DNA of 51,321 nucleotides from the NCBI GenBank assembly GCA_003153275.1, contig PLXX01000072.1, positions 1,661 through 52,981 on the forward strand. The letters run 5' to 3'. Below the pieces are notes generated by a model. It worked only from the letters and a program-made list of their open reading frames with translations. It was not told the origin of the DNA and searched no databases. Shown here in pieces: positions 1 through 51,321 of the stretch. The translations under genes were made by a program, and so were the position numbers. Each line of letters starts with the position of its first letter. Within the stretch, counting starts at the first letter, position 1. The DNA comes from Nitrospiraceae bacterium. GTDB lineage: Bacteria; Nitrospirota; Thermodesulfovibrionia; Thermodesulfovibrionales; UBA6898.

Positions 1-638
1 AGTTCGCATACGCAACATTCTTAAATACGCTGGACCGGCGGGCTTTCAAGTCCGGTGTGATCGTCTATACTGACAATCCGGCCTTTACCTCTGTGATCGG
101 CAACGTCAACTTCATGGGGCGTTATGGTATTACACCCCATGAGGCCGCTGCCATTGTCATAGCCAGGTGTATACAGAGATATTCTGAAACACCCATCAAG
201 GAGACATACAATCTGCCCATGCGTGCTGAAATTAAAAACAAGAAAGTTCTAAAGACCGAGTCGTCGGCTTCTACCAATAACACCTCCCCCGTACCTGGAA
301 GGAAACGCGGGGAGCATGTTTGGAGTTTTTGGAAACGGCTAAAGGTCGGCGGGGCCTGCGATAACCTCAATGCGCTCTACCGTGTCAGGCTGCCCTCACA
401 GGGCTCCACAAGTTGCGCGACATCCGGCGCAGTCCTCTCGGACACCGACTGTCCTGTTGACAGTACGGCTTCGAGTGTGACCCCATGTTGTAAATCACGG
501 GACTTGTGTGGAATCGGGGCGCGCATCCCCGACGTCAGTCGGCGATAATACTGTTCGATCGCCGCATTTTGTAACTATGAGATATTTGTCCATAGTTTAA
601 GGAACGGTGGCTGTCAATTGATCAGTAAATCGATAAGT

Positions 639-731
639 TCATCGATCAGTACATTGACCAATTTTGGACATGCCGGCTTTTAAGTAAGAGCAATGGAGTC
701 AATTTTTTCTGGATATCAAAGCTCGCATGGT
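639..731. repeat. Left copy of a ~94-nt imperfect direct repeat. It is a dead duplicate of the upstream region and first 13 codons of the ydcF-like gene.
   Basis: Manual alignment to 29801-29894 gives 6 substitutions and one 1-nt T-run length difference. It carries the same ATG (693), but the shorter T-run makes it read MESIFSGYQSSHG-stop. Confidence 0.85.
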
Positions 732-978
732 TAACGTCCCGGCGCGAGAAAAACCCGTATCCTTGTAAAACCACCAAACCATGCTCGTCGAATTGCGGGA
801 GGTCTGACAGTGTGTGGTAGCGGCCTGCATGAGTATAGCTCGTCAGATATCCGAGAGAAGCGAGATCACGGAACAAGCTACGCCGCGAACGTCCTCCTGC
901 GGCTTTTGCAATCGATGCGAAGTCCATTGTCTGATTTCGCTGGAACAGCAGAGCAAGGTGTGCAGCCGCTTCATTCAT
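646..978 (-). pseudogene. Truncated winged-HTH protein fragment, possibly the N-terminus of a mobile-element or regulatory protein. It runs into the left repeat copy.
   Basis: The ORF begins MNEAAAHLALLFQRNQTMDFASIAKAAGGRSRRSLFRDLASLGYLTSYTHAGRYHTL, which is HTH-like. From ~735 downward the reading frame is simply the repeat sequence. The same C-terminal peptide ASFDIQKK appears in the antisense ORF at 29842-30138, so the 3' part is not native. Confidence 0.45.
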
Positions 979-1015
979 GCCCCACCTCCAATGGCAATAT
1001 TGGTACTATTTGTCT

Positions 1016-1354
1016 CTAACAGCCAAAGACAACTTTGAGGGCTGTTTTTACGGTGAACATTTGATCTGTCCCGATCATTCCGACACGCTCGACAAGGCGT
1101 TCCTCAGCTACAGAACGAACTTGGAAAAGATCTATCACGGATTTCTTAGCGAGGCCATTTTCATGTCCTGGGGTAAGAATAACCATCCAGGGCACCTCCT
1201 TGAATTTATCCTTGTAATCGGTAATTGGAGCTATGATCTTTAGTGGGAGTACGCCAACCGTGTCGTCATTAACGATTACGCAAGGACGAGTCTTTTTGAC
1301 TTCGGCTCCTATTGTCGGATCCAGATTAACTACCCATATTTCCCTCTGTCTCAT
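1016..1354 (-). CDS. mazF: Type II toxin, PemK/MazF-family endoribonuclease
   Basis: 112-aa ORF. REIWVVNLDPTIGAEVKKTRPCVIV and the following IAPIT segment fit the MazF/PemK pattern. The ATG overlaps the stop of the upstream antitoxin ORF (ATGA). Confidence 0.85.
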   Translation of the reverse strand: MRQREIWVVNLDPTIGAEVKKTRPCVIVNDDTVGVLPLKIIAPITDYKDKFKEVPWMVILTPGHENGLAKKSVIDLFQVRSVAEERLVERVGMIGTDQMFTVKTALKVVFGC

Positions 1355-1602
1355 TTGAAATCCTCCCCGTCCAAAGATTGAAGGGCAGTGAGGTCGGTGT
1401 TCTGCCGGTATTCATCAACCATAGAACGTGCAATTTTCTCAACTTTCTTTTTTTGCTGAGATTCCCTGTAGGCTTCAAATGCTTTAGCAATAAGCTCAGA
1501 CTGAGACAGTGAAAGTTCTGTGGCAAGGCTCTTGATTGCCCTGGAATAGCCGTGCGGCAATGAAATAGTTATACGGTCATGCTGCTTTGAAGCTGTCGTC
1601 AT
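1351..1602 (-). CDS. Ribbon-helix-helix (CopG/MazE-like) antitoxin
   Basis: I moved the start from the track's 1665 to the ATG at 1602, which is preceded by GGAAGGAG 7 nt upstream. ITISLPHGYSRAIKSLATELSLSQSELIAKAFEAY fits an RHH pattern. The ORF overlaps the toxin start. Confidence 0.7.
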   Translation of the reverse strand: MTTASKQHDRITISLPHGYSRAIKSLATELSLSQSELIAKAFEAYRESQQKKKVEKIARSMVDEYRQNTDLTALQSLDGEDFK

Positions 1603-1698
1603 AACAGTTCTCCTTCCTTGAATTTTCATTATGTCTATAATGACATACAATTGTACGGAATACAATATGTATTAGAATACGCGATAAGTTATGTCTGA

Positions 1699-1908
1699 GG
1701 TAAGATTGCAGGCGAGGATGGCATTATCGGTCCGCGTGCAGAGCAGTTCGAAAAGGGCGAACGGATTATTATTAACGACGGGCCGTTCAGGGATTTCTCA
1801 GGAGTGTTCAAGAGGGACCTCCCCGGAAGAGACAGGGTCGTCATCTTACTCAACGCACTGCATGGCAGCCTCGAACTCGACCGCGGGGCCCTTAGGAAAC
1901 AACGGTAA
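1699..1908 (+). pseudogene. 5'-truncated RfaH/NusG-family antiterminator gene (KOW domain only)
   Basis: This frame is not in the ORF track because it has no Met. It reads GKIAGEDGIIGPRAEQFEKGERIIINDGPFRDFSGVFKRDLPGRDRVVILLNALHGSLELDRGALRKQR-stop. It resembles the RfaH C-terminal KOW region (G-F-G-F ... LLLN pattern). A TGA at 1696-1698 lies immediately upstream and the NGN domain is absent. Confidence 0.6.
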
Positions 1909-2001
1909 TCAGTCCCTGAACAATACATGGTAAATGGCCCATGTTTACCTACCGCTTTCGATGAACTTTCTGTGTCCATTAATCAGCTTGTTGGGCCTGC
2001 T

Positions 2002-2030
2002 TTGCTATTTTAAAATGCATCTGCTATTAT
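2002..2030 (+). promoter_or_regulatory. Candidate sigma70-type promoter of the island operon
   Basis: TTGCTA (2002-2007), 17-nt spacer, TATTAT (2025-2030). It sits ~65 nt upstream of the ops-like element and ~110 nt upstream of the MarR-family gene. Confidence 0.4.
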
Positions 2031-2032
2031 AT

Positions 2033-2047
2033 GTTCATAGCATGAAC
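2033..2047. promoter_or_regulatory. Perfect inverted repeat GTTCAT-AGC-ATGAAC just downstream of the -10 box (candidate operator)
   Basis: 6-bp arms with a 3-nt spacer, read directly from the sequence. The position overlaps the predicted transcription start, and a MarR-family gene follows. Confidence 0.3.
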
Positions 2048-2095
2048 GCAGCACAAAATATGCAGCCTGCTTTGTAGTGGCGAGTGTCATGAAAC

Positions 2096-2107
2096 GGCGG
2101 TAGCCTG
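2096..2107 (+). promoter_or_regulatory. ops-like (operon polarity suppressor) element GGCGGTAGCCTG
   Basis: It matches the enterobacterial ops consensus GGCGGTAGnnTG at all 10 specified positions. It lies on the coding strand in the 5' leader of a ~27-kb co-directional glycan operon. Confidence 0.5.
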
Positions 2108-2139
2108 TCCGGGTGTGCAGCCCCTCCGCTTGCAAGAAC

Positions 2140-2466
2140 ATGAACGAATCCCAGTATAAAATCCTGCTTGAAATCTCGTACAAAGGGACGCTTTCTCAGC
2201 GCGACCTTGCCAAAAAGATCGGCCTCAGCCTTGGCAAGATAAACTATACAGTAAATGCCCTCCTCGAAAAAGGGTATATTAAGGCGAGCCGCTTCAAGAA
2301 CTCAAAGAACAAGATGGCCTATCGGTATATACTCACCCCCTCTGGGGTGTTCACAAAGATCACCCAGACCCATCTGTTCCTCGAGAGAAAGACCAGGGAA
2401 TACGAACAGCTTAAGGCAGAAATAGAGGCCCTCCGGATTGAAGCGGAGAAGCAAAAAACAACGTGA
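2140..2466 (+). CDS. MarR-family, EPS-associated transcriptional regulator
   Basis: MNESQYKILLEISYKGTLSQRDLAKKIGLSLGKINYTVNALLEKGYIKASRFKNSKNKMAYRYILTPSG is a wHTH followed by a C-terminal coiled coil. I chose the ATG at 2140 rather than the GTG at 2113. Confidence 0.8.
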   Translation: MNESQYKILLEISYKGTLSQRDLAKKIGLSLGKINYTVNALLEKGYIKASRFKNSKNKMAYRYILTPSGVFTKITQTHLFLERKTREYEQLKAEIEALRIEAEKQKTT

Positions 2467-2777
2467 TCCAGGCCAATGTTCTCGCCGCCATGACTCAAAA
2501 TGGGGATGCAATAAACCAGGTCTATAACGTAACTGCCGGAGAAAGGACGACACTGAATGAGTTGTTCGGCATGATCAGGGGGTATCTTTCTGGTTATGAC
2601 GACAGGATTAAATCGATCGAGCCCATGTACTGGCCTTTTAGAAAAGGGGAAGTATTGCATTCCCTGACGGATATCTCTAAAGCGAAAAGATTAATCGGAT
2701 ATGATCCAAAATACAACGTTAAAAAGGACATGGAAGAGACTGTAAAATGGTTTTTTCAAAACAGACAAATGAAGTGA
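2463..2777 (+). pseudogene. C-terminal third of an NAD-dependent UDP-sugar 4-epimerase (WbpP/TviC-like), 5'-truncated
   Basis: VIQANVLAA...QVYNVTAGERTTLNELF...FRKGEVLHSLTDISKAKRLIGYDPKY matches only the last ~100 residues of ~340-aa SDR epimerases. The Rossmann N-terminal part is missing. The fragment abuts the MarR-family gene stop. Confidence 0.7.
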
Positions 2778-2844
2778 TATAATCAATAACTGGGACAAAG
2801 AGCCACTTAACGCATCATAAAAACAACAGAGAGGAGTGATGACC

Positions 2845-3093
2845 ATGCTAACGGAATATATCGAAGAGGCACTCAAAAGAGCCCATTATGAAATGATCGA
2901 CGATGAGGAACCCTTTTACGCGGAGATTAAGGAACTTAAGGGTGCGTGGGCAACCGGCAAATCGCTGGAAGAGTGCCGAGGGAATCTCAAGGATGTTATC
3001 GAGGGATGGATACTGCTCAGTATAAAAAAAGAGATAAAAATCTCGAAGCTTGGTAAATTCGGAATAAGAGAAGTTCACGAGTCGGTCGCATAG
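2845..3093 (+). CDS. hicB: HicB-family antitoxin (UPF0150)
   Basis: MLTEYIEEALKRAHYEMIDDEEPFYAEIKELKGAWATGKSLEECRGNLKDVIEGWILL is the classic HicB N-domain. A GAGGAG RBS lies 8-9 nt upstream of the ATG at 2845. Confidence 0.8.
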   Translation: MLTEYIEEALKRAHYEMIDDEEPFYAEIKELKGAWATGKSLEECRGNLKDVIEGWILLSIKKEIKISKLGKFGIREVHESVA

Positions 3094-3096
3094 AAG

Positions 3097-3150
3097 ATGC
3101 CTAAATTATCTCCTGTTACACGTTCTGAACTTATATCGAGACTATGTTGA
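3097..3150 (+). pseudogene. hicA: hicA toxin stub (17 codons)
   Basis: MPKLSPVTRSELISRLC-stop is the typical HicA N-terminus (MPKL..V..REL...L), cut off after 17 residues. It starts 3 nt after the hicB stop. Confidence 0.55.
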
Positions 3151-3293
3151 TTATGTCCATTAGTGGACTAACGGGCCTACTGTCCTTCGGGCTTGGTGAT
3201 GCTACGCTTCATTACGTTGCCCATTATACAGGTAATAGTGATGGTGAAGGAGCACGAGAGGTTTCTAAAGGACAGGGCGTATCTGAATGCTAA
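3144..3293 (+). pseudogene. Possible internal fragment of a Wzx/MOP-family flippase
   Basis: A 49-aa ORF reads MLIMSISGLTGLLSFGLGDATLHYVAHYTGNSDGEG... It resembles the loop motif (..GLG.A..KYV..Y.G.ND..) near TM2 of polysaccharide flippases. It has no flippase context on either side. Confidence 0.25.
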
Positions 3294-3940
3294 ATGAATT
3301 GATTAAGACTACCGTCCGTAAATTGTGTGCCTTAGCCGGCATACAAATTGTGCCCTTGACTAAACATCAAAAAGAACTGATGGGAAATGATGCTAATCTA
3401 CGTTATCGTCATTTTTGTATTCAAGACGCAATAACAATGCAGAGAGGGCAAATAACCCTTAAAGAAGCTAGGTTTCTTGGCCAACTTGTAAGTAATTTGG
3501 AAACTAAAGGACCTATTATTGAAATCGGGACCTTGTTCGGGTGGTCTACACGAATTATCTGCCTGTTTATGGATAACGGCAGAGAATTAATAACGGTAGA
3601 TAATTATTCGTGGAATCCCTTTGGTTTGCCGCCAGACATGCATTTTGAGACGACTAGAACTGTTCTTAAAGATGAAATCTCATCAGGACAGCCTCAATTG
3701 ATGAAAATGAGTAACACTGAGTTCTATAATATTTATTCGGGCCTTTCACCTGCACTAATTTTTATCGACGCCGACCACGAATACGAAGCTGTTAAGATGG
3801 ACATCGAGGGAGCGAAGAAATTAGGAGCAAAAATCATCTGTGGTCATGATTATGACGAAAGAAGATGCCCTGGCGTTGTCAAGGCTGTAGATGAATATGG
3901 AGGTCCCAAAAGGCTCGTAGGCAGTTTGTGGGTACTTTGA
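3287..3940 (+). CDS. Class I SAM-dependent methyltransferase (Methyltransf_24/CmcI-like)
   Basis: PIIEIGTLFGWST (glycine-rich SAM loop), LIFIDADHEYEAV, GHDY...GVVKAVDEY. Confidence 0.7.
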   Translation: MLNELIKTTVRKLCALAGIQIVPLTKHQKELMGNDANLRYRHFCIQDAITMQRGQITLKEARFLGQLVSNLETKGPIIEIGTLFGWSTRIICLFMDNGRELITVDNYSWNPFGLPPDMHFETTRTVLKDEISSGQPQLMKMSNTEFYNIYSGLSPALIFIDADHEYEAVKMDIEGAKKLGAKIICGHDYDERRCPGVVKAVDEYGGPKRLVGSLWVL

Positions 3941-4060
3941 AGAACCATCTAATAGAATCCTTGGCTAGTATTGTAGGATATCTAGTCGATACCCCTAATG
4001 CGACGGGAGGCAGCCGGCAGTATGGCGAAAACCGTGGACAAGGTTAGAAAGTGAGAACAA

Positions 4061-4888
4061 TTGTCTGAAGAAATTTCACTGATAATCGAAGCCGGACGGA
4101 CGGAAAAACATTACTGGCTGGACCTGTGGCGGTATCGCGAGCTGTTTTACTTCCTGGCCTGGCGGGATATCCTTGTCCGTTATAAACAGACGGTAATAGG
4201 CATTGCATGGGCATTGATTCGGCCATTCCTTACGATGGTGGTTTTTACCGTGGTCTTTGGTAAGTTAGCGAAGCTGCCTTCCGAAGGTGTGCCTTATCCG
4301 ATCATGGTCTTTGCCGCGATGCTGCCCTGGCAGTTTTTTTCGAATGCCCTGTCGGAGGCGAGCAACAGTCTTGTCGGAAATGCTAACCTTATTTCGAAGG
4401 TCTACTTCCCGCGCCTGATCATTCCGGCCAGTTCCGTGATCACGAGCTTTGTGGATTTTCTTATATCCGGCGTAATCCTCGTCGGCCTCATGGCCTGGTA
4501 TCGGTTTGTGCCGGACTGGCGGATTATCACTTTGCCGCTTTTCATCGGAATCGCCTTTGCCGCAGCCATGGGTGCAGGTCTCTGGCTTACTGCCCTTAAC
4601 GTCAAATATCGTGATTTTCGTTACATAGTGCCTTTCATCGTCCAGTTCGGCCTTTATATCTCACCGGTCGGTTTTTCGAGCAGTATAGTGCCGAGCAGAT
4701 GGCGGTTGCTTTATTCGCTTAATCCCATGGTGGGAGTAATAGACGGCTTTCGCTGGGCGATCCTGGGCAGCGAGAGCAAAATCTATTTGCCCGGCTTCAT
4801 AATTTCGATGGTGATAGTGGCGGCTCTGCTCATTACCGGCATTATGTACTTCAGAAAAACCGAGAAGTCGTTTGCGGATGTCATATGA
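4061..4888 (+). CDS. wzm: ABC-2 type polysaccharide/O-antigen export permease
   Basis: LDLWRYRELFYFLAWRDILVRYKQTVIGIAWALIRPFL is the Wzm/TagG signature, and 6 hydrophobic segments are present. The start is TTG, which is needed to retain the conserved N-terminus. The stop overlaps the wzt start. Confidence 0.9.
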   Translation: MSEEISLIIEAGRTEKHYWLDLWRYRELFYFLAWRDILVRYKQTVIGIAWALIRPFLTMVVFTVVFGKLAKLPSEGVPYPIMVFAAMLPWQFFSNALSEASNSLVGNANLISKVYFPRLIIPASSVITSFVDFLISGVILVGLMAWYRFVPDWRIITLPLFIGIAFAAAMGAGLWLTALNVKYRDFRYIVPFIVQFGLYISPVGFSSSIVPSRWRLLYSLNPMVGVIDGFRWAILGSESKIYLPGFIISMVIVAALLITGIMYFRKTEKSFADVI

Positions 4889-6165
4889 GTGACACTGTAA
4901 TCAAAGTCGACAACCTCTCGAAAAAATATCTGATTAGTCATCAGCAGACAGAGCGTTATGTTGCCTTGCGAGATGTGATGGCCGATAAAGCTAAGAGCTT
5001 GGGGCGTAGAGTATTATCGCCTTTTCGCTCTTCGCTCTCTGCTCCTCGCTCCACGCTTGAAGACTTTTTCGCCCTCAAGGATGTTTCTTTCGAAATCAAA
5101 CGCGGTGACCGTGTTGGCATTATCGGTCGGAACGGCGCAGGGAAATCGACGCTTCTGAAGGTACTAAGCAGGATTACCGAGCCTACGACCGGAAGGATTG
5201 AGATCAAGGGCAGGGTAGCAAGCCTTCTGGAAGTGGGAACAGGGTTCCACCCTGAATTGACGGGAAGGGAAAATATCTTCCTCAACGGCGCTATTCTGGG
5301 GATGACGAAGGCTGAAATAAAGAGAAAATTTGACGAGATCGTTGACTTTGCAGAGATCGAGAAGTTCCTTGACACACCGGTAAAACGATATTCGTCGGGG
5401 ATGTACGTGAGGCTGGCGTTTGCCGTGGCCGCGCACCTGGAGCCGGAGATACTGATTGTGGATGAGGTGCTGGCGGTCGGCGATGCGCAGTTTCAAAAGA
5501 AGTGTTTGGGGAAGATGGAGGAGGTGGGGAGAGAAGGCAGGACGGTCTTGTTTGTGAGTCATAATATGGGGGCAATAATAACGCTATGCGAATACTCAAT
5601 ATTGCTGAACAGCGGATTTATAGAAGCAATCGGACTGACTAGCAACGTTGTAAGTAAGTATACTATTGGGGAACAACAGACCGAGAATACGTTCTTGCCC
5701 GAACGAGGAAAACGGACTGGAGACGGGCGGGCTTATATCGAAAAAGTGAAAGTATCACCAAATCCATTGCGAACTGCAGAACCTGTAGAATTTGAATTTA
5801 CAATTGACAGATCTCACGATGGTAGAGACATTCAGGTCGAGTTAGCGATAGCCGTGAAAACGGAGGCGGGCACACCCTTATTTCAAATCTACTCTCAGCA
5901 TATGGGGAGAACCTTCTTACTGCGACAAGGTAAAACGATAATTAATGCTAAGGTTGATAATTTTTATCTTGCCCCTGGCAATTATTGGGTTAACGTGTGG
6001 ATGGGGGCTGGTGACGAACCAGTAGACTGGATTCAAAATGCTATGCTTTTGCAGGTCGAGCCAGGTTTCCTGGTAGCTGGGCAATGTGCCGATTCAAGAG
6101 GTTATCCCGTCATCGTACCATCGTCTTGGGATAAAATTGATCTCAGCCCAGATTTCTTGGAGTAA
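4885..6165 (+). CDS. wzt: Polysaccharide/O-antigen ABC transporter ATP-binding protein with a C-terminal Wzt_C-type glycan-binding domain
   Basis: Walker A GRNGAGKSTLLK, signature YSSGMYVRLAFA, Walker B ILIVDEVLAVGD. An extra ~150-aa beta-rich C-terminal domain covers residues ~270-426. Confidence 0.9.
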   Translation: MSDTVIKVDNLSKKYLISHQQTERYVALRDVMADKAKSLGRRVLSPFRSSLSAPRSTLEDFFALKDVSFEIKRGDRVGIIGRNGAGKSTLLKVLSRITEPTTGRIEIKGRVASLLEVGTGFHPELTGRENIFLNGAILGMTKAEIKRKFDEIVDFAEIEKFLDTPVKRYSSGMYVRLAFAVAAHLEPEILIVDEVLAVGDAQFQKKCLGKMEEVGREGRTVLFVSHNMGAIITLCEYSILLNSGFIEAIGLTSNVVSKYTIGEQQTENTFLPERGKRTGDGRAYIEKVKVSPNPLRTAEPVEFEFTIDRSHDGRDIQVELAIAVKTEAGTPLFQIYSQHMGRTFLLRQGKTIINAKVDNFYLAPGNYWVNVWMGAGDEPVDWIQNAMLLQVEPGFLVAGQCADSRGYPVIVPSSWDKIDLSPDFLE

Positions 6166-6171
6166 GAGACA

Positions 6172-6822
6172 GTGAAGAATTACCGCCTTGAGGAATATAA
6201 TAAAGTAATTCAATTTGTTGATATCGTTAAACCTGAGAATATTTTGGATGTAGGTTGCGGTGAAGGGCGATACGCAATACCTCTTGCACAGAGGGGTTAT
6301 AAGGTTACAGGGGTTGATAAAAATTGCGCTCAGGCTGATCATCTTACCCAATACGGCGTGGCCGTACTTTCGGAAGGCGAGTTTGTTAACGAATCTGAAA
6401 GCTATGATCTGGTGCTTATGAGCCACATAATAGAGCACGTGTCCAGCTCAGAACTCATTGAGTTCATGGATTCTTATTTGAAGGTATTAAAGACTAACGG
6501 TTATCTTATAATTGCTACACCATTCCTTCATAGTGGGTTTTATGATGATTATGATCATGTTCATCCTTATACGCCAGCCGCTATATTATCACTATATTCT
6601 GACTACGTTCAGCTACAAGCAAAGCCGCGTTATCGTCTAGAGTTCAGGCAACTCTGGATACGCCGTTGGCCATACAGTATACCCTGCTACTTCGGCGAAA
6701 ATAGTGGGCTCAGCATTCTTAAAAGAAACATAAACAGAATGCTCAAAGTTCTTTTCATGTTTTCTGATAGATTAGTAGGGAGAAGAACTGGATGGGTCGG
6801 GTTATTCCAGAGAATAAGCTGA
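6172..6822 (+). CDS. Class I SAM-dependent methyltransferase (Methyltransf_11/23-like)
   Basis: ILDVGCGEGRYAIPLAQRGYKVTGVD motif I and DLVLMSHIIEHV. GTG start. Confidence 0.75.
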   Translation: MKNYRLEEYNKVIQFVDIVKPENILDVGCGEGRYAIPLAQRGYKVTGVDKNCAQADHLTQYGVAVLSEGEFVNESESYDLVLMSHIIEHVSSSELIEFMDSYLKVLKTNGYLIIATPFLHSGFYDDYDHVHPYTPAAILSLYSDYVQLQAKPRYRLEFRQLWIRRWPYSIPCYFGENSGLSILKRNINRMLKVLFMFSDRLVGRRTGWVGLFQRIS

Positions 6823-7315
6823 GAAGCACCCACAAGGTCTCTTTCCGAAAGCGAATATTACTTGCACTAGCGATCGACTTACAGTCGAGTAGCCCAATAG
6901 GTGTCGCTGACCGCTATAAAGACGATAAATGTTAGACGGAAGAGAACATACGTCACTGAAGCATTACGTATTGCGAGATTTGGCCAGAGTTCTTTCTATT
7001 ATTTTGCTATTGACCGCTCATATCGGTCAGACTTTAAAGCATCCAATAGGTGATGGCTTTAGGGAGCTGGAGCTGATGGTCCAAATGGTTAAAAGTAAGT
7101 ATTTTTTTTAAATGTGTTTTGCGAACTCATGTAAGGTTCCATCGTGTCGGAAAAGTTCGACGGACTTTTAGCATTAGATCCTGATATGGCTTGGCTAATG
7201 AGACAGCCTGCTCGAAAATGCATGGTGAAGTATTCTTCGATCGACATATCAACACGCTTGCGAGAATGAGTGAGTCAGAAGTAGGTCCTGAGCACTTTAC
7301 GGGAAGAACTGTTCG

Positions 7316-8359
7316 ATGAAGACCTATCAGCGCATCCAAAAATACAAACCTGATGAGAGGAAATGCTGTGTGAATGACCCGGTAGTCTCTATCTTGATTC
7401 CGATGTTTAACTCCGAGCTTTATATCGCGGAGACATTGGAATCATGTTTCGCGCAAACGTATAAAAATATAGAGATAATTGTTGTTGATGATGGATCAAC
7501 TGATAATAGTCTTGCCATCGTAAGAAATTATGAGAAAAACAATAATAATATTAGAGTACTTTCACAATCGAACAGAGGCGCATGTGCGGCAAGAAACCTG
7601 GCTTTCAATAATTCAGTTGGGTCTTACATCCAGTACCTGGACTGCGATGATTTGATCCCTCCTAGAAAAATCGAATTACAGCTGGATCGCTTGCGCGAGA
7701 TTCAATTCGCTGAAGGAGTCGTAGCATTTTCAAGTTTTAAACATTTGCGGAATGGAAGTTTGGACCGCATACCAAGCCGGTTGATTGATAAAGACTATGA
7801 TAACCCAAAAGAGCTTCTAATCAACCTGACTTCAACAACGATAAATTTACCTCACTGTTATTTGACTACCAGGCAGTTGGTCGAAATATCGGGCGGTTGG
7901 GATGAATCTGTTTCAAAAAATCAGGACGGAGAGTTTTTTTCCAGAATTCTATTCCTTTCCGACAAAGCGGTGTTCGTGCCAGACATCGAGGTCACCTGGC
8001 GGCTAACAGGAACGGGAATTAGCAGCACCCATTCACTTGAATCAATGAAATCGCAACTTTATGTAGCCAATAAAATATCAGATTTAATTTTAGGTTTTTC
8101 AGATACAGACCGGGCAAAAACTACATGTGCTGCTCAGTATGGATGGATTGCATATCTTGGTTACCCTGAAAACAAACTCCTTCTGCAGGAAATTAAGCAG
8201 AACCTGAAAAAAAGAAACCTTCCTTTTTTTATTCCCTACAGTGGGCGCCTATTTCGATTGATAAGAGTTTTCCTCGGTTGGCGCATTGCTTCAAGAATTG
8301 TAAAACATAAGAATACCATCCGATTTTGCGGCTGGCTTTCTAGTAAGTCGAAAAACTAA
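7316..8359 (+). CDS. Family 2 glycosyltransferase
   Basis: VSILIPMFNSELYIAETLESCFAQTYKNIEIIVVDDGSTDNS and a DxD motif (YLDCDD). Confidence 0.85.
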   Translation: MKTYQRIQKYKPDERKCCVNDPVVSILIPMFNSELYIAETLESCFAQTYKNIEIIVVDDGSTDNSLAIVRNYEKNNNNIRVLSQSNRGACAARNLAFNNSVGSYIQYLDCDDLIPPRKIELQLDRLREIQFAEGVVAFSSFKHLRNGSLDRIPSRLIDKDYDNPKELLINLTSTTINLPHCYLTTRQLVEISGGWDESVSKNQDGEFFSRILFLSDKAVFVPDIEVTWRLTGTGISSTHSLESMKSQLYVANKISDLILGFSDTDRAKTTCAAQYGWIAYLGYPENKLLLQEIKQNLKKRNLPFFIPYSGRLFRLIRVFLGWRIASRIVKHKNTIRFCGWLSSKSKN

Positions 8360-8371
8360 TACATCTTGTTG

Positions 8372-9261
8372 ATGAAGAGGGTGCTACAGTCAATGTTGAA
8401 AAAAATTATTTGGTCTCTGGCAAGGAAAATGGGGATTCAAAAGAAAGTGACTCGTTATCTAAACTATGTGAAGATAATATCCATAAATGATGTAGAGATA
8501 CGCATCTCATCAATTCGTGGAATTGCTTGTTATGCATCTGAACTCTGGATGATCGATTTGCTTGCCAAATTTCTTCCAGAGCGATCTGGGGTATTTATAG
8601 ATGTGGGGGTTAACGTTGGACAAACTTTAATCAAACTTAAAGCTATTGACCCCAAAGAGAATATATTGGCTTTGAGCCAAATCCAGTTTGTGTTTCTTAT
8701 CTTCACGATCTCATTAAGGCGAATGCTTTTGATCATTGCACGCTGCTTCCCGTCGGATTGTTCACGGAAGATTGTGTTTTATCTTTGGACTTCTTTTCAG
8801 ATAATCTAACCGACTCATCGGCTTCTCTGGTAAATAACTTCCGGCCGGAATCGAAGATTCATTCCCGTTTATTTGTTCCGGTTTTCAGGTTTGATAGTTT
8901 AGCCAAGATTTTAGGAGACAAGTCTGTTGGCATAGTAAAGATCGATGTTGAAGGTGCTGAACTTGAGGTTGTAAAATCTCTTTTGGAGCTAATCAGGCGC
9001 GATAAACCAATCATCATGATAGAGCTTCTCCCAGTTTATTCAAGTGAGAATACTTCTAGAAAGAATAGGCAAGATGAGTTGGAGCGGATATTTGCGGACA
9101 ACGACTATACAATCTTGCGAGTAGAGAAGAATTCTTCTGATGCATACTCTGGGCTAAGGCGTATTGAGAAGATAGGAATTCATTCCGATTTGACTCAATG
9201 CGATTATGTAATTGTCCCTAGCACACAACTCGCAGTTCTTGGAAACATTGACTATCTATGA
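8372..9261 (+). pseudogene. FkbM-family methyltransferase interrupted by a 1-nt frameshift near 8660
   Basis: ORF 8366-8809 carries FIDVGVNVGQTLIKLKAIDPKEN. The conserved continuation YIGFEPNPVCVSYLHDLIKANAFDHCTLLPVGL is in the next frame, joining ORF 8758-9261 (KIDVEGAELEVV). Confidence 0.8.
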
Positions 9262-10559
9262 AAGTTCTATATTTAACAACGTCTTTGGTTAGCATTGAGC
9301 ATGATCACTTTTTTACGCAAAACGTTCTGAACGGACTAATTGATAAGGGACTTGAAATTACAGCGCTGTCACTGTTACATGGACCCGCCGGCAGGGTTGA
9401 AATTGAAAAAACTAAACATCGGGCAATAGATTATTATCGTATTCTGATTGATCCGAAGATTCCTGATCAGCAAACGACGCAAATCCTCAGGGAACAGTTT
9501 GCGCGTATCAAGCCAGACGTTATTCACCTGAACGGATATCATATCAGTGAGATTGATGCGGCATTGGAGCTGAATATTCCGATTGTGATAACAGTGCATG
9601 AAGGGGGCGTTATATGTTCGGGCGGCAGAGGGTTTCTCAATTGGAAGGATGAAATTTGTAATGCCCCTGTGTCTCAGGAGAATTGTTATAAATGCTGCAT
9701 TCGCAATTTCCCGGCTTGGAGGTTATGGTACATTTTATTTAGTTGTATTCCGTTAAATATACGCATGAAACTTGGATCTATTGCCAGAAATAGAAAATTT
9801 GTGCCGATTCTTTCGCCAGCGTTCATGTACTCAGCTTTGATTGCTGAAAAGACAGCTTTTGTTGACAAATTAAAATCTATTTGTGCGATTATTGTCGCTT
9901 CGACCCGATTGAAAGAGGCTTTTGAGAGAAACGGCATTGAAAATAATCTCGCTTTAATCCCGCATGGCATACCAAACCTCAAGCGGTATGCTTTACCACC
10001 CATTGAAGATAAAATTAAATTTTTTTATCTGGGAAGGGTTGAGTATTCAAAAGGGATTCATGTGATGATTGATGCCTTTAAAGGGATCGACTGTCAGAAA
10101 TATGAATTGCATATTATCGGCGATCAGCCAGGTACTTCTTCGAGGAGAATTAGACGCTACAATAAATATGTTTTAAAAAAGGGCAAGGGTCAAAATATTT
10201 TCTGGCATGGCCGCGTTGCGCCTGAAAAGATTGAGGAACTTATTTCTCAATTTCATGTAATGATTCATCCTGCCATCTATTTAGAGGTATTCGGCACTAG
10301 TATTTCTGAATCTTTATCTGTCGGCCGGCCAGTACTAGCTACGAGGTGCGGGGGGGCGGAAATGCAGATAAAAGATGGGTATAACGGTTGGCTGGTTAAT
10401 CCAAATTCGAGCATTGAGCTTTCTGCAAAGGTTAGAGAAATTATCGAGGATCCTGAAATAATAATGAAGTATAGTAATAATTGCTGCATACCAAAATTTG
10501 ATGAATATCTTTCAAAACTAATTGGTCTTTACAGTGTCTGTCATAGTATAATTGATTGA
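9258..10559 (+). CDS. Family 4 (GT-B, Glycos_transf_1) glycosyltransferase
   Basis: GRVEYSKGIHVMIDAF and EVFGTSISESLSVGRPVLATRCGGAEMQIKDGYNGWLV (E-x7-E region). Confidence 0.85.
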   Translation: MKVLYLTTSLVSIEHDHFFTQNVLNGLIDKGLEITALSLLHGPAGRVEIEKTKHRAIDYYRILIDPKIPDQQTTQILREQFARIKPDVIHLNGYHISEIDAALELNIPIVITVHEGGVICSGGRGFLNWKDEICNAPVSQENCYKCCIRNFPAWRLWYILFSCIPLNIRMKLGSIARNRKFVPILSPAFMYSALIAEKTAFVDKLKSICAIIVASTRLKEAFERNGIENNLALIPHGIPNLKRYALPPIEDKIKFFYLGRVEYSKGIHVMIDAFKGIDCQKYELHIIGDQPGTSSRRIRRYNKYVLKKGKGQNIFWHGRVAPEKIEELISQFHVMIHPAIYLEVFGTSISESLSVGRPVLATRCGGAEMQIKDGYNGWLVNPNSSIELSAKVREIIEDPEIIMKYSNNCCIPKFDEYLSKLIGLYSVCHSIID

Positions 10560-10686
10560 CGTTTTAAGAATATGCTGACTACATGCTGGTTTGTGATCGG
10601 AAGCAATTGCCGATTTATTTTAACAAAACTCAATGCAAACATCGTTAAAAGTCGTCACAGTGTGTCTTCAGTAATGAGGATTTGAT

Positions 10687-11289
10687 ATGTCGTGGCTTAC
10701 TCAAGAAGAACTTAATACAATAGGTATTTCATCTTTAGGTAAAAATGTACTGATATCGAACAAGGCCTCATTGTATAATTGCGGCAAGATACGTATAGGA
10801 AATAATGTTAGGATCGATGATTTTTGTGTTTTATCAGCAGGCGACGGCGGAATATTACTTGGTGATTATATACACATTGCTGTGTATTCTTCATTGATCG
10901 GGGCCGGAGAAATCGTAATGTCCGATTTCTCTGGGATATCATCAAGGGTCTCCATATATTCAAGTAATGATGATTATTCGGGGATGAGTTTGACAAATCC
11001 CACTGTGCCAAATCGATTCAGGAATGTTTTGAATAGAAGCGTTATACTTGGAAAGCACGTAATAATCGGTAATGGCTCGATAGTATTACCGGGAGTCACA
11101 TTGGAGGAAGGGGTGGCAATCGGGGCTTTAAGCATTGTCAATAAGGATTGTAGGGCCTTCGGAATATATGCTGGTATCCCAGCCCGATTTATCAAAGAAA
11201 GAAGTCGAGATTTGCTACTGCTTGAGAAAAATATTAGAGAGCAATTACAATGCGCAAATCAAAGTGGGGAAAATAAAGATGATGATTAA
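10687..11289 (+). CDS. Left-handed beta-helix (hexapeptide-repeat) sugar O-/N-acetyltransferase
   Basis: Imperfect hexapeptide repeats (IGNNVRIDDFCVLS, LGDYIHIAVYSSL, IGNGSIVLPGVTLEEGVAIGALSIV), ending in GIPARFIKER. Confidence 0.8.
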   Translation: MSWLTQEELNTIGISSLGKNVLISNKASLYNCGKIRIGNNVRIDDFCVLSAGDGGILLGDYIHIAVYSSLIGAGEIVMSDFSGISSRVSIYSSNDDYSGMSLTNPTVPNRFRNVLNRSVILGKHVIIGNGSIVLPGVTLEEGVAIGALSIVNKDCRAFGIYAGIPARFIKERSRDLLLLEKNIREQLQCANQSGENKDDD

Positions 11290-12499
11290 TAAGAGCCCAT
11301 TGATATATTTTGTGACCGATCTTGCTATTTTTTCCGGAGAAAAAGCTTTTGCTGATAGTCTCCATGTCGGACGGCCCAATATAGGCAATAAACAGCATTA
11401 TCTCCAACTTATTAACGATATGCTCGACCGTCGATGGCTCTCGAACAGAGGCCCTTACATTGAGCAGTTCGAACGGAAAATTGCCGACTACCTTGGGGTT
11501 AAGCACTGTATTGCTATGTGCAATGGCACTGTTGCTTTGGAAATAGCAATCCGTGCCCTTGATTTAAAAGGAGAAGTTATTGTTCCCTCTTTTACCTTCG
11601 TAGCGACAGCTCACGCCTTAAAATGGCAGGAGATTAGTGCGGTATTTTGTGATATAGATCCGGTAACGCATCACATCGATCCTGCAAAGATCGAGAAGAT
11701 GATAACTCCTAGGACGACTGGGATCATTGGCGTGCATACTTGGGGACGGGCTTGTGATGTGGAGGCAATAGAAGAAATTGCCAAAACAAAGCGGCTCAAG
11801 GTTCTCTATGACGCAGCGCATGCTTTTGCATGCACTCACAAAAGAAGACCAGTTGGCCAATTCGGCAATGCCGAAGTATTCAGTTTCCATGCTACCAAGT
11901 TTTTTAATACATTGGAAGGTGGCGCTGTTGTTACCAATGATGACGAGTTGGCAAAAAAAATAAGACTAATGAAAAACTTTGGCTTTGCCGGTTATGATGA
12001 TGTTGTCCTCATTGGCACCAATGGGAAGATGAACGAGGCTTCTGCGGCAATGGGGCTTGTAAATCTGGAAAGTATGGAAGAATTCGTTACAATTAACCGG
12101 CGTAATTATGAATGTTACAAGTCTTGTCTTGAAGGAATTAGAGGTATCAGGCTTCATTGCTACGACGATTTAGAAAAATACAATTATCAATATATTGTAG
12201 TTGAGGTGGACCAGGAACAGGCTGGATTGAGCCGAGATGAATTACAGAAAGTCCTTTGGGCCGAAAACGTCCTGGTGCGAAGGTATTTCTATCCGGGATG
12301 CCATCGCATGGAGCCCTATCGTTCTTATTACCCTAATGCTGATCTTCTTCTCAGAAAAACAGAAGAGGTAGTTAAGAAAGTTCTTGTATTACCAACTGGT
12401 ACTTCAATAACTCCAACCGTTATTGATACCATTTGTTCGATAATTAGAGTATCCATCAATAATGCTTCAGAAGTACGTGATAGATTGTTAAGTAAGTAG
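11279..12499 (+). CDS. DegT/DnrJ/EryC1/StrS-family sugar aminotransferase (WecE-like)
   Basis: GRPNIGNKQHYLQLINDMLDRRWLSNRGPYIEQFERKIADYLGVKHCIAMCNGTVALEIAIRAL and FSFHATKFFNTLEGG (PLP lysine region). The start was moved from the track's 11135 to the ATG at 11279. It overlaps the acetyltransferase end by 11 nt. Confidence 0.85.
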   Translation: MMINKSPLIYFVTDLAIFSGEKAFADSLHVGRPNIGNKQHYLQLINDMLDRRWLSNRGPYIEQFERKIADYLGVKHCIAMCNGTVALEIAIRALDLKGEVIVPSFTFVATAHALKWQEISAVFCDIDPVTHHIDPAKIEKMITPRTTGIIGVHTWGRACDVEAIEEIAKTKRLKVLYDAAHAFACTHKRRPVGQFGNAEVFSFHATKFFNTLEGGAVVTNDDELAKKIRLMKNFGFAGYDDVVLIGTNGKMNEASAAMGLVNLESMEEFVTINRRNYECYKSCLEGIRGIRLHCYDDLEKYNYQYIVVEVDQEQAGLSRDELQKVLWAENVLVRRYFYPGCHRMEPYRSYYPNADLLLRKTEEVVKKVLVLPTGTSITPTVIDTICSIIRVSINNASEVRDRLLSK

Positions 12500-12504
12500 T
12501 TTTT

Positions 12505-13671
12505 ATGATACTACATTTATCAGATGATGAAAAATTTATAGATGACGCATTAGAACAATTTGAAGCGTGTTGCCCTAACAACAATAAATTAATTGTTGGT
12601 ATTGCTGAGAATGATCATCAATTAAAGCATGTTAAAACAGATCATAATATGCAAGTACAGAAATACAATTGTAAAGATTATGCGGTAGCAGTTGGCAATT
12701 TAGAAGATTATGAATTTGTAGTAATTCACTCATTAGATCTAAATAAGGCAAAAGTTATATGCAATGCCAGCGATAAGGTAAAAATACTCTGGTTGATATG
12801 GGGTGGCGGTGATGTAATAGGCCCTCTAGACTATGACATAAGAGAGTGTTTCGACAAAAACTCTATTAAGTTATTTTTTAAAAATTATTCCCGCAACTAT
12901 TTAATTTACATTTTAAAACGCATTTATCATACAACTGTTCTGGGTGATTTATTTAAAAAGTGCCTTAAAGATAAAGATATCAATAAAATTATTATAGAAT
13001 CTGCCATAAAAAAAATTAAATACTGTTCAACCGTTGTTCCCAAGGAATATGATATTTATCGGCGGAAGAGTCGGTTGTTTTCCTCTAAATGCATACCGTT
13101 TAATTATTCATATATAGAAAAGATAACTGCTAATATGCAGTATGAATTAACTGGCGATAATATTTTAGTCGGTAATTCGGGGTTTTATACACTTAATCAT
13201 TTAAGTGTTTTTTTGACGTTGAAAAAATATAATAATGAGCGAAAAATAATCGTTCCTTTGAATTATGGTGACAAGACTTATATTAATGAGTTAATCAAAA
13301 TTGGGAATAAATTGTTCAACAATAAATTTTATCCTGTATTAAACTTCCTCGCAGCTGAAGAATATATCAAAATTATATTATCTTGTAATATAGCTATCTT
13401 CAATTCCACAATTCAGCAAGCAATGGGGAATATAATACTTTGTATTTATTTTGGAATTACAGTTTATTTAAATTGTGAAAATCCTATTTGTTCTTTTCTC
13501 GATGAATTGGAAATCAAATATCTTGACGCAACAAAAGATCTTAAAAAAGGAATTATAACTTTTGATAAGGATACGTTGCAGCGCAACAGACAGCATATAG
13601 TTGAATACTATAAAAGGGATAACGTATTTAATAGATGCAAGAATATGGTTAATTATATATTGAATGAATAG
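12505..13671 (+). CDS. WecF-like (GT56, 4-acetamido-4,6-dideoxyhexose transferase-like) glycosyltransferase
   Basis: From my memory of E. coli WecF, LWLIWGGGD matches FWHIWGADL. ILVGNSGFYTLNHLSVF...IIVPLNYG matches ILVGNSGDRSNEH...VVVPMGYP. YLNCENPICSFL matches VLNRENPFWQDM. The gene is conspicuously AT-rich, roughly 30% GC by eye. Confidence 0.6.
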   Translation: MILHLSDDEKFIDDALEQFEACCPNNNKLIVGIAENDHQLKHVKTDHNMQVQKYNCKDYAVAVGNLEDYEFVVIHSLDLNKAKVICNASDKVKILWLIWGGGDVIGPLDYDIRECFDKNSIKLFFKNYSRNYLIYILKRIYHTTVLGDLFKKCLKDKDINKIIIESAIKKIKYCSTVVPKEYDIYRRKSRLFSSKCIPFNYSYIEKITANMQYELTGDNILVGNSGFYTLNHLSVFLTLKKYNNERKIIVPLNYGDKTYINELIKIGNKLFNNKFYPVLNFLAAEEYIKIILSCNIAIFNSTIQQAMGNIILCIYFGITVYLNCENPICSFLDELEIKYLDATKDLKKGIITFDKDTLQRNRQHIVEYYKRDNVFNRCKNMVNYILNE

Positions 13672-13746
13672 ATGCCTGAAAAATGTTGACTGTCTGGAAT
13701 GCGAATAAACGAACATAAATCATTTCAAAATAACAAAGATTAATTC

Positions 13747-14898
13747 ATGAATTCCACTGTAATAGCTGTAAGTCGAACCCCTCACATAAATATCTACGAA
13801 GGTCTTTGCGAAATTATAAGAACCTGTGCAGAACTTCCTTCAGATGTTTATCTGGTTTGCCCGCATATTGAGGAGGAACATTCCAGGAAACTTCTCTCTT
13901 ATGCTGTTAAGATTTGTCCAGTGAATATAAGTGGTTATGCAACAAAGATTCCGACATCACTAAATCTCCTTGCCACAGCCATGCGGCTGCATTTCTCTCA
14001 TAAGTCTTCTCTTTTTTTGGGTTGTGATGGAATGGGTAACATTGTTGCCGCTCTTGCATCTAAGCTAACTTCTAACCCTTACCTCAACTATAGCCTTGAA
14101 CTCCCTCCCAAGCGAGAGCGGTCTATGTCCTTTCGCCAAAAATTGGAACAGTGGAGTTACCGCCAGGCCGATCTTATTATTACCATGGATCAACCTCATG
14201 CAGATTTCATCTGTTCAGAAACTGGCGTGTCCCAGGACTGCATTGCGCTGGCACCAAATACATTGCAAGGGCCCGGGCGTCATCAGCCTTCCATATCCCT
14301 GAAAAAACGCCTCGGGTTAAACCCTGATGCAATTCTGATCCTTCATGCCGGTGGCATCGGTGCTGCTCAGGCCAGCATGCAGTTAGCTCAAGCTGCAAAA
14401 TCATGGGATCCTGTTTGGCATCTTGTTTTTCATGCTCACTGTGATATGCGCCATGAGGATTATTACCGGAATTTTGCCCAACTAATAAATACTACTCCCA
14501 GTATTCATCTGAATGCTCAATCAGTTCCTCCTGAAGAATTAGATGAATTGGTAAGTAACGCTGATATTGGATTGGCATGGTATGATAGTGATCTGCTTGG
14601 CTATAGGGCTGACCTGCTGGGATTAGCGGCGGGTAAAATCGGTCGTTATCTCCGCAATGGAATTCCTGTGGTGGTAAAAAAACTGCCTACAATATGTTCA
14701 TATATTGAAAAATACTCCTGTGGTATCTGTGTAGATCGGGTAGAACAAATTGGGGCCGCCATTGCGATGATTCTTTCTGACCACAATAAGTATTCAGTGA
14801 ATGCAATTCGTTGTTATGAAGAGATATGGAGACCGGATAAACATCTATTGAATATCCGAAAGAAGTTGCTGGATCTGCTTGCTACGCCCCATTTATGA
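13747..14898 (+). CDS. Putative GT-B fold glycosyltransferase (divergent)
   Basis: 383 aa with a two-Rossmann-like layout. ILILHAGGIG...ELDELVSNADIGLAWYD...GKIGRYLRNGIPVVV resembles the C-terminal nucleotide-sugar-binding half of GT1/GT4-type enzymes. Confidence 0.45.
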   Translation: MNSTVIAVSRTPHINIYEGLCEIIRTCAELPSDVYLVCPHIEEEHSRKLLSYAVKICPVNISGYATKIPTSLNLLATAMRLHFSHKSSLFLGCDGMGNIVAALASKLTSNPYLNYSLELPPKRERSMSFRQKLEQWSYRQADLIITMDQPHADFICSETGVSQDCIALAPNTLQGPGRHQPSISLKKRLGLNPDAILILHAGGIGAAQASMQLAQAAKSWDPVWHLVFHAHCDMRHEDYYRNFAQLINTTPSIHLNAQSVPPEELDELVSNADIGLAWYDSDLLGYRADLLGLAAGKIGRYLRNGIPVVVKKLPTICSYIEKYSCGICVDRVEQIGAAIAMILSDHNKYSVNAIRCYEEIWRPDKHLLNIRKKLLDLLATPHL

Positions 14899-14948
14899 AA
14901 CATACGACTGTTTTTGAATGCTGTCTTTGTATGATAAACAAAATTTGA

Positions 14949-15728
14949 ATGTGTCCGCTGAGTCTCAATTACAGTCTTAAGAAAGTCAGACGCCGACTGA
15001 TTGATGGGGTCATTCGCTTTCTGGCGCAACCTGCTGAAGTTACTGCAGGCTCTCTGCTTATCATCGCTCCTCACCCTGATGATGAAGTTTTTGCCTGCGG
15101 CGGACTTATAGCATTGAAGAAAGACATGGGTGCAAAAGTGGCTGTCGTTTTTTTTACTGATGGTGAGGCTTCACACAAGGGGTGTTGTAATACAGCTTCT
15201 GAGAAAATCGGCTCGGCTCGCCGGAGGCTGGCTGCAGAGTCAGGGGAAATATTGGGATTAAAATCTGAAGATATTTTTTGGCAGGGTTTACCTGATGGAA
15301 ATATTCCCGAGAGGAATGGACCAGATTTCAATAAAGCTGTCGAAAGCCTAAGAAAACTCATCGATGAAATAAAGCCATACGAGATTTATGTACCGCATTA
15401 TCGTGACTGTTGGCCGGACCATGAAGCAGCAAGCACGATTGTACGTGAAACAATAAAACCAGTTAATTACCAGTGCGAACTTTATTATTATCCGGTATGG
15501 ATGTGGCATAATCTGCGCTTGAGGTTATTGCCGGAGATACTGAAGACAAAAATAATCCGCATAGATATAGGCGCGGTTCTGGAAAGAAAAAAAACAGCGA
15601 TTGATCATTATTTATCCGTCCTTAACCCCGACTGTGGCAAGCCTTATTGTGGAAATCTGCCTGAGGGATTCACCAACCATTTCCAATATGCGTATGAAAT
15701 CTTTTTTCGAGCTGAGAAACAATGCTAA
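14949..15728 (+). CDS. PIG-L/LmbE-family N-deacetylase
   Basis: LLIIAPHPDDEVFACGGLIALKKDMGAKVAVVFFTDGEASH is the canonical PIG-L zinc-binding motif. Confidence 0.85.
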   Translation: MCPLSLNYSLKKVRRRLIDGVIRFLAQPAEVTAGSLLIIAPHPDDEVFACGGLIALKKDMGAKVAVVFFTDGEASHKGCCNTASEKIGSARRRLAAESGEILGLKSEDIFWQGLPDGNIPERNGPDFNKAVESLRKLIDEIKPYEIYVPHYRDCWPDHEAASTIVRETIKPVNYQCELYYYPVWMWHNLRLRLLPEILKTKIIRIDIGAVLERKKTAIDHYLSVLNPDCGKPYCGNLPEGFTNHFQYAYEIFFRAEKQC

Positions 15729-16840
15729 ATTGTAGTCAGTTGAAATTTCATCCTTGGCAATTTGAATGGCTTACTTCGTGGGAAGTGGTCTGGGATCAAT
15801 CCTTAATGTCTCGATGGCATGAATGGATAGACCAGTCTGCTGATGCCCATGTTTTTTTCGAACCTTCAATGGTGCGCGCATGGGTTGAAACTTACGAAAG
15901 ACTGAAGCACATTGAGCCGAGATTTCTGATTGCAAGAGGTGGCGATAACTGTGTAATATTTCAGCCCCTTGTGGAGGTTAAAGAGAACTGGAAGGGGGCT
16001 TGGCAGACTTCGCTGCGTCCGGTTGGATACTCGGAATATGATTATCACGATCCGATAATAGTTGGCCAAGCCGATCCACTATTGATAAAAAGTTATTGGG
16101 AGTCCCTTTTCTCCGAAATAGATTCACGGTGGAATAGATCTTTGGACGTAGTAGCTATCAACGGGCTGCGTTCATATTGCATATCCGACAAATTTAATAT
16201 TAACCGGACTGGGGTTGCCCCATTCATCAGTTTGCAGGGAATTAACTCTGTAGAAGGATTCCTAAGTAGTCTCAGTCAAAGCCTGCGGGGTGATATAAGA
16301 AGACAAAAAAGACGGCTTGAGAGCCAAGGTGATGTGACTTTGCGGGTGTTCTCAAAAGATGAGACTGAAGAGGCACTGAATATTCTTCCAGGGATACTTT
16401 CGAGACACGCCCTAAGATGGCCAAAAAGCTACAGAGCCCCGGGATTTCATGCAAATATTGTAAAAAATTGTCTCCGGAAGGGTATCTTGCATATGTCCGA
16501 ACTGCGTGTGAATGACAATCCGATCAGTTGGCATTTCGGTTTTCTATACAAATCACGGTATTACTGGTATATGCCTGTCCATAACCCTGCGTTCAATCAA
16601 TATTCACCCGGGAAAATCCATCTATTTATGTGTGCTGGGGAAGCTCTCAAAAAAGGCGTAAATATTTTTGACTTATTGAAGGGGGAAGAAGACTATAAGA
16701 AACAATGGACAACGAGCACTGAGGACCTCTTTGAATTGACATGGCAATCAACAAGTGTCATTTCTTCGCTAAGGCAGATTTGGATAAGCGGCATTAAGCC
16801 GGATATGTCTCGGGCAGCGGCCGCTTTAAAAATGCGATGA
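15722..16840 (+). CDS. FemAB/CelD-like GNAT acyltransferase (Acetyltransf_6 type)
   Basis: C-terminal FDLLKGEEDYKKQWT is the hallmark CelD/BcsL-type motif. 372 aa. Overlaps the PIG-L gene by 7 nt. Confidence 0.7.
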   Translation: MLNCSQLKFHPWQFEWLTSWEVVWDQSLMSRWHEWIDQSADAHVFFEPSMVRAWVETYERLKHIEPRFLIARGGDNCVIFQPLVEVKENWKGAWQTSLRPVGYSEYDYHDPIIVGQADPLLIKSYWESLFSEIDSRWNRSLDVVAINGLRSYCISDKFNINRTGVAPFISLQGINSVEGFLSSLSQSLRGDIRRQKRRLESQGDVTLRVFSKDETEEALNILPGILSRHALRWPKSYRAPGFHANIVKNCLRKGILHMSELRVNDNPISWHFGFLYKSRYYWYMPVHNPAFNQYSPGKIHLFMCAGEALKKGVNIFDLLKGEEDYKKQWTTSTEDLFELTWQSTSVISSLRQIWISGIKPDMSRAAAALKMR

Positions 16841-16870
16841 TCTCTATAAGAGCGGTACGCAGTTGATCAA

Positions 16871-18043
16871 GTGCCCTTCAAGTTAACCCATAGTGCAAAG
16901 GTTTTGATTGCTATCCCGGTCCTCCTGGTCGGTGGCACGGAAATGCAGACTCTGAATCTTGTGAATGTTCTTGTCGGCGCGGGTTGCAATGTTACGGTCT
17001 GCTGCTATTATGAATACGATCAAAGTATGGTAAATCGCTTTGAGGGTACCGGAGCGAAAGTCCTCTTGATGAAATATGAAAGAGCGAAAGACCTGTGGCA
17101 TCTGGCCAAAGGGCTGATCCAATTGTTCAAGACCATGAAGCCCGATATTGTCCATGTCCAATATGTTGCACCAGGACTTGTTCCCATAATAGCGGCTAAG
17201 CTGGCCGGAATAAAAATTGTCTTTGCAACAGTGCATCAACCCGGGACCGCTTATGGCCTGAAGGCAAAAATACTATTGCGCACTGCCACACGCTTCTGCA
17301 CTGCTTTTTTTTGTGTGTCAAAGGCTGTCGAAGAGTCGTGGTTTGGCAGCAGCGATGTTCTCGTTCCAACGCATATCAATAAAAACCGCACGCACTTCAC
17401 GCTCTACAACGCTGTTGACGCGGACAGAATTGAGGGCATAGTAAAGGCAACCGACAAGGAGGAACTCAGAAAGTCGCTGGGGATTAATGGGAAAAAAGTT
17501 GTCGGCGTTGTTGGAAGGCTGCGCCGGGAGAAAGGGCAGGGAATTCTCCTCGATGCAATGCCGGCAGTCGTAAAAGTGGTGCCTGATTCTGTCTTGGTTG
17601 TTGTGGGGGACGGACCTGACCGCGATGCGCTGAATAAACAGGCGGCGGGTCTGAAGATTTTGGACAATATCATTTGGCTTGGGCAAAAGACCCCAGAAGA
17701 AGTTTATCAGCTTTACAGCATCATGGATGTGGTGGCGGTGCCGTCTCTCTTCGAGGGCTTCGGCCTTTCTGCTGCTGAGGCAATGTTGGCGGGGGCGCCT
17801 GTGGTGGCATCGCGAGTTGATGGATTATCAGAGGTAGTACAACATGAGGTTATGGGATATCTTGTCAACAGTGGGAATAGCAGGGAGTTGGCCGCTGCCA
17901 TAGTTGATCTTCTATCAGATACTGAAAAAGCGAAGAGATTTGGAAAAGCGGGATATCTATACGTGAAAGATAACTTTTCTGCTGAGCGGTTCAGGAAGCT
18001 GACGCTTTCATCGTATGAACGTTATGCAAAGTGGTCGGCGTGA
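16871..18043 (+). CDS. Family 4 glycosyltransferase
   Basis: VGRLRREKGQGILLDAM...LVVVGDGPDR...PSLFEGFGLSAAEAMLAGAPVVASRVDGLSEVV. GTG start. Confidence 0.85.
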   Translation: MPFKLTHSAKVLIAIPVLLVGGTEMQTLNLVNVLVGAGCNVTVCCYYEYDQSMVNRFEGTGAKVLLMKYERAKDLWHLAKGLIQLFKTMKPDIVHVQYVAPGLVPIIAAKLAGIKIVFATVHQPGTAYGLKAKILLRTATRFCTAFFCVSKAVEESWFGSSDVLVPTHINKNRTHFTLYNAVDADRIEGIVKATDKEELRKSLGINGKKVVGVVGRLRREKGQGILLDAMPAVVKVVPDSVLVVVGDGPDRDALNKQAAGLKILDNIIWLGQKTPEEVYQLYSIMDVVAVPSLFEGFGLSAAEAMLAGAPVVASRVDGLSEVVQHEVMGYLVNSGNSRELAAAIVDLLSDTEKAKRFGKAGYLYVKDNFSAERFRKLTLSSYERYAKWSA

Positions 18044-18876
18044 ATATAAAGTCGCTCATCTATAGTTTAGCCGTCGGCTTGTTGCGGCTTCTCTGGCGGT
18101 TAAAGGGCGGCAGAAATATTACTGCCTTTGGCCACACGCTTGTTGTGACTCCTGATACAACATTCCCGAGTTATCGCAAGTTGAGACTTCCCAATGGTGG
18201 TTGCCACTCCGAAATTGTAAAGTATGCAGATTACGTTCAAATGCATTCAGTATGTAAGTTTGTTTCTCAGTTGCGAACTCGGCCCGTCATTGTAGATGTC
18301 GGAGCACATCACGGGGCTTACGCAGTTTTGATCGGCCATATCGTTCGGCCATTTGGCGGACTCGTTTTAGCCGTCGAGCCCAATCCTCAGTCATATAGAA
18401 TATTGCGGAGTAATGTTCGTTTAAACAATCTCGAAGATGTCGTAATATGCGAGCAAGTTGCGGTTTCTGACAGCCCAGGTATTATGAATCTTGCGTTAGA
18501 CGACAGCCAAAGCCAAATTACATCACACAAGAGCAATTTGAGTATTACGGTGGAGACTATTACACTGAAGCTTCTTATTGATAAATATGAAATACACTCT
18601 GTGGATCTTTTAATCATTGATGTAGAGGGAGCTGAGCTTCCAGTGCTGAGGGGTTTCCCATGGGAAATGACTGAAGTAAAAAAGATTTTTTGCGAACTTC
18701 ATCCTTACGCATGGGCTGACTTTAATTATAAAGGCGAAGAGATGAGACAATTCTTAATAGCCCATAGCTTTGATTGTTATGATATGTATTTCCAAAAACA
18801 CACAGATTTTGATAATGATGCCTATATTGGGCCAACGTTATTTGCGCAGGTTGATTCTGTAAAATGCCGAAATTGA
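18031..18876 (+). CDS. FkbM-family methyltransferase
   Basis: VIVDVGAHHGAYAV, LAVEPNPQSYRILRSNVRLNNL, LLIIDVEGAELPVLRGF. Confidence 0.85.
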   Translation: MVGVNIKSLIYSLAVGLLRLLWRLKGGRNITAFGHTLVVTPDTTFPSYRKLRLPNGGCHSEIVKYADYVQMHSVCKFVSQLRTRPVIVDVGAHHGAYAVLIGHIVRPFGGLVLAVEPNPQSYRILRSNVRLNNLEDVVICEQVAVSDSPGIMNLALDDSQSQITSHKSNLSITVETITLKLLIDKYEIHSVDLLIIDVEGAELPVLRGFPWEMTEVKKIFCELHPYAWADFNYKGEEMRQFLIAHSFDCYDMYFQKHTDFDNDAYIGPTLFAQVDSVKCRN

Positions 18877-18949
18877 TTATTTTAAAGCTGGTGCAATCAT
18901 AAAACAGGAGAGAAGCAAAATAGCACTCCCCTTTCTCATTTGGGTAGTC

Positions 18950-20119
18950 GTGGTATCAACCATGATCGCCTGTATCGGGGGTGAAAGTTTCTTGGGTTAC
19001 AATATTTCTGGGTATGCGTGGGCAGTCCCGGCGTTCGTTTCAGTTGTGGTTTTTTTTTCAAGGCGCGGCAGGATCAACTTGCCCTTCAAGATTTGGATAC
19101 CATGGATAATTGTTGTTGCAGGGTATCTCCTCTTTGCTGACGCGGAAAATGCCTTCCAACGGAGTGTTATGCTCCTATGCCCACTTTTTATTGGTATGAC
19201 TGTCTCTGGATTTAGTCTCGGCGAAGGCGAACTGTCGAATTTCAGACGCTTATACCATTACATGACTATCTCTCTATACATAATTGCTCTCCTTAAGACT
19301 GGTCTACTTGTCACTGGTGTATTACCGGAGGCTAGCAACCTCTCTGCCCCGGTTATGACTGGGGCATTACTCTGCACGCTTTTTGCAACAAATTATATGC
19401 TTGGACAGAAAAGTGCACTCGTCTGGTGGGGAACACTGGTGGGGATACCGGTTATTGCGCTCACTCGAATGGGTGTAATAGCTACCGCTCTTTCTCTACC
19501 TCTGACTGTTGCACCGATGAAGATCCTTAAACGGGTCTTTCTGGCGGCGATTATAATCGCCGTGGGATATGGGCTTTTCTATAGCGCACGCGTGCAAAAA
19601 CACATGTTCTATTCAGGCAGCGGTACCCTGCAAGAAGTACAATTACAAAATCCGAATTTGTCTACGAGCGGCCGGAGCAATATCTGGGAATATATGCAGC
19701 AAGAAATTGACAAACAACCGTTGTTCGGTCATGGAGCTAATGCGTCAGAACCTTTTGTCAGCAGACTCACCGGAGGTCTCACACATCCGCACAATGACTG
19801 GCTAAGGCTGCTCTTCGATTATGGATATTTTGGGGCGGTAATATTTGGAATAACGATGGCGCTGCAGGTTTTGCATCTTATCAGGAAAGGGACGCAGGCC
19901 TCAGGGGAAACCCGGATTCTTTTTTTTGCCGCTGCATCTTCTTTTATCTCATTCACACTCTTTATGTTTACAGACAATATTATCCTCTATGCAGCATTTT
20001 TCGGGAACTTTCAATTCACCATCTTGGGGCTCGCCTATGCGGCAAAAGCTACTAAGGGGATGGAAAGTTCTCCGGCGGAGCCCGTAAGACGGACTGTCCG
20101 ACTGAAAATAAGATGGTGA
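18950..20119 (+). CDS. O-antigen ligase family (Wzy_C domain) membrane protein. Ligase versus polymerase cannot be resolved from the sequence.
   Basis: Multi-TM protein with HPHNDWLRLLFDYGYFG and a large loop before it. Homology to the paralogue at 21145 continues upstream in frame to ~18863 (IDYFKAGAIIKQERSKIALPFLIW versus IDLKAIVAPKKKERIKLPLLLW). There is no ATG/GTG/TTG there, so the true start is uncertain and GTG 18950 is used. Confidence 0.8.
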   Translation: MVSTMIACIGGESFLGYNISGYAWAVPAFVSVVVFFSRRGRINLPFKIWIPWIIVVAGYLLFADAENAFQRSVMLLCPLFIGMTVSGFSLGEGELSNFRRLYHYMTISLYIIALLKTGLLVTGVLPEASNLSAPVMTGALLCTLFATNYMLGQKSALVWWGTLVGIPVIALTRMGVIATALSLPLTVAPMKILKRVFLAAIIIAVGYGLFYSARVQKHMFYSGSGTLQEVQLQNPNLSTSGRSNIWEYMQQEIDKQPLFGHGANASEPFVSRLTGGLTHPHNDWLRLLFDYGYFGAVIFGITMALQVLHLIRKGTQASGETRILFFAAASSFISFTLFMFTDNIILYAAFFGNFQFTILGLAYAAKATKGMESSPAEPVRRTVRLKIRW

Positions 20120-20156
20120 ACAATTGTCGCGGCCTTTATTCGTCAATTGCTTCGCC

Positions 20157-21131
20157 ATGAAAAGAGGTCCGCTGCCCTCACATATTGACATGCCTCAGGT
20201 CACGGTGGTAATGCCGCTCTTTAACAAAGAGCAAGATGTCGAAAGGGCTATAGAGTCGGTGCTCGTCCAGACCGTTGATGATTTTGAGTTGATTGTGGTG
20301 AATGACGGCTCGACAGACAATGGACCGGCAAAAGTGAAGGCGTTTCATGACGAACGTATCAGGATGATTGATCAGCGTAACGCCGGGGTATCAGTGGCTC
20401 GAAATTGTGGCATTACGGAAGCTCGGGCCGACTTGATCGCATTTCTCGATGCCGATGACGAATGGGCCGATGACTTTTTAGAGACCATTCTGAATTTAAG
20501 AGAACAATTTCCGAGGTGTGATGTATTCGCCACCAACTACTTTTTCTGTGGTGATGGCTACAAGAGACCCGCGATCATAAGAAGGATGCCACAGAACTTT
20601 AGGGAGGGTTTACTGAAAGACTATTTTGGTGTGGCTGCACACTCTGATCCTCCTCTTTGGACTTCTGCGGTTGGAGTTACGAAGCGGGCGATCACCTCTG
20701 TCGGTGGATTTCCGGTAGGTGTTCACAGCGGGGAGGACTTGTTGACTTGGGCCAAACTCGCCGCCAATTATGAAATTGCATATGCCAACCGACCCTGCGC
20801 AGTATATTGGAATCCGCAAACAGCGTCTGATCGTCCCGGTCGCGTTCCGCAGAATCCCGATATCGTAGGAGAGGAACTTGTGCGCTTAATTAAGGAAACA
20901 CCAACTCCGAGACCAGAGGGTATTAAGGCCTATATCGGACTATGGCATCAGATGCGGGCGGTTATCTATGTCCAGCTCGGAGACAAGAAGAATGCCCTTG
21001 ACGAGTTGAAAATGACTAGCGCGTATTCTCCCAGTCTTAAAGTTTACCTGTTAATGCTCATCTTGAAACTGCCGCTTCCGTCGCCTGCAAAACTCCTCTC
21101 CGTCTGGAGACGCTTCAGGAGGGCATTTTAG
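20157..21131 (+). CDS. Family 2 glycosyltransferase
   Basis: VTVVMPLFNKEQDVERAIESVLVQTVDDFELIVVNDGSTDNG and FLDADDEW (DxD). I chose the ATG at 20157 over the track's TTG at 20124. Confidence 0.85.
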   Translation: MKRGPLPSHIDMPQVTVVMPLFNKEQDVERAIESVLVQTVDDFELIVVNDGSTDNGPAKVKAFHDERIRMIDQRNAGVSVARNCGITEARADLIAFLDADDEWADDFLETILNLREQFPRCDVFATNYFFCGDGYKRPAIIRRMPQNFREGLLKDYFGVAAHSDPPLWTSAVGVTKRAITSVGGFPVGVHSGEDLLTWAKLAANYEIAYANRPCAVYWNPQTASDRPGRVPQNPDIVGEELVRLIKETPTPRPEGIKAYIGLWHQMRAVIYVQLGDKKNALDELKMTSAYSPSLKVYLLMLILKLPLPSPAKLLSVWRRFRRAF

Positions 21132-21144
21132 GAATATTGACACT

Positions 21145-22278
21145 TTGCAGAAGATAGATTTGAAGGCGATCGTTGCGCCCAAGAAAAAGGAACGTATAAA
21201 ACTTCCACTTCTTCTTTGGTACATTTTTGTCTCAACCATTATCGTCTGCATCGGTGGCTCCAGTTTCCTGGGCTTTAATGTTACAGGTTTTGCGTGGGCA
21301 GTCCCTTTCTTTTTGGCAGTCATCATATTCTTAACCGAGCGGGGAAGGATGCGATTCCCTTTTATGATCTGGCTTCCCGGGATATGTGTGGTGGCAGGAT
21401 ATCTGATATTTGCAGAAGCTGAAAACGCCTTCCAGCGGAGCGTCATGCTCCTCTGCCCGCTTTTTATCGGTATCACCGCATCAAAATTCAAGATAAGCGA
21501 CAATGAACTGTCGGGTTTCAGGAAGTTATACCGGTATATGGTGATTTCCCTTTATGCGATCGTTATACTCAAGACGGGTCTGTTTGTCACGGGCGTATTA
21601 TCGGGGGGCAGGAATCTTGCGGCACCGGTTATGACTGGAGCGCTCCTTTGCGCGCTTTTTGCGACGAATTATATGTTTGGAGAAAAAAGAGATCTTGCCT
21701 GGTGGGGAGCGCTCTCAGCGATTCCGATTATAGCCCTTACGAGGATGGGGATGATAGCGACAGAACTTTCTCTGCCGCTTACCTTTGCGCCAATGAAGAT
21801 GCTCAAGCGAATTGTGTTGGCCTCCATGATTATTGCTGCCGGGTATGGGCTCTTCTATACTGAGCGCGTGCAGGAAAAGACCTTCTCTATTCCGGGAGCG
21901 GGACTCTCCAGGATGTCAGCAGGGATAATCTCAATTTTGCGACCAGCCCATAATGATTGGCTGCGACTGCTCTTCGACTATGGATATTTTGGGACAGTCA
22001 TTTTCGGGATCACGATGGTACTTCAAGTTTTTTATCTTATCAGGAAAGGGAAATAGACCTCAGGAGAAACGCGAATTCTTTTTTTCGCCGGCGCATCGTC
22101 GTTTATCGCGTTTACACTCTTTATGTTTACGGACAACATCATTCCTTACGCTGCATTTTTCGGAAACCTTCAGTTCACCCTCCTGGGCCTGGCATATGCG
22201 GCGCACGCGGCGTCGCTGAAGGAAGACCGGCACACTCTTTCCGGCAAACGCCCTTTCTATAAAAGAATCAGGTGGTAA
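21145..22278 (+). pseudogene. Decayed paralogue of the O-antigen ligase family gene at 18950
   Basis: Collinear with 18950-20119 but with three lesions. There is a local frameshift (TLQDVSRDNLNFATS is readable only in another frame). About 40 codons of the loop before HNDWLRLLFDYGYFG are deleted. An in-frame TAG at 22054-22056 replaces the paralogue's CAG. Homologous sequence continues in frame after the stop to 22278 (TSGETRILFFAGASSFIAFTLFMFTDNI...). Confidence 0.8.
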
Positions 22279-22299
22279 TTTCAGAGGAGAATAAGGCCA

Positions 22300-23052
22300 A
22301 TGAAGGATACTATGAAGTATAACATGAAAAGGATAATACCGCGGCGCTGGCGCAGGCTATACAGAAAATACGTCTCTCCGATTGTGAGAGACCGGCATTA
22401 CTGTGAATATGCCGGGCGCAGGGATTTTTTTCGACGTGCATTTACTGCCTTGTCATTTAATGGCATCAACGGCGATTATGCGGAGTTCGGTTGTTGTGGC
22501 GGGATGACTTTTGATCTGGCCTTCAAACATTCGAGAAAGCAAAAACTCTTCTGCCGGTTATGGGCCTTTGATTCTTTTTGCGGCCTTCCTCCCAGCAGTC
22601 TGCCGGAGGACAAACATCCCGCATGGGTAAAAGGGGCGATGACTATTGAGAAGGATGAATTCAGAAAGATTTGTCGGGAAAACAACATCCCTGAATCGCA
22701 GAATGAAATTGTGGCGGGGTATTACGAAGATACTCTTACGAAATCCTACACCGGCCCTCTTCCTTCAAATCTATGCCTGGCATATATAGATTGCGACATG
22801 TACAGCAGTACAAAAACGGTTCTGGAGTTCCTCTTGGCTCGCCTTAAACACGGCATGATCATCGCGTTCGATGACTACTATTGCTGGTCGGCCACTCAGG
22901 TGTCGGGCGAGCGAAAAGCATGCGCAGATGTCTTCAGGGACAACGAGGAATGGACACTGGTTCCGTTCATGCAATTCGGCGGCGGGGGAGGGGGCATGTC
23001 TTTTGTGGTTGAGAAGAGAGAACTGGGGGGGACTAGTAAGTCATGTTATTAG
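22300..23052 (+). CDS. TylF/MycF/NovP-family sugar O-methyltransferase
   Basis: GDYAEFGCCGGMTF, WAFDSFCGLP, AYIDCDMYSSTKTVLEFLLARLKHGMIIAFDDY. Confidence 0.8.
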   Translation: MKDTMKYNMKRIIPRRWRRLYRKYVSPIVRDRHYCEYAGRRDFFRRAFTALSFNGINGDYAEFGCCGGMTFDLAFKHSRKQKLFCRLWAFDSFCGLPPSSLPEDKHPAWVKGAMTIEKDEFRKICRENNIPESQNEIVAGYYEDTLTKSYTGPLPSNLCLAYIDCDMYSSTKTVLEFLLARLKHGMIIAFDDYYCWSATQVSGERKACADVFRDNEEWTLVPFMQFGGGGGGMSFVVEKRELGGTSKSCY

Positions 23053-23076
23053 CTGCTGAGATTAGGAACGTTTAAT

Positions 23077-23934
23077 ATGTTTTGGTTCCTAGTCGCAAAA
23101 CTATACTCATCAATATACGGATTTTTTATTGGAAAGCTCAACATTAGTTTGAGAGGTTTGGGATATATCCTGCGTAAATTAAACAGGGACCACATCATAG
23201 AAGTTGATGGGAAGAAGCTTTTTTTGAACCATAAAGTTGCAAGTTGCTATGAGAGACTTATCAATGGAGTTTATAATGAGCCTGAAACGCATCTGTTTCT
23301 TAAGGCGCTGATTGACAAGATCGATTCTTCGGTGACGTTCGTTGATGTCGGAGCTAATGTGGGAGAGATGATCGTAGATATCGCGAGATATGACAAAGTG
23401 GAGCATGTGGTCGGTTTTGAACCCCATCCGGAGTGTGCGGCAGCGTGCAGAAAGTCGATAAAACTTAATAGGTTTGAAAATGTCATTCTCATCCAAAAAG
23501 TTTTAAGTGATTCCAGAAAATATGTATCCTTCGAATTTGATTCGGTAAGTCCCAACGCTTCAAAGATCACTGAAAAGAAAGACTCGATGATCGAAGCTTC
23601 CACTCTGGACGATGAACTCGGAGTTTTTCATGGCAATTGCATTATCCTTATCGATGTTGAGGGTGCAGAATTGAAAGTGGTTAAGGGGGGAAAATCATTC
23701 ATTCAAAAAAGACGCCCACTGATTGTTTTTGAATTCAATCAGGTAACAAAGCAGCATTTCCGTATTGATGAAATGAAAGATGAATTGGGTAAGGACTATC
23801 GCATTTATCGTCTTCGGAGGGACGACGGCAGATTAGATGACAAGATTAATGATGCATGGAATTGTGTGGCTGTTCACATATCATCACCATTTTTTGGGGC
23901 GTGCTCGGGGCTCATGCATGGATCAACTGCATGA
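23077..23934 (+). CDS. FkbM-family methyltransferase
   Basis: FVDVGANVGEMIVDIA, VVGFEPHPECAAACRKSIKLNRF, ILIDVEGAELKVVKGG. Confidence 0.85.
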   Translation: MFWFLVAKLYSSIYGFFIGKLNISLRGLGYILRKLNRDHIIEVDGKKLFLNHKVASCYERLINGVYNEPETHLFLKALIDKIDSSVTFVDVGANVGEMIVDIARYDKVEHVVGFEPHPECAAACRKSIKLNRFENVILIQKVLSDSRKYVSFEFDSVSPNASKITEKKDSMIEASTLDDELGVFHGNCIILIDVEGAELKVVKGGKSFIQKRRPLIVFEFNQVTKQHFRIDEMKDELGKDYRIYRLRRDDGRLDDKINDAWNCVAVHISSPFFGACSGLMHGSTA

Positions 23935-23965
23935 ATATTGATCAAGCAAAAAACTGGACTGGGTA

Positions 23966-25069
23966 ATGGCCGTGAAGAGGCTGCTTGTATTCGGTTCTTC
24001 CCATAAGATGGGGCTTACGGGGCAGTTGACCGATTTTATGTGTTCGTGTCTTGACGCCGGAGTGCTCCTGGATGACTTTCTGTGTATCAGTGGTGAGAGA
24101 GAGCAGTTCCCGGGCTTATTCGGACGGCTCGATGCACGCGGGGTAAAAAATGTCATGATAGAAGGGTTGGACGATCACGGCGACTTTTTTCGGCTGGTCA
24201 GGGAATTCGACGCTCATGTTCGGCGGTTCGTTCCCAGCGTCGTGCATGCCCAGACCAACTGGCAACTGGCTATTGCCGCTGTTGTTAAGTATCTCTTCGG
24301 GCGGCGCTATGCAATTCTCTATACCGTGCACGGATACAGGCACAATTATAAGTTCCGTTCCTTCATGGCCCGCTACCTCATGGGCATTTTCCTATTTTTT
24401 TTTGCTGATAAGGTCATTACGCCTTCTTCATTTCTGAAGAAGAAGTTCCGTTTTGTGGAAGACAAAGCCGAGGTCATTTATCTCGGCGTTGAAAATGATT
24501 TGTGGAAAGAATACAGTCCGCCGGAATTTGCCGGAACAAAAAGGCTTATCTTTCCCGGCGAATTCAGGCAGGGCAAGAATCAGGATACACTGATCAGGAC
24601 AGTCAAGTCTTACATGGACAGGACCGGTGATGACGATGTCGAACTCTATCTGCCGGGAGATGGGGAAAAACTCGAAGACTGCAAGTCACTCTGCAGGCAG
24701 CTGGGCATTGAGGCCAAAGTCTACTTCCCCGGGTTCATCGATAGGGCAGAAATGCTGCGCCTGTATATGCTCTGTCAGTATGCAGTTATCCCGTCCAATG
24801 TCGAGACCTTCGGCCTCTGTATTACAGAACCTTACATGCTGGGGAGAGTCGTCATCACGCGCCACGTGGGTGTTGCTGACGATCTTATAGCCGAGGGAAA
24901 GAGCGGCTTTTTCTTCGACAATGAAAAGGACCTCCCTGAAGTTCTGGAACATCTTTTTTCCAATACGGAGAAATGCATTCGTGTTTCGAAGTATGCCTAT
25001 GAAAACCGGGGCGTGCTGTCATGGGGACAAATCTGCAATCGCTATCTCAAAACCATAGAATCACTGTGA
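23966..25069 (+). CDS. Family 4 glycosyltransferase
   Basis: PGEFRQGKNQDTLI, VIPSNVETFGLCITEPYMLGRVVITRHVGVADDLIAEGKSGFFF. Confidence 0.8.
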   Translation: MAVKRLLVFGSSHKMGLTGQLTDFMCSCLDAGVLLDDFLCISGEREQFPGLFGRLDARGVKNVMIEGLDDHGDFFRLVREFDAHVRRFVPSVVHAQTNWQLAIAAVVKYLFGRRYAILYTVHGYRHNYKFRSFMARYLMGIFLFFFADKVITPSSFLKKKFRFVEDKAEVIYLGVENDLWKEYSPPEFAGTKRLIFPGEFRQGKNQDTLIRTVKSYMDRTGDDDVELYLPGDGEKLEDCKSLCRQLGIEAKVYFPGFIDRAEMLRLYMLCQYAVIPSNVETFGLCITEPYMLGRVVITRHVGVADDLIAEGKSGFFFDNEKDLPEVLEHLFSNTEKCIRVSKYAYENRGVLSWGQICNRYLKTIESL

Positions 25070-25085
25070 GCCGTTAGTAAGACGC

Positions 25086-26276
25086 ATGAAAGTCCTCCTT
25101 GTCCATAACTTCTACCGATCATCTGCCCCCTCGGGCGAGGACTCGGTTTATAAGAACGAGAAGGAACTTTTGATCGGCGGCGGGGTCGAGGTCATCTCTT
25201 ATGAACGGTTCAACGACAATATATCGAGCAGGTCGATGGCTGCCTTCAGCGCGGTCTGGTCAAACAAAACGTACAGAGAAGTTTCGGAGCTCATCGAAAA
25301 GGAAAAACCCGACATCGCCCACTTTCATAATATCTGGTATCTCATCTCACCCTCTGCATATTATGCCTGCAAAGAAGCCGGTGTTGCTGTTGTGCAGACA
25401 TTGCACAACTTCAGGATGTTCTGTGCAAACGGTTTGTTGATGCGTGATGGGCGTGTCTGTGAGGACTGTCTAGGGAGGGCCCCCTGGCGGGCTGCCGCCT
25501 ACGGCTGTTACCGCAGCTCCCGGCTTTACTCGCTGCCGGTTGTCGCTTCGGAGATCATCCATCGGGCAAAAAGGACATGGGTGGATGCCGTCGACGCGTA
25601 TGTGGCGCTGACGGAATTCGGAAAACGGAAATTCGTTGAATGCGGATTGCCGGCAGAAAAAATATTTATTAAGCCCAACTTTCTTTCCGACCCGCCCGCC
25701 CCGAACTATGCGGCGGCTGACTATGCCATCTACATGGGAAGATTGTCTGAAGAAAAGGGGCTGGATGTCCTGGTCGATGCGCTCGCGAGTGATGATAAAG
25801 GCGTGGCGTCATCCCCGCTGAAGGTCAAGATTGTGGGTGAGGGACCCCTGCGGGCGCATCTCGAAGGCAAGGCGTGGGACAAGGGCCTTTCGAATATCGA
25901 GTTTCTGGGCAGAAAAGATTTCAGCGAATGTCTTGATCTCCTTTCCCACGCTAGCTTCACGATCGTGCCGTCCGTCTGCTATGAAAATTTCCCGATGGCT
26001 ATCCGGGAGGCCTTTGCCTGCGGCAAGCCTGTTGTCGGGTCAAATCTCGGGGCTGTTGCGTCGATAATCAGGAACCGCGAAACAGGTCTGCTCTTTCAAC
26101 CCGGAAATCCTGAAGATCTCGCCTCAAAGATCACATGGATGGCCGGAAATAAGGACGCCTGCATTCAAATGGGGAGGAACGCGCGGGCCGAGTTCGAAAG
26201 CAAATATACGGCTGACCGCAACTTCGGGATGTTGATGGGGATTTATCAAAAAACTATTGACCGATACAGAAGATAG
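25086..26276 (+). CDS. Family 4 glycosyltransferase
   Basis: MKVLLVHNFYRSSAPSGEDSV..., MGRLSEEKGLDVLVDAL, ENFPMAIREAFACGKPVVGSNLGAVASIIRNRETGLLF. Confidence 0.85.
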   Translation: MKVLLVHNFYRSSAPSGEDSVYKNEKELLIGGGVEVISYERFNDNISSRSMAAFSAVWSNKTYREVSELIEKEKPDIAHFHNIWYLISPSAYYACKEAGVAVVQTLHNFRMFCANGLLMRDGRVCEDCLGRAPWRAAAYGCYRSSRLYSLPVVASEIIHRAKRTWVDAVDAYVALTEFGKRKFVECGLPAEKIFIKPNFLSDPPAPNYAAADYAIYMGRLSEEKGLDVLVDALASDDKGVASSPLKVKIVGEGPLRAHLEGKAWDKGLSNIEFLGRKDFSECLDLLSHASFTIVPSVCYENFPMAIREAFACGKPVVGSNLGAVASIIRNRETGLLFQPGNPEDLASKITWMAGNKDACIQMGRNARAEFESKYTADRNFGMLMGIYQKTIDRYRR

Positions 26277-26277
26277 G

Positions 26278-27048
26278 ATGAGCGGAGAAGAGGTAATACT
26301 GGGCTATCGTGTCTCGGTAAAATCTAAAACAGACTGCGTTTCTGAAATCACCGGATGGTTAAAAGACGGCAAAAAAAATAAATATTTTGTCTGCGCCAAC
26401 CCTCACTCTCTTGAAGTTGCCCGGCAAGACGGTCTATTCCGCAACGCAATCAAGGCAGCTGACCTTATCGTGCCCGACGGAATAGGGATTGTGATCGCCT
26501 CCAGGATACTGGGTGGGAATATCAGACGGAGGGTAACCGGCAGTGATATCTTCCTGGGATTGAGCGAAAAGTTGAACGATGAAAAAAAATACACTTATTT
26601 CTTCCTCGGCTCAACAAAAGAAAATCTCCAGAAGATAAGAAATAAGATGGGGACAGATTTTCCGGGCATTAAGGTTGCAGGCACATATTCTCCGCCTTTC
26701 AAAACGGATTTCAGTGAAGAAGATAATCGACTTATGGTAGAGGCTGTCAGCCGTTCTCATCCCGATGTGCTCTGGGTCGGGCTTACTGCCCCCAAGCAGG
26801 AAAAGTGGATATATCAAAACAGAGGCAGACTGGATGTGAAATTCATAGGAGCAATCGGGGCCGTTTTTGATTTTTATACCGGCAATGTTAAAAGGTCGCA
26901 TCCTTTTTTTCAAAAAATAGGGCTTGAATGGCTGCCACGCCTGCTCAGTGAGCCGCGTCGTCTCTGGAGGCGCAACTTTATCTCGAACCCATCTTTTGTG
27001 ATCAGGGTGATATCAAGCAGGATTGCAGGGAAAAAAAAGAGTAGATGA
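26278..27048 (+). CDS. WecB/TagA/CpsF-family (GT26) glycosyltransferase
   Basis: ANPHSLEVARQD...ADLIVPDGIGIVIASRILG...VTGSDIF...LWVGLTAPKQEKW. I used the ATG at 26278, one base after the preceding gene's stop, rather than the TTG at 26257. Confidence 0.85.
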   Translation: MSGEEVILGYRVSVKSKTDCVSEITGWLKDGKKNKYFVCANPHSLEVARQDGLFRNAIKAADLIVPDGIGIVIASRILGGNIRRRVTGSDIFLGLSEKLNDEKKYTYFFLGSTKENLQKIRNKMGTDFPGIKVAGTYSPPFKTDFSEEDNRLMVEAVSRSHPDVLWVGLTAPKQEKWIYQNRGRLDVKFIGAIGAVFDFYTGNVKRSHPFFQKIGLEWLPRLLSEPRRLWRRNFISNPSFVIRVISSRIAGKKKSR

Positions 27049-28175
27049 AAAGTCTTTTCTTGAAGCTGATCGGTCCGGCACCGATCAAAGAGCCGGTGCA
27101 TGTCACAAGAGACGCCCTCTCGGAGATCAGGAAACTCGCCGAAAGGCGGGGTCTGTTAATGCTATTGCACAAACGCCTGACCGAGAACATTGCTGTTATA
27201 GAACCGAAGGAAGAGGTGGAGAGGTTCATCGAGGAAACGAGGCCGCTTCGGTACGTGACAATAGCCCGGTCAATAAGACAGGAAAACGTCGGAAAGGAAA
27301 TCTTGCGGCTCCTCGGCCGTGCAGGAATCCCTGCCGTTGTTTTAAAAGGGAACTCTATTGCGCGTAATCTCTATGGTGACCCATATTGCCGGTCGTCGTC
27401 TGATATCGATCTTCTTATAAGAAGATCTGATGTGATCCCTGCTGATGCCGCCCTCCGCGGCATCGGGTGTCTCAGGGACGATCCACTCCCTCTTATGTTC
27501 TGGCTCAACAGGGTCCATCATGCGGTCTACGTTTATCCGGATACACGCGACCTGATCGAGATCCACTGGGATTTCGGCATACCCTCTTATTTCAGGCTTG
27601 CTTCCGACGATATTTGGGCCGAGGTGGTTTTTGACGCATCGGGAAATCCGGGGTTTTCGATGGAAATGGATGTCATCCAACTGCTCATCCATCATCATAT
27701 GCACGCCTTCAGGGAACTGAAGATCCTTGTTGACATTCTCTGGGCTTTGCATAAATATGATAGTAGGATGGACTGGAACGCTTTTGCAGGCCGTCTCAGG
27801 AAGCTCGGACTTCTTAAGACCGCTATGATCACATTGGCCCAGATAAACAGTGTCTGGAAAGACATCGGGGGTGAGATGGATTGTATCAAAACACTGGGGC
27901 AGGCATTCAGATATATGAGATGCGGCCTGCCGGGGTATTTACTGTCTTATTTCAGAATGGAGATAGAGAGAGAGTACTGTTTCCAATCCAACGGGGACAA
28001 ATTTATGTCCAGATTTGCCCTGGACGGCGCGGCAACGGTATGTCTGTCGTTCCTGAAGTCATTCTTCCCCATGCCTGACGATATAAAGGCGCTTTACAGA
28101 GATAGAAGGGGTTGGGCCCTGCCGTTCAATTACTCCCGGTTTATAACCTGGCGGTTGACGGAGTGGAGAAAGTGA
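27045..28175 (+). CDS. Uncharacterised nucleotidyltransferase-family protein (NTP_transf_5-like)
   Basis: IPAVVLKGNSIARNLYGDPYCRSSSDIDLLIRRSD and IEIHWDF fit the PF14907-type pattern as I recall it. ATGA overlap with the upstream gene. Confidence 0.6.
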   Translation: MKSLFLKLIGPAPIKEPVHVTRDALSEIRKLAERRGLLMLLHKRLTENIAVIEPKEEVERFIEETRPLRYVTIARSIRQENVGKEILRLLGRAGIPAVVLKGNSIARNLYGDPYCRSSSDIDLLIRRSDVIPADAALRGIGCLRDDPLPLMFWLNRVHHAVYVYPDTRDLIEIHWDFGIPSYFRLASDDIWAEVVFDASGNPGFSMEMDVIQLLIHHHMHAFRELKILVDILWALHKYDSRMDWNAFAGRLRKLGLLKTAMITLAQINSVWKDIGGEMDCIKTLGQAFRYMRCGLPGYLLSYFRMEIEREYCFQSNGDKFMSRFALDGAATVCLSFLKSFFPMPDDIKALYRDRRGWALPFNYSRFITWRLTEWRK

Positions 28176-28179
28176 GATC

Positions 28180-29619
28180 ATGACTATTAGATTGATCTAT
28201 TATTTCTTCTCCTACTTCATCGTTGCAGTCGGCCTGGCTTTGGTCTTTGTCCCTCTGATGCGGCCGCTAGCCTTTAAATTGGGGGCGGCAGATATAGGGA
28301 CCGGACGGCGGGTGCACAATGGCATTATTCCGAGACTCGGGGGAGTAGGCATTTTTCTGGCCTTTGTCATCCCCATGATCTTCAGGCTCACGAGAGGCAG
28401 CGGGGACAGTTTCAATTACAATATGTCCGGCGTCCTTCTGGCCTCAGTGATTGTAGTTCTGATCGGGGCCTACGACGACATAAAGGGTGCAAGTGTATCA
28501 AACAAACTGATTGCCGAAATTATTGCTGCGGGAGTAATTTATTGGTGGGGAATCCGTATCACCGTAATCAGCAATCCCTTTGGCAATCCCTTTATCCTGG
28601 GCTGGTTGAGCCTGCCTGTGACCGTACTTTGGATTGTCATCATCACAAATGCGGTTAATTTGGTCGACGGCCTTGACGGGCTTGCAGCCGGAAGCGGCAT
28701 ATTGATATCCGCGACCTTCTTCCTGCTTTCAGGCTCAGATTTAGGCCTTCAAATGACCTATGTAATCCTCGCTGGAAGCCTGGTGGGGTTTCTAAAATAT
28801 AATTTCCCGCCTGCCTCGATCTTTATGGGCGACTCTGGAAGCCTCTTCCTCGGTTTCATCCTTGCCTCGACCTCTATACTTTCTTCTCGTAAGGCGACGG
28901 CCCTGGCTACAATGATGGTCCCTATCATTGCCTTCATCTTTCCGCTCATGGATATGGCTTACGCCGTCTTGAGGCGGTATCACCGAGGAATTTCGCTCGG
29001 CAAGGCCGACAGGGAGCACATACACCATAAACTTCTCGAAATGGGGTTAAGTAAGAAAAAGGTTCTGTTACTCATGTACGCTATGAATGCCGGTGTTATG
29101 TTATGGATTTTATTACTCGTCAAGAGGCAGTTGAATATCGACTTCTGGGGACTCGTTCTGGTCGTCCTGCTTTCCATCCTCGGGCTACGGTTTCTTGGCT
29201 ACATCGAATTTCTCCAGCTTGTCAAGGATGGACTCAGAAAATTCAGGGGCGCAAAGAAGAGAAGATATGATGATTATGTCTTGAGCAGTTTCAGCCTCAA
29301 TGCTTCCAAAAGCACCGAGTTCCAAGATTTCGAACAGCATCTGACGCTTCTTTTTGAAGAATATAATTTTCATTCCGTCAAGATCATTCTCAACGACCCC
29401 TCTTTCAGAAGCCCTTATTTCATATATAACGATGGAAAAGGCTCCGGAAACTCGATCAATCTCTCTTTTCCGATCGTCTACGGGAACGAATGTCTTGGTG
29501 AAATTCAGATCAGCAAGATGATGGATGAGAATCGGCTTATGTGCACTTCGGAGCTGATACTGGCTCTGTCCGAGGAGGTAGGCAGATTCGTTCAAAAGAC
29601 AGCTGGGGAGAGCAAATAA
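28180..29619 (+). CDS. MraY/WecA-family polyprenyl-phosphate HexNAc-1-phosphate transferase with a ~125-aa C-terminal soluble extension
   Basis: NAVNLVDGLDGLAAG, FMGDSGSLFLGF and HIHHKLL are present. The TM core ends near residue ~350. Residues ~355-479 are non-membrane (…FEEYNFHSVKIILNDPSFRSPYFIYNDGKG…GEIQISKMMDENRL…). Confidence 0.85.
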   Translation: MTIRLIYYFFSYFIVAVGLALVFVPLMRPLAFKLGAADIGTGRRVHNGIIPRLGGVGIFLAFVIPMIFRLTRGSGDSFNYNMSGVLLASVIVVLIGAYDDIKGASVSNKLIAEIIAAGVIYWWGIRITVISNPFGNPFILGWLSLPVTVLWIVIITNAVNLVDGLDGLAAGSGILISATFFLLSGSDLGLQMTYVILAGSLVGFLKYNFPPASIFMGDSGSLFLGFILASTSILSSRKATALATMMVPIIAFIFPLMDMAYAVLRRYHRGISLGKADREHIHHKLLEMGLSKKKVLLLMYAMNAGVMLWILLLVKRQLNIDFWGLVLVVLLSILGLRFLGYIEFLQLVKDGLRKFRGAKKRRYDDYVLSSFSLNASKSTEFQDFEQHLTLLFEEYNFHSVKIILNDPSFRSPYFIYNDGKGSGNSINLSFPIVYGNECLGEIQISKMMDENRLMCTSELILALSEEVGRFVQKTAGESK

Positions 29620-29800
29620 CAAAACCTTGCTTTGATTATCAGGGATGGGTGGTGAATCGTCCTGTCCGCTGCCCGGGAAATGCCGCTGACTTGGCAAACG
29701 TCCTAAACCTGCAGGAGTAACCCCTGCCGACCGTCAGGCGAATGCATAAATCATCATGCGAATGAGGAGGCTGTCCAGCGATAAGGACCTAGTGATCAGT

Positions 29801-29894
29801 TCATCGATCAGTCCATCGATCAATTTTGCACGTGCCGGCTTTTAAGTAAGAGCAATGGAATCAATTTTTTTCTGGATATCAAAGCTCGCATGGT
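29801..29894. repeat. Right copy of the ~94-nt direct repeat. It contains the functional start of the ydcF-like gene.
   Basis: See the left copy (639-731). It includes the ATG at 29855 and codons 1-13 (MESIFFWISKLAW). Confidence 0.85.
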
Positions 29895-30670
29895 CAATGA
29901 TTGGACCGGAAAACCTGTTCCTGTTCCTGCTGCTTATTACCTGGATATTGCTCTGGCGCGGGGCATACAGACCGGCAAAGCTGCTGCTGGGATTTGTGAT
30001 AATTGTGCTGATGGTGGTGGCATTGTTCCCCATAGGAGAGTGGCTTTTATACCCATTGGAAACACGCTTTCCTGTGAACCCTGCGTTGCCCGAAAAAATT
30101 GATGGCATCATAGTCTTGAGTGGCTCGGAAGATGCCATTCTTTCATCCCTCTGGAACCAGGTGGAGCTGGGAGACGGTGCTGAACGTGATATAGCTTTTC
30201 TTGAGTTGGCAAGACGATACCCCAGTGCAAAATTGGTATTTACTGGAGGTAGCGGAAGTCTGATGCACCAGGAATATAAGGCAGCCGACGTTGCTCATCG
30301 ATTATTTGACAAGCTGGGGTTGGACCTTTCACGGGTCACGTTTGAGCGAAACTCCAGAAATACTTTTGAAAATGCAGTGCTAAGCAAAGAACTGGTGAGG
30401 CCTAATCCCGGTCAAAAATGGATTTTGATAACTTCAGCCTGGCACATGCCGCGTTCAGTCGGAATTTTCTGCAAAGCCGGCTGGCCTGTGATTCCATATC
30501 CAGTAGATCACTGGACAATGCCGGGAAAGCTCCTCCGAATTGAAGTTGAGCTTAGTGGTCATCTTCGGGGTCTTGCAGCTGGCGTGAAGGAATGGGTTGG
30601 ACTGATAGCTTACTACTTTTCCGGAAAAACGACAGCGCTGTTCCCGGACCAATGTGGCCAGCCCTTTTAG
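29855..30670 (+). CDS. YdcF/ElyC/SanA-family (DUF218) envelope protein
   Basis: N-terminal TM segments, then IDGIIVLSGSED, LVFTGGSGS, NTFENAVLSKEL and ILITSAWHMPRS. Confidence 0.8.
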   Translation: MESIFFWISKLAWSMIGPENLFLFLLLITWILLWRGAYRPAKLLLGFVIIVLMVVALFPIGEWLLYPLETRFPVNPALPEKIDGIIVLSGSEDAILSSLWNQVELGDGAERDIAFLELARRYPSAKLVFTGGSGSLMHQEYKAADVAHRLFDKLGLDLSRVTFERNSRNTFENAVLSKELVRPNPGQKWILITSAWHMPRSVGIFCKAGWPVIPYPVDHWTMPGKLLRIEVELSGHLRGLAAGVKEWVGLIAYYFSGKTTALFPDQCGQPF

Positions 30671-30826
30671 CGGTCATCCTCGTCGCTGTTTATAATAATA
30701 GTGCCTCCTTTCCTCAGAACTGCATCAAAAGCGTCCTTTTCCCGCCTCTCCCCTGATTGAATTAATTGAAGTTGTACCGCACTTCACGCGGTTCTGGTCG
30801 TCTGAAAAAAAGCCTCCACTGACAAG

Positions 30827-30856
30827 CTGACAAACAAGTCGGCGAGGAAGTATAAT
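30827..30856 (+). promoter_or_regulatory. Candidate sigma70 promoter of the GDP-fucose operon
   Basis: CTGACA (30827-30832), 18-nt spacer, perfect TATAAT (30851-30856). An AGGAGG RBS lies 6 nt before the ATG at 30894. Confidence 0.45.
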
Positions 30857-30893
30857 ATCTTTCTGCATCAGGCAAGTATACAGGAGGGATTTC

Positions 30894-32030
30894 ATGAAAA
30901 GACAGAAGATTGCGCTTATAACCGGGATCACCGGGCAGGACGGGGCATATCTTGCCGAATTGCTGCTCAATAAGGGATATATGGTACATGGCATCAAACG
31001 TCGCTCCTCATTGTTCAACACGCAGAGGATCGACCATCTATACCATGACCCTCATGAAAAAGGGCTCCGGCTGAAACTCCATTATGGTGATCTGACCGAC
31101 TCGACCAATCTGATCCGCATTATACAGGAGACCCAGCCTGACGAGATATATAACCTTGCGGCCCAATCCCATGTGCAGGTATCATTTGAGACGCCTGAAT
31201 ATACAGCTAACGCAGATGCCCTCGGCACCTTGCGTCTTCTCGAAGCCCTTCGGATCCTGAACATGACTAAGAAGGTGAGGTTCTACCAAGCATCCACAAG
31301 CGAGCTGTATGGCAAGGTGCAGGAAACGCCGCAACGGGAAACCACGCCCTTTTACCCGCGGAGCCCATATGCGGTGGCAAAGCTGTATTCGTACTGGATT
31401 ACTGTAAACTATCGGGAGGCATACGGCCTCCATGCAAGCAACGGCATTCTCTTCAACCACGAGTCCCCTGTCCGGGGGGAGACCTTTGTGACTAGAAAAA
31501 TAACCCGGGCGGTGGCCCGGATCTGTCTCGGCCTCCAAAAGAAGATCTTTCTGGGGAATATGGATGCAAAACGCGACTGGGGGCATGCCAAGGATTATGT
31601 CAAAGCCATGTGGCTTGTCCTGCAGCAGAAGCAGCCTGACGATTATGTTATCGCCACAGGGCATCAGTACTCTGTAAGACAGTTCGTTGAGCTGGCATTC
31701 AAAGAGGTTGGAGTTAAACTTGATTGGAAGGGAAAAGGGGTCGAGGGAAAAGGGATCGTAAGCAGCATTAACAGTAAACAGAAGTCATTGCGGCCTTCTC
31801 ATCTTGAGGTTGGAGATATTGTAGTAGAGATCGATTCACGATACTTCAGGCCCACTGAAGTCGAAACCCTTCTTGGTGATGCGACCAAGGCGAGGAAGAA
31901 GCTCGGCTGGAAGCCCGAGATATCCTTTAAAGAGCTTGTGGCCGAGATGGTGGCCGTGGATCTCAAAGAGGCCGAGAGGGACAGTCTCTGCAAACGTGAA
32001 GGCTACAAGGTGATGCGGTTTGATGAATAA
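30894..32030 (+). CDS. gmd: GDP-mannose 4,6-dehydratase
   Basis: [44 protein letters not shown]...[12 protein letters not shown]...[14 protein letters not shown]...SPYAVAKLY is unmistakable Gmd. Confidence 0.95.
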
Positions 32031-32064
32031 GGTATATGAATAGTGCATGTAAATAGAGACCGTG

Positions 32065-33039
32065 ATGCAATCTGACTCCAGAATATTCGTTGCAGGAGGG
32101 ACGGGGATGGTCGGCGCGGCTATTATCCGGCTGCTGCTGTCTGCCGGGTATTCGAATATCATCTCAAACTGCTTTAGCAAGAATCCTGAAACCGGCACCG
32201 GGCCGGGGGTCACATTTATTAAACTCGACCTTACCCGCCAGTCAGAGGTTGAGTCCTTCTTTGAAAAAGAGAGGCCGGAATATGTCTTTCTGGCCGCGGC
32301 AAAGGTCGGTGGCATCCTTGCAAACAGTACCTATAAGGCCGATTTCATCTATCGGAACATCATGATTGCGTCGAACATTATCCACGCAGCATATCTGTTC
32401 GGAGCAAAACGGTTGCTGAACCTCGGGTCATCCTGCATCTATCCGAAGTTTGCACCCCAGCCTATGAAAGAGGAGGCCCTTCTCACCGGCACGCTCGAAC
32501 CCACCAATGAGCCGTATGCCATAGCCAAGATCGCGGCGATCAAGCTCTGTAGGTACTATAACGAGCAATACGGCACGGACTTCATTTCTGCAATGCCGAC
32601 TAACCTGTACGGACTCCACGACAATTTTGACCTCAGTAATTCTCATGCGCTCCCTGCAATGATCCGAAAATTTCATGAAGCGAAACTGGCAATGTCAAAA
32701 AACGTCCAGCTCTGGGGCAGCGGTACACCCTTCCGCGAGTTCCTCTATGTGGACGACCTTGCCGCTGCCTGCTTTTTTCTGATGAATAACTGCAGCCACA
32801 AAGAAATCGGCGAGTGCGTCAATGTTGGCACAGGGACAGACCTCACGATCAGGGCCCTTGCCGAGATGATACAGGAGATCGTCGGCTTCAGCGGCGATAT
32901 TGTTTGGGACAGCTCGAAACCTGACGGCACACCAAAAAAACTTCTGGACATTTCAAGGATACGAGCCCTGGGATGGGAGCCGAAGACAACGCTGGAAGAA
33001 GGGATAAAAAAGACTTACGAATGGTATCTTGGTATCTAG
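32065..33039 (+). CDS. fcl: GDP-L-fucose synthase (GDP-4-keto-6-deoxymannose 3,5-epimerase/4-reductase)
   Basis: [71 protein letters not shown]. Confidence 0.93.
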
Positions 33040-34545
33040 ATGAAAGAAAACCATAATAAAATACTTCCGGTCATCCTCTCAGGTGGATCGGGGACAAGGC
33101 TCTGGCCATTGTCACGAGAGCTCTATCCCAAGCAGCTTCTACCCCTGGTTGATGAAAAGACCATGCTCCAGAACACTATCATACGACTGGACGGCATAGT
33201 TGATCTGGGACCACCCCTGGTTGTTTGCAACGAAAGCCACCGTTTCATGGTCGCAGAGCAACTGCGGCTGATAAACATCCAGCCCTCTGCTGTTGTGCTG
33301 GAGCCGGTTGGCCGCAATACTGCTCCTGCTGTTGCGATCGCAGCGCTTCAGGCGATGAAGGGAGGGGCTGACCCTGTTTTGCTGGTGCTGCCAGCAGACC
33401 ATGTTATAAAAGAATTAGTTGCATTCCATAACACAGTAGAGGAAGGGGCCAGGCTGGCCAATGACGGCAGTCTCATCACTTTCGGGATTGTTCCTGATAA
33501 GCCTGAAACAGGATATGGATATATAAAAAAGGGCAGGCAGATAAAGATCAAGGCTGGGGTAAAGGCTGAGGCTAAAGCAAAGAGCGAAAATAAAAAAAAT
33601 AAAAAAGCACTTATTGCTGCTTTTAAAGTCGACCGCTTTGAGGAAAAGCCCGATCTGGCAAATGCAAAAAAATTTATCTCCTCGGGCGAGTATCTCTGGA
33701 ACAGCGGCATGTTTATGTTCAGGGCATCGGTATATCTGGAGGAACTCAGGCGTTTTGCGCCGGACATACTCTCAGCCTGCCGGAAGACCCTGAAAGGGTC
33801 TGTCAGGGATCTCGATTTCACACGGCTCGATGAGAAAGCCTTTGCAGGCTGCCGCAGTGATTCAATAGACTATGCGGTCATGGAAAAGACAGGGTCTGCT
33901 GTAGTTATTCCTCTCGATGCCGGCTGGAATGATATAGGGTCCTGGTCAGCCCTATGGGAAGTTCTGGAGAAGGACGAGAACGGCAATGCTGTTGCAGGTG
34001 ATGTCATAATAAGGGACGTAAGCAATTCCTTTATCTACGCAGGAAGCAGGTTGGTTGCGGCAATTGGAGTTAAGGACCACATTATAATCGAGACGGCAGA
34101 TGCTGTCCTGGTGGCTGACAAAGATGAGACCCAGAAGGTAAAAAATATTGTTGCACATCTCAAATCGCAAAAAAGAGGCGAGGCACTCCTGCACCGGAGG
34201 GTGAACAGGCCGTGGGGTGCCTATGAGAGCATAGACAGTTCAGACCGGTTCCAGGTGAAGCGCATCACTGTCAATCCAGGGGCTTGTCTCTCTCTGCAGA
34301 AACACCATCACCGCGCAGAACACTGGATAGTCGTCAAGGGAACAGCACGTATCACCAAGGGCAACGAGGTGATAACCATTACCGAAAACGAATCAACATA
34401 TATCCCTCTCGGAACAAGACACCGCCTTGAAAACCCCGGAAAGATACCACTGGAACTGATAGAAGTCCAGTCGGGGAGCTATTTGGGTGAAGACGATATA
34501 GAGCGGTTTGATGACAGATACGGAAGAAAAGGCAGTAGCAAATAG
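33040..34545 (+). CDS. manC: Mannose-1-phosphate guanylyltransferase / mannose-6-phosphate isomerase (bifunctional type)
   Basis: VILSGGSGTRLWPLSRELYPKQLL at the N-terminus and a C-terminal cupin (HHHRAEHWIVVKGTA). It carries an unusual Lys/Ala-rich insertion at residues ~167-193. Confidence 0.93.
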   Translation: MKENHNKILPVILSGGSGTRLWPLSRELYPKQLLPLVDEKTMLQNTIIRLDGIVDLGPPLVVCNESHRFMVAEQLRLINIQPSAVVLEPVGRNTAPAVAIAALQAMKGGADPVLLVLPADHVIKELVAFHNTVEEGARLANDGSLITFGIVPDKPETGYGYIKKGRQIKIKAGVKAEAKAKSENKKNKKALIAAFKVDRFEEKPDLANAKKFISSGEYLWNSGMFMFRASVYLEELRRFAPDILSACRKTLKGSVRDLDFTRLDEKAFAGCRSDSIDYAVMEKTGSAVVIPLDAGWNDIGSWSALWEVLEKDENGNAVAGDVIIRDVSNSFIYAGSRLVAAIGVKDHIIIETADAVLVADKDETQKVKNIVAHLKSQKRGEALLHRRVNRPWGAYESIDSSDRFQVKRITVNPGACLSLQKHHHRAEHWIVVKGTARITKGNEVITITENESTYIPLGTRHRLENPGKIPLELIEVQSGSYLGEDDIERFDDRYGRKGSSK

Positions 34546-34571
34546 TCTTCTCTAAATAGAGTTGATTGAAC

Positions 34572-35924
34572 ATGAATCACATTAACTGCTTTAAGGCATA
34601 CGACATTCGCGGCAGGATCCCTGATGAACTGAACGAGGAGATCGTTTATCGCATCGGGCGGGCCTATGCGGAGTTTCTGAAACCTTCGAAAGTGATCATC
34701 GGCCGGGATGTGCGCCTTAGCAGCGATGCCTTCAGCTCATCACTTGCCAGGGGACTTACGGACGCAGGAGTGGATGTATATGACATCGGGCTCTGTGGCA
34801 CGGAGGAGGTCTATTTCTCAACCTTTCATAACAACATGGACGGCGGGATTATGGTGACAGCAAGCCATAACCCAATAGACTATAACGGCATGAAACTCGT
34901 ACGTGAGGGGTCGAAGCCTATCAGTGGTGACACAGGCCTGTTCACAATAAGAAAGCTTGCTGAGGAAAACTGCTTTACTGATTCAGCAACAAAAGGGAAG
35001 ATAACTCCGCTTGATGACAGGGATGCATATATAAGGCACCTGCTTGGGTATATCGACGCTCTCTCTCTTAAACCTCTTAAGGTGGTAGTCAATGCAGGCA
35101 ATGGCTGTGCAGGTCCTGTCATCGATCTTCTCGAAAAACATCTCCCCTTTGAGTTCATAAGAATCAACCATAAGTCGGACGGGACATTCCCGAACGGAAT
35201 ACCGAACCCGCTTCTGCCTGAAAACAGGGCAGCGACAATAAAGGCAGTTCTTGCCCATGACGCAGACTTCGGGATAGCCTGGGACGGAGACTTTGACCGC
35301 TGTTTTCTCTTCGATGAAAAGGGAAGTTTTATTGAAGGCTATTACATTGTGGGGCTGCTCGCATCAGCTATCCTGATCAACAACCCCGGGGCAAGGATCA
35401 TTCATGATCCGCGCCTCACCTGGAACACCATCGACCTCGTCAGGCAGGCGGGCGGCATACCCGTGCAAAGCAAGACAGGGCATGCATTTATCAAGGAACG
35501 GATGAGGGTAGAAGACGCCGTCTACGGCGGTGAGATGAGCGCCCATCACTATTTTAGGGATTTTGCCTACTGCGACAGTGGTATGATACCGTGGCTTTTG
35601 ATCGCAGAGATTATGTCAGTATCGGGAAAGCCCCTTTCCGCTCTGCTCGGGGAGCGCATGCAGCTCTTCCCGGCAAGCGGCGAGATCAACAGGAGGCTGA
35701 TAGATCCATCCGCTGCCATCCGTCGTATCGAAGACCGGTATCAGAAAGGGTCCCTGATCATAGACCGCACTGACGGCCTGAGTATTGAGTTCCCCACCTG
35801 GCGATTTAACCTCAGGAGTTCGAACACCGAGCCGGTCGTCAGGCTGAACGTTGAGTCCCGCGGAGATGATCAGCTGATGCAGGCTAAAACTGCTGAGATT
35901 CTTTCCCTTCTTGATAATTTTTGA
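34572..35924 (+). CDS. manB: Phosphomannomutase/phosphoglucomutase
   Basis: [28 protein letters not shown] (phosphoserine loop), [22 protein letters not shown] used the ATG at 34572 rather than the TTG at 34566. Confidence 0.93.
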
Positions 35925-37728
35925 TCGTATCGCCTGATAATACTCGTTTTTCGATCAGCAGCACCTTGTCTGCGATCTCCAGCAGTGTTGTATCATGCGA
36001 GATGAGGAAGGTGGTCTTATCTGCTGCCAGTCTTTTGATCGACTCCTTGATCAGCTCTTCAGAGGCTGAATCCAGTGCAGAGGTCGGCTCGTCAAGTACA
36101 AGGACCGGAGCATTCCTGATGAACGCCCTTGCAATCGAGATCCTCTGACGCTGGCCTGCAGACAGTTTGAGTCCCCGTTCGCCGATGATGGCGTCATAGC
36201 CGCCAAGTAACTGTATGATCTCGTTATGGACATTGGCCATCCGCGCCGCACGTTTCACATCATCCCTTGATGCCGCGGGGTTGCCATACCGGATATTCTT
36301 TTCGATCGTGTCATTGAAGAGAAAGACCTCTTGGGACACCACCGCGATCTGCTGTCTGAGCCACTGAGTATCGAGATCCTGCAGGTTGCGGCCGTCAAGC
36401 AGGATCATGCCCGTCTCCGGCTGATAAAACTTCAGCAGAAGGTTTATCAGAGTGGTCTTTCCAGACCCGCTGGGCCCTGAAAGCCCTATCACCTCCCCGG
36501 GAGCTGCAGAAAAACTGATGTTGTCAAGAATCACCTGTCCCGGTGTATACGAGAAGGAAACGTTTTTGAACCTGACGGCTCCTTCGACCTTCGTCGGCTT
36601 CAATAAGGCGGCAGTGCGCCCTGTCTGTATGAACTCGTGGTCGAGCAGAAAAAGCTCCCGGATCCTCGCGAGGGAGGCGAAGGACGGCTGGAGCATCAGC
36701 TGATACATTAAAAGGCTGTGGACTGCACCTGATATGAAGTACATATACGACGTAAAGGCAACATAGTCCCCAATGCTCATACTGCCCTTCCTGAGCTCAT
36801 CAGCTCCGATCCAGATCACCACAATCATGGATATGAAGCGTGCGCTGCTGACCGCATACCCGGAGAGCAGAGAGAGGATCATGCCCTTTATCCGGGTGTT
36901 CAGGGCAGTCCGTATTCTGCCGGAAGCCTTTTGTACCTCGCCGGCTTCGTCTGCATGGGTTTTGACTGTTTCGATACCCGAGAGTGTCTCCTGGATGCCA
37001 GCCTCAACCTGTGCGCTGGTTTCGCGTTCTGCATAGCTTATGCTCATATATCTGCGGGAGAAGAAATGATTGATGAACATAAACAGCGGCAGGATCAGGA
37101 GGAAGATAACGGTCAGCTTGACGCTCAGCAGAAACGCCAGCGCCATCCCGAAGATGAGGTAGGCCCCCTGTGTGATAACCTGAGAAAGGCTGTCTGAAAA
37201 GAGCGTCTGGAGTGCCTCGATGTCATCGGAGAGCCTGGCTGTCAGATAACCAGTCTCCTTCCCGCGGAAGAAGATGAGCGGGAACCTCAGGACATGTTCG
37301 AAGAGGGAGGTGCGGAGGTTATAGGTTATCTCTTGCTGGAACCGTATCATCAGGATTCCCTGGATGATGCCGGCGCCGCCGATGAATGCGCCGCCGATCA
37401 GCAGGGCTGTTATGAGAAACCGCACTGAGCTGAGCAGGTTTTTTGCCTGGCCGGCATAATGGCTGAGGCCGATTGTCGACATCAAGGCATCGACCTGGCC
37501 GAAACCAGTCTTCAGGATGACAAAGTCTATCAGGAATTTGCTGCTGAGCGGCATCAGCGAATTGATGCCCGAGACCGCTAGGGCCAGGACAAGGCTTATC
37601 AGGCCCGTCTGCCAGATCGGCCGTACGAAGCGGAAGAAAAAAGGAAGGTCCCCCAGGCTGAAGTCTGTCCAGGCAGGAGCAGCACCCTGTGTGCTGAAGA
37701 TCTCTTTTATCTGATCAAGTCGTATCAT
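35884..37728 (-). CDS. MsbA/PglK-type ABC exporter (fused 6-TM permease plus ATPase)
   Basis: Walker [10 protein letters not shown], signature LSAGQRQR, Walker [14 protein letters not shown]-loop ISHD. There is an N-terminal 6-TM domain and no C39 peptidase domain. The 3' end overlaps manB by 41 nt (convergent). Confidence 0.9.
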
Positions 37729-37785
37729 TATCGAAGCATGGTTGAATCAAGTTTGAAGGGCGCGTGCCCTGTCCTCGTCCGGCTG

Positions 37786-38343
37786 TCAATCCTTGAGGTT
37801 CTTCTCGACAAACTGCGCCAGGACCTCATGTATCTTGACCGGCGGTGAGACGCCAAAATAGTGGTCTATGATCATATGCGCCAGTTCATGGGCCAGCACC
37901 CCGAGCCGGACATCACTCACGGATACATAGATGGTCTTCTCTTTGGGGGCATAGAATGAGATGAAATCGACGTTTCTGTTATAGCGGGCTTTGTATACCT
38001 TCTGGACCTCGGTGTCTGAGGACAGCAGTACGATCCTGACCTTCGCATCTTTGGGATACATGTCCAGCACGACCTCGACGCGTTCGACGAGCACATCCAT
38101 CTTATTCCTGATCTCATCGTCCGAGGTGATGCTCCTCATATTGCGCATCAGGTATGAGAGGCTGCCGAGTGAAATCTCCTTATTAAACGTCCGGAGCAGG
38201 TCCTCTCTTTCGTACACAAGAGTGGCGTAGCGGGAGGTCAGTTCAAAACCGTGAGAGACGGATGCTGAGATGAAAAATATTAAAGCTATAATGGCAGCTC
38301 TTACGATACATCTTTCCAAGCATCTTTCCACATTTAGACGCAT
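37786..38343 (-). CDS. Exported or membrane-anchored HExxH-motif protein (putative zinc metallopeptidase-like)
   Basis: N-terminal hydrophobic segment (AAIIALIFFISASV) and GVLAHELAHMIIDHYFG. I recognise no closer family. Confidence 0.5.
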   Translation of the reverse strand: MRLNVERCLERCIVRAAIIALIFFISASVSHGFELTSRYATLVYEREDLLRTFNKEISLGSLSYLMRNMRSITSDDEIRNKMDVLVERVEVVLDMYPKDAKVRIVLLSSDTEVQKVYKARYNRNVDFISFYAPKEKTIYVSVSDVRLGVLAHELAHMIIDHYFGVSPPVKIHEVLAQFVEKNLKD

Positions 38344-38345
38344 AG

Positions 38346-38939
38346 CTATTGGTCATGCGTGAGCTTGTAATTCCTGAGTCTTAGGAGCTGTTTTTCTGAG
38401 AGTTCAGAGGCCTCGGACAGGGCATGGCGGATCTCTTCAGGATCTGCAGACCCCTCGGCCCGGGCCAGATTGTTCCTGATGGCTTCTGTTGTTTCAATAA
38501 ACTGTCGCGTGTCCGCAGATATCTTTGCATTGTACTGATTGAAGAGCGTGGCAACTTCCTTCGCCTCGTCATTGGTCCGGAGTCTTATGACGAACGAATG
38601 GTCTCCGATGAGCATCCCTTCAAGCGTTTTCTCAAACCGGTAAAGCGGCCCGGCAAGGCGGTGCGTGACAAACAGCGCGAGGACAACAATAAAAAAGCCG
38701 CCAGTGAGAAGAAATATCCAGTTCGCACGCAACAGCTCCTTCACCAGCACAAACGGTGTTTTCCCGAGATTCAGGCTGTTATCTTTGTAGGTAATGGTCA
38801 TGGAGTCAGCGGTCAGCATACTGAAGATGGCGGTGAAGAGGAGGCACGCGAAGAGCACGGCCACGAAGATCGTAAAGATATACTGCCCCTGCAGGTCTTT
38901 CTTTATAAAGTAGTTCCGGCGTCTCCAGTTTCTCCCCAT
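38346..38939 (-). CDS. Two-TM membrane protein with a HAMP domain and no recognisable output domain
   Basis: RRRNYFIKKDLQGQY then TM1, a ~40-aa loop, TM2, then HRLAGPLYRFEKTLEGMLIGD...NDEAKEVATLFN (HAMP-like) and a helical tail. Confidence 0.6.
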   Translation of the reverse strand: MGRNWRRRNYFIKKDLQGQYIFTIFVAVLFACLLFTAIFSMLTADSMTITYKDNSLNLGKTPFVLVKELLRANWIFLLTGGFFIVVLALFVTHRLAGPLYRFEKTLEGMLIGDHSFVIRLRTNDEAKEVATLFNQYNAKISADTRQFIETTEAIRNNLARAEGSADPEEIRHALSEASELSEKQLLRLRNYKLTHDQ

Positions 38940-38951
38940 AATACCCCTTGG

Positions 38952-39698
38952 TCAGTCCTCTTTCACGAGATTCCTGATTGTTGCTTTTGCCCTGAGGTCG
39001 GTCATCCACTGCTCTATCGCCTGCTTTTTCCTCTGCTGCGTGAGGATGAGCCTGACTGTTTCCTTGTTCAGTGTGGCTGACATATTATCCTGCCGCAGTT
39101 CTGTTTTATCGAGGCGAACGACCAGATACGCTTTTCCCGCCCTGAACGGGCTGGTGCTTTCTCCCTCGGTCAGTGCAAAGACTTTTTCCCTCATGTCTTC
39201 AGAGAGGTCCTGATAGCAGACAATCTTTGTCTCCTTTTCGAGAAAACGGCCGGCTGCGGCAGCGACTTCGTCCGTCGCGCTCGATATGGTCAGGTGAAGT
39301 TGTTTTGTCTGCAGGTCTCTATAGCGTTCAATATCGCGATCACTTACTTCGACCGGCAGTTTCGCAAATTTCCTGTCCATGAGAAGCTTGATCAGGGACT
39401 GCTCGTAGAAGTTCTGAATCGAGAGGCGAAAGTCTTCATTCTTGTCAATACCCTCCTGCTGCGCCTCTTGGATCATCAGTTCCTTCATAATCAGTGCATT
39501 GATGAAATCAGTCTTGCTGGAAATCTGAGTCGATCCGGATGCGTAGAGCCTTTTGAACTCATCCGTGGATACTATCTTTTTATTGATGATCAGGGCGGCA
39601 TCCTTTTCCGGTCGGGAAGATTTCCCCGCGGTAATCTGGTACCCGACGACTGCGGTTACCAGCGACACAATGAGGATAATATAATAGATATATTTCAT
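38952..39698 (-). CDS. SurA/PrsA-like periplasmic chaperone or PPIase-like protein (EpsD-family-like)
   Basis: N-terminal anchor (IYYIILIVSLVTAVV). SurA_N-like IINKKIVSTDEFKRLY...NALIMKELMIQEAQQEGIDKNEDF. A degenerate parvulin-like C-terminal half (...SPFRAGKAYLVVRL). Confidence 0.55.
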   Translation of the reverse strand: MKYIYYIILIVSLVTAVVGYQITAGKSSRPEKDAALIINKKIVSTDEFKRLYASGSTQISSKTDFINALIMKELMIQEAQQEGIDKNEDFRLSIQNFYEQSLIKLLMDRKFAKLPVEVSDRDIERYRDLQTKQLHLTISSATDEVAAAAGRFLEKETKIVCYQDLSEDMREKVFALTEGESTSPFRAGKAYLVVRLDKTELRQDNMSATLNKETVRLILTQQRKKQAIEQWMTDLRAKATIRNLVKED

Positions 39699-39725
39699 GC
39701 GATAGTGTATGGGCCTGCTGTTGAA

Positions 39726-39754
39726 AGTATATCAGAGGCAGGGGAAAAAGACAA
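39726..39754 (-). promoter_or_regulatory. Candidate sigma70 promoter of the minus-strand four-gene operon
   Basis: On the minus strand: TTGTCT, 17-nt spacer, TATACT. It lies ~28 nt upstream of the ATG at 39698, so the leader is short and no clear SD is seen. Confidence 0.35.
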
Positions 39755-39826
39755 AGCTAGGGAGTGATGCCGATCGGAAAACTGACCCGCACACTGACCG
39801 GATTTACCGGAGGTCTATAACAAAAT

Positions 39827-39856
39827 TTGGTATTGCCTATAAGTAGTTATTATGAT
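39827..39856 (+). promoter_or_regulatory. Candidate sigma70 promoter of the export operon
   Basis: TTGGTA (39827-39832), 18-nt spacer, TATGAT (39851-39856). Two ACTGACC direct repeats lie upstream (39781-39787 and 39793-39799). Confidence 0.3.
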
Positions 39857-39907
39857 ATACTAACATTAGGAGAATAAAAGATTTTATATTAACTTGAAAG
39901 GGATTAA

Positions 39908-40399
39908 ATGGGAAGGTTTTGGGTAATATTTTCAGCCTTAATTTTTGCCGGTGCTCTGTTTATGGCTTTGGAGCTTACAGCGCAAGGTGCTGATGTCAAG
40001 ACGGTTATAACACAGCAGCTTTCGTTGTCACAGGATATCTGCTCTGCCGTAAAGACCTGCATCAGTGAAGGGAATAATACCAAGGAGACCGTAAAAATTG
40101 CGATCAGCATGGGACATGGGGCCTGTTACTGTCAGGTTATCAAGTGCTCGCTTGATGTAGGCGCCAGCCTTGAGCAGATAATTTTCGGAGCCATAGAGGC
40201 AGGGATCTCTTCAGATGTCATATCTCGTTGCGCAGTTGATGCAGGTGCACGGCCGGCTGATGTTGCCAGGGTTCTTGGGCGCGGCGATGCTCCTGGCCTC
40301 GGCTATTCTGATCCGCCTGTCACCGGAGTCACCCCCGTCCCGACGGGTTTTAATAACAACAGTACGCCCAAAGTGTTCATCAGTCCGTCGAGCTTTTGA
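39908..40399 (+). CDS. Small secreted Cys-rich protein of unknown function with three internal ~27-aa repeats and a Pro/Thr/Ser-rich tail
   Basis: Signal-peptide-like MGRFWVIFSALIFAGALFMALELTAQG. Repeats: ICSAVKTCISEGNNTKETVKIAISMG, CYCQVIKCSLDVGASLEQIIFGAIEAG and ISSDVISRCAVDAGARPADVARVL. Tail: PPVTGVTPVPTGFNNNSTPKVFISPSSF. Confidence 0.5.
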   Translation: MGRFWVIFSALIFAGALFMALELTAQGADVKTVITQQLSLSQDICSAVKTCISEGNNTKETVKIAISMGHGACYCQVIKCSLDVGASLEQIIFGAIEAGISSDVISRCAVDAGARPADVARVLGRGDAPGLGYSDPPVTGVTPVPTGFNNNSTPKVFISPSSF

Positions 40400-40422
40400 T
40401 ATCATCTGTCATCCATCACGAC

Positions 40423-41823
40423 ATGATGAGTGAACGATTCTATGCATTTCTTATAGCGGCAATAGTTGTAGCTATTTCGTGTTCTTCTGCGTATGCTGAG
40501 CAGGCTCCGGGACCGAAGGACGGTGATAGTACTGCACTAACAGCGAGCCAGCCTGTAGCAGCGGAAGAACAGCCTGCTGCCGTAAAGCTCTCAAACGAAG
40601 AGCCGGCCCCCTCAGGAAGCAGCAAGACCTCCTCTGATATTCTTGGAAAAGTGAGGAGTGGATACGTACATCCTTTCATATCTATTACTGAATCTTTCAA
40701 TGACAATATCTTTTACACCCCGGATAACAAAATATCAGATTTTGATACGCTTCTCTCCCCTGGCATCTGGATAGCCGTGCCGCGACTCAAAGAGAGGGAG
40801 GTCCCTGCCATCGAGACAGCAACCATGACTCCCGGCGGTCTCGCCATGAGCAGCTTTCCGACCAAATACCCCGGCAGCTACCAGACCTATCTGCTCTACA
40901 GGGCTGACATCGAGAGATATTTGAGGAACTCTTCGGAAAATACTACGAGTCATACCCTTGAAGGCGCGTTTCAGTATAACTTTAGGGGGGGGCTGTCGGT
41001 TGATGTTGATGACCAGTTCCTGAAGTCACACAACCCCAGAGCGACCAGCGAGTTTTCTGAACTCGACAAGTTTCAGTCGAATTACTTCAGCACGGTGCTC
41101 AGATATGAGTTAGGGGACAGAACTCTTCTGAGACTTGATTATGGACACTACGGCATTCAGTATACATCAGTGGACAACGACTTCAGAGACCGTGCCGACA
41201 ATGCTGTCGCTGCCTATATTTTTTATAAACTGAGGTCAAGGCTTGCGGTCTTCATTGAGTATGACTATATCAGGGTGCGATATGAACAAGATGTCTTATC
41301 AGACAGCACGGAACATCATGTGTTTGCAGGAGTCCGCTGGGACATCACCGCGAGGTCGAAGGGTATGGTGAAGGTAGGCTACGGCATAAAGGACTTTGAA
41401 AACCCGGCGCTGGCTAATCACGGCGATTTAATTTTAGAGGCACAGTTTGACCACCAGTTTACGCCGAAGAGATCTGTTCAGCTGACCGCATCACGGAAGA
41501 CGAATGAGACAGACATTGCAGGCACGGACTTCATCATCTCCGACAAGTTACGGGCTGCCTATACACAGCGGCTTGCCACTAAAATCACCGGTACAGTGGA
41601 CCTGTCATATACGGATGACGAATACCAGGATGTGATTACGATCGGGAGCGAGACAAATAAACTGAGGAACAAGTATTACAATGCAGGGGCTGCCTTGCGG
41701 TATGACTTCAGGGATTGGCTGAAGTTCGATGCCGGGTTAACGTACTCAAAGAGGGTCTCGAACTTCTCAGATTTTGATTATGTGAACAAAACTATATTTA
41801 TAAGGCTTACGGCAACTCTTTAA
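40423..41823 (+). CDS. Outer-membrane beta-barrel protein associated with polysaccharide export (BBP2/EpsL-like)
   Basis: Signal peptide MMSERFYAFLIAAIVVAISCSSAYA and an Ala/Pro/Glu-rich linker. It continues with ~380 aa of alternating beta-strand patterns with aromatic girdle residues (YRADIERY, LRYELGD, LRLDYGHY, AALRYDF, GLTYSKR). Confidence 0.65.
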   Translation: MMSERFYAFLIAAIVVAISCSSAYAEQAPGPKDGDSTALTASQPVAAEEQPAAVKLSNEEPAPSGSSKTSSDILGKVRSGYVHPFISITESFNDNIFYTPDNKISDFDTLLSPGIWIAVPRLKEREVPAIETATMTPGGLAMSSFPTKYPGSYQTYLLYRADIERYLRNSSENTTSHTLEGAFQYNFRGGLSVDVDDQFLKSHNPRATSEFSELDKFQSNYFSTVLRYELGDRTLLRLDYGHYGIQYTSVDNDFRDRADNAVAAYIFYKLRSRLAVFIEYDYIRVRYEQDVLSDSTEHHVFAGVRWDITARSKGMVKVGYGIKDFENPALANHGDLILEAQFDHQFTPKRSVQLTASRKTNETDIAGTDFIISDKLRAAYTQRLATKITGTVDLSYTDDEYQDVITIGSETNKLRNKYYNAGAALRYDFRDWLKFDAGLTYSKRVSNFSDFDYVNKTIFIRLTATL

Positions 41824-41904
41824 TTTTCCTCAGCTTTTTTGCCGGGCAGTACTGGTTGGGCTTGTTTCCCCCGTTTGGATGATATATAATCAGACAGTAC
41901 AAAC

Positions 41905-42717
41905 ATGAATAAAATCACTTTCTTTTTAGTTATTATAATCTGCGTGTGCATATGCTCCGGCAGTGTTGGATATGCTGCCTCGAGTCCGGATTATATTGTT
42001 GGCGACGGCGATCTTCTGAGGATCACTGTATATGATAACGCCGATCTCCTGACGATTGTCCGGGTCGGTGGGGAGGGGACCATTCTCTTCCCGCTCATCG
42101 GACAGGTGAAGGTTGACGGCTTGTCGGTGACCTCAGTTGCATCGAAGATAGAGGTGATGCTCGCCCAGGGCTATATTGTTTCTCCGCATGTCTCAGTCTT
42201 CATCGAGGAATACAGGAGTCAGCGGGCCACGATCATGGGACAGGTGAACAAGCCGGGATTATATGAGCTCAAGGGGTATACTACCTTTCTGGAGGTCCTT
42301 TCCAAGGCAGGTGATCTTACCAAAGATGCCGGCGACAAGGCTTTCATAAAAAGAAAGGCCGAGTCTGCCGACAAGATGGAAAAAACTATTGTCATAGATC
42401 TGAAGCGGTTGGTTGAAAGAGGCGATACGTCACAGGACCAGCCGATTATTGATGGGGACAGCATCTATGTCACCAAGGCCGGGACCTTTTATGTGACCGG
42501 CGAGGTCAGAAAGCCTGATTCGTATAAAATTATAGAGGAAGGTACCACGGTTCTGAAGGCCATAACCATGGCGGGCGGATTCACAGATAAAGCGTCTACC
42601 GGCAGGGTGAAGATCATAAGGAAAGTCAATGGGAAAGAGGAGCTGCTCGAGCGGGTGAAACTCGATGTGCTGATACTCCCCGACGATGTAATTGTTGTTC
42701 CGGAGAGTTTTTTCTAG
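41905..42717 (+). CDS. Polysaccharide export protein (Wza/EpsE-like: Poly_export plus SLBB domains)
   Basis: Signal peptide. YIVGDGDLLRITVYDNADL...ILFPLIGQVKVDGLSVTSVASKIEVML...VSVFIEEYRSQRATIMGQVNKPGLYEL...GDSIYV. Confidence 0.88.
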   Translation: MNKITFFLVIIICVCICSGSVGYAASSPDYIVGDGDLLRITVYDNADLLTIVRVGGEGTILFPLIGQVKVDGLSVTSVASKIEVMLAQGYIVSPHVSVFIEEYRSQRATIMGQVNKPGLYELKGYTTFLEVLSKAGDLTKDAGDKAFIKRKAESADKMEKTIVIDLKRLVERGDTSQDQPIIDGDSIYVTKAGTFYVTGEVRKPDSYKIIEEGTTVLKAITMAGGFTDKASTGRVKIIRKVNGKEELLERVKLDVLILPDDVIVVPESFF

Positions 42718-42831
42718 AATATAAATGTACCGGTTGTCGTATGGTTTATTATCCCGGCCTGTCAGGGATACTTTTTTAACGAAACCAGGCAGTCGGGAAT
42801 GACTCTGAAACAGGAGAGCTTGGAGGTGATC

Positions 42832-45063
42832 ATGAACGGGCAGACGATTGAAGAGAAAGAGATACATCTCAGGGACTACCTGAGAATTATCAATAAGCGC
42901 AGGCAGATCGTCTACACTTTTTTTGCGGTCGTGTTTGTCCTGGTGGTTGTGGGGACTTTTTCCACGACTCCGATTTACAGCGCCTCGACAAGGCTCCTGA
43001 TAGAGAAGGCGGAAACGAGCAACGTCATGAACAACACTGAGTTCTATAGCTATGATGCTGAGTTTTATCCGACCCAGTACGAGCTGATTAAGAGTTCATC
43101 GGTTACCCGGAAGGTCGTGGACACGCTCGGACTAGACAAGAATTTAGACAGCTATTTTAACATCGACCCGAAGCGCCGCTCTGTTATCACCAAGATGGCA
43201 GGCGGACTGTCAACGTTCATCGCTACTGTGTTCAGGACAAAGGGACTGGAGAACCTTCGGGAAAAAGAAGACCCCGACAAAAAGGCTGACGCGATAGCAA
43301 AGACCATCAGCAGCGGGATTGTTGTGACCCCCGTGAAGAATAGCAAGATCGTCGATATCAGCTATTTTTCGCCCAACCCGGAACTGGCCTGCTCTGTTGT
43401 GAATGCTCTTGCCAGGTCCTACATCGAAGATCTGCTTGATCTTAATATGAGTTCAACAAAATATACTCTTGACTGGCTGACGAAGAAGGCTGAAGAGGAA
43501 AAAACAACTGTTGCGAAATCTGAAAAGACGCTGCAGGAATATCAGAAGAGCCAGAATTTTGTTACTCTCGAGAACAAGGAGACTATTATCCCTCAGAAGA
43601 TGGCAGAATTGAACAACAGGCTGCTAAGTGCAGAGTCAAAGAGGAGGGAGTTGGAGGCCCTCTATAAAAAGGTGCAGGAAGTAACCTCCAACCTCGGCAA
43701 CGCAGAAAACATTAGTGCGATAGCGACAGACCCCACACTGCAGAGCCTCCGGCAGCAAATCATAATGGCTGAGCAGGATGTCACCGAGCGTTCGCAGAAA
43801 CTCGGCCAGAAGCATCCGGCCCTGATACGGGCAAAGGAGGACCTCGACAGCCTGAAGATGAAGCGGGAGCAGGAAATTAAGAGGGTCATTGAGTCTATAA
43901 AAAACGAATACGAGCTTGCGGGGGCTAATGTAGCCAGTTTCAAAAAATCCCTTGCCGAGGCAAAGGGTGAGGCCCTGAACCTCAATGAAAAGGCAATGGA
44001 ATTTGGGGTTCTCAATCGGGAGGTGGAGACGAACAGGCAGCTCTATGATGTGCTGGTGAAGCGGATGAAGGAGCAGAGCATCTCCGAGAAGACACGGACT
44101 GTCAATGTCCTGATCATCGAAAAGGCCGAGGTGCCAAGTTCACCGGTAAAACCCAGAAAAGCTCAGAACATCCTGCTTGGTCTTATCCTGGGCCTGTTCG
44201 GCGGAGTCGCCATGGCATTTTTTGTCGAATACCTTGACCAGACCATTAAGTCGCCTGACGATGCTGAGGCAAAACTCGGCGTTGCAGTGCTCGGTCTGAT
44301 CCCTCTTGTTAATAGCGGGGAGCATGATGTTGATAAAATTGTCATGACGGATCCGAATTCGCTCATCGCCGAGAGCTTCAAGGCGATCAGGACCTCTCTG
44401 CTGCTTTCCTCTGCAGAGAAATCGCCTAAGCGCGTACTGATTACCAGTCCCGGACCAGGAGAGGGCAAGACGTCGATCTCGATCAACCTTGCGGCTGCGA
44501 TAGCACAAACAGGCTATTCGGTGCTACTTATCGACGCAGACCTGAGAAGGCCCCGAATCGCAAAGGTGCTGGGTCTGAGCAATACGAAAGGCCTGAGCAC
44601 GTATCTTGCGGGAGCATCTGATATGGACGTCATACAGGATGGGCCGATTACCAACCTGAGCATCATAACCTCCGGGCCAATTCCGCCGAACCCTTCAGAG
44701 CTCCTGGGGTCAAAGAGGATGGCTGAGATGATCGAGACCCTGAGCGAAAAATATGACATTGTTATCTGCGACTCACCCCCGCTGTTGTCCGTCGCTGACA
44801 CCCTCATGCTCGATAATATCCTTGATGCTGTGATTATTGTTACCAGGGGCGGAAAGACGAGCTATGAAGATGTTCGAAACGGCCTGAAATCTTTGTCTGG
44901 CCTCAAGGCGCAAGTTCTGGGAATTATCATCAACGCACTTGACATCAAGAAAAACAACTATTACTATTATCAATATAAAAATTACTACTATTCATCTGAC
45001 GAGACTTCGGACGACAAGATTTCCAGAGAGACAAAAAAGGCAGCACACAAAAAGAAAGTCTAG
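42832..45063 (+). CDS. Wzc-like polysaccharide co-polymerase fused to a BY-tyrosine autokinase
   Basis: Wzz/GumC-type N-terminus (LRDYLRIINKRRQIV plus TM), a long coiled coil and a second TM. Walker A SPGPGEGKTSISINLA, A' LLIDADLRRP, B DIVICDSPP. C-terminal Tyr cluster NNYYYYQYKNYYY. A GGAGGTG RBS lies 4 nt before the ATG at 42832. Confidence 0.9.
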   Translation: MNGQTIEEKEIHLRDYLRIINKRRQIVYTFFAVVFVLVVVGTFSTTPIYSASTRLLIEKAETSNVMNNTEFYSYDAEFYPTQYELIKSSSVTRKVVDTLGLDKNLDSYFNIDPKRRSVITKMAGGLSTFIATVFRTKGLENLREKEDPDKKADAIAKTISSGIVVTPVKNSKIVDISYFSPNPELACSVVNALARSYIEDLLDLNMSSTKYTLDWLTKKAEEEKTTVAKSEKTLQEYQKSQNFVTLENKETIIPQKMAELNNRLLSAESKRRELEALYKKVQEVTSNLGNAENISAIATDPTLQSLRQQIIMAEQDVTERSQKLGQKHPALIRAKEDLDSLKMKREQEIKRVIESIKNEYELAGANVASFKKSLAEAKGEALNLNEKAMEFGVLNREVETNRQLYDVLVKRMKEQSISEKTRTVNVLIIEKAEVPSSPVKPRKAQNILLGLILGLFGGVAMAFFVEYLDQTIKSPDDAEAKLGVAVLGLIPLVNSGEHDVDKIVMTDPNSLIAESFKAIRTSLLLSSAEKSPKRVLITSPGPGEGKTSISINLAAAIAQTGYSVLLIDADLRRPRIAKVLGLSNTKGLSTYLAGASDMDVIQDGPITNLSIITSGPIPPNPSELLGSKRMAEMIETLSEKYDIVICDSPPLLSVADTLMLDNILDAVIIVTRGGKTSYEDVRNGLKSLSGLKAQVLGIIINALDIKKNNYYYYQYKNYYYSSDETSDDKISRETKKAAHKKKV

Positions 45064-45112
45064 TGCCGTGTCGCATAATGAACGGGATTCCTGACGTTAT
45101 GGTGATCAGATA

Positions 45113-47473
45113 ATGTTCAAATCTCCTGCTAGGGTTGTTTTTGTTTTTCTTCTCTTTTTTTCACCGCTGGCATTCGGCACGGTCGAAACCTGGTCGCTGC
45201 TGATAATGGAAACGCTTTCGATCTTTGCACTCATATACTATCTGGCAGTGGAAAAGCGGGCTGGTCCTTTTTATCACGTGCCGGGCATTCTGCCGCTGCT
45301 CTGTATAGGCCTGTATCATCTGCTCCAGATTGTCCCTCTTCCCGCCGGTCTTGTCGCCCTGATATCGCCCGAAACATACCGGCTTCATGAGTTGACAGGG
45401 GATATCGCTAAAGTACCTGATTGGATCTCCCTGTCTGTCCGGAAAAAAGAGACTGTTTCTGAATTCTTCAGATTCGCCTCTGCGGCTGCTTTCTATGTCC
45501 TTACGGTCCAGCTCTTTTCACAGAAAGAGATGCTCAAGAGGACTATAATAACCCTTACCGCCTTTTCCGGCTTTCTTGCCTTTCTGGCCATTATGCAGTA
45601 TCTGTTCTATAACAATAAGATCTACTGGATCAGGGAGCTTACGCTCGGCGGTTTGCCGTTTGGGCCTTTTGTGAACAGGAACCATTATGCAGGCTTCATG
45701 GGGATGGTATTTCCCCTTGTTCTTGGTCTGTTCCTGTTCTATAAGCCACAGGTGTCGTATGCGTCCCTGCGGGAAAGACTGGTAGAGCTGTTCAGCAGGC
45801 GGGGAACGAATATGTATATACTCATCGGTCTGGCGTTGGTACTAATGGCTGTTTCGGTCTTCCTCAGTCTTTCGCGGAGCGGGATCGTCAGTCTTGGGCT
45901 CTCGATAACCTTTTTCGGCCTTATGCTATCTGCCGCGAAGACGGGAAGCAGGAGGGGGGTCGTTATTGTGATCATCTGTATCCTGATCCTCCTCTCGGTC
46001 GGCTGGTTTGGCTGGGAGCCGATCGTCGCGCGTTTTGAGAAAATACGCAATCCCGTGGGGAACATCGCTGACATGAGGCCGACGATCTGGAAGGACACCG
46101 TCCCGATGATCAAGGACTTCCCTGTTTTCGGGACGGGGTTCGGCACGTATATCGATGCATATACGAAATACCGGACATTGCCGGGCGAGACGATTGTTGA
46201 CCACGCACATAATGATTATCTTGAACTGCTCTCCGATGGCGGCCTGATCGGCTTTCTGCTTTTTGGCTGGTTCTTTGCTGCCGTAGGCATACGTTCCTTC
46301 AATACTTTCAGAAAGAGGAAGGAGCTCTATTCGATCTATATCTTCATCGGCAGCCTTTCGGGGATCGTCTACATGTTTTTTCACAGTGTGACGGACTTTA
46401 ACCTGCATATAGGATCAAACGGTCTTTATTTCTTCTTTCTTGCCGGTATCATGGTCTCATCAGCGCATACTAGGCTGCGGAACGGCCTTGTCCCAACGTA
46501 TCTGAAGCCTGTCGAAGGATCGCCTTCTCAGGGAGGTCTGTCAAAGGCGGTTCTGTTGCAGATTGCCCTGCTGAGTGCCCTTCTTATGGCCTGCCTGGTA
46601 TTTCATACCGGAGCTATCATAGGAAAATACTATTATTCCTCTCTGAGGGATATACGGCTTGATCAACTGCCCGATAAGAAGGACCTTCTTCTTGTGCAGG
46701 ATACCGTACAGAGGGCGATCATGTTTGACCCCCTTGAGCCGGACTACCGGCTTGCAGGCGCTGGTGTTGAGATGAAGGTGTCAGGCCCGGCAGCCTCGCA
46801 GGACGCCTACCGGCAGGTCATAGCGATGGCCCCGTTCAATGCCGGGTATGTACAGAGGCTTGGACTGGTCAGCTCAGAGCTGGGGGAGGTTGAGAGGGCG
46901 GAGAGGCTCTTGAGGCTTGGCGTAGCTCTTGACAGGAACGGCTCATCAGTACATAAGACCTATGCGTTCTGGTTGTTGGCTCATAACAGGAAGGCAGAGG
47001 GGATGGCCAATATAAAGACCGCGCTTTCTATAGACCCGAGCAGGACCAGGGAGTACATAACCCTTATGGTCCTGAACAAGCTAAGTAACAAAGAGATAGC
47101 CGCGGCCATGCCGGATCTGGTCCAGCCACATCTCACGTTTGCCGACTTTCTGTTCAAGACCGTCAACGATGAAATGGCGAATGAGGAATATCGGAGGGCC
47201 TTTGACTTTGTCAGCAATGAAAAAGATGTAAGCCAAGGTTATTTTTTCCAGGCAAGCAACTATTTCTTGCAGAAAGAGATGTATGATGATGCGATAACGA
47301 TTATGAGAAAGGGAACAGAGGCATTGCCTAATGACATAGCGCTGAGGCTTGCGTTTGGTGATATCTATGAAAAAATGGGAACGAGGCATCGGGCAGTTGA
47401 AGAGTACGAAAAGGCGCTGGTGATCGACCCGGACAATAGGGATGCACGCAGGAAAATCGATGCTGTCCGATAA
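45113..47473 (+). CDS. O-antigen ligase family (Wzy_C) membrane protein fused to C-terminal TPR repeats
   Basis: About 12 TM segments with RNHYAGFMG and DHAHNDYLELLSDGGLIGF (Wzy_C motif region). The ~300-aa soluble C-terminus has TPR-like repeats (…AVEEYEKALVIDPDNRDARRKI). Confidence 0.85.
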   Translation: MFKSPARVVFVFLLFFSPLAFGTVETWSLLIMETLSIFALIYYLAVEKRAGPFYHVPGILPLLCIGLYHLLQIVPLPAGLVALISPETYRLHELTGDIAKVPDWISLSVRKKETVSEFFRFASAAAFYVLTVQLFSQKEMLKRTIITLTAFSGFLAFLAIMQYLFYNNKIYWIRELTLGGLPFGPFVNRNHYAGFMGMVFPLVLGLFLFYKPQVSYASLRERLVELFSRRGTNMYILIGLALVLMAVSVFLSLSRSGIVSLGLSITFFGLMLSAAKTGSRRGVVIVIICILILLSVGWFGWEPIVARFEKIRNPVGNIADMRPTIWKDTVPMIKDFPVFGTGFGTYIDAYTKYRTLPGETIVDHAHNDYLELLSDGGLIGFLLFGWFFAAVGIRSFNTFRKRKELYSIYIFIGSLSGIVYMFFHSVTDFNLHIGSNGLYFFFLAGIMVSSAHTRLRNGLVPTYLKPVEGSPSQGGLSKAVLLQIALLSALLMACLVFHTGAIIGKYYYSSLRDIRLDQLPDKKDLLLVQDTVQRAIMFDPLEPDYRLAGAGVEMKVSGPAASQDAYRQVIAMAPFNAGYVQRLGLVSSELGEVERAERLLRLGVALDRNGSSVHKTYAFWLLAHNRKAEGMANIKTALSIDPSRTREYITLMVLNKLSNKEIAAAMPDLVQPHLTFADFLFKTVNDEMANEEYRRAFDFVSNEKDVSQGYFFQASNYFLQKEMYDDAITIMRKGTEALPNDIALRLAFGDIYEKMGTRHRAVEEYEKALVIDPDNRDARRKIDAVR

Positions 47474-47491
47474 CAGGGGCAGACATATTGA

Positions 47492-48205
47492 ATGATTGAT
47501 CTTCACTGCCATATCCTTCCGGGGATAGACGATGGTCCTACTGATCCTGAGACGAGCCTGGTCATGGCAAAGATGGCGGCTGAAGACGGTATCAGCCGCC
47601 TTGTGGCGAGCCCCCACTACCGTTATGGTACAAGCCCTTCGGCGGAAGATATCCGTTTAAGGGTACTCCGTTTTAATGAGGAGCTCAGGCGTGAAGGGAT
47701 TTTGCTGGAAATACTCACAGGCGCTGATATCCATCTGACCTTTGAACTGCTAAAAGGGTTCGATACAGGTGACCTGCCAACGATAAACAGTACGCGTTAT
47801 TTCCTGCTCGAACTATCGACTTTGATGCCATCAAATGTCGAACAGTTTATCTTCAGGGCATTGACAAAGGGACTGGTGCCGATTATCACCCACCCGGAGA
47901 GAAATTACAGCCTGCTGACTTCAAGGGAGAAACTGATGAGCCTGCGGGAGACCGGAGTTCTTTTTCAGATCACGGCGATGAGCATAACCGGTGAGTTTGG
48001 TGAACAGGTAAAGAGCTATTCTGAGATGATGCTGAAGAAGGGATGCGTTGATTTTGTGGCGACGGACGCCCATGATCCCCTCCACCGGGCGCCGATCCTT
48101 TCGGCGGCATACCGTGATGTCTGCGATATCCTGGATAAACGACAGGCGGAGACGATCTTTTACAAAAACCCAGAGGCGGTCATTGCGGATGAGGAGATTA
48201 CATAG
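47492..48205 (+). CDS. CpsB/CapC/YwqE-type PHP-domain protein-tyrosine phosphatase
   Basis: MIDLHCHILPGIDDGP, ASPHY, ITHPERN, ATDAHD are the metal-binding motifs of the family. Confidence 0.9.
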   Translation: MIDLHCHILPGIDDGPTDPETSLVMAKMAAEDGISRLVASPHYRYGTSPSAEDIRLRVLRFNEELRREGILLEILTGADIHLTFELLKGFDTGDLPTINSTRYFLLELSTLMPSNVEQFIFRALTKGLVPIITHPERNYSLLTSREKLMSLRETGVLFQITAMSITGEFGEQVKSYSEMMLKKGCVDFVATDAHDPLHRAPILSAAYRDVCDILDKRQAETIFYKNPEAVIADEEIT

Positions 48206-48386
48206 CTGGTAAAAAAGCAGTGTCCAAGGGGACTGCCTGGACTCGAAAACAGGATGCTTCACCTCATTCTCCCGAACGTAAGGCAGCAATAAAGGTCTGC
48301 AGTAATCCTCTTTCCTGTAACCGGTGTGCCTTGTCCCGACGTCTAATAATCTAGAAGACTAAATGCTGAAATCGGGACGAAAGGCA

Positions 48387-48415
48387 TTGACTACAATGGC
48401 CAATGCGCCTATACT
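48387..48415 (+). promoter_or_regulatory. Candidate sigma70 promoter for the Big_2/NHL gene
   Basis: TTGACT (48387-48392), 17-nt spacer, TATACT (48410-48415). It lies ~130 nt upstream of the ATG at 48546. An AGGAGG RBS precedes the ATG. Confidence 0.4.
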
Positions 48416-48545
48416 AGAAAATATCATCAGCTTATACCCGTTTATGGTATTTCAGCTTCCGGGTACCAGAGGGGGATATGCCCTAATTCAGTCCCGGCCC
48501 CTATACTCATAATTTATATCATGCTGTTCAGCATGAGGAGGATGA

Positions 48546-49760
48546 ATGAAGCAAAGAATGGCTATTGTTTATGCGTTGTCTATCTGTTTACTTGTAGGTG
48601 TCTTGTGCAGCGGTTGTGGTCAGGGTTCGATTGCTTCGGTAACGGTAGCGCCGCTCACCGCCACTGTTCTCGTGGGCTCTACCCAGCAGTTTTTGGCAAC
48701 TGGTACCTATTCAAATAAATCGACATCTGACGTAACGGGCAGGGTGACTTGGACTTCATCTAATCCTGCGGTTGCAACGATCACCGGCGGGGGGCTTGCA
48801 ACGGGCATTACAGCAGGTAACACCATCATCACTGCCTCTGCTTCTTCCGGTGTTTCGGCGGTTGCTACGCTTATAGTGGGCCTGGCGTCGGTATTTTCTG
48901 TTGGTGCAAATCCGACCGATATCGCCATAGACGCTGCTGGTAATGCATGGGTGGCGAATAACGGCAGTAATAACGTTACCAGGTTGAGTCCGACAGGAGA
49001 GGTGCTTGGTGTCTTTGTTGTTGGTACAAATCCGACCGATATCGCCATAGATTCTGCTGGTAATGTATGGGTGGTGAACAGCGGCAGCAATAACGTTACC
49101 AAGCTGAGTCCCACGGGAGCAGTGCTCAGCGTTTTTGCTGTTGGTGCGCATCCGACTGATATCACCATAGATGCCTCGAATAACGTGTGGGTGGTGAACA
49201 GCGGCAGCAATAATGTTACTAAGCTGAGTTCCACGGGACTGTTGCTCGGTACCTTCGCTGTTGGGACCAATCCGACGCGCATAGCGATAGACGGGAAGGG
49301 TAATGCATGGGTGGTGAACAGTGGAAGCAATAACGTTACCGAGTTTAGTTCCACGGGGGTCTTTCTTGGCAACTTTGCCGTTGGCAATAACCCGCAAGGG
49401 ATAGCTGTAGATGGGGGCGGCAATGCATGGGTGTCTAATTATGCTGATGGCACAATAACGCAATTGAACCCCTCAGGGACGCTACTTGGCATCTTTGCTG
49501 CTGGCACCAATCCGCAGAGCATAGTGATAGATGGAGGGGGCAACATATGGGTTGCGAATTACGGTACCGATTCCGTTATGGAGTTGACCCCAACCGGAAT
49601 ACTTGTCGGAACGTTGATCGCAGGCAATAGTCCAACCTGTCTGGCCATTGATACTTCCGGCAATATATGGATCGCAAATAATCTGTCCGACACGGTGACA
49701 GTTCTGGCAGGCGCTGCAACGGGAAATTTTCATACATATGTTGGGCCTGTTTGGCCATGA
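48546..49760 (+). CDS. Probable lipoprotein with a Big_2 Ig-like domain and a seven-repeat NHL-type beta-propeller
   Basis: Signal peptide ending in LCSGCG (lipobox-like). Big_2: VTVAPLTATVLVGSTQQFLATGTYSN...VTWTSSNPAVATI. This is followed by 7 x 40-aa repeats of G.NP..IAID..GN.WV.N.GSNNVT.L...G...G.F. Confidence 0.85.
   Translation: MKQRMAIVYALSICLLVGVLCSGCGQGSIASVTVAPLTATVLVGSTQQFLATGTYSNKSTSDVTGRVTWTSSNPAVATITGGGLATGITAGNTIITASASSGVSAVATLIVGLASVFSVGANPTDIAIDAAGNAWVANNGSNNVTRLSPTGEVLGVFVVGTNPTDIAIDSAGNVWVVNSGSNNVTKLSPTGAVLSVFAVGAHPTDITIDASNNVWVVNSGSNNVTKLSSTGLLLGTFAVGTNPTRIAIDGKGNAWVVNSGSNNVTEFSSTGVFLGNFAVGNNPQGIAVDGGGNAWVSNYADGTITQLNPSGTLLGIFAAGTNPQSIVIDGGGNIWVANYGTDSVMELTPTGILVGTLIAGNSPTCLAIDTSGNIWIANNLSDTVTVLAGAATGNFHTYVGPVWP
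48891..49730 (+). repeat. Seven tandem 120-bp coding repeats (the NHL blades). The first four are highly similar at DNA level.
   Basis: Strings such as GGGTGGTGAACAGCGGCAGCAATAACGTTACCAAGCTGAGT recur with a 120-nt period. The long antisense ORFs at 48707-49423 and 48756-49463 are by-products. Confidence 0.85.
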
Positions 49761-49844
49761 TAGCGTATTTCAATGACCCCTACGCCGTACTTTCAAGACG
49801 GTAAACGGGGGGCCGAGTCCCAATGGGGACGCGAACATTTTTAA

Positions 49845-49874
49845 GGGGCTGCAGCAATGCAGCCCCTTTTTTTT
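49845..49874 (+). terminator. Rho-independent terminator
   Basis: GGGGCTGCA-GCAA-TGCAGCCCC is a perfect 9-bp GC-rich stem with a GNRA-type loop. It is followed by 8 T residues, ~85 nt after the NHL gene stop. Confidence 0.85.
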
Positions 49875-50101
49875 CATCATTCTGACAGAATTGTGACAAA
49901 TCCTTTTCCTTCTATGACATTGATAGCGTTGTATGTATCAGGCAATAGATGAGCATAATTTTTTTGGATCGCCAAAGTGGTATAAGGACTTACCTCCGTG
50001 TACATCAACCGATCTTCTGTCAAGAACCAAACGAATAGACTAGGCCTGTCAAATTTATGTCCAAAAGCAATTTTATCAAAAGGGTTCGGTGAACTGATTT
50101 A

Positions 50102-50989
50102 CTACAGAGGTTCGAGAAAATCGCAAGCATAATCGTCATCATCCGGTATGTCTATGAATTTTCCCATAACGGCCACCTGGTTAGTTCTAATCCGAAAATC
50201 CTTCAACGGTAAGCGCTTGCCGTTTATGGGCGTAAGCCACAAAAGATCTTGGAATTTGCCTGTCATGAGTTCAGTCTCTGAAATGAAGTGAACCATCTTT
50301 GCACGTGCCGTCGTGATAGAGCACTTGCGTTCAGATTGAACTATGTAATCATAAAAATTGCCTATTTGTTTCTCGTCTCTGACAATTGCCAGGAAATGGT
50401 TCTGGTGCCCCGAACTTTGTATTTTTCCCAATAAAGACTGCCCTTCCATATCCCCGCGAACGATTTCAATATCAACACAATGTCGGCCATGGTAAAAAAA
50501 GGCGAATTCACAGTCAGGGTATGATCTTCTCCTGTCACTTTGAGACCAGCTTTTTCCTGCCAATTTTCTCAGATAATGCTCCGGTCTGACGTAGATGATA
50601 TCAGCAGGATCGAAAGCAGCCAGGATCTTTCTCATCACAGACGCATACATGAGGTCATGTGTTTCATGGTCACGCTTAGGAAAGTGCTTCCATGCAGTCT
50701 CGAGAGTGAAGTAACGGAAATGCCCGATTACTTCCGCCGCGCCCTTGCTCGTGGCGATGACGATACGCTCATCTGACTTCGGCATGTTGCGGAGGTCGAT
50801 ATAGGCAATTTCTATCAAGTCGTTGATAATCTTGAGTGCCTTTCTTCTGGATGACTCCGGTTTTATTTTTACGTCATTTAGAACCTTTTCGTAAAGTTCG
50901 CGATCTGTAGCCAGACCTGGAATCAGGTAGTCAAGAACTTTACTTTGTGTCTCTGTGAGCTTCTGCACCTTCTTATTGCCAACGACCAC
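50102..50989 (-). CDS. Hypothetical protein, possibly replication-relaxation (Replic_Relax)/PD-(D/E)xK-like with an N-terminal wHTH
   Basis: GTG start with an AAGGAGGG RBS 8 nt upstream. N-terminal LTETQSKVLDYLIPGLATDRELYEKV is HTH-like. HDLMYASVMRKI...YPDCEFAFFYHGRHCVDIEIVRGDMEG resembles the H..., PD... and E.DRGTE motifs of that family as I recall them. Confidence 0.3.
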   Translation of the reverse strand: MVVGNKKVQKLTETQSKVLDYLIPGLATDRELYEKVLNDVKIKPESSRRKALKIINDLIEIAYIDLRNMPKSDERIVIATSKGAAEVIGHFRYFTLETAWKHFPKRDHETHDLMYASVMRKILAAFDPADIIYVRPEHYLRKLAGKSWSQSDRRRSYPDCEFAFFYHGRHCVDIEIVRGDMEGQSLLGKIQSSGHQNHFLAIVRDEKQIGNFYDYIVQSERKCSITTARAKMVHFISETELMTGKFQDLLWLTPINGKRLPLKDFRIRTNQVAVMGKFIDIPDDDDYACDFLEPL

Positions 50990-51321
50990 TTCTCAAGCCC
51001 TCCTTTTCCAGCGACCTTAAGTCTGCATCAAATACTTTTTCGCGTTTTTGTCGGGCTGAACTTCACCCCTAAAACCGATCTATATATAGGATAATCATCC
51101 TGGCATATTTTAACAACGGGAGACGACAGGTATTAGCAGGGGGATTTGCAGCTGAACAGATCGTCTGGGAAACTGCAAAAGACACATCTTATGATAAGCA
51201 AAGTGGAAACCGCTTGGCAGGTCATCGGGAAGTTGTAGGCCAGATGTGTAAGTATTATCGATGGCGGAGGGGGTCCCGGTGACGCAGGTAGCTCAAACTT
51301 AGAGGACTCGGCAAGATCAAG

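Follow-up and report, generated by a model that had tools for sequence, protein, structure and literature searches.

A frameshifted ydcF-like stub at the left edge of a replaceable glycan cassette, a probable scar of recombination

The window, that is, the whole stretch of 51,321 nucleotides analysed here, carries the 5′ region of a ydcF-like gene twice. The left copy, about 100-130 nt long, is probably a non-functional stub of this gene, stranded at the edge of a replaceable glycan cassette as the scar of homologous plus illegitimate recombination, and not an attachment site. Several illegitimate junctions mark the locus, which we read as a replaceable glycan cassette because an insertion sequence limits the stub on its left, a truncated gene is fused to it on its right, a relic of a pglF-like gene remains at the other end of the cargo, and close relatives carry unrelated gene sets in this place. 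The features are listed in Table 1.

Table 1. Features of the locus, in window coordinates.
Feature	Position	Strand	Remarks
TnpB-like 3′ part, C-terminal 163 codons (window ORF 57-548)	1..548	+	IS607-family element; tnpA just left of window
Conserved IS right end, candidate omega-RNA scaffold	447..607	+	Element terminates ...TTTAAGGAACGG at 607
Left copy, dead ydcF-like stub	608..734	+	85 nt upstream region, four 12-nt units, ATG 693, 13 codons
Truncated wHTH-type gene	735..978	-	First 82 codons left; listed ORF 646-978 continues into ydcF-stub antisense
MazF/PemK toxin	1016..1354	-	PF02452, E = 5.5e-24
Small ORF upstream of MazF/PemK, TA partner	1351..1665	-	RHH_1 weak, E = 0.043
MarR-type winged-helix regulator ORF	2113..2466	+	HTH_24 E = 7.8e-14; MarR E = 1.3e-9
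TviC/WbpP-like NAD-dependent sugar epimerase debris, C-terminal ~100 residues	2463..2777	+	NF011728
HicB-like (UPF0150) antitoxin-type ORF	2836..3093	+	PF21748, E = 1.4e-27
Glycan cassette B, ABC-transporter type	3287..29619	+	Pfam and NCBIfam scans
Wzm	4061-4888	+	Cassette B
Wzt	4885-6165	+	Cassette B
WecG-like	26257-27048	+	Cassette B
WecA-like initiating transferase	28180-29619	+	Cassette B
pglF-like (Polysacc_synt_2) relic	29697..29748	+	Last ~50 nt including TAA stop
Right copy, live ydcF-like 5′ region	29766..29897	+	12-nt units, Shine-Dalgarno AAGAG, ATG 29855, first 13-14 codons
YdcF/DUF218 (ElyC-like) gene, intact, 271 aa	29855..30670	+	PF02698, E = 6.6e-25
gmd, fcl, manC, manB (GDP-fucose/mannose supply), conserved right flank	30894..35924	+	

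The Repeat Pair

The best local match between the copies joins 632-734 with 29794-29897 at 91.3% identity over 104 columns (blastn E = 9e-36), with 8 substitutions and one T-run indel in 104 nt and a longest common exact run of 29 nt. For the narrower limits of the original prediction, 639-731 and 29801-29894 with 6 substitutions and one 1-nt T-run difference, a global alignment agrees and gives 92.6% identity. An automated repeat search of the window also listed the pair, and it is the sole similarity between positions 1-3400 and the rest of the window. The weaker leftward extension seen earlier at 606-615 and 29766-29775 (GGnGGCTGTC) is real; the relatives L001 and L011 have a longer form of it that bridges both copies, and the stretch 606-734 is 82-84% identical to their ydcF upstream region.

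The real gene start had been placed in the right copy, at ATG 29855 followed by MESIFFWISKLAW. We take it as the true start because in relatives of 79-90% identity the N-terminus is kept at the protein level (MESLFFWASKLAW and similar) with synonymous changes. The left-copy ATG 693 reads MESIFSGYQSSHG and then a stop, and the frameshift comes from the shorter T-run, as originally described. The short reiterations reported for both copies are tandem arrays of 12-nt units (TRF; 620-654 and 29794-29822), which differ in unit number between the copies. The motif ATCGATCAGT, allowing at most one mismatch, occurs three times in the left copy, twice in the right one, and as four other single scattered matches in 51 kb. 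The substitutions and the indel, together with the difference in unit number, indicate that the copies are old or allelic and not freshly duplicated. With some 100 nt to compare, the copies show a weak grouping with each other rather than with different relatives, a result that neither requires nor excludes a foreign donor.

The Left Border

Contigs L014 and L015, which extend the window leftward, encode a TnpA of 196 aa and, after it, an ORF of 620 aa whose end is at window position 548. TnpA is an IS607 transposase by NCBIfam NF033518 (E = 3.6e-54, 183 bits against a cutoff of 110), and its residues 51-189 match the serine recombinase family PF00239 Resolvase, in agreement with a serine-recombinase TnpA that has its DNA-binding domain at the N-terminus. 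The second ORF is TnpB-like: it matches NF040570 (RNA-guided TnpB) weakly, at residues 398-471 (E = 5e-6, 26 bits against a cutoff of 100), and TIGR01766 also weakly, and it has no match in Pfam or among PDB sequences. Some of its relatives carry the JGI name 'IS605 OrfB'.

Three copies of this element at different places (the window, L111 and L112/L113) are near-identical through AACGG and unrelated beyond; the left end starts GGGTTAAC, and the flanks of the three copies are unrelated on both sides. The termini have GG at both ends, with neither inverted repeats nor a target-site duplication, as in IS607 (PMC6188088), and the predicted fold of the right end, the candidate omega-RNA, has hairpins. 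The element is self-contained, 2.6 kb in length, and also found elsewhere without the island. No second copy or fragment of it occurs anywhere in the window, which does not fit a composite transposon. Other IS607 elements with TnpB (PMC6188088; PMC4058570) share with it a TnpA of the IS607 model, GG ends, the lack of inverted repeats and target duplication, the tandem order tnpA-tnpB and copies at several sites. In contrast, the TnpB-like protein is long here (570-620 aa), has no Pfam model and shows only a weak NCBIfam TnpB match over the RuvC region.

The right end of the element stops at 607 and adjoins the left copy, so the original claim that no integrase or transposase is present was wrong: ORF 57-548 is the C-terminus of the TnpB-like protein, and TnpA is encoded just outside the window. 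The left limit of the left copy (607) is set by the insertion of this element at a GG. The IS607 family makes no target duplication (PMC6188088); the element accounts for the left limit of the stub, not for the duplication. Further to the left, contig L015 starts inside the IS, and in contig k141_26294, just left of the window, 100% identity switches from one IS copy to another. In L014 an ilvD-I42 left flank is seen, which may result from the joining of two IS copies; the contigs of relatives are too short to reach this side.

The right limit of the stub, at 734/735, is a tail-to-tail fusion with a convergent truncated wHTH gene. The truncated wHTH ORF had already been seen beside the left copy, and it is indeed cut at 734/735 to 82 codons. 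Most of its longer homologues have 210-237 aa, and all match query residues 1-82 alone. No Pfam or NCBIfam family was found for the ORF, and one relative is fused to a PF21804 transposase. The border zone continues with toxin-antitoxin genes and debris, such as the epimerase fragment at 2463-2777, which covers only positions 241-340 of the 348 in profile NF011728 (E = 1.7e-23).

Cargo and Right Junction

Besides the genes in Table 1, cassette B includes about 9 glycosyltransferases, 6 methyltransferases, an aminotransferase, a deacetylase and Wzy_C-like genes. GC content, 0.50 in the flank, is 0.446 over the whole cassette and drops to 0.33 at 12-14 kb. No recombinase, transposase or integrase domain was found in the longer, non-nested ORFs scanned across 646-29619.

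In L001, L011 and L012 the pglF-like gene is intact, and the relic in the window matches its 3′ end, with homology lost left of about 29697. The true right-hand junction of cargo and flank is therefore at about 29696/29697, within the relic, and it is illegitimate. The repeats had been said to bracket the island, which is imprecise, as this junction lies 70-100 nt left of the repeat. Everything between the copies had also been called cargo; this holds for the glycan genes, the toxin-antitoxin modules and the debris, but the cargo stops at about 29696, short of the right copy.

The product of the intact ydcF-like gene has 1863 homologues and matches ElyC (NF007794) with E = 7e-23, under the model cutoff. 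The supply genes to the right of it are 92-98% identical in DNA to those of L001 and L011, and the gmd and fcl proteins are 95-97% identical.

Comparison with Relatives and Possible Course of Events

Four relatives (L001, L002, L011 and L012) keep the pglF-like gene, ydcF, gmd and fcl, with 90-92% DNA identity from about 29722 rightward and unrelated DNA upstream. Upstream of ydcF, their pglF-like gene is intact and their glycan genes are unrelated, homology to cassette B being limited to distant DegT and NTP_transf_5 relationships. The search for different cargo at the same site, proposed with the original prediction, was thus successful, and different cargo beside the same ydcF-gmd-fcl flank supports cassette exchange. 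For the right flank, the locus shows what is expected of a replaceable cassette, namely the same flank with unrelated central genes in close relatives. The earlier reading, an insertion or cassette exchange that duplicated its target, stands in its exchange part; against a target or att duplication are the 9% divergence, the left limit set by the IS, and the right limit formed by two fused truncated genes.

Incoming DNA with cassette B would have become fixed after the split from the L001/L011-type lineages. Homology-facilitated illegitimate recombination (HFIR) could have produced the stub directly, with a crossover in the ydcF-gmd arm and the other end joined illegitimately at ydcF codon 13. 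By a second possible route, a tandem intermediate would have formed first, and a deletion would then have joined the wHTH gene to ydcF codon 13. The IS607-family element would have inserted later, 85 nt upstream of the stub ATG. The order of these events, and any choice between HFIR and deletion, are inferences, as no donor-like sequence was found in the databases searched, no empty site among the contigs of relatives recovered, and no intact gene at the left junction in the relatives found. Against this course of events, dS along ydcF and gmd versus L001 and L011 is 0.14-0.30 throughout, with no breakpoint.

Other Explanations

Could a single insertion have duplicated about 200 nt of its target in situ, a stretch beginning with the final 50 nt of pglF and ending at ydcF codon 13, with later divergence of the copies? 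Template switching, or the filling-in of a long staggered break, are examples of how this might occur. One event would then yield both junctions, 734/735 and 29696/29697. The copies, with 8 differences and one indel, are slightly closer to each other than to L001 or L011 (9-12), and their divergence of 0.08 fits an event after the split from the L001-type lineages (dS 0.19-0.25). However, target duplications of such length are no known product of the elements present, IS607 making none (PMC6188088), and the other unrelated gene fragments in the border zone point to several events. The IS cuts the left copy at 607, short of the pglF′ portion predicted for it. We regard such an origin as unlikely.

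It is much less probable still that a chimeric join placed the left copy there during assembly. The sequence is metagenome-assembled, and the switch between IS copies in k141_26294 implies that chimeric joins may occur at the locus. However, both junctions recur at 99.99-100% identity in c_000000040015 of ERZ19978263 and k141_26294 of ERZ27254241, assemblies that were deposited separately, and the 29-nt exact run is far under k = 141. A switch induced by the repeat would presumably also run on into the body of ydcF, not into a truncated wHTH gene.

We give an equally small chance to a functional duplication, in which the 12-nt GATC-rich array and a promoter were copied as a control element for the left end of the cassette. 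Both copies and close relatives conserve the array, with varying numbers of units, and its motif is confined to the two copies in the window, apart from the scattered matches mentioned above. On the other hand, what lies ahead of the left copy is a truncated gene running towards it, then toxin-antitoxin genes on the minus strand, with no plus-strand gene for 1.4 kb; the stub also includes 13 useless frameshifted codons. A consensus scan found no promoter-like site on the ydcF-start strand in either copy; its sole match, at 29777-29750, belongs to the other strand and lies upstream of the right-copy core.

Least probable of all is the integration of a genomic island through a site-specific recombinase, with the repeats as attL and attR: lower-GC cargo with toxin-antitoxin modules does lie between direct repeats about 29 kb apart, and a serine recombinase gene is close to the left copy, but this recombinase is the TnpA of an autonomous 2.6-kb element with its own GG-bounded ends that is present elsewhere, no integrase domain was seen among the cargo ORFs scanned, the right cargo boundary (~29696) is 70-100 nt from the repeat start (29766-29794), two truncated genes are fused where the left repeat ends, and the copies are only 91% identical.

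Relation to Known Systems

Integrase-mediated islands, whose att direct repeats restore the end of the target gene, resemble the locus in that the end of a gene is contained in a direct repeat, with the cargo between the two copies. Here, in contrast, no island-borne integrase was found in the ORFs scanned, the ends of the repeat do not coincide with those of the cargo, the copies have diverged by 9%, and the 5′ rather than the 3′ end of the gene is repeated. An attL/attR island would have a recombinase inside or at its edge and near-identical core repeats exactly at the cargo boundaries, and the locus shows neither arrangement, in the ORFs scanned or at the junctions. Rather than an attL/attR pair, the repeat most likely represents a relic of recombination.

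One study has reportedly invoked HFIR for relics retained after cassette displacement. As a route HFIR is established, and it leaves exactly one homologous and one illegitimate junction (PMC3240628). The architecture of our locus is compatible with such a product: one junction is in homologous ydcF-gmd DNA, the other joins truncated sequences that are unrelated, and a relic of displaced resident sequence survives beside the incoming DNA. In contrast to the experimental HFIR cases, the cargo is far larger (29 kb), and the mechanism is deduced from its end product.

Among described loci, the closest in kind are the O-antigen and capsule cassettes. There, a replaceable set of genes is framed by conserved ones, and remnants of genes as well as IS elements mark the junctions; examples are E. 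coli rfb between galF and gnd, the Klebsiella K loci, and pneumococcal cps between dexB and aliA. As in these, the sugar-nucleotide supply genes and ydcF form a conserved flank here, the central sets are unrelated among relatives, the cassette is of lower GC, and the borders hold truncated genes and an IS. The differences are in the host, an uncultured Nitrospirota/Thermodesulfovibrionales-like bacterium, in the boundary gene, which is DUF218/ElyC-like, and in the conserved flank, which is seen on the right side. Read as a relic of cassette exchange, the stub 29 kb upstream of the live gene would be an ordinary scar of cassette swapping and not the sign of a new kind of mobile island.

The repeat and the ydcF-like gene

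The repeat that brackets the glycan genes is best understood as one relic among several at this locus. The original prediction described two nearly identical stretches, and in global alignment 639-731 and 29801-29894 do differ by just six substitutions and one 1-nt difference in the length of a T-run. The top local match runs slightly further (632-734 against 29794-29897, 91.3% over 104 columns, E = 9e-36), and the longest exact run common to both copies is 29 nt. By blastn and tblastx this repeat is the sole similarity, DNA or translated, between 1-3400 and the remainder of the window, and neither search detected further remnants of ydcF or gmd in 1-3400. The looser similarity suspected to the left of this match is genuine, with GGnGGCTGTC occurring at both 606 and 29766. 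Between it and the repeat core TRF found 12-nt tandem units, whose differing number makes the pairwise alignment look weak left of the core: the left copy has 4 units, the right copy about 3.5, and L001 and L011, two of the closest relatives' loci, have five (CATTGATCAGTA, AATCGATAAGTA, CATTAATCAGTA, ...). This array is absent from ydcF relatives with 84% identity or less. Its GATC-rich units are candidates, possibly, for operator or methylation-sensitive sites.

The ATG at 29855, proposed earlier as the true start of the ydcF-like gene, opens a 271-aa DUF218/YdcF (ElyC-like) protein. Relatives with as little as 79% identity conserve its first 13 residues, their codons differing by synonymous changes. 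In several database entries (29855-29896; P0001, P0003, P0023) the gene is annotated 14-39 codons too short; conservation of the N-terminal MESIFFW... shows that the longer ORF is correct. P0023, considered as an N-terminally short ydcF, is merely a difference in gene calling. The left copy translates to MESIFSGYQSSHG and a stop codon.

Features of the locus in window positions, with positions in related contigs where named (L001, a closest relative's locus; L014 and L015, contigs extending the window leftward)
Feature	Position	Strand	Remarks
IS607-family element, ~2.6 kb	1-607, continuing leftward; L015 10807-13000, L014 10748-13170		unusually long TnpB-like ORF
Putative guide	608-627		TGGCTGTCAATTGATCAGTA (TGGCTGTCAATTGATCAG), ydcF upstream sequence
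GATC-rich tandem array	617-662 and 29778-29826; L001 9868-9927		12-nt period, upstream of ydcF
Truncated ORF	646-978	minus	
MazF toxin and small upstream ORF	between copies		
MarR-type ORF	between copies		end overlaps start of 2463-2777 ORF
TviC/WbpP-like epimerase	2463-2777		C-terminal third (~100 residues) only; gene fragment in border zone
HicB-like ORF	between copies		
Glycan cluster	3287-29619	plus	ABC-transporter type
pglF-like (Polysacc_synt_2) relic	29697-29748		last ~50 nt and stop codon, downstream of WecA-like gene
Right flank			ydcF, gmd, fcl, manC, manB, further on Wza/Wzc/Wzy_C-TPR export set

Gene content of the region

Taken as a whole, the window forms a single large region of envelope-glycan genes. 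The cluster between the copies holds Wzm, Wzt, many glycosyl- and methyltransferases, a WecG-like protein and lastly a WecA-like initiating enzyme, and its GC content is 0.446, falling to 0.33 at 12-14 kb; the flank has 0.50. No tRNA genes were found in the window. Two Wzy_C-like paralogues (18950-20119 and 21145-22262) share ~70% DNA identity across 690 nt and 80% across 254 nt. The second, probably frameshifted, is broken into a pair of overlapping ORFs of 303 and 101 aa. The export set of the right flank, the second one for polysaccharide in the window, lies at 41905-47473, 6 kb right of manB, and comprises a Wza-like protein, a tyrosine kinase of Wzc type and a Wzy_C-TPR protein. At 48891-49370 there are four tandem 120-nt repeats (69-83% identical) within a gene for a Big_2 and NHL/beta-propeller repeat protein.

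An IS607-family element at the left copy

The statement that no integrase or transposase is present proved wrong. The contigs that extend the window leftward (L014, ERZ27254241 k141_26294, and L015) reveal ORF 57-548 as the C-terminal end of an ORF of 620 aa, and ahead of that ORF stands a 196-aa protein, identified as an IS607-family TnpA (NF033518, E = 3.6e-54, above cutoff). As this TnpA is the Resolvase-domain gene in question, an island mobilized by a large serine recombinase is ruled out. The 620-aa ORF has a weak match, in the RuvC region only, to the RNA-guided TnpB model of NCBIfam, and no Pfam model matched it. At E <= 1e-10 its family numbers at least 419 homologues (344-601 aa among the best 120 listed), some of them labelled IS605 OrfB by JGI, and the nearest TnpB relatives in JGI metagenomes reach just 30-46% identity.

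At least three copies of the element exist in these assemblies, two of them at other genomic places (contigs L111 and L112/L113). In alignment, the three right ends are nearly identical through ...TTTAAGGAACGG (window 607) and unrelated beyond it, while the left end starts GGGTTAAC. IS607 elements characteristically end in GG, insert at GG and leave the target unduplicated (PMC6188088). The left copy is thus bounded on its left (GG, then TGGCTGTC...) by the point at which this IS inserted into a ydcF upstream region. The 12-nt array was also considered as part of the right end of the element, carrying TnpA binding sites, and was ruled out: all three IS copies stop at AACGG and their flanks differ. 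The CATTGATC motif near tnpA falls outside the left end.

The final ~160 nt of the element (447-607) overlap the stop codon of the TnpB-like ORF and fold into several hairpins. They are 93-96% conserved between IS copies whose proteins are 82-93% identical, and form a candidate omega-RNA, the IS-end sequences being too few and too similar for covariation. No Rfam family matched in the window.

Junctions and related loci

At 734/735 the left copy is joined tail-to-tail with a winged-helix-type (wHTH) gene which keeps just its first 82 codons. Most of the longer homologues of this gene have 210-237 aa, and all align to residues 1-82 only; no Pfam or NCBIfam model describes the family. A donor could not be traced through the truncated gene, the closest match over most of the fragment being only 68% identical; one shorter match shows 76-79% over ~50 residues. 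The weak GDP_Man_Dehyd match at 2463-2777 was rejected as a gmd remnant, since it belongs to the TviC-like epimerase fragment, which is unrelated to the gmd of the window.

On the right side, homology to the four closest relatives' loci (L001, L002, L011, L012) begins near 29697 and not at the repeat, indicating that the cassette was joined to the flank 70-100 nt to the left of the right copy, within a pglF-like gene that was thereby destroyed. The same gene is intact in all four loci, and its relic marks the cut point of an older cassette. The locus therefore holds at least three illegitimate junctions (734/735, ~2463, ~29696) and one IS insertion (607).

In these four loci the shared part of pglF, ydcF, gmd and fcl is 90-92% identical to the window in DNA (95-97% for the gmd and fcl proteins). 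Upstream of it lie unrelated genes: WecB-like, GT4, Bac_transf, ATP-grasp, HAD, DegT and PglF-like. Different cargo at the same place, which the original prediction named as a check, was thus observed upstream of ydcF in all four, and supports cassette exchange. Where YdcF identity is 84% or less, ydcF stands in unrelated neighbourhoods without gmd. No cargo-free site was found: the exact pattern of the repeat core gave 0 matches in metagenome contigs, and in GTDB genomes scanned with ilvD as anchor the best relatives (Thermodesulfovibrionales and Nitrospiraceae MAGs) were only 80% identical and lost synteny right after ilvD.

Origin of the locus

The anatomy of the junctions and the alternative cargo in relatives are shown by the data; how the events unfolded, and by which mechanism, is inferred. 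In the best-supported reading, the cassette would have been fixed by general recombination after the split from L001-type lineages, along one of two routes. The first is homology-facilitated illegitimate recombination (HFIR, as defined in PMC3240628): a crossover would have taken place in the homologous ydcF-gmd arm, and the other DNA end would have been joined illegitimately at ydcF codon 13. The second would pass through a tandem intermediate, in which a deletion would then have fused the wHTH gene to ydcF codon 13. By either route the left copy would represent the former pglF-ydcF junction, with the pglF-like 3' end followed by ...CATCATSCGAATGA(A/G), and the insertion of the IS would be a later step. 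The two copies have diverged by 0.08, less than the dS of 0.19-0.25 that separates the lineages, which fits a closely related donor and an in-situ duplication with decay alike. Sliding identity and dS gave no clear signal of a recombination breakpoint in ydcF or gmd.

An att-type island inserted by an integrase is disfavoured: no integrase was found among the cargo ORFs scanned, the ends of the cargo do not coincide with those of the repeat, the copies are just 91% identical, and the sole nearby recombinase belongs to an autonomous IS.

An assembly artefact at the repeat is unlikely. Both junctions are present in two separately deposited assemblies (ERZ19978263 and ERZ27254241) at 99.99-100% identity, the exact runs are short (29 nt or less), and a misjoin induced by the repeat would be expected to run on into the body of ydcF, not into a truncated foreign gene. 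Left of the window, however, contig k141_26294 (65.9 kb) starts out 100% identical to IS copy 1 (I42, cytochrome c, tnpA) and, from a switch inside the IS onward, is 100% identical to the IS copy of the island. The TnpB-like ORF of this contig is broken into pieces of 113 and 467 aa. In the other assembly, pycA, pycB, rpsO and pnp come after IS copy 1. The ilvD-I42 flank may therefore reflect either a chimeric join of IS copies or a true rearrangement mediated by the IS.

A possible role of the TnpB-like protein

It is conceivable, at very long odds, that the TnpB-like nuclease takes an RNA guide from the left copy just beyond the right end of the IS and acts at the cassette border. With the ydcF upstream alleles of related strains the putative guide agrees at 19/20 positions, but with the live copy in the same cell at only 14/20. 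If so, the element would cut IS-free alleles (incoming or on the sister chromosome) exactly at the glycan-cassette border and spare the resident ydcF gene, and such cutting could bias or drive recombination there. In a milder variant, the array with its variable number of units may be a switchable operator for ydcF and the GDP-fucose genes.

Significance of the locus

Exchangeable cassettes of surface-glycan genes, bordered by gene remnants and IS elements, are a familiar feature of E. coli rfb, Klebsiella K loci and pneumococcal cps. This locus is a new instance of that pattern and does not reveal a new integration mechanism; it differs from those systems in lying in an uncultured Nitrospirota-type genome and in having a DUF218 gene at the border. 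For annotation, ORFs 693-734 and 646-978 are junction artefacts, ORF 57-548 belongs to an IS, and the ilvD-side flank of one public contig may have arisen by joining of IS copies. Surface-glycan loci of uncultured Nitrospirota thus diversify as in well-studied pathogens: whole cassettes are exchanged beside conserved sugar-nucleotide genes, leaving stubs, debris, toxin-antitoxin modules and IS elements.

Follow-up and report, generated by a model that had tools for sequence, protein, structure and literature searches.

In E. coli, RfaH acts through the ops element (GGCGGTAGnnTG), which is found in the leaders of the waa, rfb, kps, hly and tra operons; to our knowledge, this is the only organism in which the recruitment of RfaH by ops is known in detail. 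Of the RfaH proteins known, about 95% come from Proteobacteria (PMC7593976). A sequence-only reading of the window analysed here, a 51,321-nt stretch of DNA from a Nitrospirota-like rather than a proteobacterial host, had proposed an ops element in the leader of a long polysaccharide operon, next to an RfaH-like gene that has lost its NGN domain. Assignment of the host to Nitrospirota draws on an identity of 55-65% with named relatives. The locus raises the question of whether this motif is a genuine ops site and, if so, what might read it.

The 12-nt consensus GGCGGTAGnnTG was matched exactly on the non-template strand by GGCGGTAGCCTG at 2096-2107 (+), with a predicted pause at T2106/G2107. 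As the sequence-only reading had claimed, the match is present, and a search for GGCGGTAGNNTG that tolerated one mismatch gave no other match in the window. The motif is rarer than had been estimated: dinucleotide shuffles gave an expectation of 0.02 exact matches per window, compared to the earlier figure of about 0.1. The label "enterobacterial-type" suits the sequence but not the factor family, which is RfaH-like without being an RfaH equivalog. We consider it probable (roughly 75%) that GGCGGTAGCCTG, in the 5' leader of a polysaccharide operon led by a marR_EPS gene, is a true site of recruitment and pausing of the ops type.

The sequence-only reading had made its claim depend on conservation of the motif in orthologous leaders, and we found such conservation. 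Among 83 loci, each from a different species, 46 had GGCGGTAG on the coding strand in the 500 nt upstream of marR_EPS, compared to about 0.6 expected, and two further loci carried single-base variants of it at the same place. Leaders with GGCGGTAG came from Nitrospirota, Syntrophorhabdus-type genomes, Aminicenantes, Rokubacteria and some Gammaproteobacteria. The extended consensus across these leaders was GGCGGTAGCCTGYC, in which position 11 was a pyrimidine throughout (T 76%, C 24%) and position 12 was G in 91%; these positions match a Y-G pause step. The sites share with E. coli ops both an identical core 8-mer and the pyrimidine-G step.

An RfaH-like gene was the gene just upstream in 13 of the 46 ops-bearing leaders, and an intact copy lies directly upstream of the leader in the close relatives L001-L003, as it does in at least 10 ops-bearing loci that are more distant. 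Proteobacterial loci had the order marR_EPS, an RfaH-like gene and then GGCGGTAGCGTG, 70-410 nt past the stop codon of the latter. Most ops-bearing loci had no RfaH-like gene within 3 kb and the RfaH-like gene of L089 had no ops nearby, so pairing of gene and site is, judging from these loci, not obligatory at short range. In L086, the factor gene was 8.4 kb from the only ops in view.

The other elements of the leader were conserved along with ops. A promoter scan recovered the sigma70-type promoter that had been claimed at 2002-2030 (+), TTGCTA-17-TATTAT, with 9 of 12 matches and an extended -10 (TG-n-TATTAT) in which the TG lies two bases ahead of the -10. At the equivalent position, distant loci carry TTGACC-17/18-TATATT, and 58-71 nt separate the end of the -10 from ops. 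In the window, the -10 is followed immediately by the inverted repeat GTTCATAGCATGAAC described earlier at 2033-2047, which overlaps the expected transcription start site (TSS); this palindrome, GTTCAT-AGC-ATGAAC, is followed by GCA (2033-2050, +) and is the only GTTCA-N5-TGAAC in the window (0.01 expected). GTTCA-N5-TGAAC was found at the equivalent position in 74 of 84 sources, against 0.5 expected by chance, and was present also in proteobacterial loci without ops. The palindrome is probably the operator of the MarR_EPS regulator, a role for which we found no description in the literature searched. Its distance to ops was 57-64 nt in most loci and the order of elements was fixed: a sigma70-type promoter, GTTCA-N5-TGAAC, about 40 nt, a covarying hairpin, GGCGGTAG and a marR_EPS gene without a Shine-Dalgarno motif. 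Because the order and spacing of promoter, palindrome and ops are the same in otherwise dissimilar loci, we place ops about 60 nt into the predicted transcript.

In the window, the hairpin at 2077-2090 (+) is weak (GTGGC-GAGT-GTCAT; three Watson-Crick and two G-U pairs) and ends 5 nt before ops. The window leader folded alone was no more stable than shuffles (z = 0.06) and its own hairpin is thermodynamically unremarkable, so the case for the hairpin is based on comparison and not on thermodynamics. A hairpin ending 1-6 nt before ops was found in 32 of the 46 ops leaders versus 17% of control positions. RNAalifold, applied to the 42-nt region as aligned by MAFFT without gaps, missed this upstream hairpin because loop lengths differ among leaders, and a covariance-model alignment was used in its place; 89.6% of cells were paired in this alignment, compared to 67% when shuffled and 33-46% when slid. 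By this comparison, 2077-2090 is the local form of the covarying hairpin that related leaders share. Searched with a covariance model of hairpin plus ops, the window gave a single site (56.8 bits), and the equivalent sites were identified elsewhere.

A short conserved hairpin immediately ahead of ops in the 5' UTRs of polysaccharide gene clusters is also the arrangement of the JUMPstart RNA motif (Rfam RF01707) of Gammaproteobacteria (PMC2864571). The leaders described here differ from JUMPstart in the spacer between hairpin and ops (1-5 nt versus 1 nt in E. coli), in the stem sequence and in the fixed distance between the element and a promoter-proximal palindrome. The RF01707 covariance model (gathering score 35 bits) had no match in window positions 1500-3000 at E ≤ 10 or in 10 related loci at E ≤ 1, while the waaQ leader of E. 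coli, used as a positive control, scored 55.2 bits. The E. coli site, in turn, was missed by the hairpin-plus-ops model built here.

The first gene of the operon, marR_EPS at 2140-2466 (+), encodes a full-score member of the MarR family EPS-associated regulators (TIGR04176, E = 5.7e-36; 122.8 bits against a cut-off of 88); the gene is the target and neighbor of the ops element and not the element itself. No GGAG, GAGG or AGGA was found upstream of the marR_EPS start in any of 35 orthologous starts or in the window. This is consistent with the frequent lack of ribosome-binding sites in RfaH-dependent operons (PMC13015549). As with ops in E. coli, the site belongs to a long polysaccharide operon whose first gene has no Shine-Dalgarno motif, and it is predicted to lie tens of nucleotides past the start of transcription.

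Downstream, 2463-2777 (+) is the C-terminal remnant of a gene for a TviC-like NAD-dependent sugar epimerase, covering only positions 241-340 of the 348 in model NF011728. Relative to related loci, a gene for UDP-glucose dehydrogenase has been deleted, as has most of the epimerase gene; in L003 the stretch from marR to the point of the epimerase remnant is about 2.5 kb longer. Pfam assignments and the ORF layout define a co-directional polysaccharide gene array at 2836-35924 (+) that encodes a HicB-like protein (without HicA), a Wzm/Wzt ABC exporter, glycosyl- and methyltransferases, an aminotransferase, a Wzy_C-domain protein, WecG- and WecA-like transferases and the GDP-mannose pathway. Every large ORF downstream is intact, with domain matches over the full length. 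The sequence-only reading had described an essentially gap-free co-directional array of about 27 kb at 2140-29619; the genes are co-directional, but gaps of 224-494 nt occur at 6822, 8359, 22056, 29619 and 30670, the array continues to 35924 and the first kilobase from 2140 contains further gene remnants. The putative target of ops is a Wzm/Wzt polysaccharide array of 27-34 kb. Terminator and promoter scans across 2-38 kb were near background and uninformative on operon structure.

Upstream of the leader, tblastn, NCBIfam and PDB comparisons and the ORF list identified the 3' remnant of an RfaH-like NusG-paralogue gene at 1714-1908 (+), comprising codons for residues 98-161 (linker and KOW) and the stop codon. 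It had been described as a KOW-only RfaH/NusG remnant at 1699-1908, which was correct for the family and for the open frame but not for the start, as true homology begins at 1714; the frame lacks a usable start codon, the first candidate being a GTG from which 34 aa would remain. The remnant matched residues 98-159 of the L001 protein at 96.8% identity (tblastn), and the intact gene of L001-L003 encodes 161 aa at the same position. The HMM and structure comparison that had been suggested as a check on the 69-aa fragment indicated a NusG/RfaH-family KOW domain: its NCBIfam matches were confined to the C-terminal portions of RfaH (E = 1e-6), NusG and UpxY, and NusG KOW chains were matched in the PDB (7e-5). 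The fragment had no match in Pfam or in a word-indexed protein search, and in an exhaustive representative protein search all matches were to diverged KOW domains, with identities no higher than 48%; the intact orthologues were found via the neighboring marR_EPS gene.

Loss of the NGN domain was borne out, as the gene is cut at 1713/1714 and its first 97 codons are gone. From this junction (1713-1714) onward the window is homologous to the intact locus of relatives, with window 1714-2457 matching L001 3578-4318 at 90% (blastn) and no match upstream. The break adjoins a MazEF cassette and an IS607-family element, with which loss of the NGN domain appears to be associated. The cassette consists of a MazF/PemK-type toxin gene at 1016-1354 (-; PF02452, E = 5.5e-24, full-length) and an overlapping probable antitoxin gene at 1351-1602 (-), assigned from a weak ribbon-helix-helix match (PF01402, E = 0.024 only) and its 4-nt overlap with the start of mazF, the typical layout of a toxin-antitoxin pair. 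The IS607-family element starts upstream of the window, and 1-548 (+) is the C-terminal part of its TnpB-like ORF (weak TnpB match, NF040570, 4e-6); on the source contigs L091 and L092 this ORF is 467-588 aa long and is preceded by an IS607 transposase (NF033518, E = 3e-49). The KOW remnant is still 93% identical to relatives in DNA (9 synonymous and 4 non-synonymous codon differences), and this low divergence suggests that the truncation was recent.

Properties of the factor family were taken from the intact relatives. The L001 and L003 proteins scored 98-99 bits with TIGR01955, below its cut-off of 144.5, and RfaH was still the best-scoring model; the order of scores (RfaH 99 bits, UpxY 77, LoaP 36) distinguishes the family from UpxY and LoaP, whose cut-offs (100 and 125) were both missed. 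The best match among solved structures was E. coli RfaH (1e-14, compared to 3e-8 for NusG). On these scores the family is RfaH-like yet outside the RfaH equivalog. In an alignment, the Nitrospirota-type proteins kept K10, T72 and R73, while H20 was replaced by L, R23 by G or N and Q24 by A; these three are further ops-contact residues of E. coli RfaH. The C-terminal domain of E. coli RfaH is alpha-helical and autoinhibited and refolds when ops is bound; with regard to this property, E48, I93, F130, R138 and L142 were conserved in the family. Of the retained residues, K10 and R73 have been named as DNA-binding determinants of RfaH (PMC7593976). The best AlphaFold model had a beta-barrel KOW domain and not the autoinhibited alpha-hairpin (pLDDT 89.9; the other four models, 71-81). 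A 2026 preprint described ops-independent action in E. coli for homologues of this beta-barrel C-terminal class (PMC13015549).

The family differs from E. coli RfaH also in that the factor is normally encoded beside its target and not as an unlinked monocistronic gene. A factor gene that heads the operon it presumably serves, a predicted beta-barrel C-terminal domain and the lack of some E. coli ops-contact residues are shared with UpxY (Bacteroides), TaA (Myxococcus), LoaP (Bacillus) and "monomorphic beta-RfaH" (PMC13015549). In contrast to the ops-independent recruitment in cis proposed there, the loci described here keep an invariant ops core.

The window stems from a metagenome assembly, and the motif could in principle be a chance match, or the truncated gene the product of a chimeric assembly. 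We rejected this as very improbable because of the chance expectation of 0.02, the conservation of the motif across species and the junction at 1713/1714, which is common to two separately assembled contigs (L091 and L092; 99.99% and 100% identity over 11.3 kb). It could also be that the hairpin and GGCGGTAG act without a NusG paralogue and that the likeness to ops is convergent; they might then form a pause element that needs no factor, a second site for MarR_EPS or a leader RNA that acts in cis, as has been proposed for the epsC/EAR element. RNA-type covariation of the hairpin that includes G-U pairs, the unusually fixed spacing from the promoter, the replacement of three contact residues and the lack of an RfaH-like gene within 3 kb in most ops-bearing loci would fit such a reading. 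Evidence against it comes from the agreement with enterobacterial ops at 8 of 8 core bases, the retained pause step, the RfaH-like genes upstream of 13 of the 46 leaders and the occurrence of the same motif directly after an RfaH-like gene in Proteobacteria, and the palindrome, present even where ops is absent, is a far better candidate for a MarR_EPS site. We consider action without a NusG paralogue unlikely.

A different possibility accepts a functional ops but only until the recent truncation, after which nothing would serve the site, the pause would persist, distal genes would be poorly expressed and the locus would be decaying. No full-length NusG-family paralogue was found in the 51 kb of the window or the 9 kb that precede it, the 5' end has other lesions (the dehydrogenase and epimerase genes, HicB without HicA) and the truncation appears recent, all of which favor an orphaned relic. 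Set against this, the large downstream ORFs are intact, and the promoter-to-ops stretch is 94.5% identical to L001 compared to 82.8% for the intergenic DNA just upstream. Moreover, because the factor gene is not beside ops in many related genomes (as in L086), the system may work at a distance, and supply of an RfaH-like factor in trans by a paralogue encoded elsewhere is plausible. We therefore regard the orphaned relic as possible, if somewhat doubtful.

If the site is a genuine ops element, transcription would start from the promoter at 2002-2030, inside the palindrome at 2033-2047, to which a MarR_EPS repressor probably binds. About 70 nt on, RNA polymerase would pause at the T-G step of ops, with GGCGGTAG exposed on the non-template strand and the short RNA hairpin just emerged. 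An RfaH-like NusG paralogue could then bind ops and ride with the polymerase through the 27-34 kb array, where it would suppress pausing and Rho-type polarity; it probably would also aid ribosome loading on the first gene, which lacks a Shine-Dalgarno motif. We read the KOW remnant as a non-expressed pseudogene, and the ops site would now rely on a paralogue encoded elsewhere, or else the operon would have reduced distal expression.

Ops recognition has been placed late, within Proteobacteria, in an evolutionary model (PMC7593976), and RfaH homologues of the beta type encoded in cis have been proposed not to need ops (PMC13015549). We found no description of ops or JUMPstart outside Proteobacteria in the literature searched. 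From these comparisons, we read the leader and its factor family as a variant form of the RfaH/ops system. What is new is an invariant ops core in Nitrospirota, Syntrophorhabdus-type genomes, Aminicenantes and Rokubacteria, linked to RfaH-like genes in which part of the known pocket for reading DNA is missing. A more speculative reading, which we think rather unlikely to hold in full, is that the cassette of promoter, GTTCA-N5-TGAAC, hairpin and ops with its 57-64 nt spacing is an old control unit of marR_EPS operons that moved between phyla, and that its RfaH-like factors read GGCGGTAG without the H20/R23/Q24 pocket and perhaps without autoinhibition. If this were true, sequence-specific recognition of ops would not have arisen late within Proteobacteria, "monomorphic" RfaH-like proteins encoded in cis would be ops-dependent after all and the window would be a natural knockout of the factor gene for complementation in trans.

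The window itself mainly illustrates how mobile elements can part an ops site from its factor gene. Across the related loci, natural pairs of factor and site would allow tests of how ops is read and of the age of the mechanism. GTTCA-N5-TGAAC is a candidate operator for the uncharacterized MarR_EPS regulators, and the hairpin together with GGCGGTAGCCTGYC may serve as a simple marker for the leaders of long polysaccharide operons in uncultured lineages.

The sequence-only reading had placed a decapitated gene remnant, a promoter, a palindrome and an ops element, the short non-template-strand signal that loads RfaH in E. coli, on the plus strand at the head of a long co-directional gene array, and all four were present where it had put them. 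ORF reading gave a start-less open frame at 1699-1908 and a promoter scan gave TTGCTA-17-TATTAT, with an extended -10 TG, at 2002-2030; the palindrome GTTCATAGCATGAAC lies at 2033-2047 and the ops copy GGCGGTAGCCTG at 2096-2107. The ops pattern GGCGGTAGNNTG matched the window once, on the same strand as the downstream genes, and this site remained the sole match when one mismatch was tolerated (0.02 exact matches expected per window from dinucleotide shuffles). GTTCA-N5-TGAAC likewise has one copy in the window, with 0.01 expected.

The motif proposed as ops is shared by orthologous leaders of related genomes. We scanned one genome per species with a profile of MarR_EPS, the regulator encoded by the first gene of the operon (marR_EPS), and obtained 80 loci, or 83 with the contigs of three close relatives (L001-L003). 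GGCGGTAG was found within 500 nt upstream of marR_EPS, on the coding strand, at 46 of the 83 loci, against a chance expectation of about 0.6 (83 x 500 / 65,536). These loci are labelled Nitrospirota (including Thermodesulfovibrionales and Nitrospiraceae), Syntrophorhabdus and other 'Deltaproteobacteria', Gammaproteobacteria (three), and Aminicenantes, Rokubacteria and Eubacteriales (one each); two further loci have the single-base variants GGCGGCAG and AGCGGTAG at the same place. Motif-anchored alignment lengthened the consensus to GGCGGTAGCCTGYC, with C9 in 96% of leaders, a pyrimidine always at position 11 (T 76%, C 24%) and G12 in 91%. E. coli polymerase pauses on ops at a pyrimidine-G step, and this step is kept in the extended consensus.

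Comparison among loci sharing little other intergenic sequence revealed a recurring order: TTGACC, 17-18 nt, TATATT, at once GTTCA-N5-TGAAC-GCA and then, after a variable stretch of about 40 nt, a hairpin and GGCGGTAG. The end of the -10 hexamer is 58-71 nt from ops in distant loci, and the palindrome start is 57-64 nt from ops G1 in most leaders of the other comparison contigs (L004-L090), although the sequence between is not conserved. The window fits both spacings (65 and 63 nt, respectively), which supports the promoter call and leads us to predict an ops position near +60. The window site is a real ops-type element of the predicted leader. It belongs to a module that spans several phyla and seems to be undescribed so far; the ops and JUMPstart cases in the literature searched were all proteobacterial.

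The palindrome precedes marR_EPS in 74 of 84 sources, compared with 0.5 expected (for example at L011 2721 and L052 2970). GTTCA-N5-TGAAC(GCA) follows the -10 immediately (window 2033-2050) in Nitrospirota, Syntrophorhabdus-type loci and Beta- and Gammaproteobacteria, with or without ops; the 74 include Gallionella- and Sideroxydans-type loci, whose very short leader has no ops. Because its arms are invariant and do not covary, we read it as the predicted, and probable, operator for MarR_EPS itself, a member of an uncharacterised regulator family (TIGR04176).

A hairpin ends 1-6 nt 5' of ops in 32 of 46 leaders, compared with 17% of control positions, and its stem varies (CCTGTC/GACAGG, ATGGC/GCCAT, GAAGG/CCTTC, TTCATTTT/AAAATGAA, AGATGCTA/TAGCATCT and others). 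When hairpin and ops were aligned with a covariance model, 89.6% of cells were paired (67% when shuffled, 33-46% with slid partners) and both-side changes affected 67 cells (25 when shuffled); this alignment was fitted to the structure, so the pairing figures lean its way and the slid controls are the fairer ones. The window hairpin (2077-2090) is a stem of five pairs, of which two are G-U, and the whole window leader folded no better than shuffles. The gammaproteobacterial JUMPstart motif (PMC2864571) is likewise built as a hairpin with ops directly after it. The Rfam model of JUMPstart, RF01707, recovered the E. coli waaQ leader as a positive control (55 bits) and gave no match in the window at E<=10 or in ten related loci at E<=1; the hairpin and ops model built here did not find the E. 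coli site. The design is common to both, but each lies outside the other's sequence model. Just upstream of the ops leader of a Nitrospira MAG, L009 2261-2630 scored 65.7 bits with the Rfam cspA thermoregulator model, short of its gathering score of 78; this probably reflects a local cold-shock protein gene.

The open frame had been taken for a KOW-only remnant of an RfaH/NusG-family gene. Its 69-aa translation had no match in Pfam; NCBIfam matches covered C-terminal positions only of the RfaH (E 1e-6), NusG and UpxY models, and PDB matches were to NusG KOW domains (7e-5), both in agreement with that assignment. Intact relatives were located via the neighbouring MarR_EPS gene (2140-2466, plus strand), which encodes a full-score regulator (TIGR04176, 122.8 bits). 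In L001-L003 this protein is 91% identical, and an intact NusG-family gene of 161-167 aa lies directly upstream. Window 1714-2457 aligns with these contigs (about 90% identity), and the sequence upstream of 1714 does not. Since the remnant corresponds to residues 98-159 of the intact protein (96.8% identity), the entire NGN domain has been lost, as the sequence-only reading held. The intact protein scored best with the RfaH model (TIGR01955, 99 bits, below the cut-off of 144.5), followed by UpxY (77), NusG (37) and LoaP (36), and its closest solved structure is E. coli RfaH (1e-14, versus 3e-8 for NusG). The gene adjoining ops is a decapitated pseudogene, and the event appears to be recent.

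The sequence that precedes 1714 carries a MazF toxin gene (PF02452, 5.5e-24) overlapped by a small partner gene, an ORF without assignment and the terminal part of a long TnpB-like ORF. We rejected an assembly artefact as the source of the truncation: the window MazF as query retrieved two separately assembled contigs of the same locus (L091 and L092), 99.99% and 100% identical to the window over 11.3 kb. These reach 9 kb farther upstream, where an IS607 transposase (NF033518, 3e-49) adjoins the TnpB-like gene, and neither contains NGN-coding sequence, the 9 kb extension included. Together, these observations indicate that the truncation is real and associated with mobile DNA. The IS607-family element (serine-recombinase transposase and long divergent TnpB-like ORF, the TnpB match being weak) takes in window 1-548 and continues upstream on L091 (10807-13116) and L092 (10807-13000); its neighbour is the MazEF cassette, which in turn abuts the truncated gene.

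Compared with L001-L003, the 5' end of the operon carries further lesions within 2458-3293. The UDP-glucose dehydrogenase gene is missing, a TviC-like epimerase gene has lost most of its length (remnant 2463-2777), and a HicB-like gene (2836-3093) stands without HicA. The nearest RfaH-like relative that we found (L085, 89% identity) has an intact factor gene and the reverse lesion, with a minus-strand HicAB pair in place of the promoter, ops and marR segment (L085 10001-11130); the first ~90 nt past its RfaH-like stop codon match the window intergenic region. The spot appears prone to rearrangement.

In L001-L003, in at least ten further ops-bearing loci, and in L088 and L090, ops is preceded by an RfaH-like gene within about 100-430 nt. 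In beta- and gammaproteobacterial loci marR_EPS comes first and the RfaH-like gene second, and GGCGGTAGCGTG lies 70-410 nt past the stop codon of the latter. This permuted but co-located trio, with GGCGGTAGCGTG of E. coli type, was seen at L060 3457-4247, L066 3264-3912, L068 3315-3965 and L065 2327-3423. The RfaH-like gene of L089 is an exception, with no marR_EPS and no ops nearby. Most ops-bearing loci have no RfaH-like gene within 3 kb, and in L086 the factor gene is 8.4 kb upstream of the sole ops on view, so the factor can presumably act at a distance; supply in trans is thus plausible in the window's genome. We put the odds that a factor still serves the window's ops copy at roughly even.

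The array is co-directional over 2140-35924, with five gaps of 224-494 nt. It encodes a Wzm/Wzt ABC exporter, many glycosyl- and methyltransferases, an aminotransferase, a Wzy_C-domain protein, WecG- and WecA-like transferases and, after short gaps, GDP-mannose pathway enzymes. Of the sigma70-like matches in the window, the best (CTGACA-18-TATAAT, 11/12, 30827-30856) is 38 nt upstream of the GDP-mannose dehydratase gene; given this strong promoter-like site, the sugar-nucleotide genes of the last part may have their own promoter and be transcribed separately. In 8359-9261, a 400-nt gap precedes an FkbM-type methyltransferase ORF (8758-9261) that matches the C-terminal half of its Pfam model only; this gene of the array may have suffered a frameshift or truncation.

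GGAG, GAGG or AGGA was found within 20 nt upstream of the marR_EPS start in none of 35 ops-bearing leaders, nor in the window (2120-2139), compared with 8 of 30 uncurated window ORF starts, a crude control. The RfaH KOW domain recruits ribosomes (PMC7593976, PMC13015549), and Shine-Dalgarno-less marR_EPS starts would fit a similar role for the KOW domain of the factor.

Alignment with E. coli RfaH showed that K10, T72, R73, E48, I93, F130, R138 and L142 are kept in the factor family, which has L, G/N and A at the positions of H20, R23 and Q24. The best AlphaFold model (60-sequence alignment) has a confident NGN domain and a beta-barrel KOW domain (pLDDT 89.9; 71-81 for the other four models). 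Cis-encoded, beta-predicted RfaH homologues of this kind have been classed as ops-independent and noted to lack some ops-binding residues (2026 preprint, PMC13015549). The invariant ops core of the leaders compared here is not easy to reconcile with that view. We consider RfaH-style loading at a promoter-proximal pause the most likely mechanism, with a probability of about 0.75. The mechanism would be a familiar one; new are the lineage, the set of residues in the factor, the fixed spacing from the promoter and the palindrome that accompanies ops.

Follow-up and report, generated by a model that had tools for sequence, protein, structure and literature searches.

The window analysed here is the whole stretch of 51,321 nucleotides from a Nitrospiraceae bacterium. 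Four genes on its minus strand, designated A to D, stand divergently to a plus-strand operon that starts with a small secreted protein (small163), and the features concerned are the following:

38952..39698, minus strand: A, predicted PpiD/SurA/EpsD-like periplasmic chaperone, anchored by its N-terminus and containing a parvulin-type domain (248 aa; ORF, TM prediction, Pfam)
38346..38939, minus strand: B, two-TM HAMP-only transducer (197 aa; ORF, TM prediction, HAMP matches in its family, AF2 model)
37786..38343, minus strand: C, predicted periplasmic mini-zincin, secreted or anchored (185 aa; ORF, motif, AF2 model)
35884..37728, minus strand: D, ABCB-type half-transporter, TMD + NBD (614 aa; ORF, Pfam)
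39726..39754, minus strand: sigma-70-like promoter match TTGTCT-17-TATACT upstream of A (consensus match only)
39908..40399, plus strand: small163, small secreted repeat protein (ORF; no Pfam or NCBIfam family)
40396..41823, plus strand: Wzp-type outer-membrane beta-barrel porin, BBP2_2 / EpsL-like (profile matches, synteny)
41905..42717, plus strand: short Class-3-like OPX protein Wza, ending in …PESFF (Poly_export and two SLBB domains, 270 aa)
42799..45063, plus strand: Wzc-type PCP with a BY-kinase domain (profile matches)
45113..47473, plus strand: membrane protein with a Wzy_C domain and, at the C-terminus, a TPR domain (profile matches)
47492..48205, plus strand: CpsB-type PHP tyrosine phosphatase (profile matches)

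A recheck of the ORFs reproduced exactly the four minus-strand genes that an earlier note on this DNA had delimited, with gaps of 12, 2 and 57 nt, and the envelope location proposed there for all four proteins holds. The promoter that it had named upstream of A is present at 39754-39726 as a consensus match, agreeing with the consensus at 9 of 12 positions and carrying a TG extension, and the divergent operon has a mirror-image promoter match at 39833-39861 (plus strand), likewise a consensus match only. Since the four genes share a strand, are separated by short gaps and have no terminator-like sites between them that could be seen, it is plausible from the layout of the sequence that A, B, C and D are transcribed together.

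Protein A has a single N-terminal TM segment (residues 4-22) and scores 30.7 bits with Pfam Rotamase_2 (cut-off 27), while its homologues match SurA_N_2/3. This supports the anchored chaperone of the earlier description, but the likeness of A itself to the two named relatives is weak, both for EpsD (TIGR02925, 15.7 bits against a cut-off of 108.9) and for SurA in the PDB (E 0.046). Protein B has TM segments at residues 21-39 and 74-92, a conserved RRRNYFIKK motif at the N-terminus, a periplasmic part that consists of a short beta-hairpin loop, and a cytoplasmic part formed by the HAMP domain followed by a helix of ~50 aa. Alignment of the B family shows HRxAGP and LR..DE to be invariant. The window protein has no match to Pfam HAMP; PF00672 is matched by 20 of the 34 family members, and the AF2 model of B (pLDDT 83) shows the arrangement TM2-AS1, connector and AS2. 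No output domain was found in B, so that the two-TM HAMP protein without output domain of the earlier note is borne out by the family-level HAMP matches and the model.

Protein C carries the previously noted HExxH motif as HELAH at residues 152-156, together with Glu173, and in the family alignment H152, E153, H156 and E173 are the invariant residues. HExxH is kept in 126 of ~129 full-length representatives, and a Glu at +17 after its second His in nearly all representatives; the catalytic Glu is present in ~98% and the third-ligand Glu in ~91%. A homologue search gave 164 proteins of ~177 aa, the family comprises 781 representative clusters, and no Pfam or NCBIfam model matched C. Foldseek searches with the AF2 model (pLDDT 89) gave weak matches, all of them zincins (M9 collagenases, M1 aminopeptidases and YbeY), the best structural match to peptidases being weak as well (E 2e-3, TM 0.35-0.45). 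Profile and AlphaFold fold assignment, which the earlier note had suggested for B and C, yields HAMP at the family level for the former and a zincin-like fold with weak matches for the latter. With structural matches this weak, the C domain could also be a binding or sensor domain instead of an enzyme.

Protein D contains the Pfam domains ABC_membrane and ABC_tran, has Sav1866 and MsbA as its best single-domain PDB matches and shows a long predicted TM1-TM2 loop. The earlier assignment as a full-length MsbA-type exporter stands in its ABCB architecture but not in its family, as D falls below every NCBIfam cut-off, including those of MsbA (356 against 602) and PglK (160 against 1000, through the NBD only); an identity of D as MsbA or PglK was rejected on these thresholds. 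Methanocella and Dehalobacter have homologues at 41-48% identity.

The plus-strand neighbours Wzp, short Wza ending in SFF, Wzc and Wzy_C-TPR match the Class-3 OPX translocon, in which the Ser-Phe-Phe tail of Wza is described as the motif that docks on the Wzp porin (PMC12819527). Pfam scans of the 44 ORFs covering the window showed no MOP/Wzx-type flippase, as had been stated before, and revealed a Wzm/Wzt ABC-2 transporter at 4061-6165. The absence of Wzx is real, but it is not diagnostic of a gap to be filled, because the A-B-C trio and the export module of most relatives lie far from any glycan-assembly genes.

The protein small163 consists of a signal peptide and a Cys-containing helical repeat domain, and its alignment shows a conserved tail, GLGY[ST]P…PGG…[IL]S[PS]S[SG]F-COOH. 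No relative was found in the PDB. The tail resembles the SFF motif of Wza loosely, by the single terminal Phe.

Co-conservation was assessed in 45 informative related loci reached through C, a sample consisting mostly of metagenome contigs, in which counts ignore phylogenetic relatedness. Nitrospirota, Desulfobacterota, Nitrospinota and other MAGs share the order A-B-C: A lies upstream of B-C in 34 of the 36 loci with enough DNA, and B precedes C in 38 of 43, half of these (19/38) with a gap of 2 nt. The gene that follows C is small163 in 28/45 loci, Wzy_C-TPR in 4/45 and the ABC gene D in 2/45. Where small163 is not next after C, it is the first gene of the Wzp operon, and in some lineages A, B, C and small163 all lie on one strand. 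Of the 26 loci whose flanks extend for 6 kb or more, 14 have export genes adjoining the trio. The Wzp porin gene is syntenic in L001-L009 and other loci, and in L008-L010, L017 and L026 the Wzy_C-TPR gene converges directly on C. The physical linkage of the set to Wza/Wzc genes claimed earlier holds; the quartet of A-B-C and small163 also occurs without adjacent export genes. The proposal that A, B, C and D form one conserved unit fails, with A-B-C kept without the ABC gene in 43/45 loci and with L068 and L069 having a D orthologue next to the export module but neither B nor C.

Orthologues of D adjoin the export module in ~7 lineages, with or without the trio. In a blind look-up of five of them, four lay within ~4 kb of small163/Wzp and the fifth inside a SynChlorMet (SCM) cassette. 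The gap between C and D is 6-13 nt in L005 and L067, and D is probably co-transcribed with A-B-C in the window.

Taken together, A-B-C is a conserved, undescribed envelope module that usually stands beside a Class-3 OPX secretion module. The earlier statement that no such system has been described stands: neither B nor C belongs to a curated family, and literature searches turned up nothing on the module and no description of A, B, C or small163. The conserved unit is very likely formed by A, B, C and small163, with D as a facultative, lineage-variable addition whose candidate substrate is a lipid-linked glycan or a modified peptide. The quartet may be linked to polysaccharide export through regulation, by an indirect route or in certain lineages only, since the quartet is sometimes found far from export genes and remote relatives have CHASE2 genes instead. 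In the second hypothesis of the earlier note, export and processing of a substrate such as the Cys-rich protein encoded at 39908, the data favour the link to this protein, the most constant neighbour of the trio.

Three observations suggest how the module may work. P0326 is a natural B-C fusion protein, P0285 fuses a BlaR1-type M56 domain to the C domain, and in remote trios CHASE2-cyclase or CHASE2-SpoIIE genes come next; together they speak for a periplasmic device, proteolytic or sensory, that is linked to a relay across the membrane. From gene content, co-conservation, fusions, motif conservation and predicted folds, we infer a protease activity, a client, a direction of signalling and any effect on polysaccharide secretion. 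C would act with B as a zinc metallopeptidase of the periplasm, its HExxH…E site being of gluzincin type. B, having almost no periplasmic domain of its own, would use its HAMP domain and helix to pass the state of a periplasmic partner across the inner membrane, and A, as a membrane-anchored PpiD/EpsD-like chaperone, would keep hold of a periplasmic client that is unfolded or exposes its tail. For this client or ligand, small163 with its invariant C-terminal tail ending in Phe is the best candidate. As this tail is loosely like the SFF docking tail of Wza, a part of the secretion machine might be what the device processes, or else senses and reports. This specific proteolytic relay is a tentative model that we consider doubtful in its details; for the whole explanation, the re-delimited unit together with the relay, we estimate a probability of roughly 55%.

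An alternative that concerns D, rather unlikely in our view, is that it exports the peptide of the SCM radical-SAM cassette (ScmC/D/E/F, S26-peptidase-like, NTP_transf_5), which would neighbour the export locus by chance in Nitrospirota and would have been lost or moved here. This would agree with locus L072, where D lies between an rSAM-SPASM gene and genes for NTP_transf_5, an ScmF-like protein, an S26-like peptidase, ScmC, ScmE and ScmD (ScmC, ScmD and ScmE above the NCBIfam cut-offs, the ScmF-like gene below), with L005, L067 and L069, where Scm or PqqD genes run convergently towards D as its direct neighbours, and with the lack of a lipid- or glycan-specific family signal in D. However, in the window, L068 and L071 the export module has kept D next to it but no SCM genes, the strand of D is always opposite to that of the Scm genes, no precursor peptide was identified, and no literature on the product of the cassette was found.

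Another reading takes the C domain as a non-catalytic periplasmic sensor and B-C as a split receptor that feeds Wzc/CpsB or second-messenger enzymes without proteolysis. In the M56 fusion the C domain sits where the sensor would be, B offers almost no periplasmic domain and remote trios are followed by the CHASE2 genes, but the conservation of the catalytic and third-ligand Glu is the pattern of an active enzyme and B has no output domain, which renders this reading improbable. A similarly small chance is given to A and C as a SurA/BepA-like pair dedicated to the assembly and quality control of the Wzp barrel and OPX translocon, in which A delivers the barrel, C removes stalled barrels, B does no more than anchor or regulate C, and small163 is a structural partner of the porin that is unrelated to the pair. 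The SurA/PpiD-like character of A, the periplasmic zincin C, the position of the trio next to the BBP2_2 barrel in most long loci and the additional TPR + BBP2_2 protein in L014 would all fit. On the other hand, the quartet can stand apart from the barrel gene, its tightest linkage is to small163 and not to Wzp, the fusions and CHASE2 neighbours favour signalling over housekeeping assembly, and the sequence of C is unrelated to M48/BepA.

Finally, the first hypothesis of the earlier note, in which D would stand in for the missing Wzx by flipping lipid-linked repeat units in the manner of PglK/Wzk, with A, B and C as its periplasmic and membrane accessories, draws on the absence of Wzx, on the same-strand position of D close behind C, on its recurrence beside the export module and on the TM1-TM2 loop, but is hardly probable: the trio does without D and D without B and C, so that the accessory part is not supported, and a flippase role of D alone lacks specific support, with the PglK match confined to the NBD, the local absence of Wzx meaning little and D-type genes abutting or sitting within SCM peptide-maturation cassettes.

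Among known systems, D shares the ABCB half-transporter architecture of the flippases PglK (C. jejuni) and Wzk (H. pylori) and of MsbA, but differs in its sub-threshold family scores, in having equally similar homologues in archaea and Firmicutes, and in lacking an lpx or pgl gene context. The SCM cassette (TIGR04248-04251) has D orthologues beside or inside it in L005, L069 and L072, whereas the window is without Scm genes and shares with it solely NTP_transf_5 (27045-28175).

The EpsD-family PPIase of Methylobacillus-type / PEP-CTERM eps loci is, like A, a small anchored SurA-N/parvulin protein, and its gene likewise adjoins EpsL-, EpsE-, EpsF- and EpsG-like export genes. A nevertheless stays far below the TIGR02925 cut-off, the window is without exosortase or PEP-CTERM genes, and all PEP-CTERM-associated models remained below their cut-offs on the window proteins. 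HAMP-only receptors, such as Archaeoglobus Af1503, consist of two TM helices and a HAMP domain without kinase, MCP or cyclase output. B has the same composition, but is set apart by its distinctive N-terminal RRRNYFIKK and its fixed genetic partner C. BlaR1/MecR1-type (M56) sensor-transducers also combine a zinc-peptidase motif with a transmembrane relay, and P0285 joins M56 to a C domain. Here, in contrast, the predicted zincin is periplasmic and the relay is the separate protein B, the A-B-C locus has no DNA-binding repressor partner, and C is not related to M56 in sequence.

The closest parallel to the export genes is found in the WzpB-WzaB-WzcB systems of Myxococcus xanthus (PMC12819527, PMC9603273, PMC9601211). 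The window has the same BBP2_2-type beta-barrel, likewise a short Poly_export/SLBB protein ending in Ser-Phe-Phe, and likewise a BY-kinase PCP and a Wzy_C protein. A term search of PMC12819527 for chaperone gave no mention, and a HAMP-only protein, a mini-zincin or a small repeat protein was not met in the accessible part of that source. On this basis, A-B-C together with small163 would represent an addition to Class-3 OPX systems of the M. xanthus type.

The four minus-strand open reading frames that an earlier note had described as one operon, here termed A to D, are borne out at their claimed positions, with gaps of 12, 2 and 57 nt between them. The features of the region, including the divergent gene for a small secreted repeat protein (small163), are the following:

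39908-40399, plus strand: small163, small secreted repeat protein, 163 aa
39833-39861, plus strand: mirror-image promoter-like match of the divergent operon
39754-39726, minus strand: promoter-like match upstream of A, TTGTCT-17-TATACT
39698-38952, minus strand: A, putative PpiD/EpsD-like chaperone, 248 aa
38939-38346, minus strand: B, two-TM, putatively HAMP-only protein, 197 aa
38343-37786, minus strand: C, HExxH protein, putative mini-zincin, 185 aa
37728-35884, minus strand: D, ABC exporter, 614 aa

Both promoter-like sites are consensus matches only; the one upstream of A, which had been proposed before, agrees at 9 of 12 positions and carries a TG extension. No terminator-like site was seen between the four genes in a consensus-level scan, and an Rfam scan of 35500-40600, including the divergent control region, gave no match to a riboswitch or sRNA. 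By hydropathy analysis, A has a single TM segment at its N-terminus, B has two (residues 21-39 and 74-92), C has one hydrophobic segment, likewise N-terminal, and D contains a multi-span domain. At the far end, D and the plus-strand gene manB are convergent, with 3' ends overlapping by 41 nt (35884-35924), an overlap also present in the close relative L003.

The conservation of this arrangement was surveyed in the neighbourhoods of C homologues, taken from the encoding contigs, from a genome scan with an unspecific HExxH pattern (8 loci) and from a metagenome scan with a C-terminal pattern, for which a C-terminal-only alignment of C was used. The loci were annotated by phmmer with the window proteins, and duplicates were removed before counting. 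B precedes C in 38 of the 43 loci with enough upstream DNA, at a gap of exactly 2 nt in 19 of these 38, and A precedes B in 34 of 36. In 45 loci the sequence extends at least 600 nt past C; of these, C is followed by small163 in 28 (26 convergent, 2 on the same strand), by a convergent Wzy_C-TPR gene in 4 and by nothing recognisable in 11. A full-length D-type ABC gene comes next in only two of the 45, namely L003, a 91-93% relative of the window, and L005. The idea of A-B-C-D as a conserved cassette is therefore not sustained by the gene neighbourhoods, and the counts lead instead to a conserved four-gene unit of A-B-C and small163, to which D is facultative (probability about 0.85).

When it does not follow C, small163 opens the porin operon, as seen in L003, L005, L008, L067 and the window itself, whose small163 stop codon overlaps the start of the porin gene. 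Of the 26 loci with at least 6 kb of flank, 14 have two or more export genes next to the A-B-C trio, and the quartet of trio and small163 is usually docked to a Class-3 OPX module. Trios amid unrelated genes are found in L022, L037-L040 and L052; small163 is next in all of these except L022.

The surroundings were mapped by Pfam and NCBIfam scans of the 44 ORFs of the window. A large glycan-assembly region at about 3-30 kb encodes Wzm/Wzt with a Wzt_C domain, many glycosyl- and methyltransferases, a Wzy_C protein, WecG-type and WecA/MraY-type transferases and an NTP_transf_5 gene, and is followed by GDP-mannose and GDP-fucose genes at 30.9-35.9 kb, just before A-D. The divergent plus-strand genes encode, in order, small163, which belongs to no family, a BBP2_2/EpsL-like beta-barrel, a 270-aa Poly_export/SLBB protein, a Wzz-GNVR-BY-kinase, a Wzy_C and TPR protein, a CpsB phosphatase and a Big_2/NHL protein. 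The Wza of this operon has the features of a Class-3 OPX protein, being 270 aa long with Poly_export and SLBB domains and the C-terminus PESFF, and it is flanked by the BBP2_2 barrel (Wzp porin) directly upstream and by Wzc downstream. This ending is the Ser-Phe-Phe motif that has been shown to dock WzaB on WzpB (PMC12819527). Assignment to a PEP-CTERM/exosortase EPS system was rejected: no exosortase occurs among the 44 scanned ORFs, and none of the EpsL, EpsE, EpsF, EpsG, pepcterm and PEP_O_lig_1 models reaches its cut-off.

Several further observations concern these surroundings. A second glycan export route, Wzm (ABC2_membrane)/Wzt (ABC_tran and Wzt_C), lies at 4061-6165, and the genes after it (6172-27048) include a large number of glycosyltransferases, six or more methyltransferase-domain genes and one for a 389-aa Wzy_C protein at 18950-20119; the route looks like an ABC-transporter-dependent pathway for a methyl-capped O-polysaccharide. 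Two proteins lack any Pfam or NCBIfam family, a 303-aa ORF with five predicted TM segments inside the glycan cluster (21145-22056) and a 295-aa soluble protein at the window end (50102-50989, minus strand). The Big_2 and NHL-repeat protein downstream of CpsB (48546-49760) may be a recurring neighbour, as a Big_5 and NHL gene lies upstream of the trio in L012 (1214-3808). In some relatives, the Wzp-type barrel has a peptidoglycan-binding SPOR domain, either fused or preceding (L002 7475-8344; L005 6370-7962; L068 1978-4815, where the barrel protein measures 945 aa).

D is an ABC_membrane and ABC_tran half-transporter, with PF00664 (139.8 bits) followed by PF00005 (118.9 bits) in a single chain, as in ABCB/type IV exporters. 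Of its previous description as a full-length MsbA-type ABC exporter, the ABCB architecture stands and the MsbA membership falls (TIGR02203, 356.1 bits vs 602; NF008381, 292.4 vs 867). D remains below every NCBIfam cut-off, the best scores being TAP-like (361), MsbA (356 vs 602) and MsbA-related (353 vs 780). Its sequence matches in the PDB are generic ABCB proteins followed by Sav1866 and MsbA, with PglK not among the best, a ranking that is uninformative. Beyond a 93-100% pair, the homologues of D are 41-54% identical; besides Nitrospirota and Desulfobacterota, their sources include Methanocella and Dehalobacter (41-48%). The presence of homologues in the latter two genera argues against a lipid A-specific function or clade, as far as sequence comparison can tell; the gene context of the Methanocella homologue is uninformative. 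In a neighbour-joining tree, which included no reference flippases, the export-linked D genes fall on several deep branches outside the Methanocella/Dehalobacter clade.

Five bacterial D orthologues, picked by similarity to D only, were placed in their gene context. In L067, A-B-C-D lies beside the export module, with D 13 nt past C and followed by an ScmD-like PqqD gene. In L068 the export module, small163, an FGE-sulfatase gene and D occur together without B and C; L069 has the same order with an FGE-sulfatase/OmpA gene and no trio, and D is followed there by ScmC-like, radical-SAM, PqqD and NTP_transf_5 genes. The D gene of L071 (Ca. Sulfobium) is located about 2.3 kb from the C gene of an inverted A-B-C/small163 set that adjoins Wzp-Wza-Wzc, and that of L072, a deltaproteobacterial MAG, is inside a SynChlorMet (SCM) radical-SAM cassette. 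The NCBIfam scores of the L072 cassette are 278 vs 125 for ScmC, 134 vs 100 for ScmD and 617 vs 400 for ScmE; it also contains an ScmF-like gene, an S26-like peptidase and NTP_transf_5, and is followed by GT2, Wzy_C and PMT_2 genes. Among the C-containing loci, Scm genes converge on D in L005, and the order in L025 is C, small163, D. Together with the tree, these neighbourhoods mean that D is recurrently attached to the export locus independently of A-B-C, at the junction with SCM cassettes.

The point at issue for D is whether its substrate is a lipid-linked glycan or a modified peptide. Given that D can also stand beside the export module without Scm genes, a role as exporter of an SCM peptide is doubtful, though worth keeping in mind. 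The proposal that D is a flippase replacing the Wzx protein, with A, B and C as its three accessories, agrees with the claimed absence of a MOP/Wzx family protein, which holds for the 44 ORFs of the window in Pfam and NCBIfam, and is unlikely given the independent attachment of D. Assignment of D to the PglK-type LLO flippases was rejected, the NF050066 model giving 160.5 bits vs 1000 and aligning to residues 383-594 (NBD) only.

The cassettes themselves offer some side observations. SynChlorMet radical-SAM/SPASM cassettes with ScmC, ScmD, ScmE and ScmF-like genes and an S26 signal-peptidase-like gene lie beside or around D-type genes in L005 (12350-19313), L069 (9928-14603) and L072 (79-9410); small ORFs of 53-57 aa within them are possible precursors, and the Nitrospirota cassettes also adjoin an OPX export module. 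The NTP_transf_5 family (PF14907), found among the window glycosyltransferases at 27045-28175, recurs in the SCM-type cassettes flanking D orthologues (L069 13322-14449; L072 3232-4476). An FGE-sulfatase-domain gene recurs between or near the export module and D (L068 6808-7791; L069 6212-7645, fused to an OmpA domain; L071 10959-11969), including both loci without B and C.

Turning to the conserved unit, C has no Pfam or NCBIfam match; its close homologues number 164 and are about 177 aa long. When 1.84 billion representatives were searched with a profile, 781 clusters were retrieved at E<=1e-3, nearly all of them stand-alone proteins of 170-230 aa. Twenty sequences show no variation at H152, E153, H156 and E173. 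Of about 129 full-length representatives, 126 retain HExxH and 118 a Glu at +17 after the second His, with the His preceding that Glu frequently replaced by Ala; this is, by sequence, a gluzincin-type signature. The AF2 model (pLDDT 89, pTM 0.78) begins with a helix that would be a signal or anchor, continues with a mixed alpha/beta subdomain and ends in two helices, which bear HExxH and the Glu. Its top Foldseek matches in the PDB are all zincins (M9 collagenase peptidase domains, M1 aminopeptidases and YbeY), at a weak level (best E 1.9e-3, TM 0.3-0.45, none at E<=1e-3). Because of the motif conservation, the model, the zincin-only top matches and the lack of a curated family, C is regarded as a minimal zincin of an uncurated family; from the motif, it would be enzymatically active.

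B belongs to a family of about 197 aa with 62 homologues. The window protein has no Pfam match at E<=0.01, PF00672 (HAMP) included, and HAMP is matched by 20 of 34 aligned family members (best 7.7e-10). These 34 share an invariant N-terminal RRRNYFIKK, HRxAGP…R at the start of AS1 and LR..DE before AS2. In the AF2 model (pLDDT 83), TM1 is followed by a periplasmic beta-hairpin of about 14 residues, an unbroken TM2-AS1 helix (61-110), a connector (111-126), AS2 from residue 127 with a helical extension, and a last helix. The top Foldseek match is a WalK TM-HAMP model at E 0.066, with nothing at E<=1e-3, monomeric helices being a poor query. The absence of an output domain holds up, as the 197-aa protein has about 50 aa of helix past the putative HAMP domain and nothing else. 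The label 'methyl-accepting chemotaxis protein' in some database entries is a misnomer for this reason, B having no cytoplasmic MCP signalling domain.

Fusions and remote relatives connect the two proteins. P0326 (395 aa), a B-C fusion that matches B at 5e-18 in BLASTP, contains RR.NY.IKK, two TM segments, a HAMP domain (Pfam 27.3 bits), a third TM segment and a C domain. P0285 (517 aa) has a BlaR1-type Peptidase_M56 membrane domain with the C domain C-terminal, in the position of an extracytoplasmic sensor. A remote A-B-C trio precedes a same-strand CHASE2-adenylate/guanylate cyclase in L012, a Nitrospinota MAG, and a CHASE2-SpoIIE phosphatase in L014, another MAG, where a giant FecR-domain protein (1577 aa) and a TPR and BBP2_2 protein lie upstream. 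Because of these fusions and CHASE2 neighbours, B and C can be said to act together at the inner membrane, with C outside, and the trio module to be used in signalling contexts. These remote trios (L012 5298-9296; L014 2409-13329) have a C identity of 32-35% and CHASE2 genes instead of Wza/Wzc; L014 also contains a Polysacc_deac_2 gene. A non-catalytic split sensor formed by B and C would suit the domain order of P0285 and is improbable beside the conserved HExxH and Glu.

A passes Pfam Rotamase_2 narrowly (30.7 bits vs a cut-off of 27), its homologues match SurA_N domains, and its PDB sequence search gave a weak SurA match and nothing else. As an EpsD-family PPIase equivalog (TIGR02925) it was rejected at 15.7 bits vs 108.9. 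A is thus probably an anchored periplasmic chaperone of the PpiD/SurA/EpsD-like kind, outside the EpsD equivalog. A SurA/BepA-like barrel quality-control pair of A and C would suit the SurA likeness and has little probability beside the trios that stand among unrelated genes.

In an alignment of 29 small163 sequences, a signal peptide is followed by a helical, Ala/Gly-rich repeat domain that spans about 95 aa and, in the Nitrospirota type, has four invariant Cys; a strongly conserved tail, GLGY[ST]P…PGG…[IL]S[PS]S[SG]F, reaches the C-terminus. No relatives were found in Pfam, NCBIfam or, by profile, the PDB. A Cys-free variant is encoded on the same strand next after C in L053, L055 and L056.

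For A-B-C and small163 we tentatively suggest a proteolytic relay, whose specific mechanism is possible rather than probable. C would be an active periplasmic metallopeptidase partnered with B, and B would pass a periplasmic event via its HAMP domain to a cytoplasmic partner, for which Wzc/CpsB are the candidates here and the CHASE2 enzymes in remote relatives. A would chaperone the client, and small163 may be this client or ligand, its C-terminal Phe tail being somewhat reminiscent of the tail with which Class-3 Wza docks on the porin. A wider reading, in which the four proteins form an unrecognised trans-envelope control of Class-3 OPX secretion, is very unlikely as a whole. Under such control small163, docked by its Phe tail on Wza or the Wzp porin, would serve as a plug or tether until zincin C, assisted by chaperone A, cleaved or released it, and B would signal this event to the cytoplasmic Wzc kinase/CpsB phosphatase cycle or, in remote relatives, to CHASE2 cyclases or phosphatases. 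If this held true, a proteolytic checkpoint would be described for a Wzx/Wzy-type exporter for the first time.

No description of the trio, the C family, small163 or the SCM-ABC-OPX neighbourhood was found in the literature, and searches on ScmC, SynChlorMet, HprK-related kinase with PqqD, and EpsD with PEP-CTERM returned nothing relevant. The recurrent neighbourhood of export module, ABC exporter and SynChlorMet is a lead on this radical-SAM cassette, for which no published product was found. Two domain families deserve curation, and the annotation is corrected with respect to the 'methyl-accepting chemotaxis protein' label of B, the 'MsbA' label of D and the delimitation of the unit. To secretion machines of the kind found here, in Nitrospirota, Desulfobacterota and relatives, the phylum-spanning, tightly linked quartet would add a new layer, either accessory or regulatory. 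The component proteins and the surrounding secretion system are of known kinds, and the accessory set is new. With its porin, short OPX protein and PCP, the plus-strand set of the window corresponds to the Class-3 OPX translocon known from Myxococcus.
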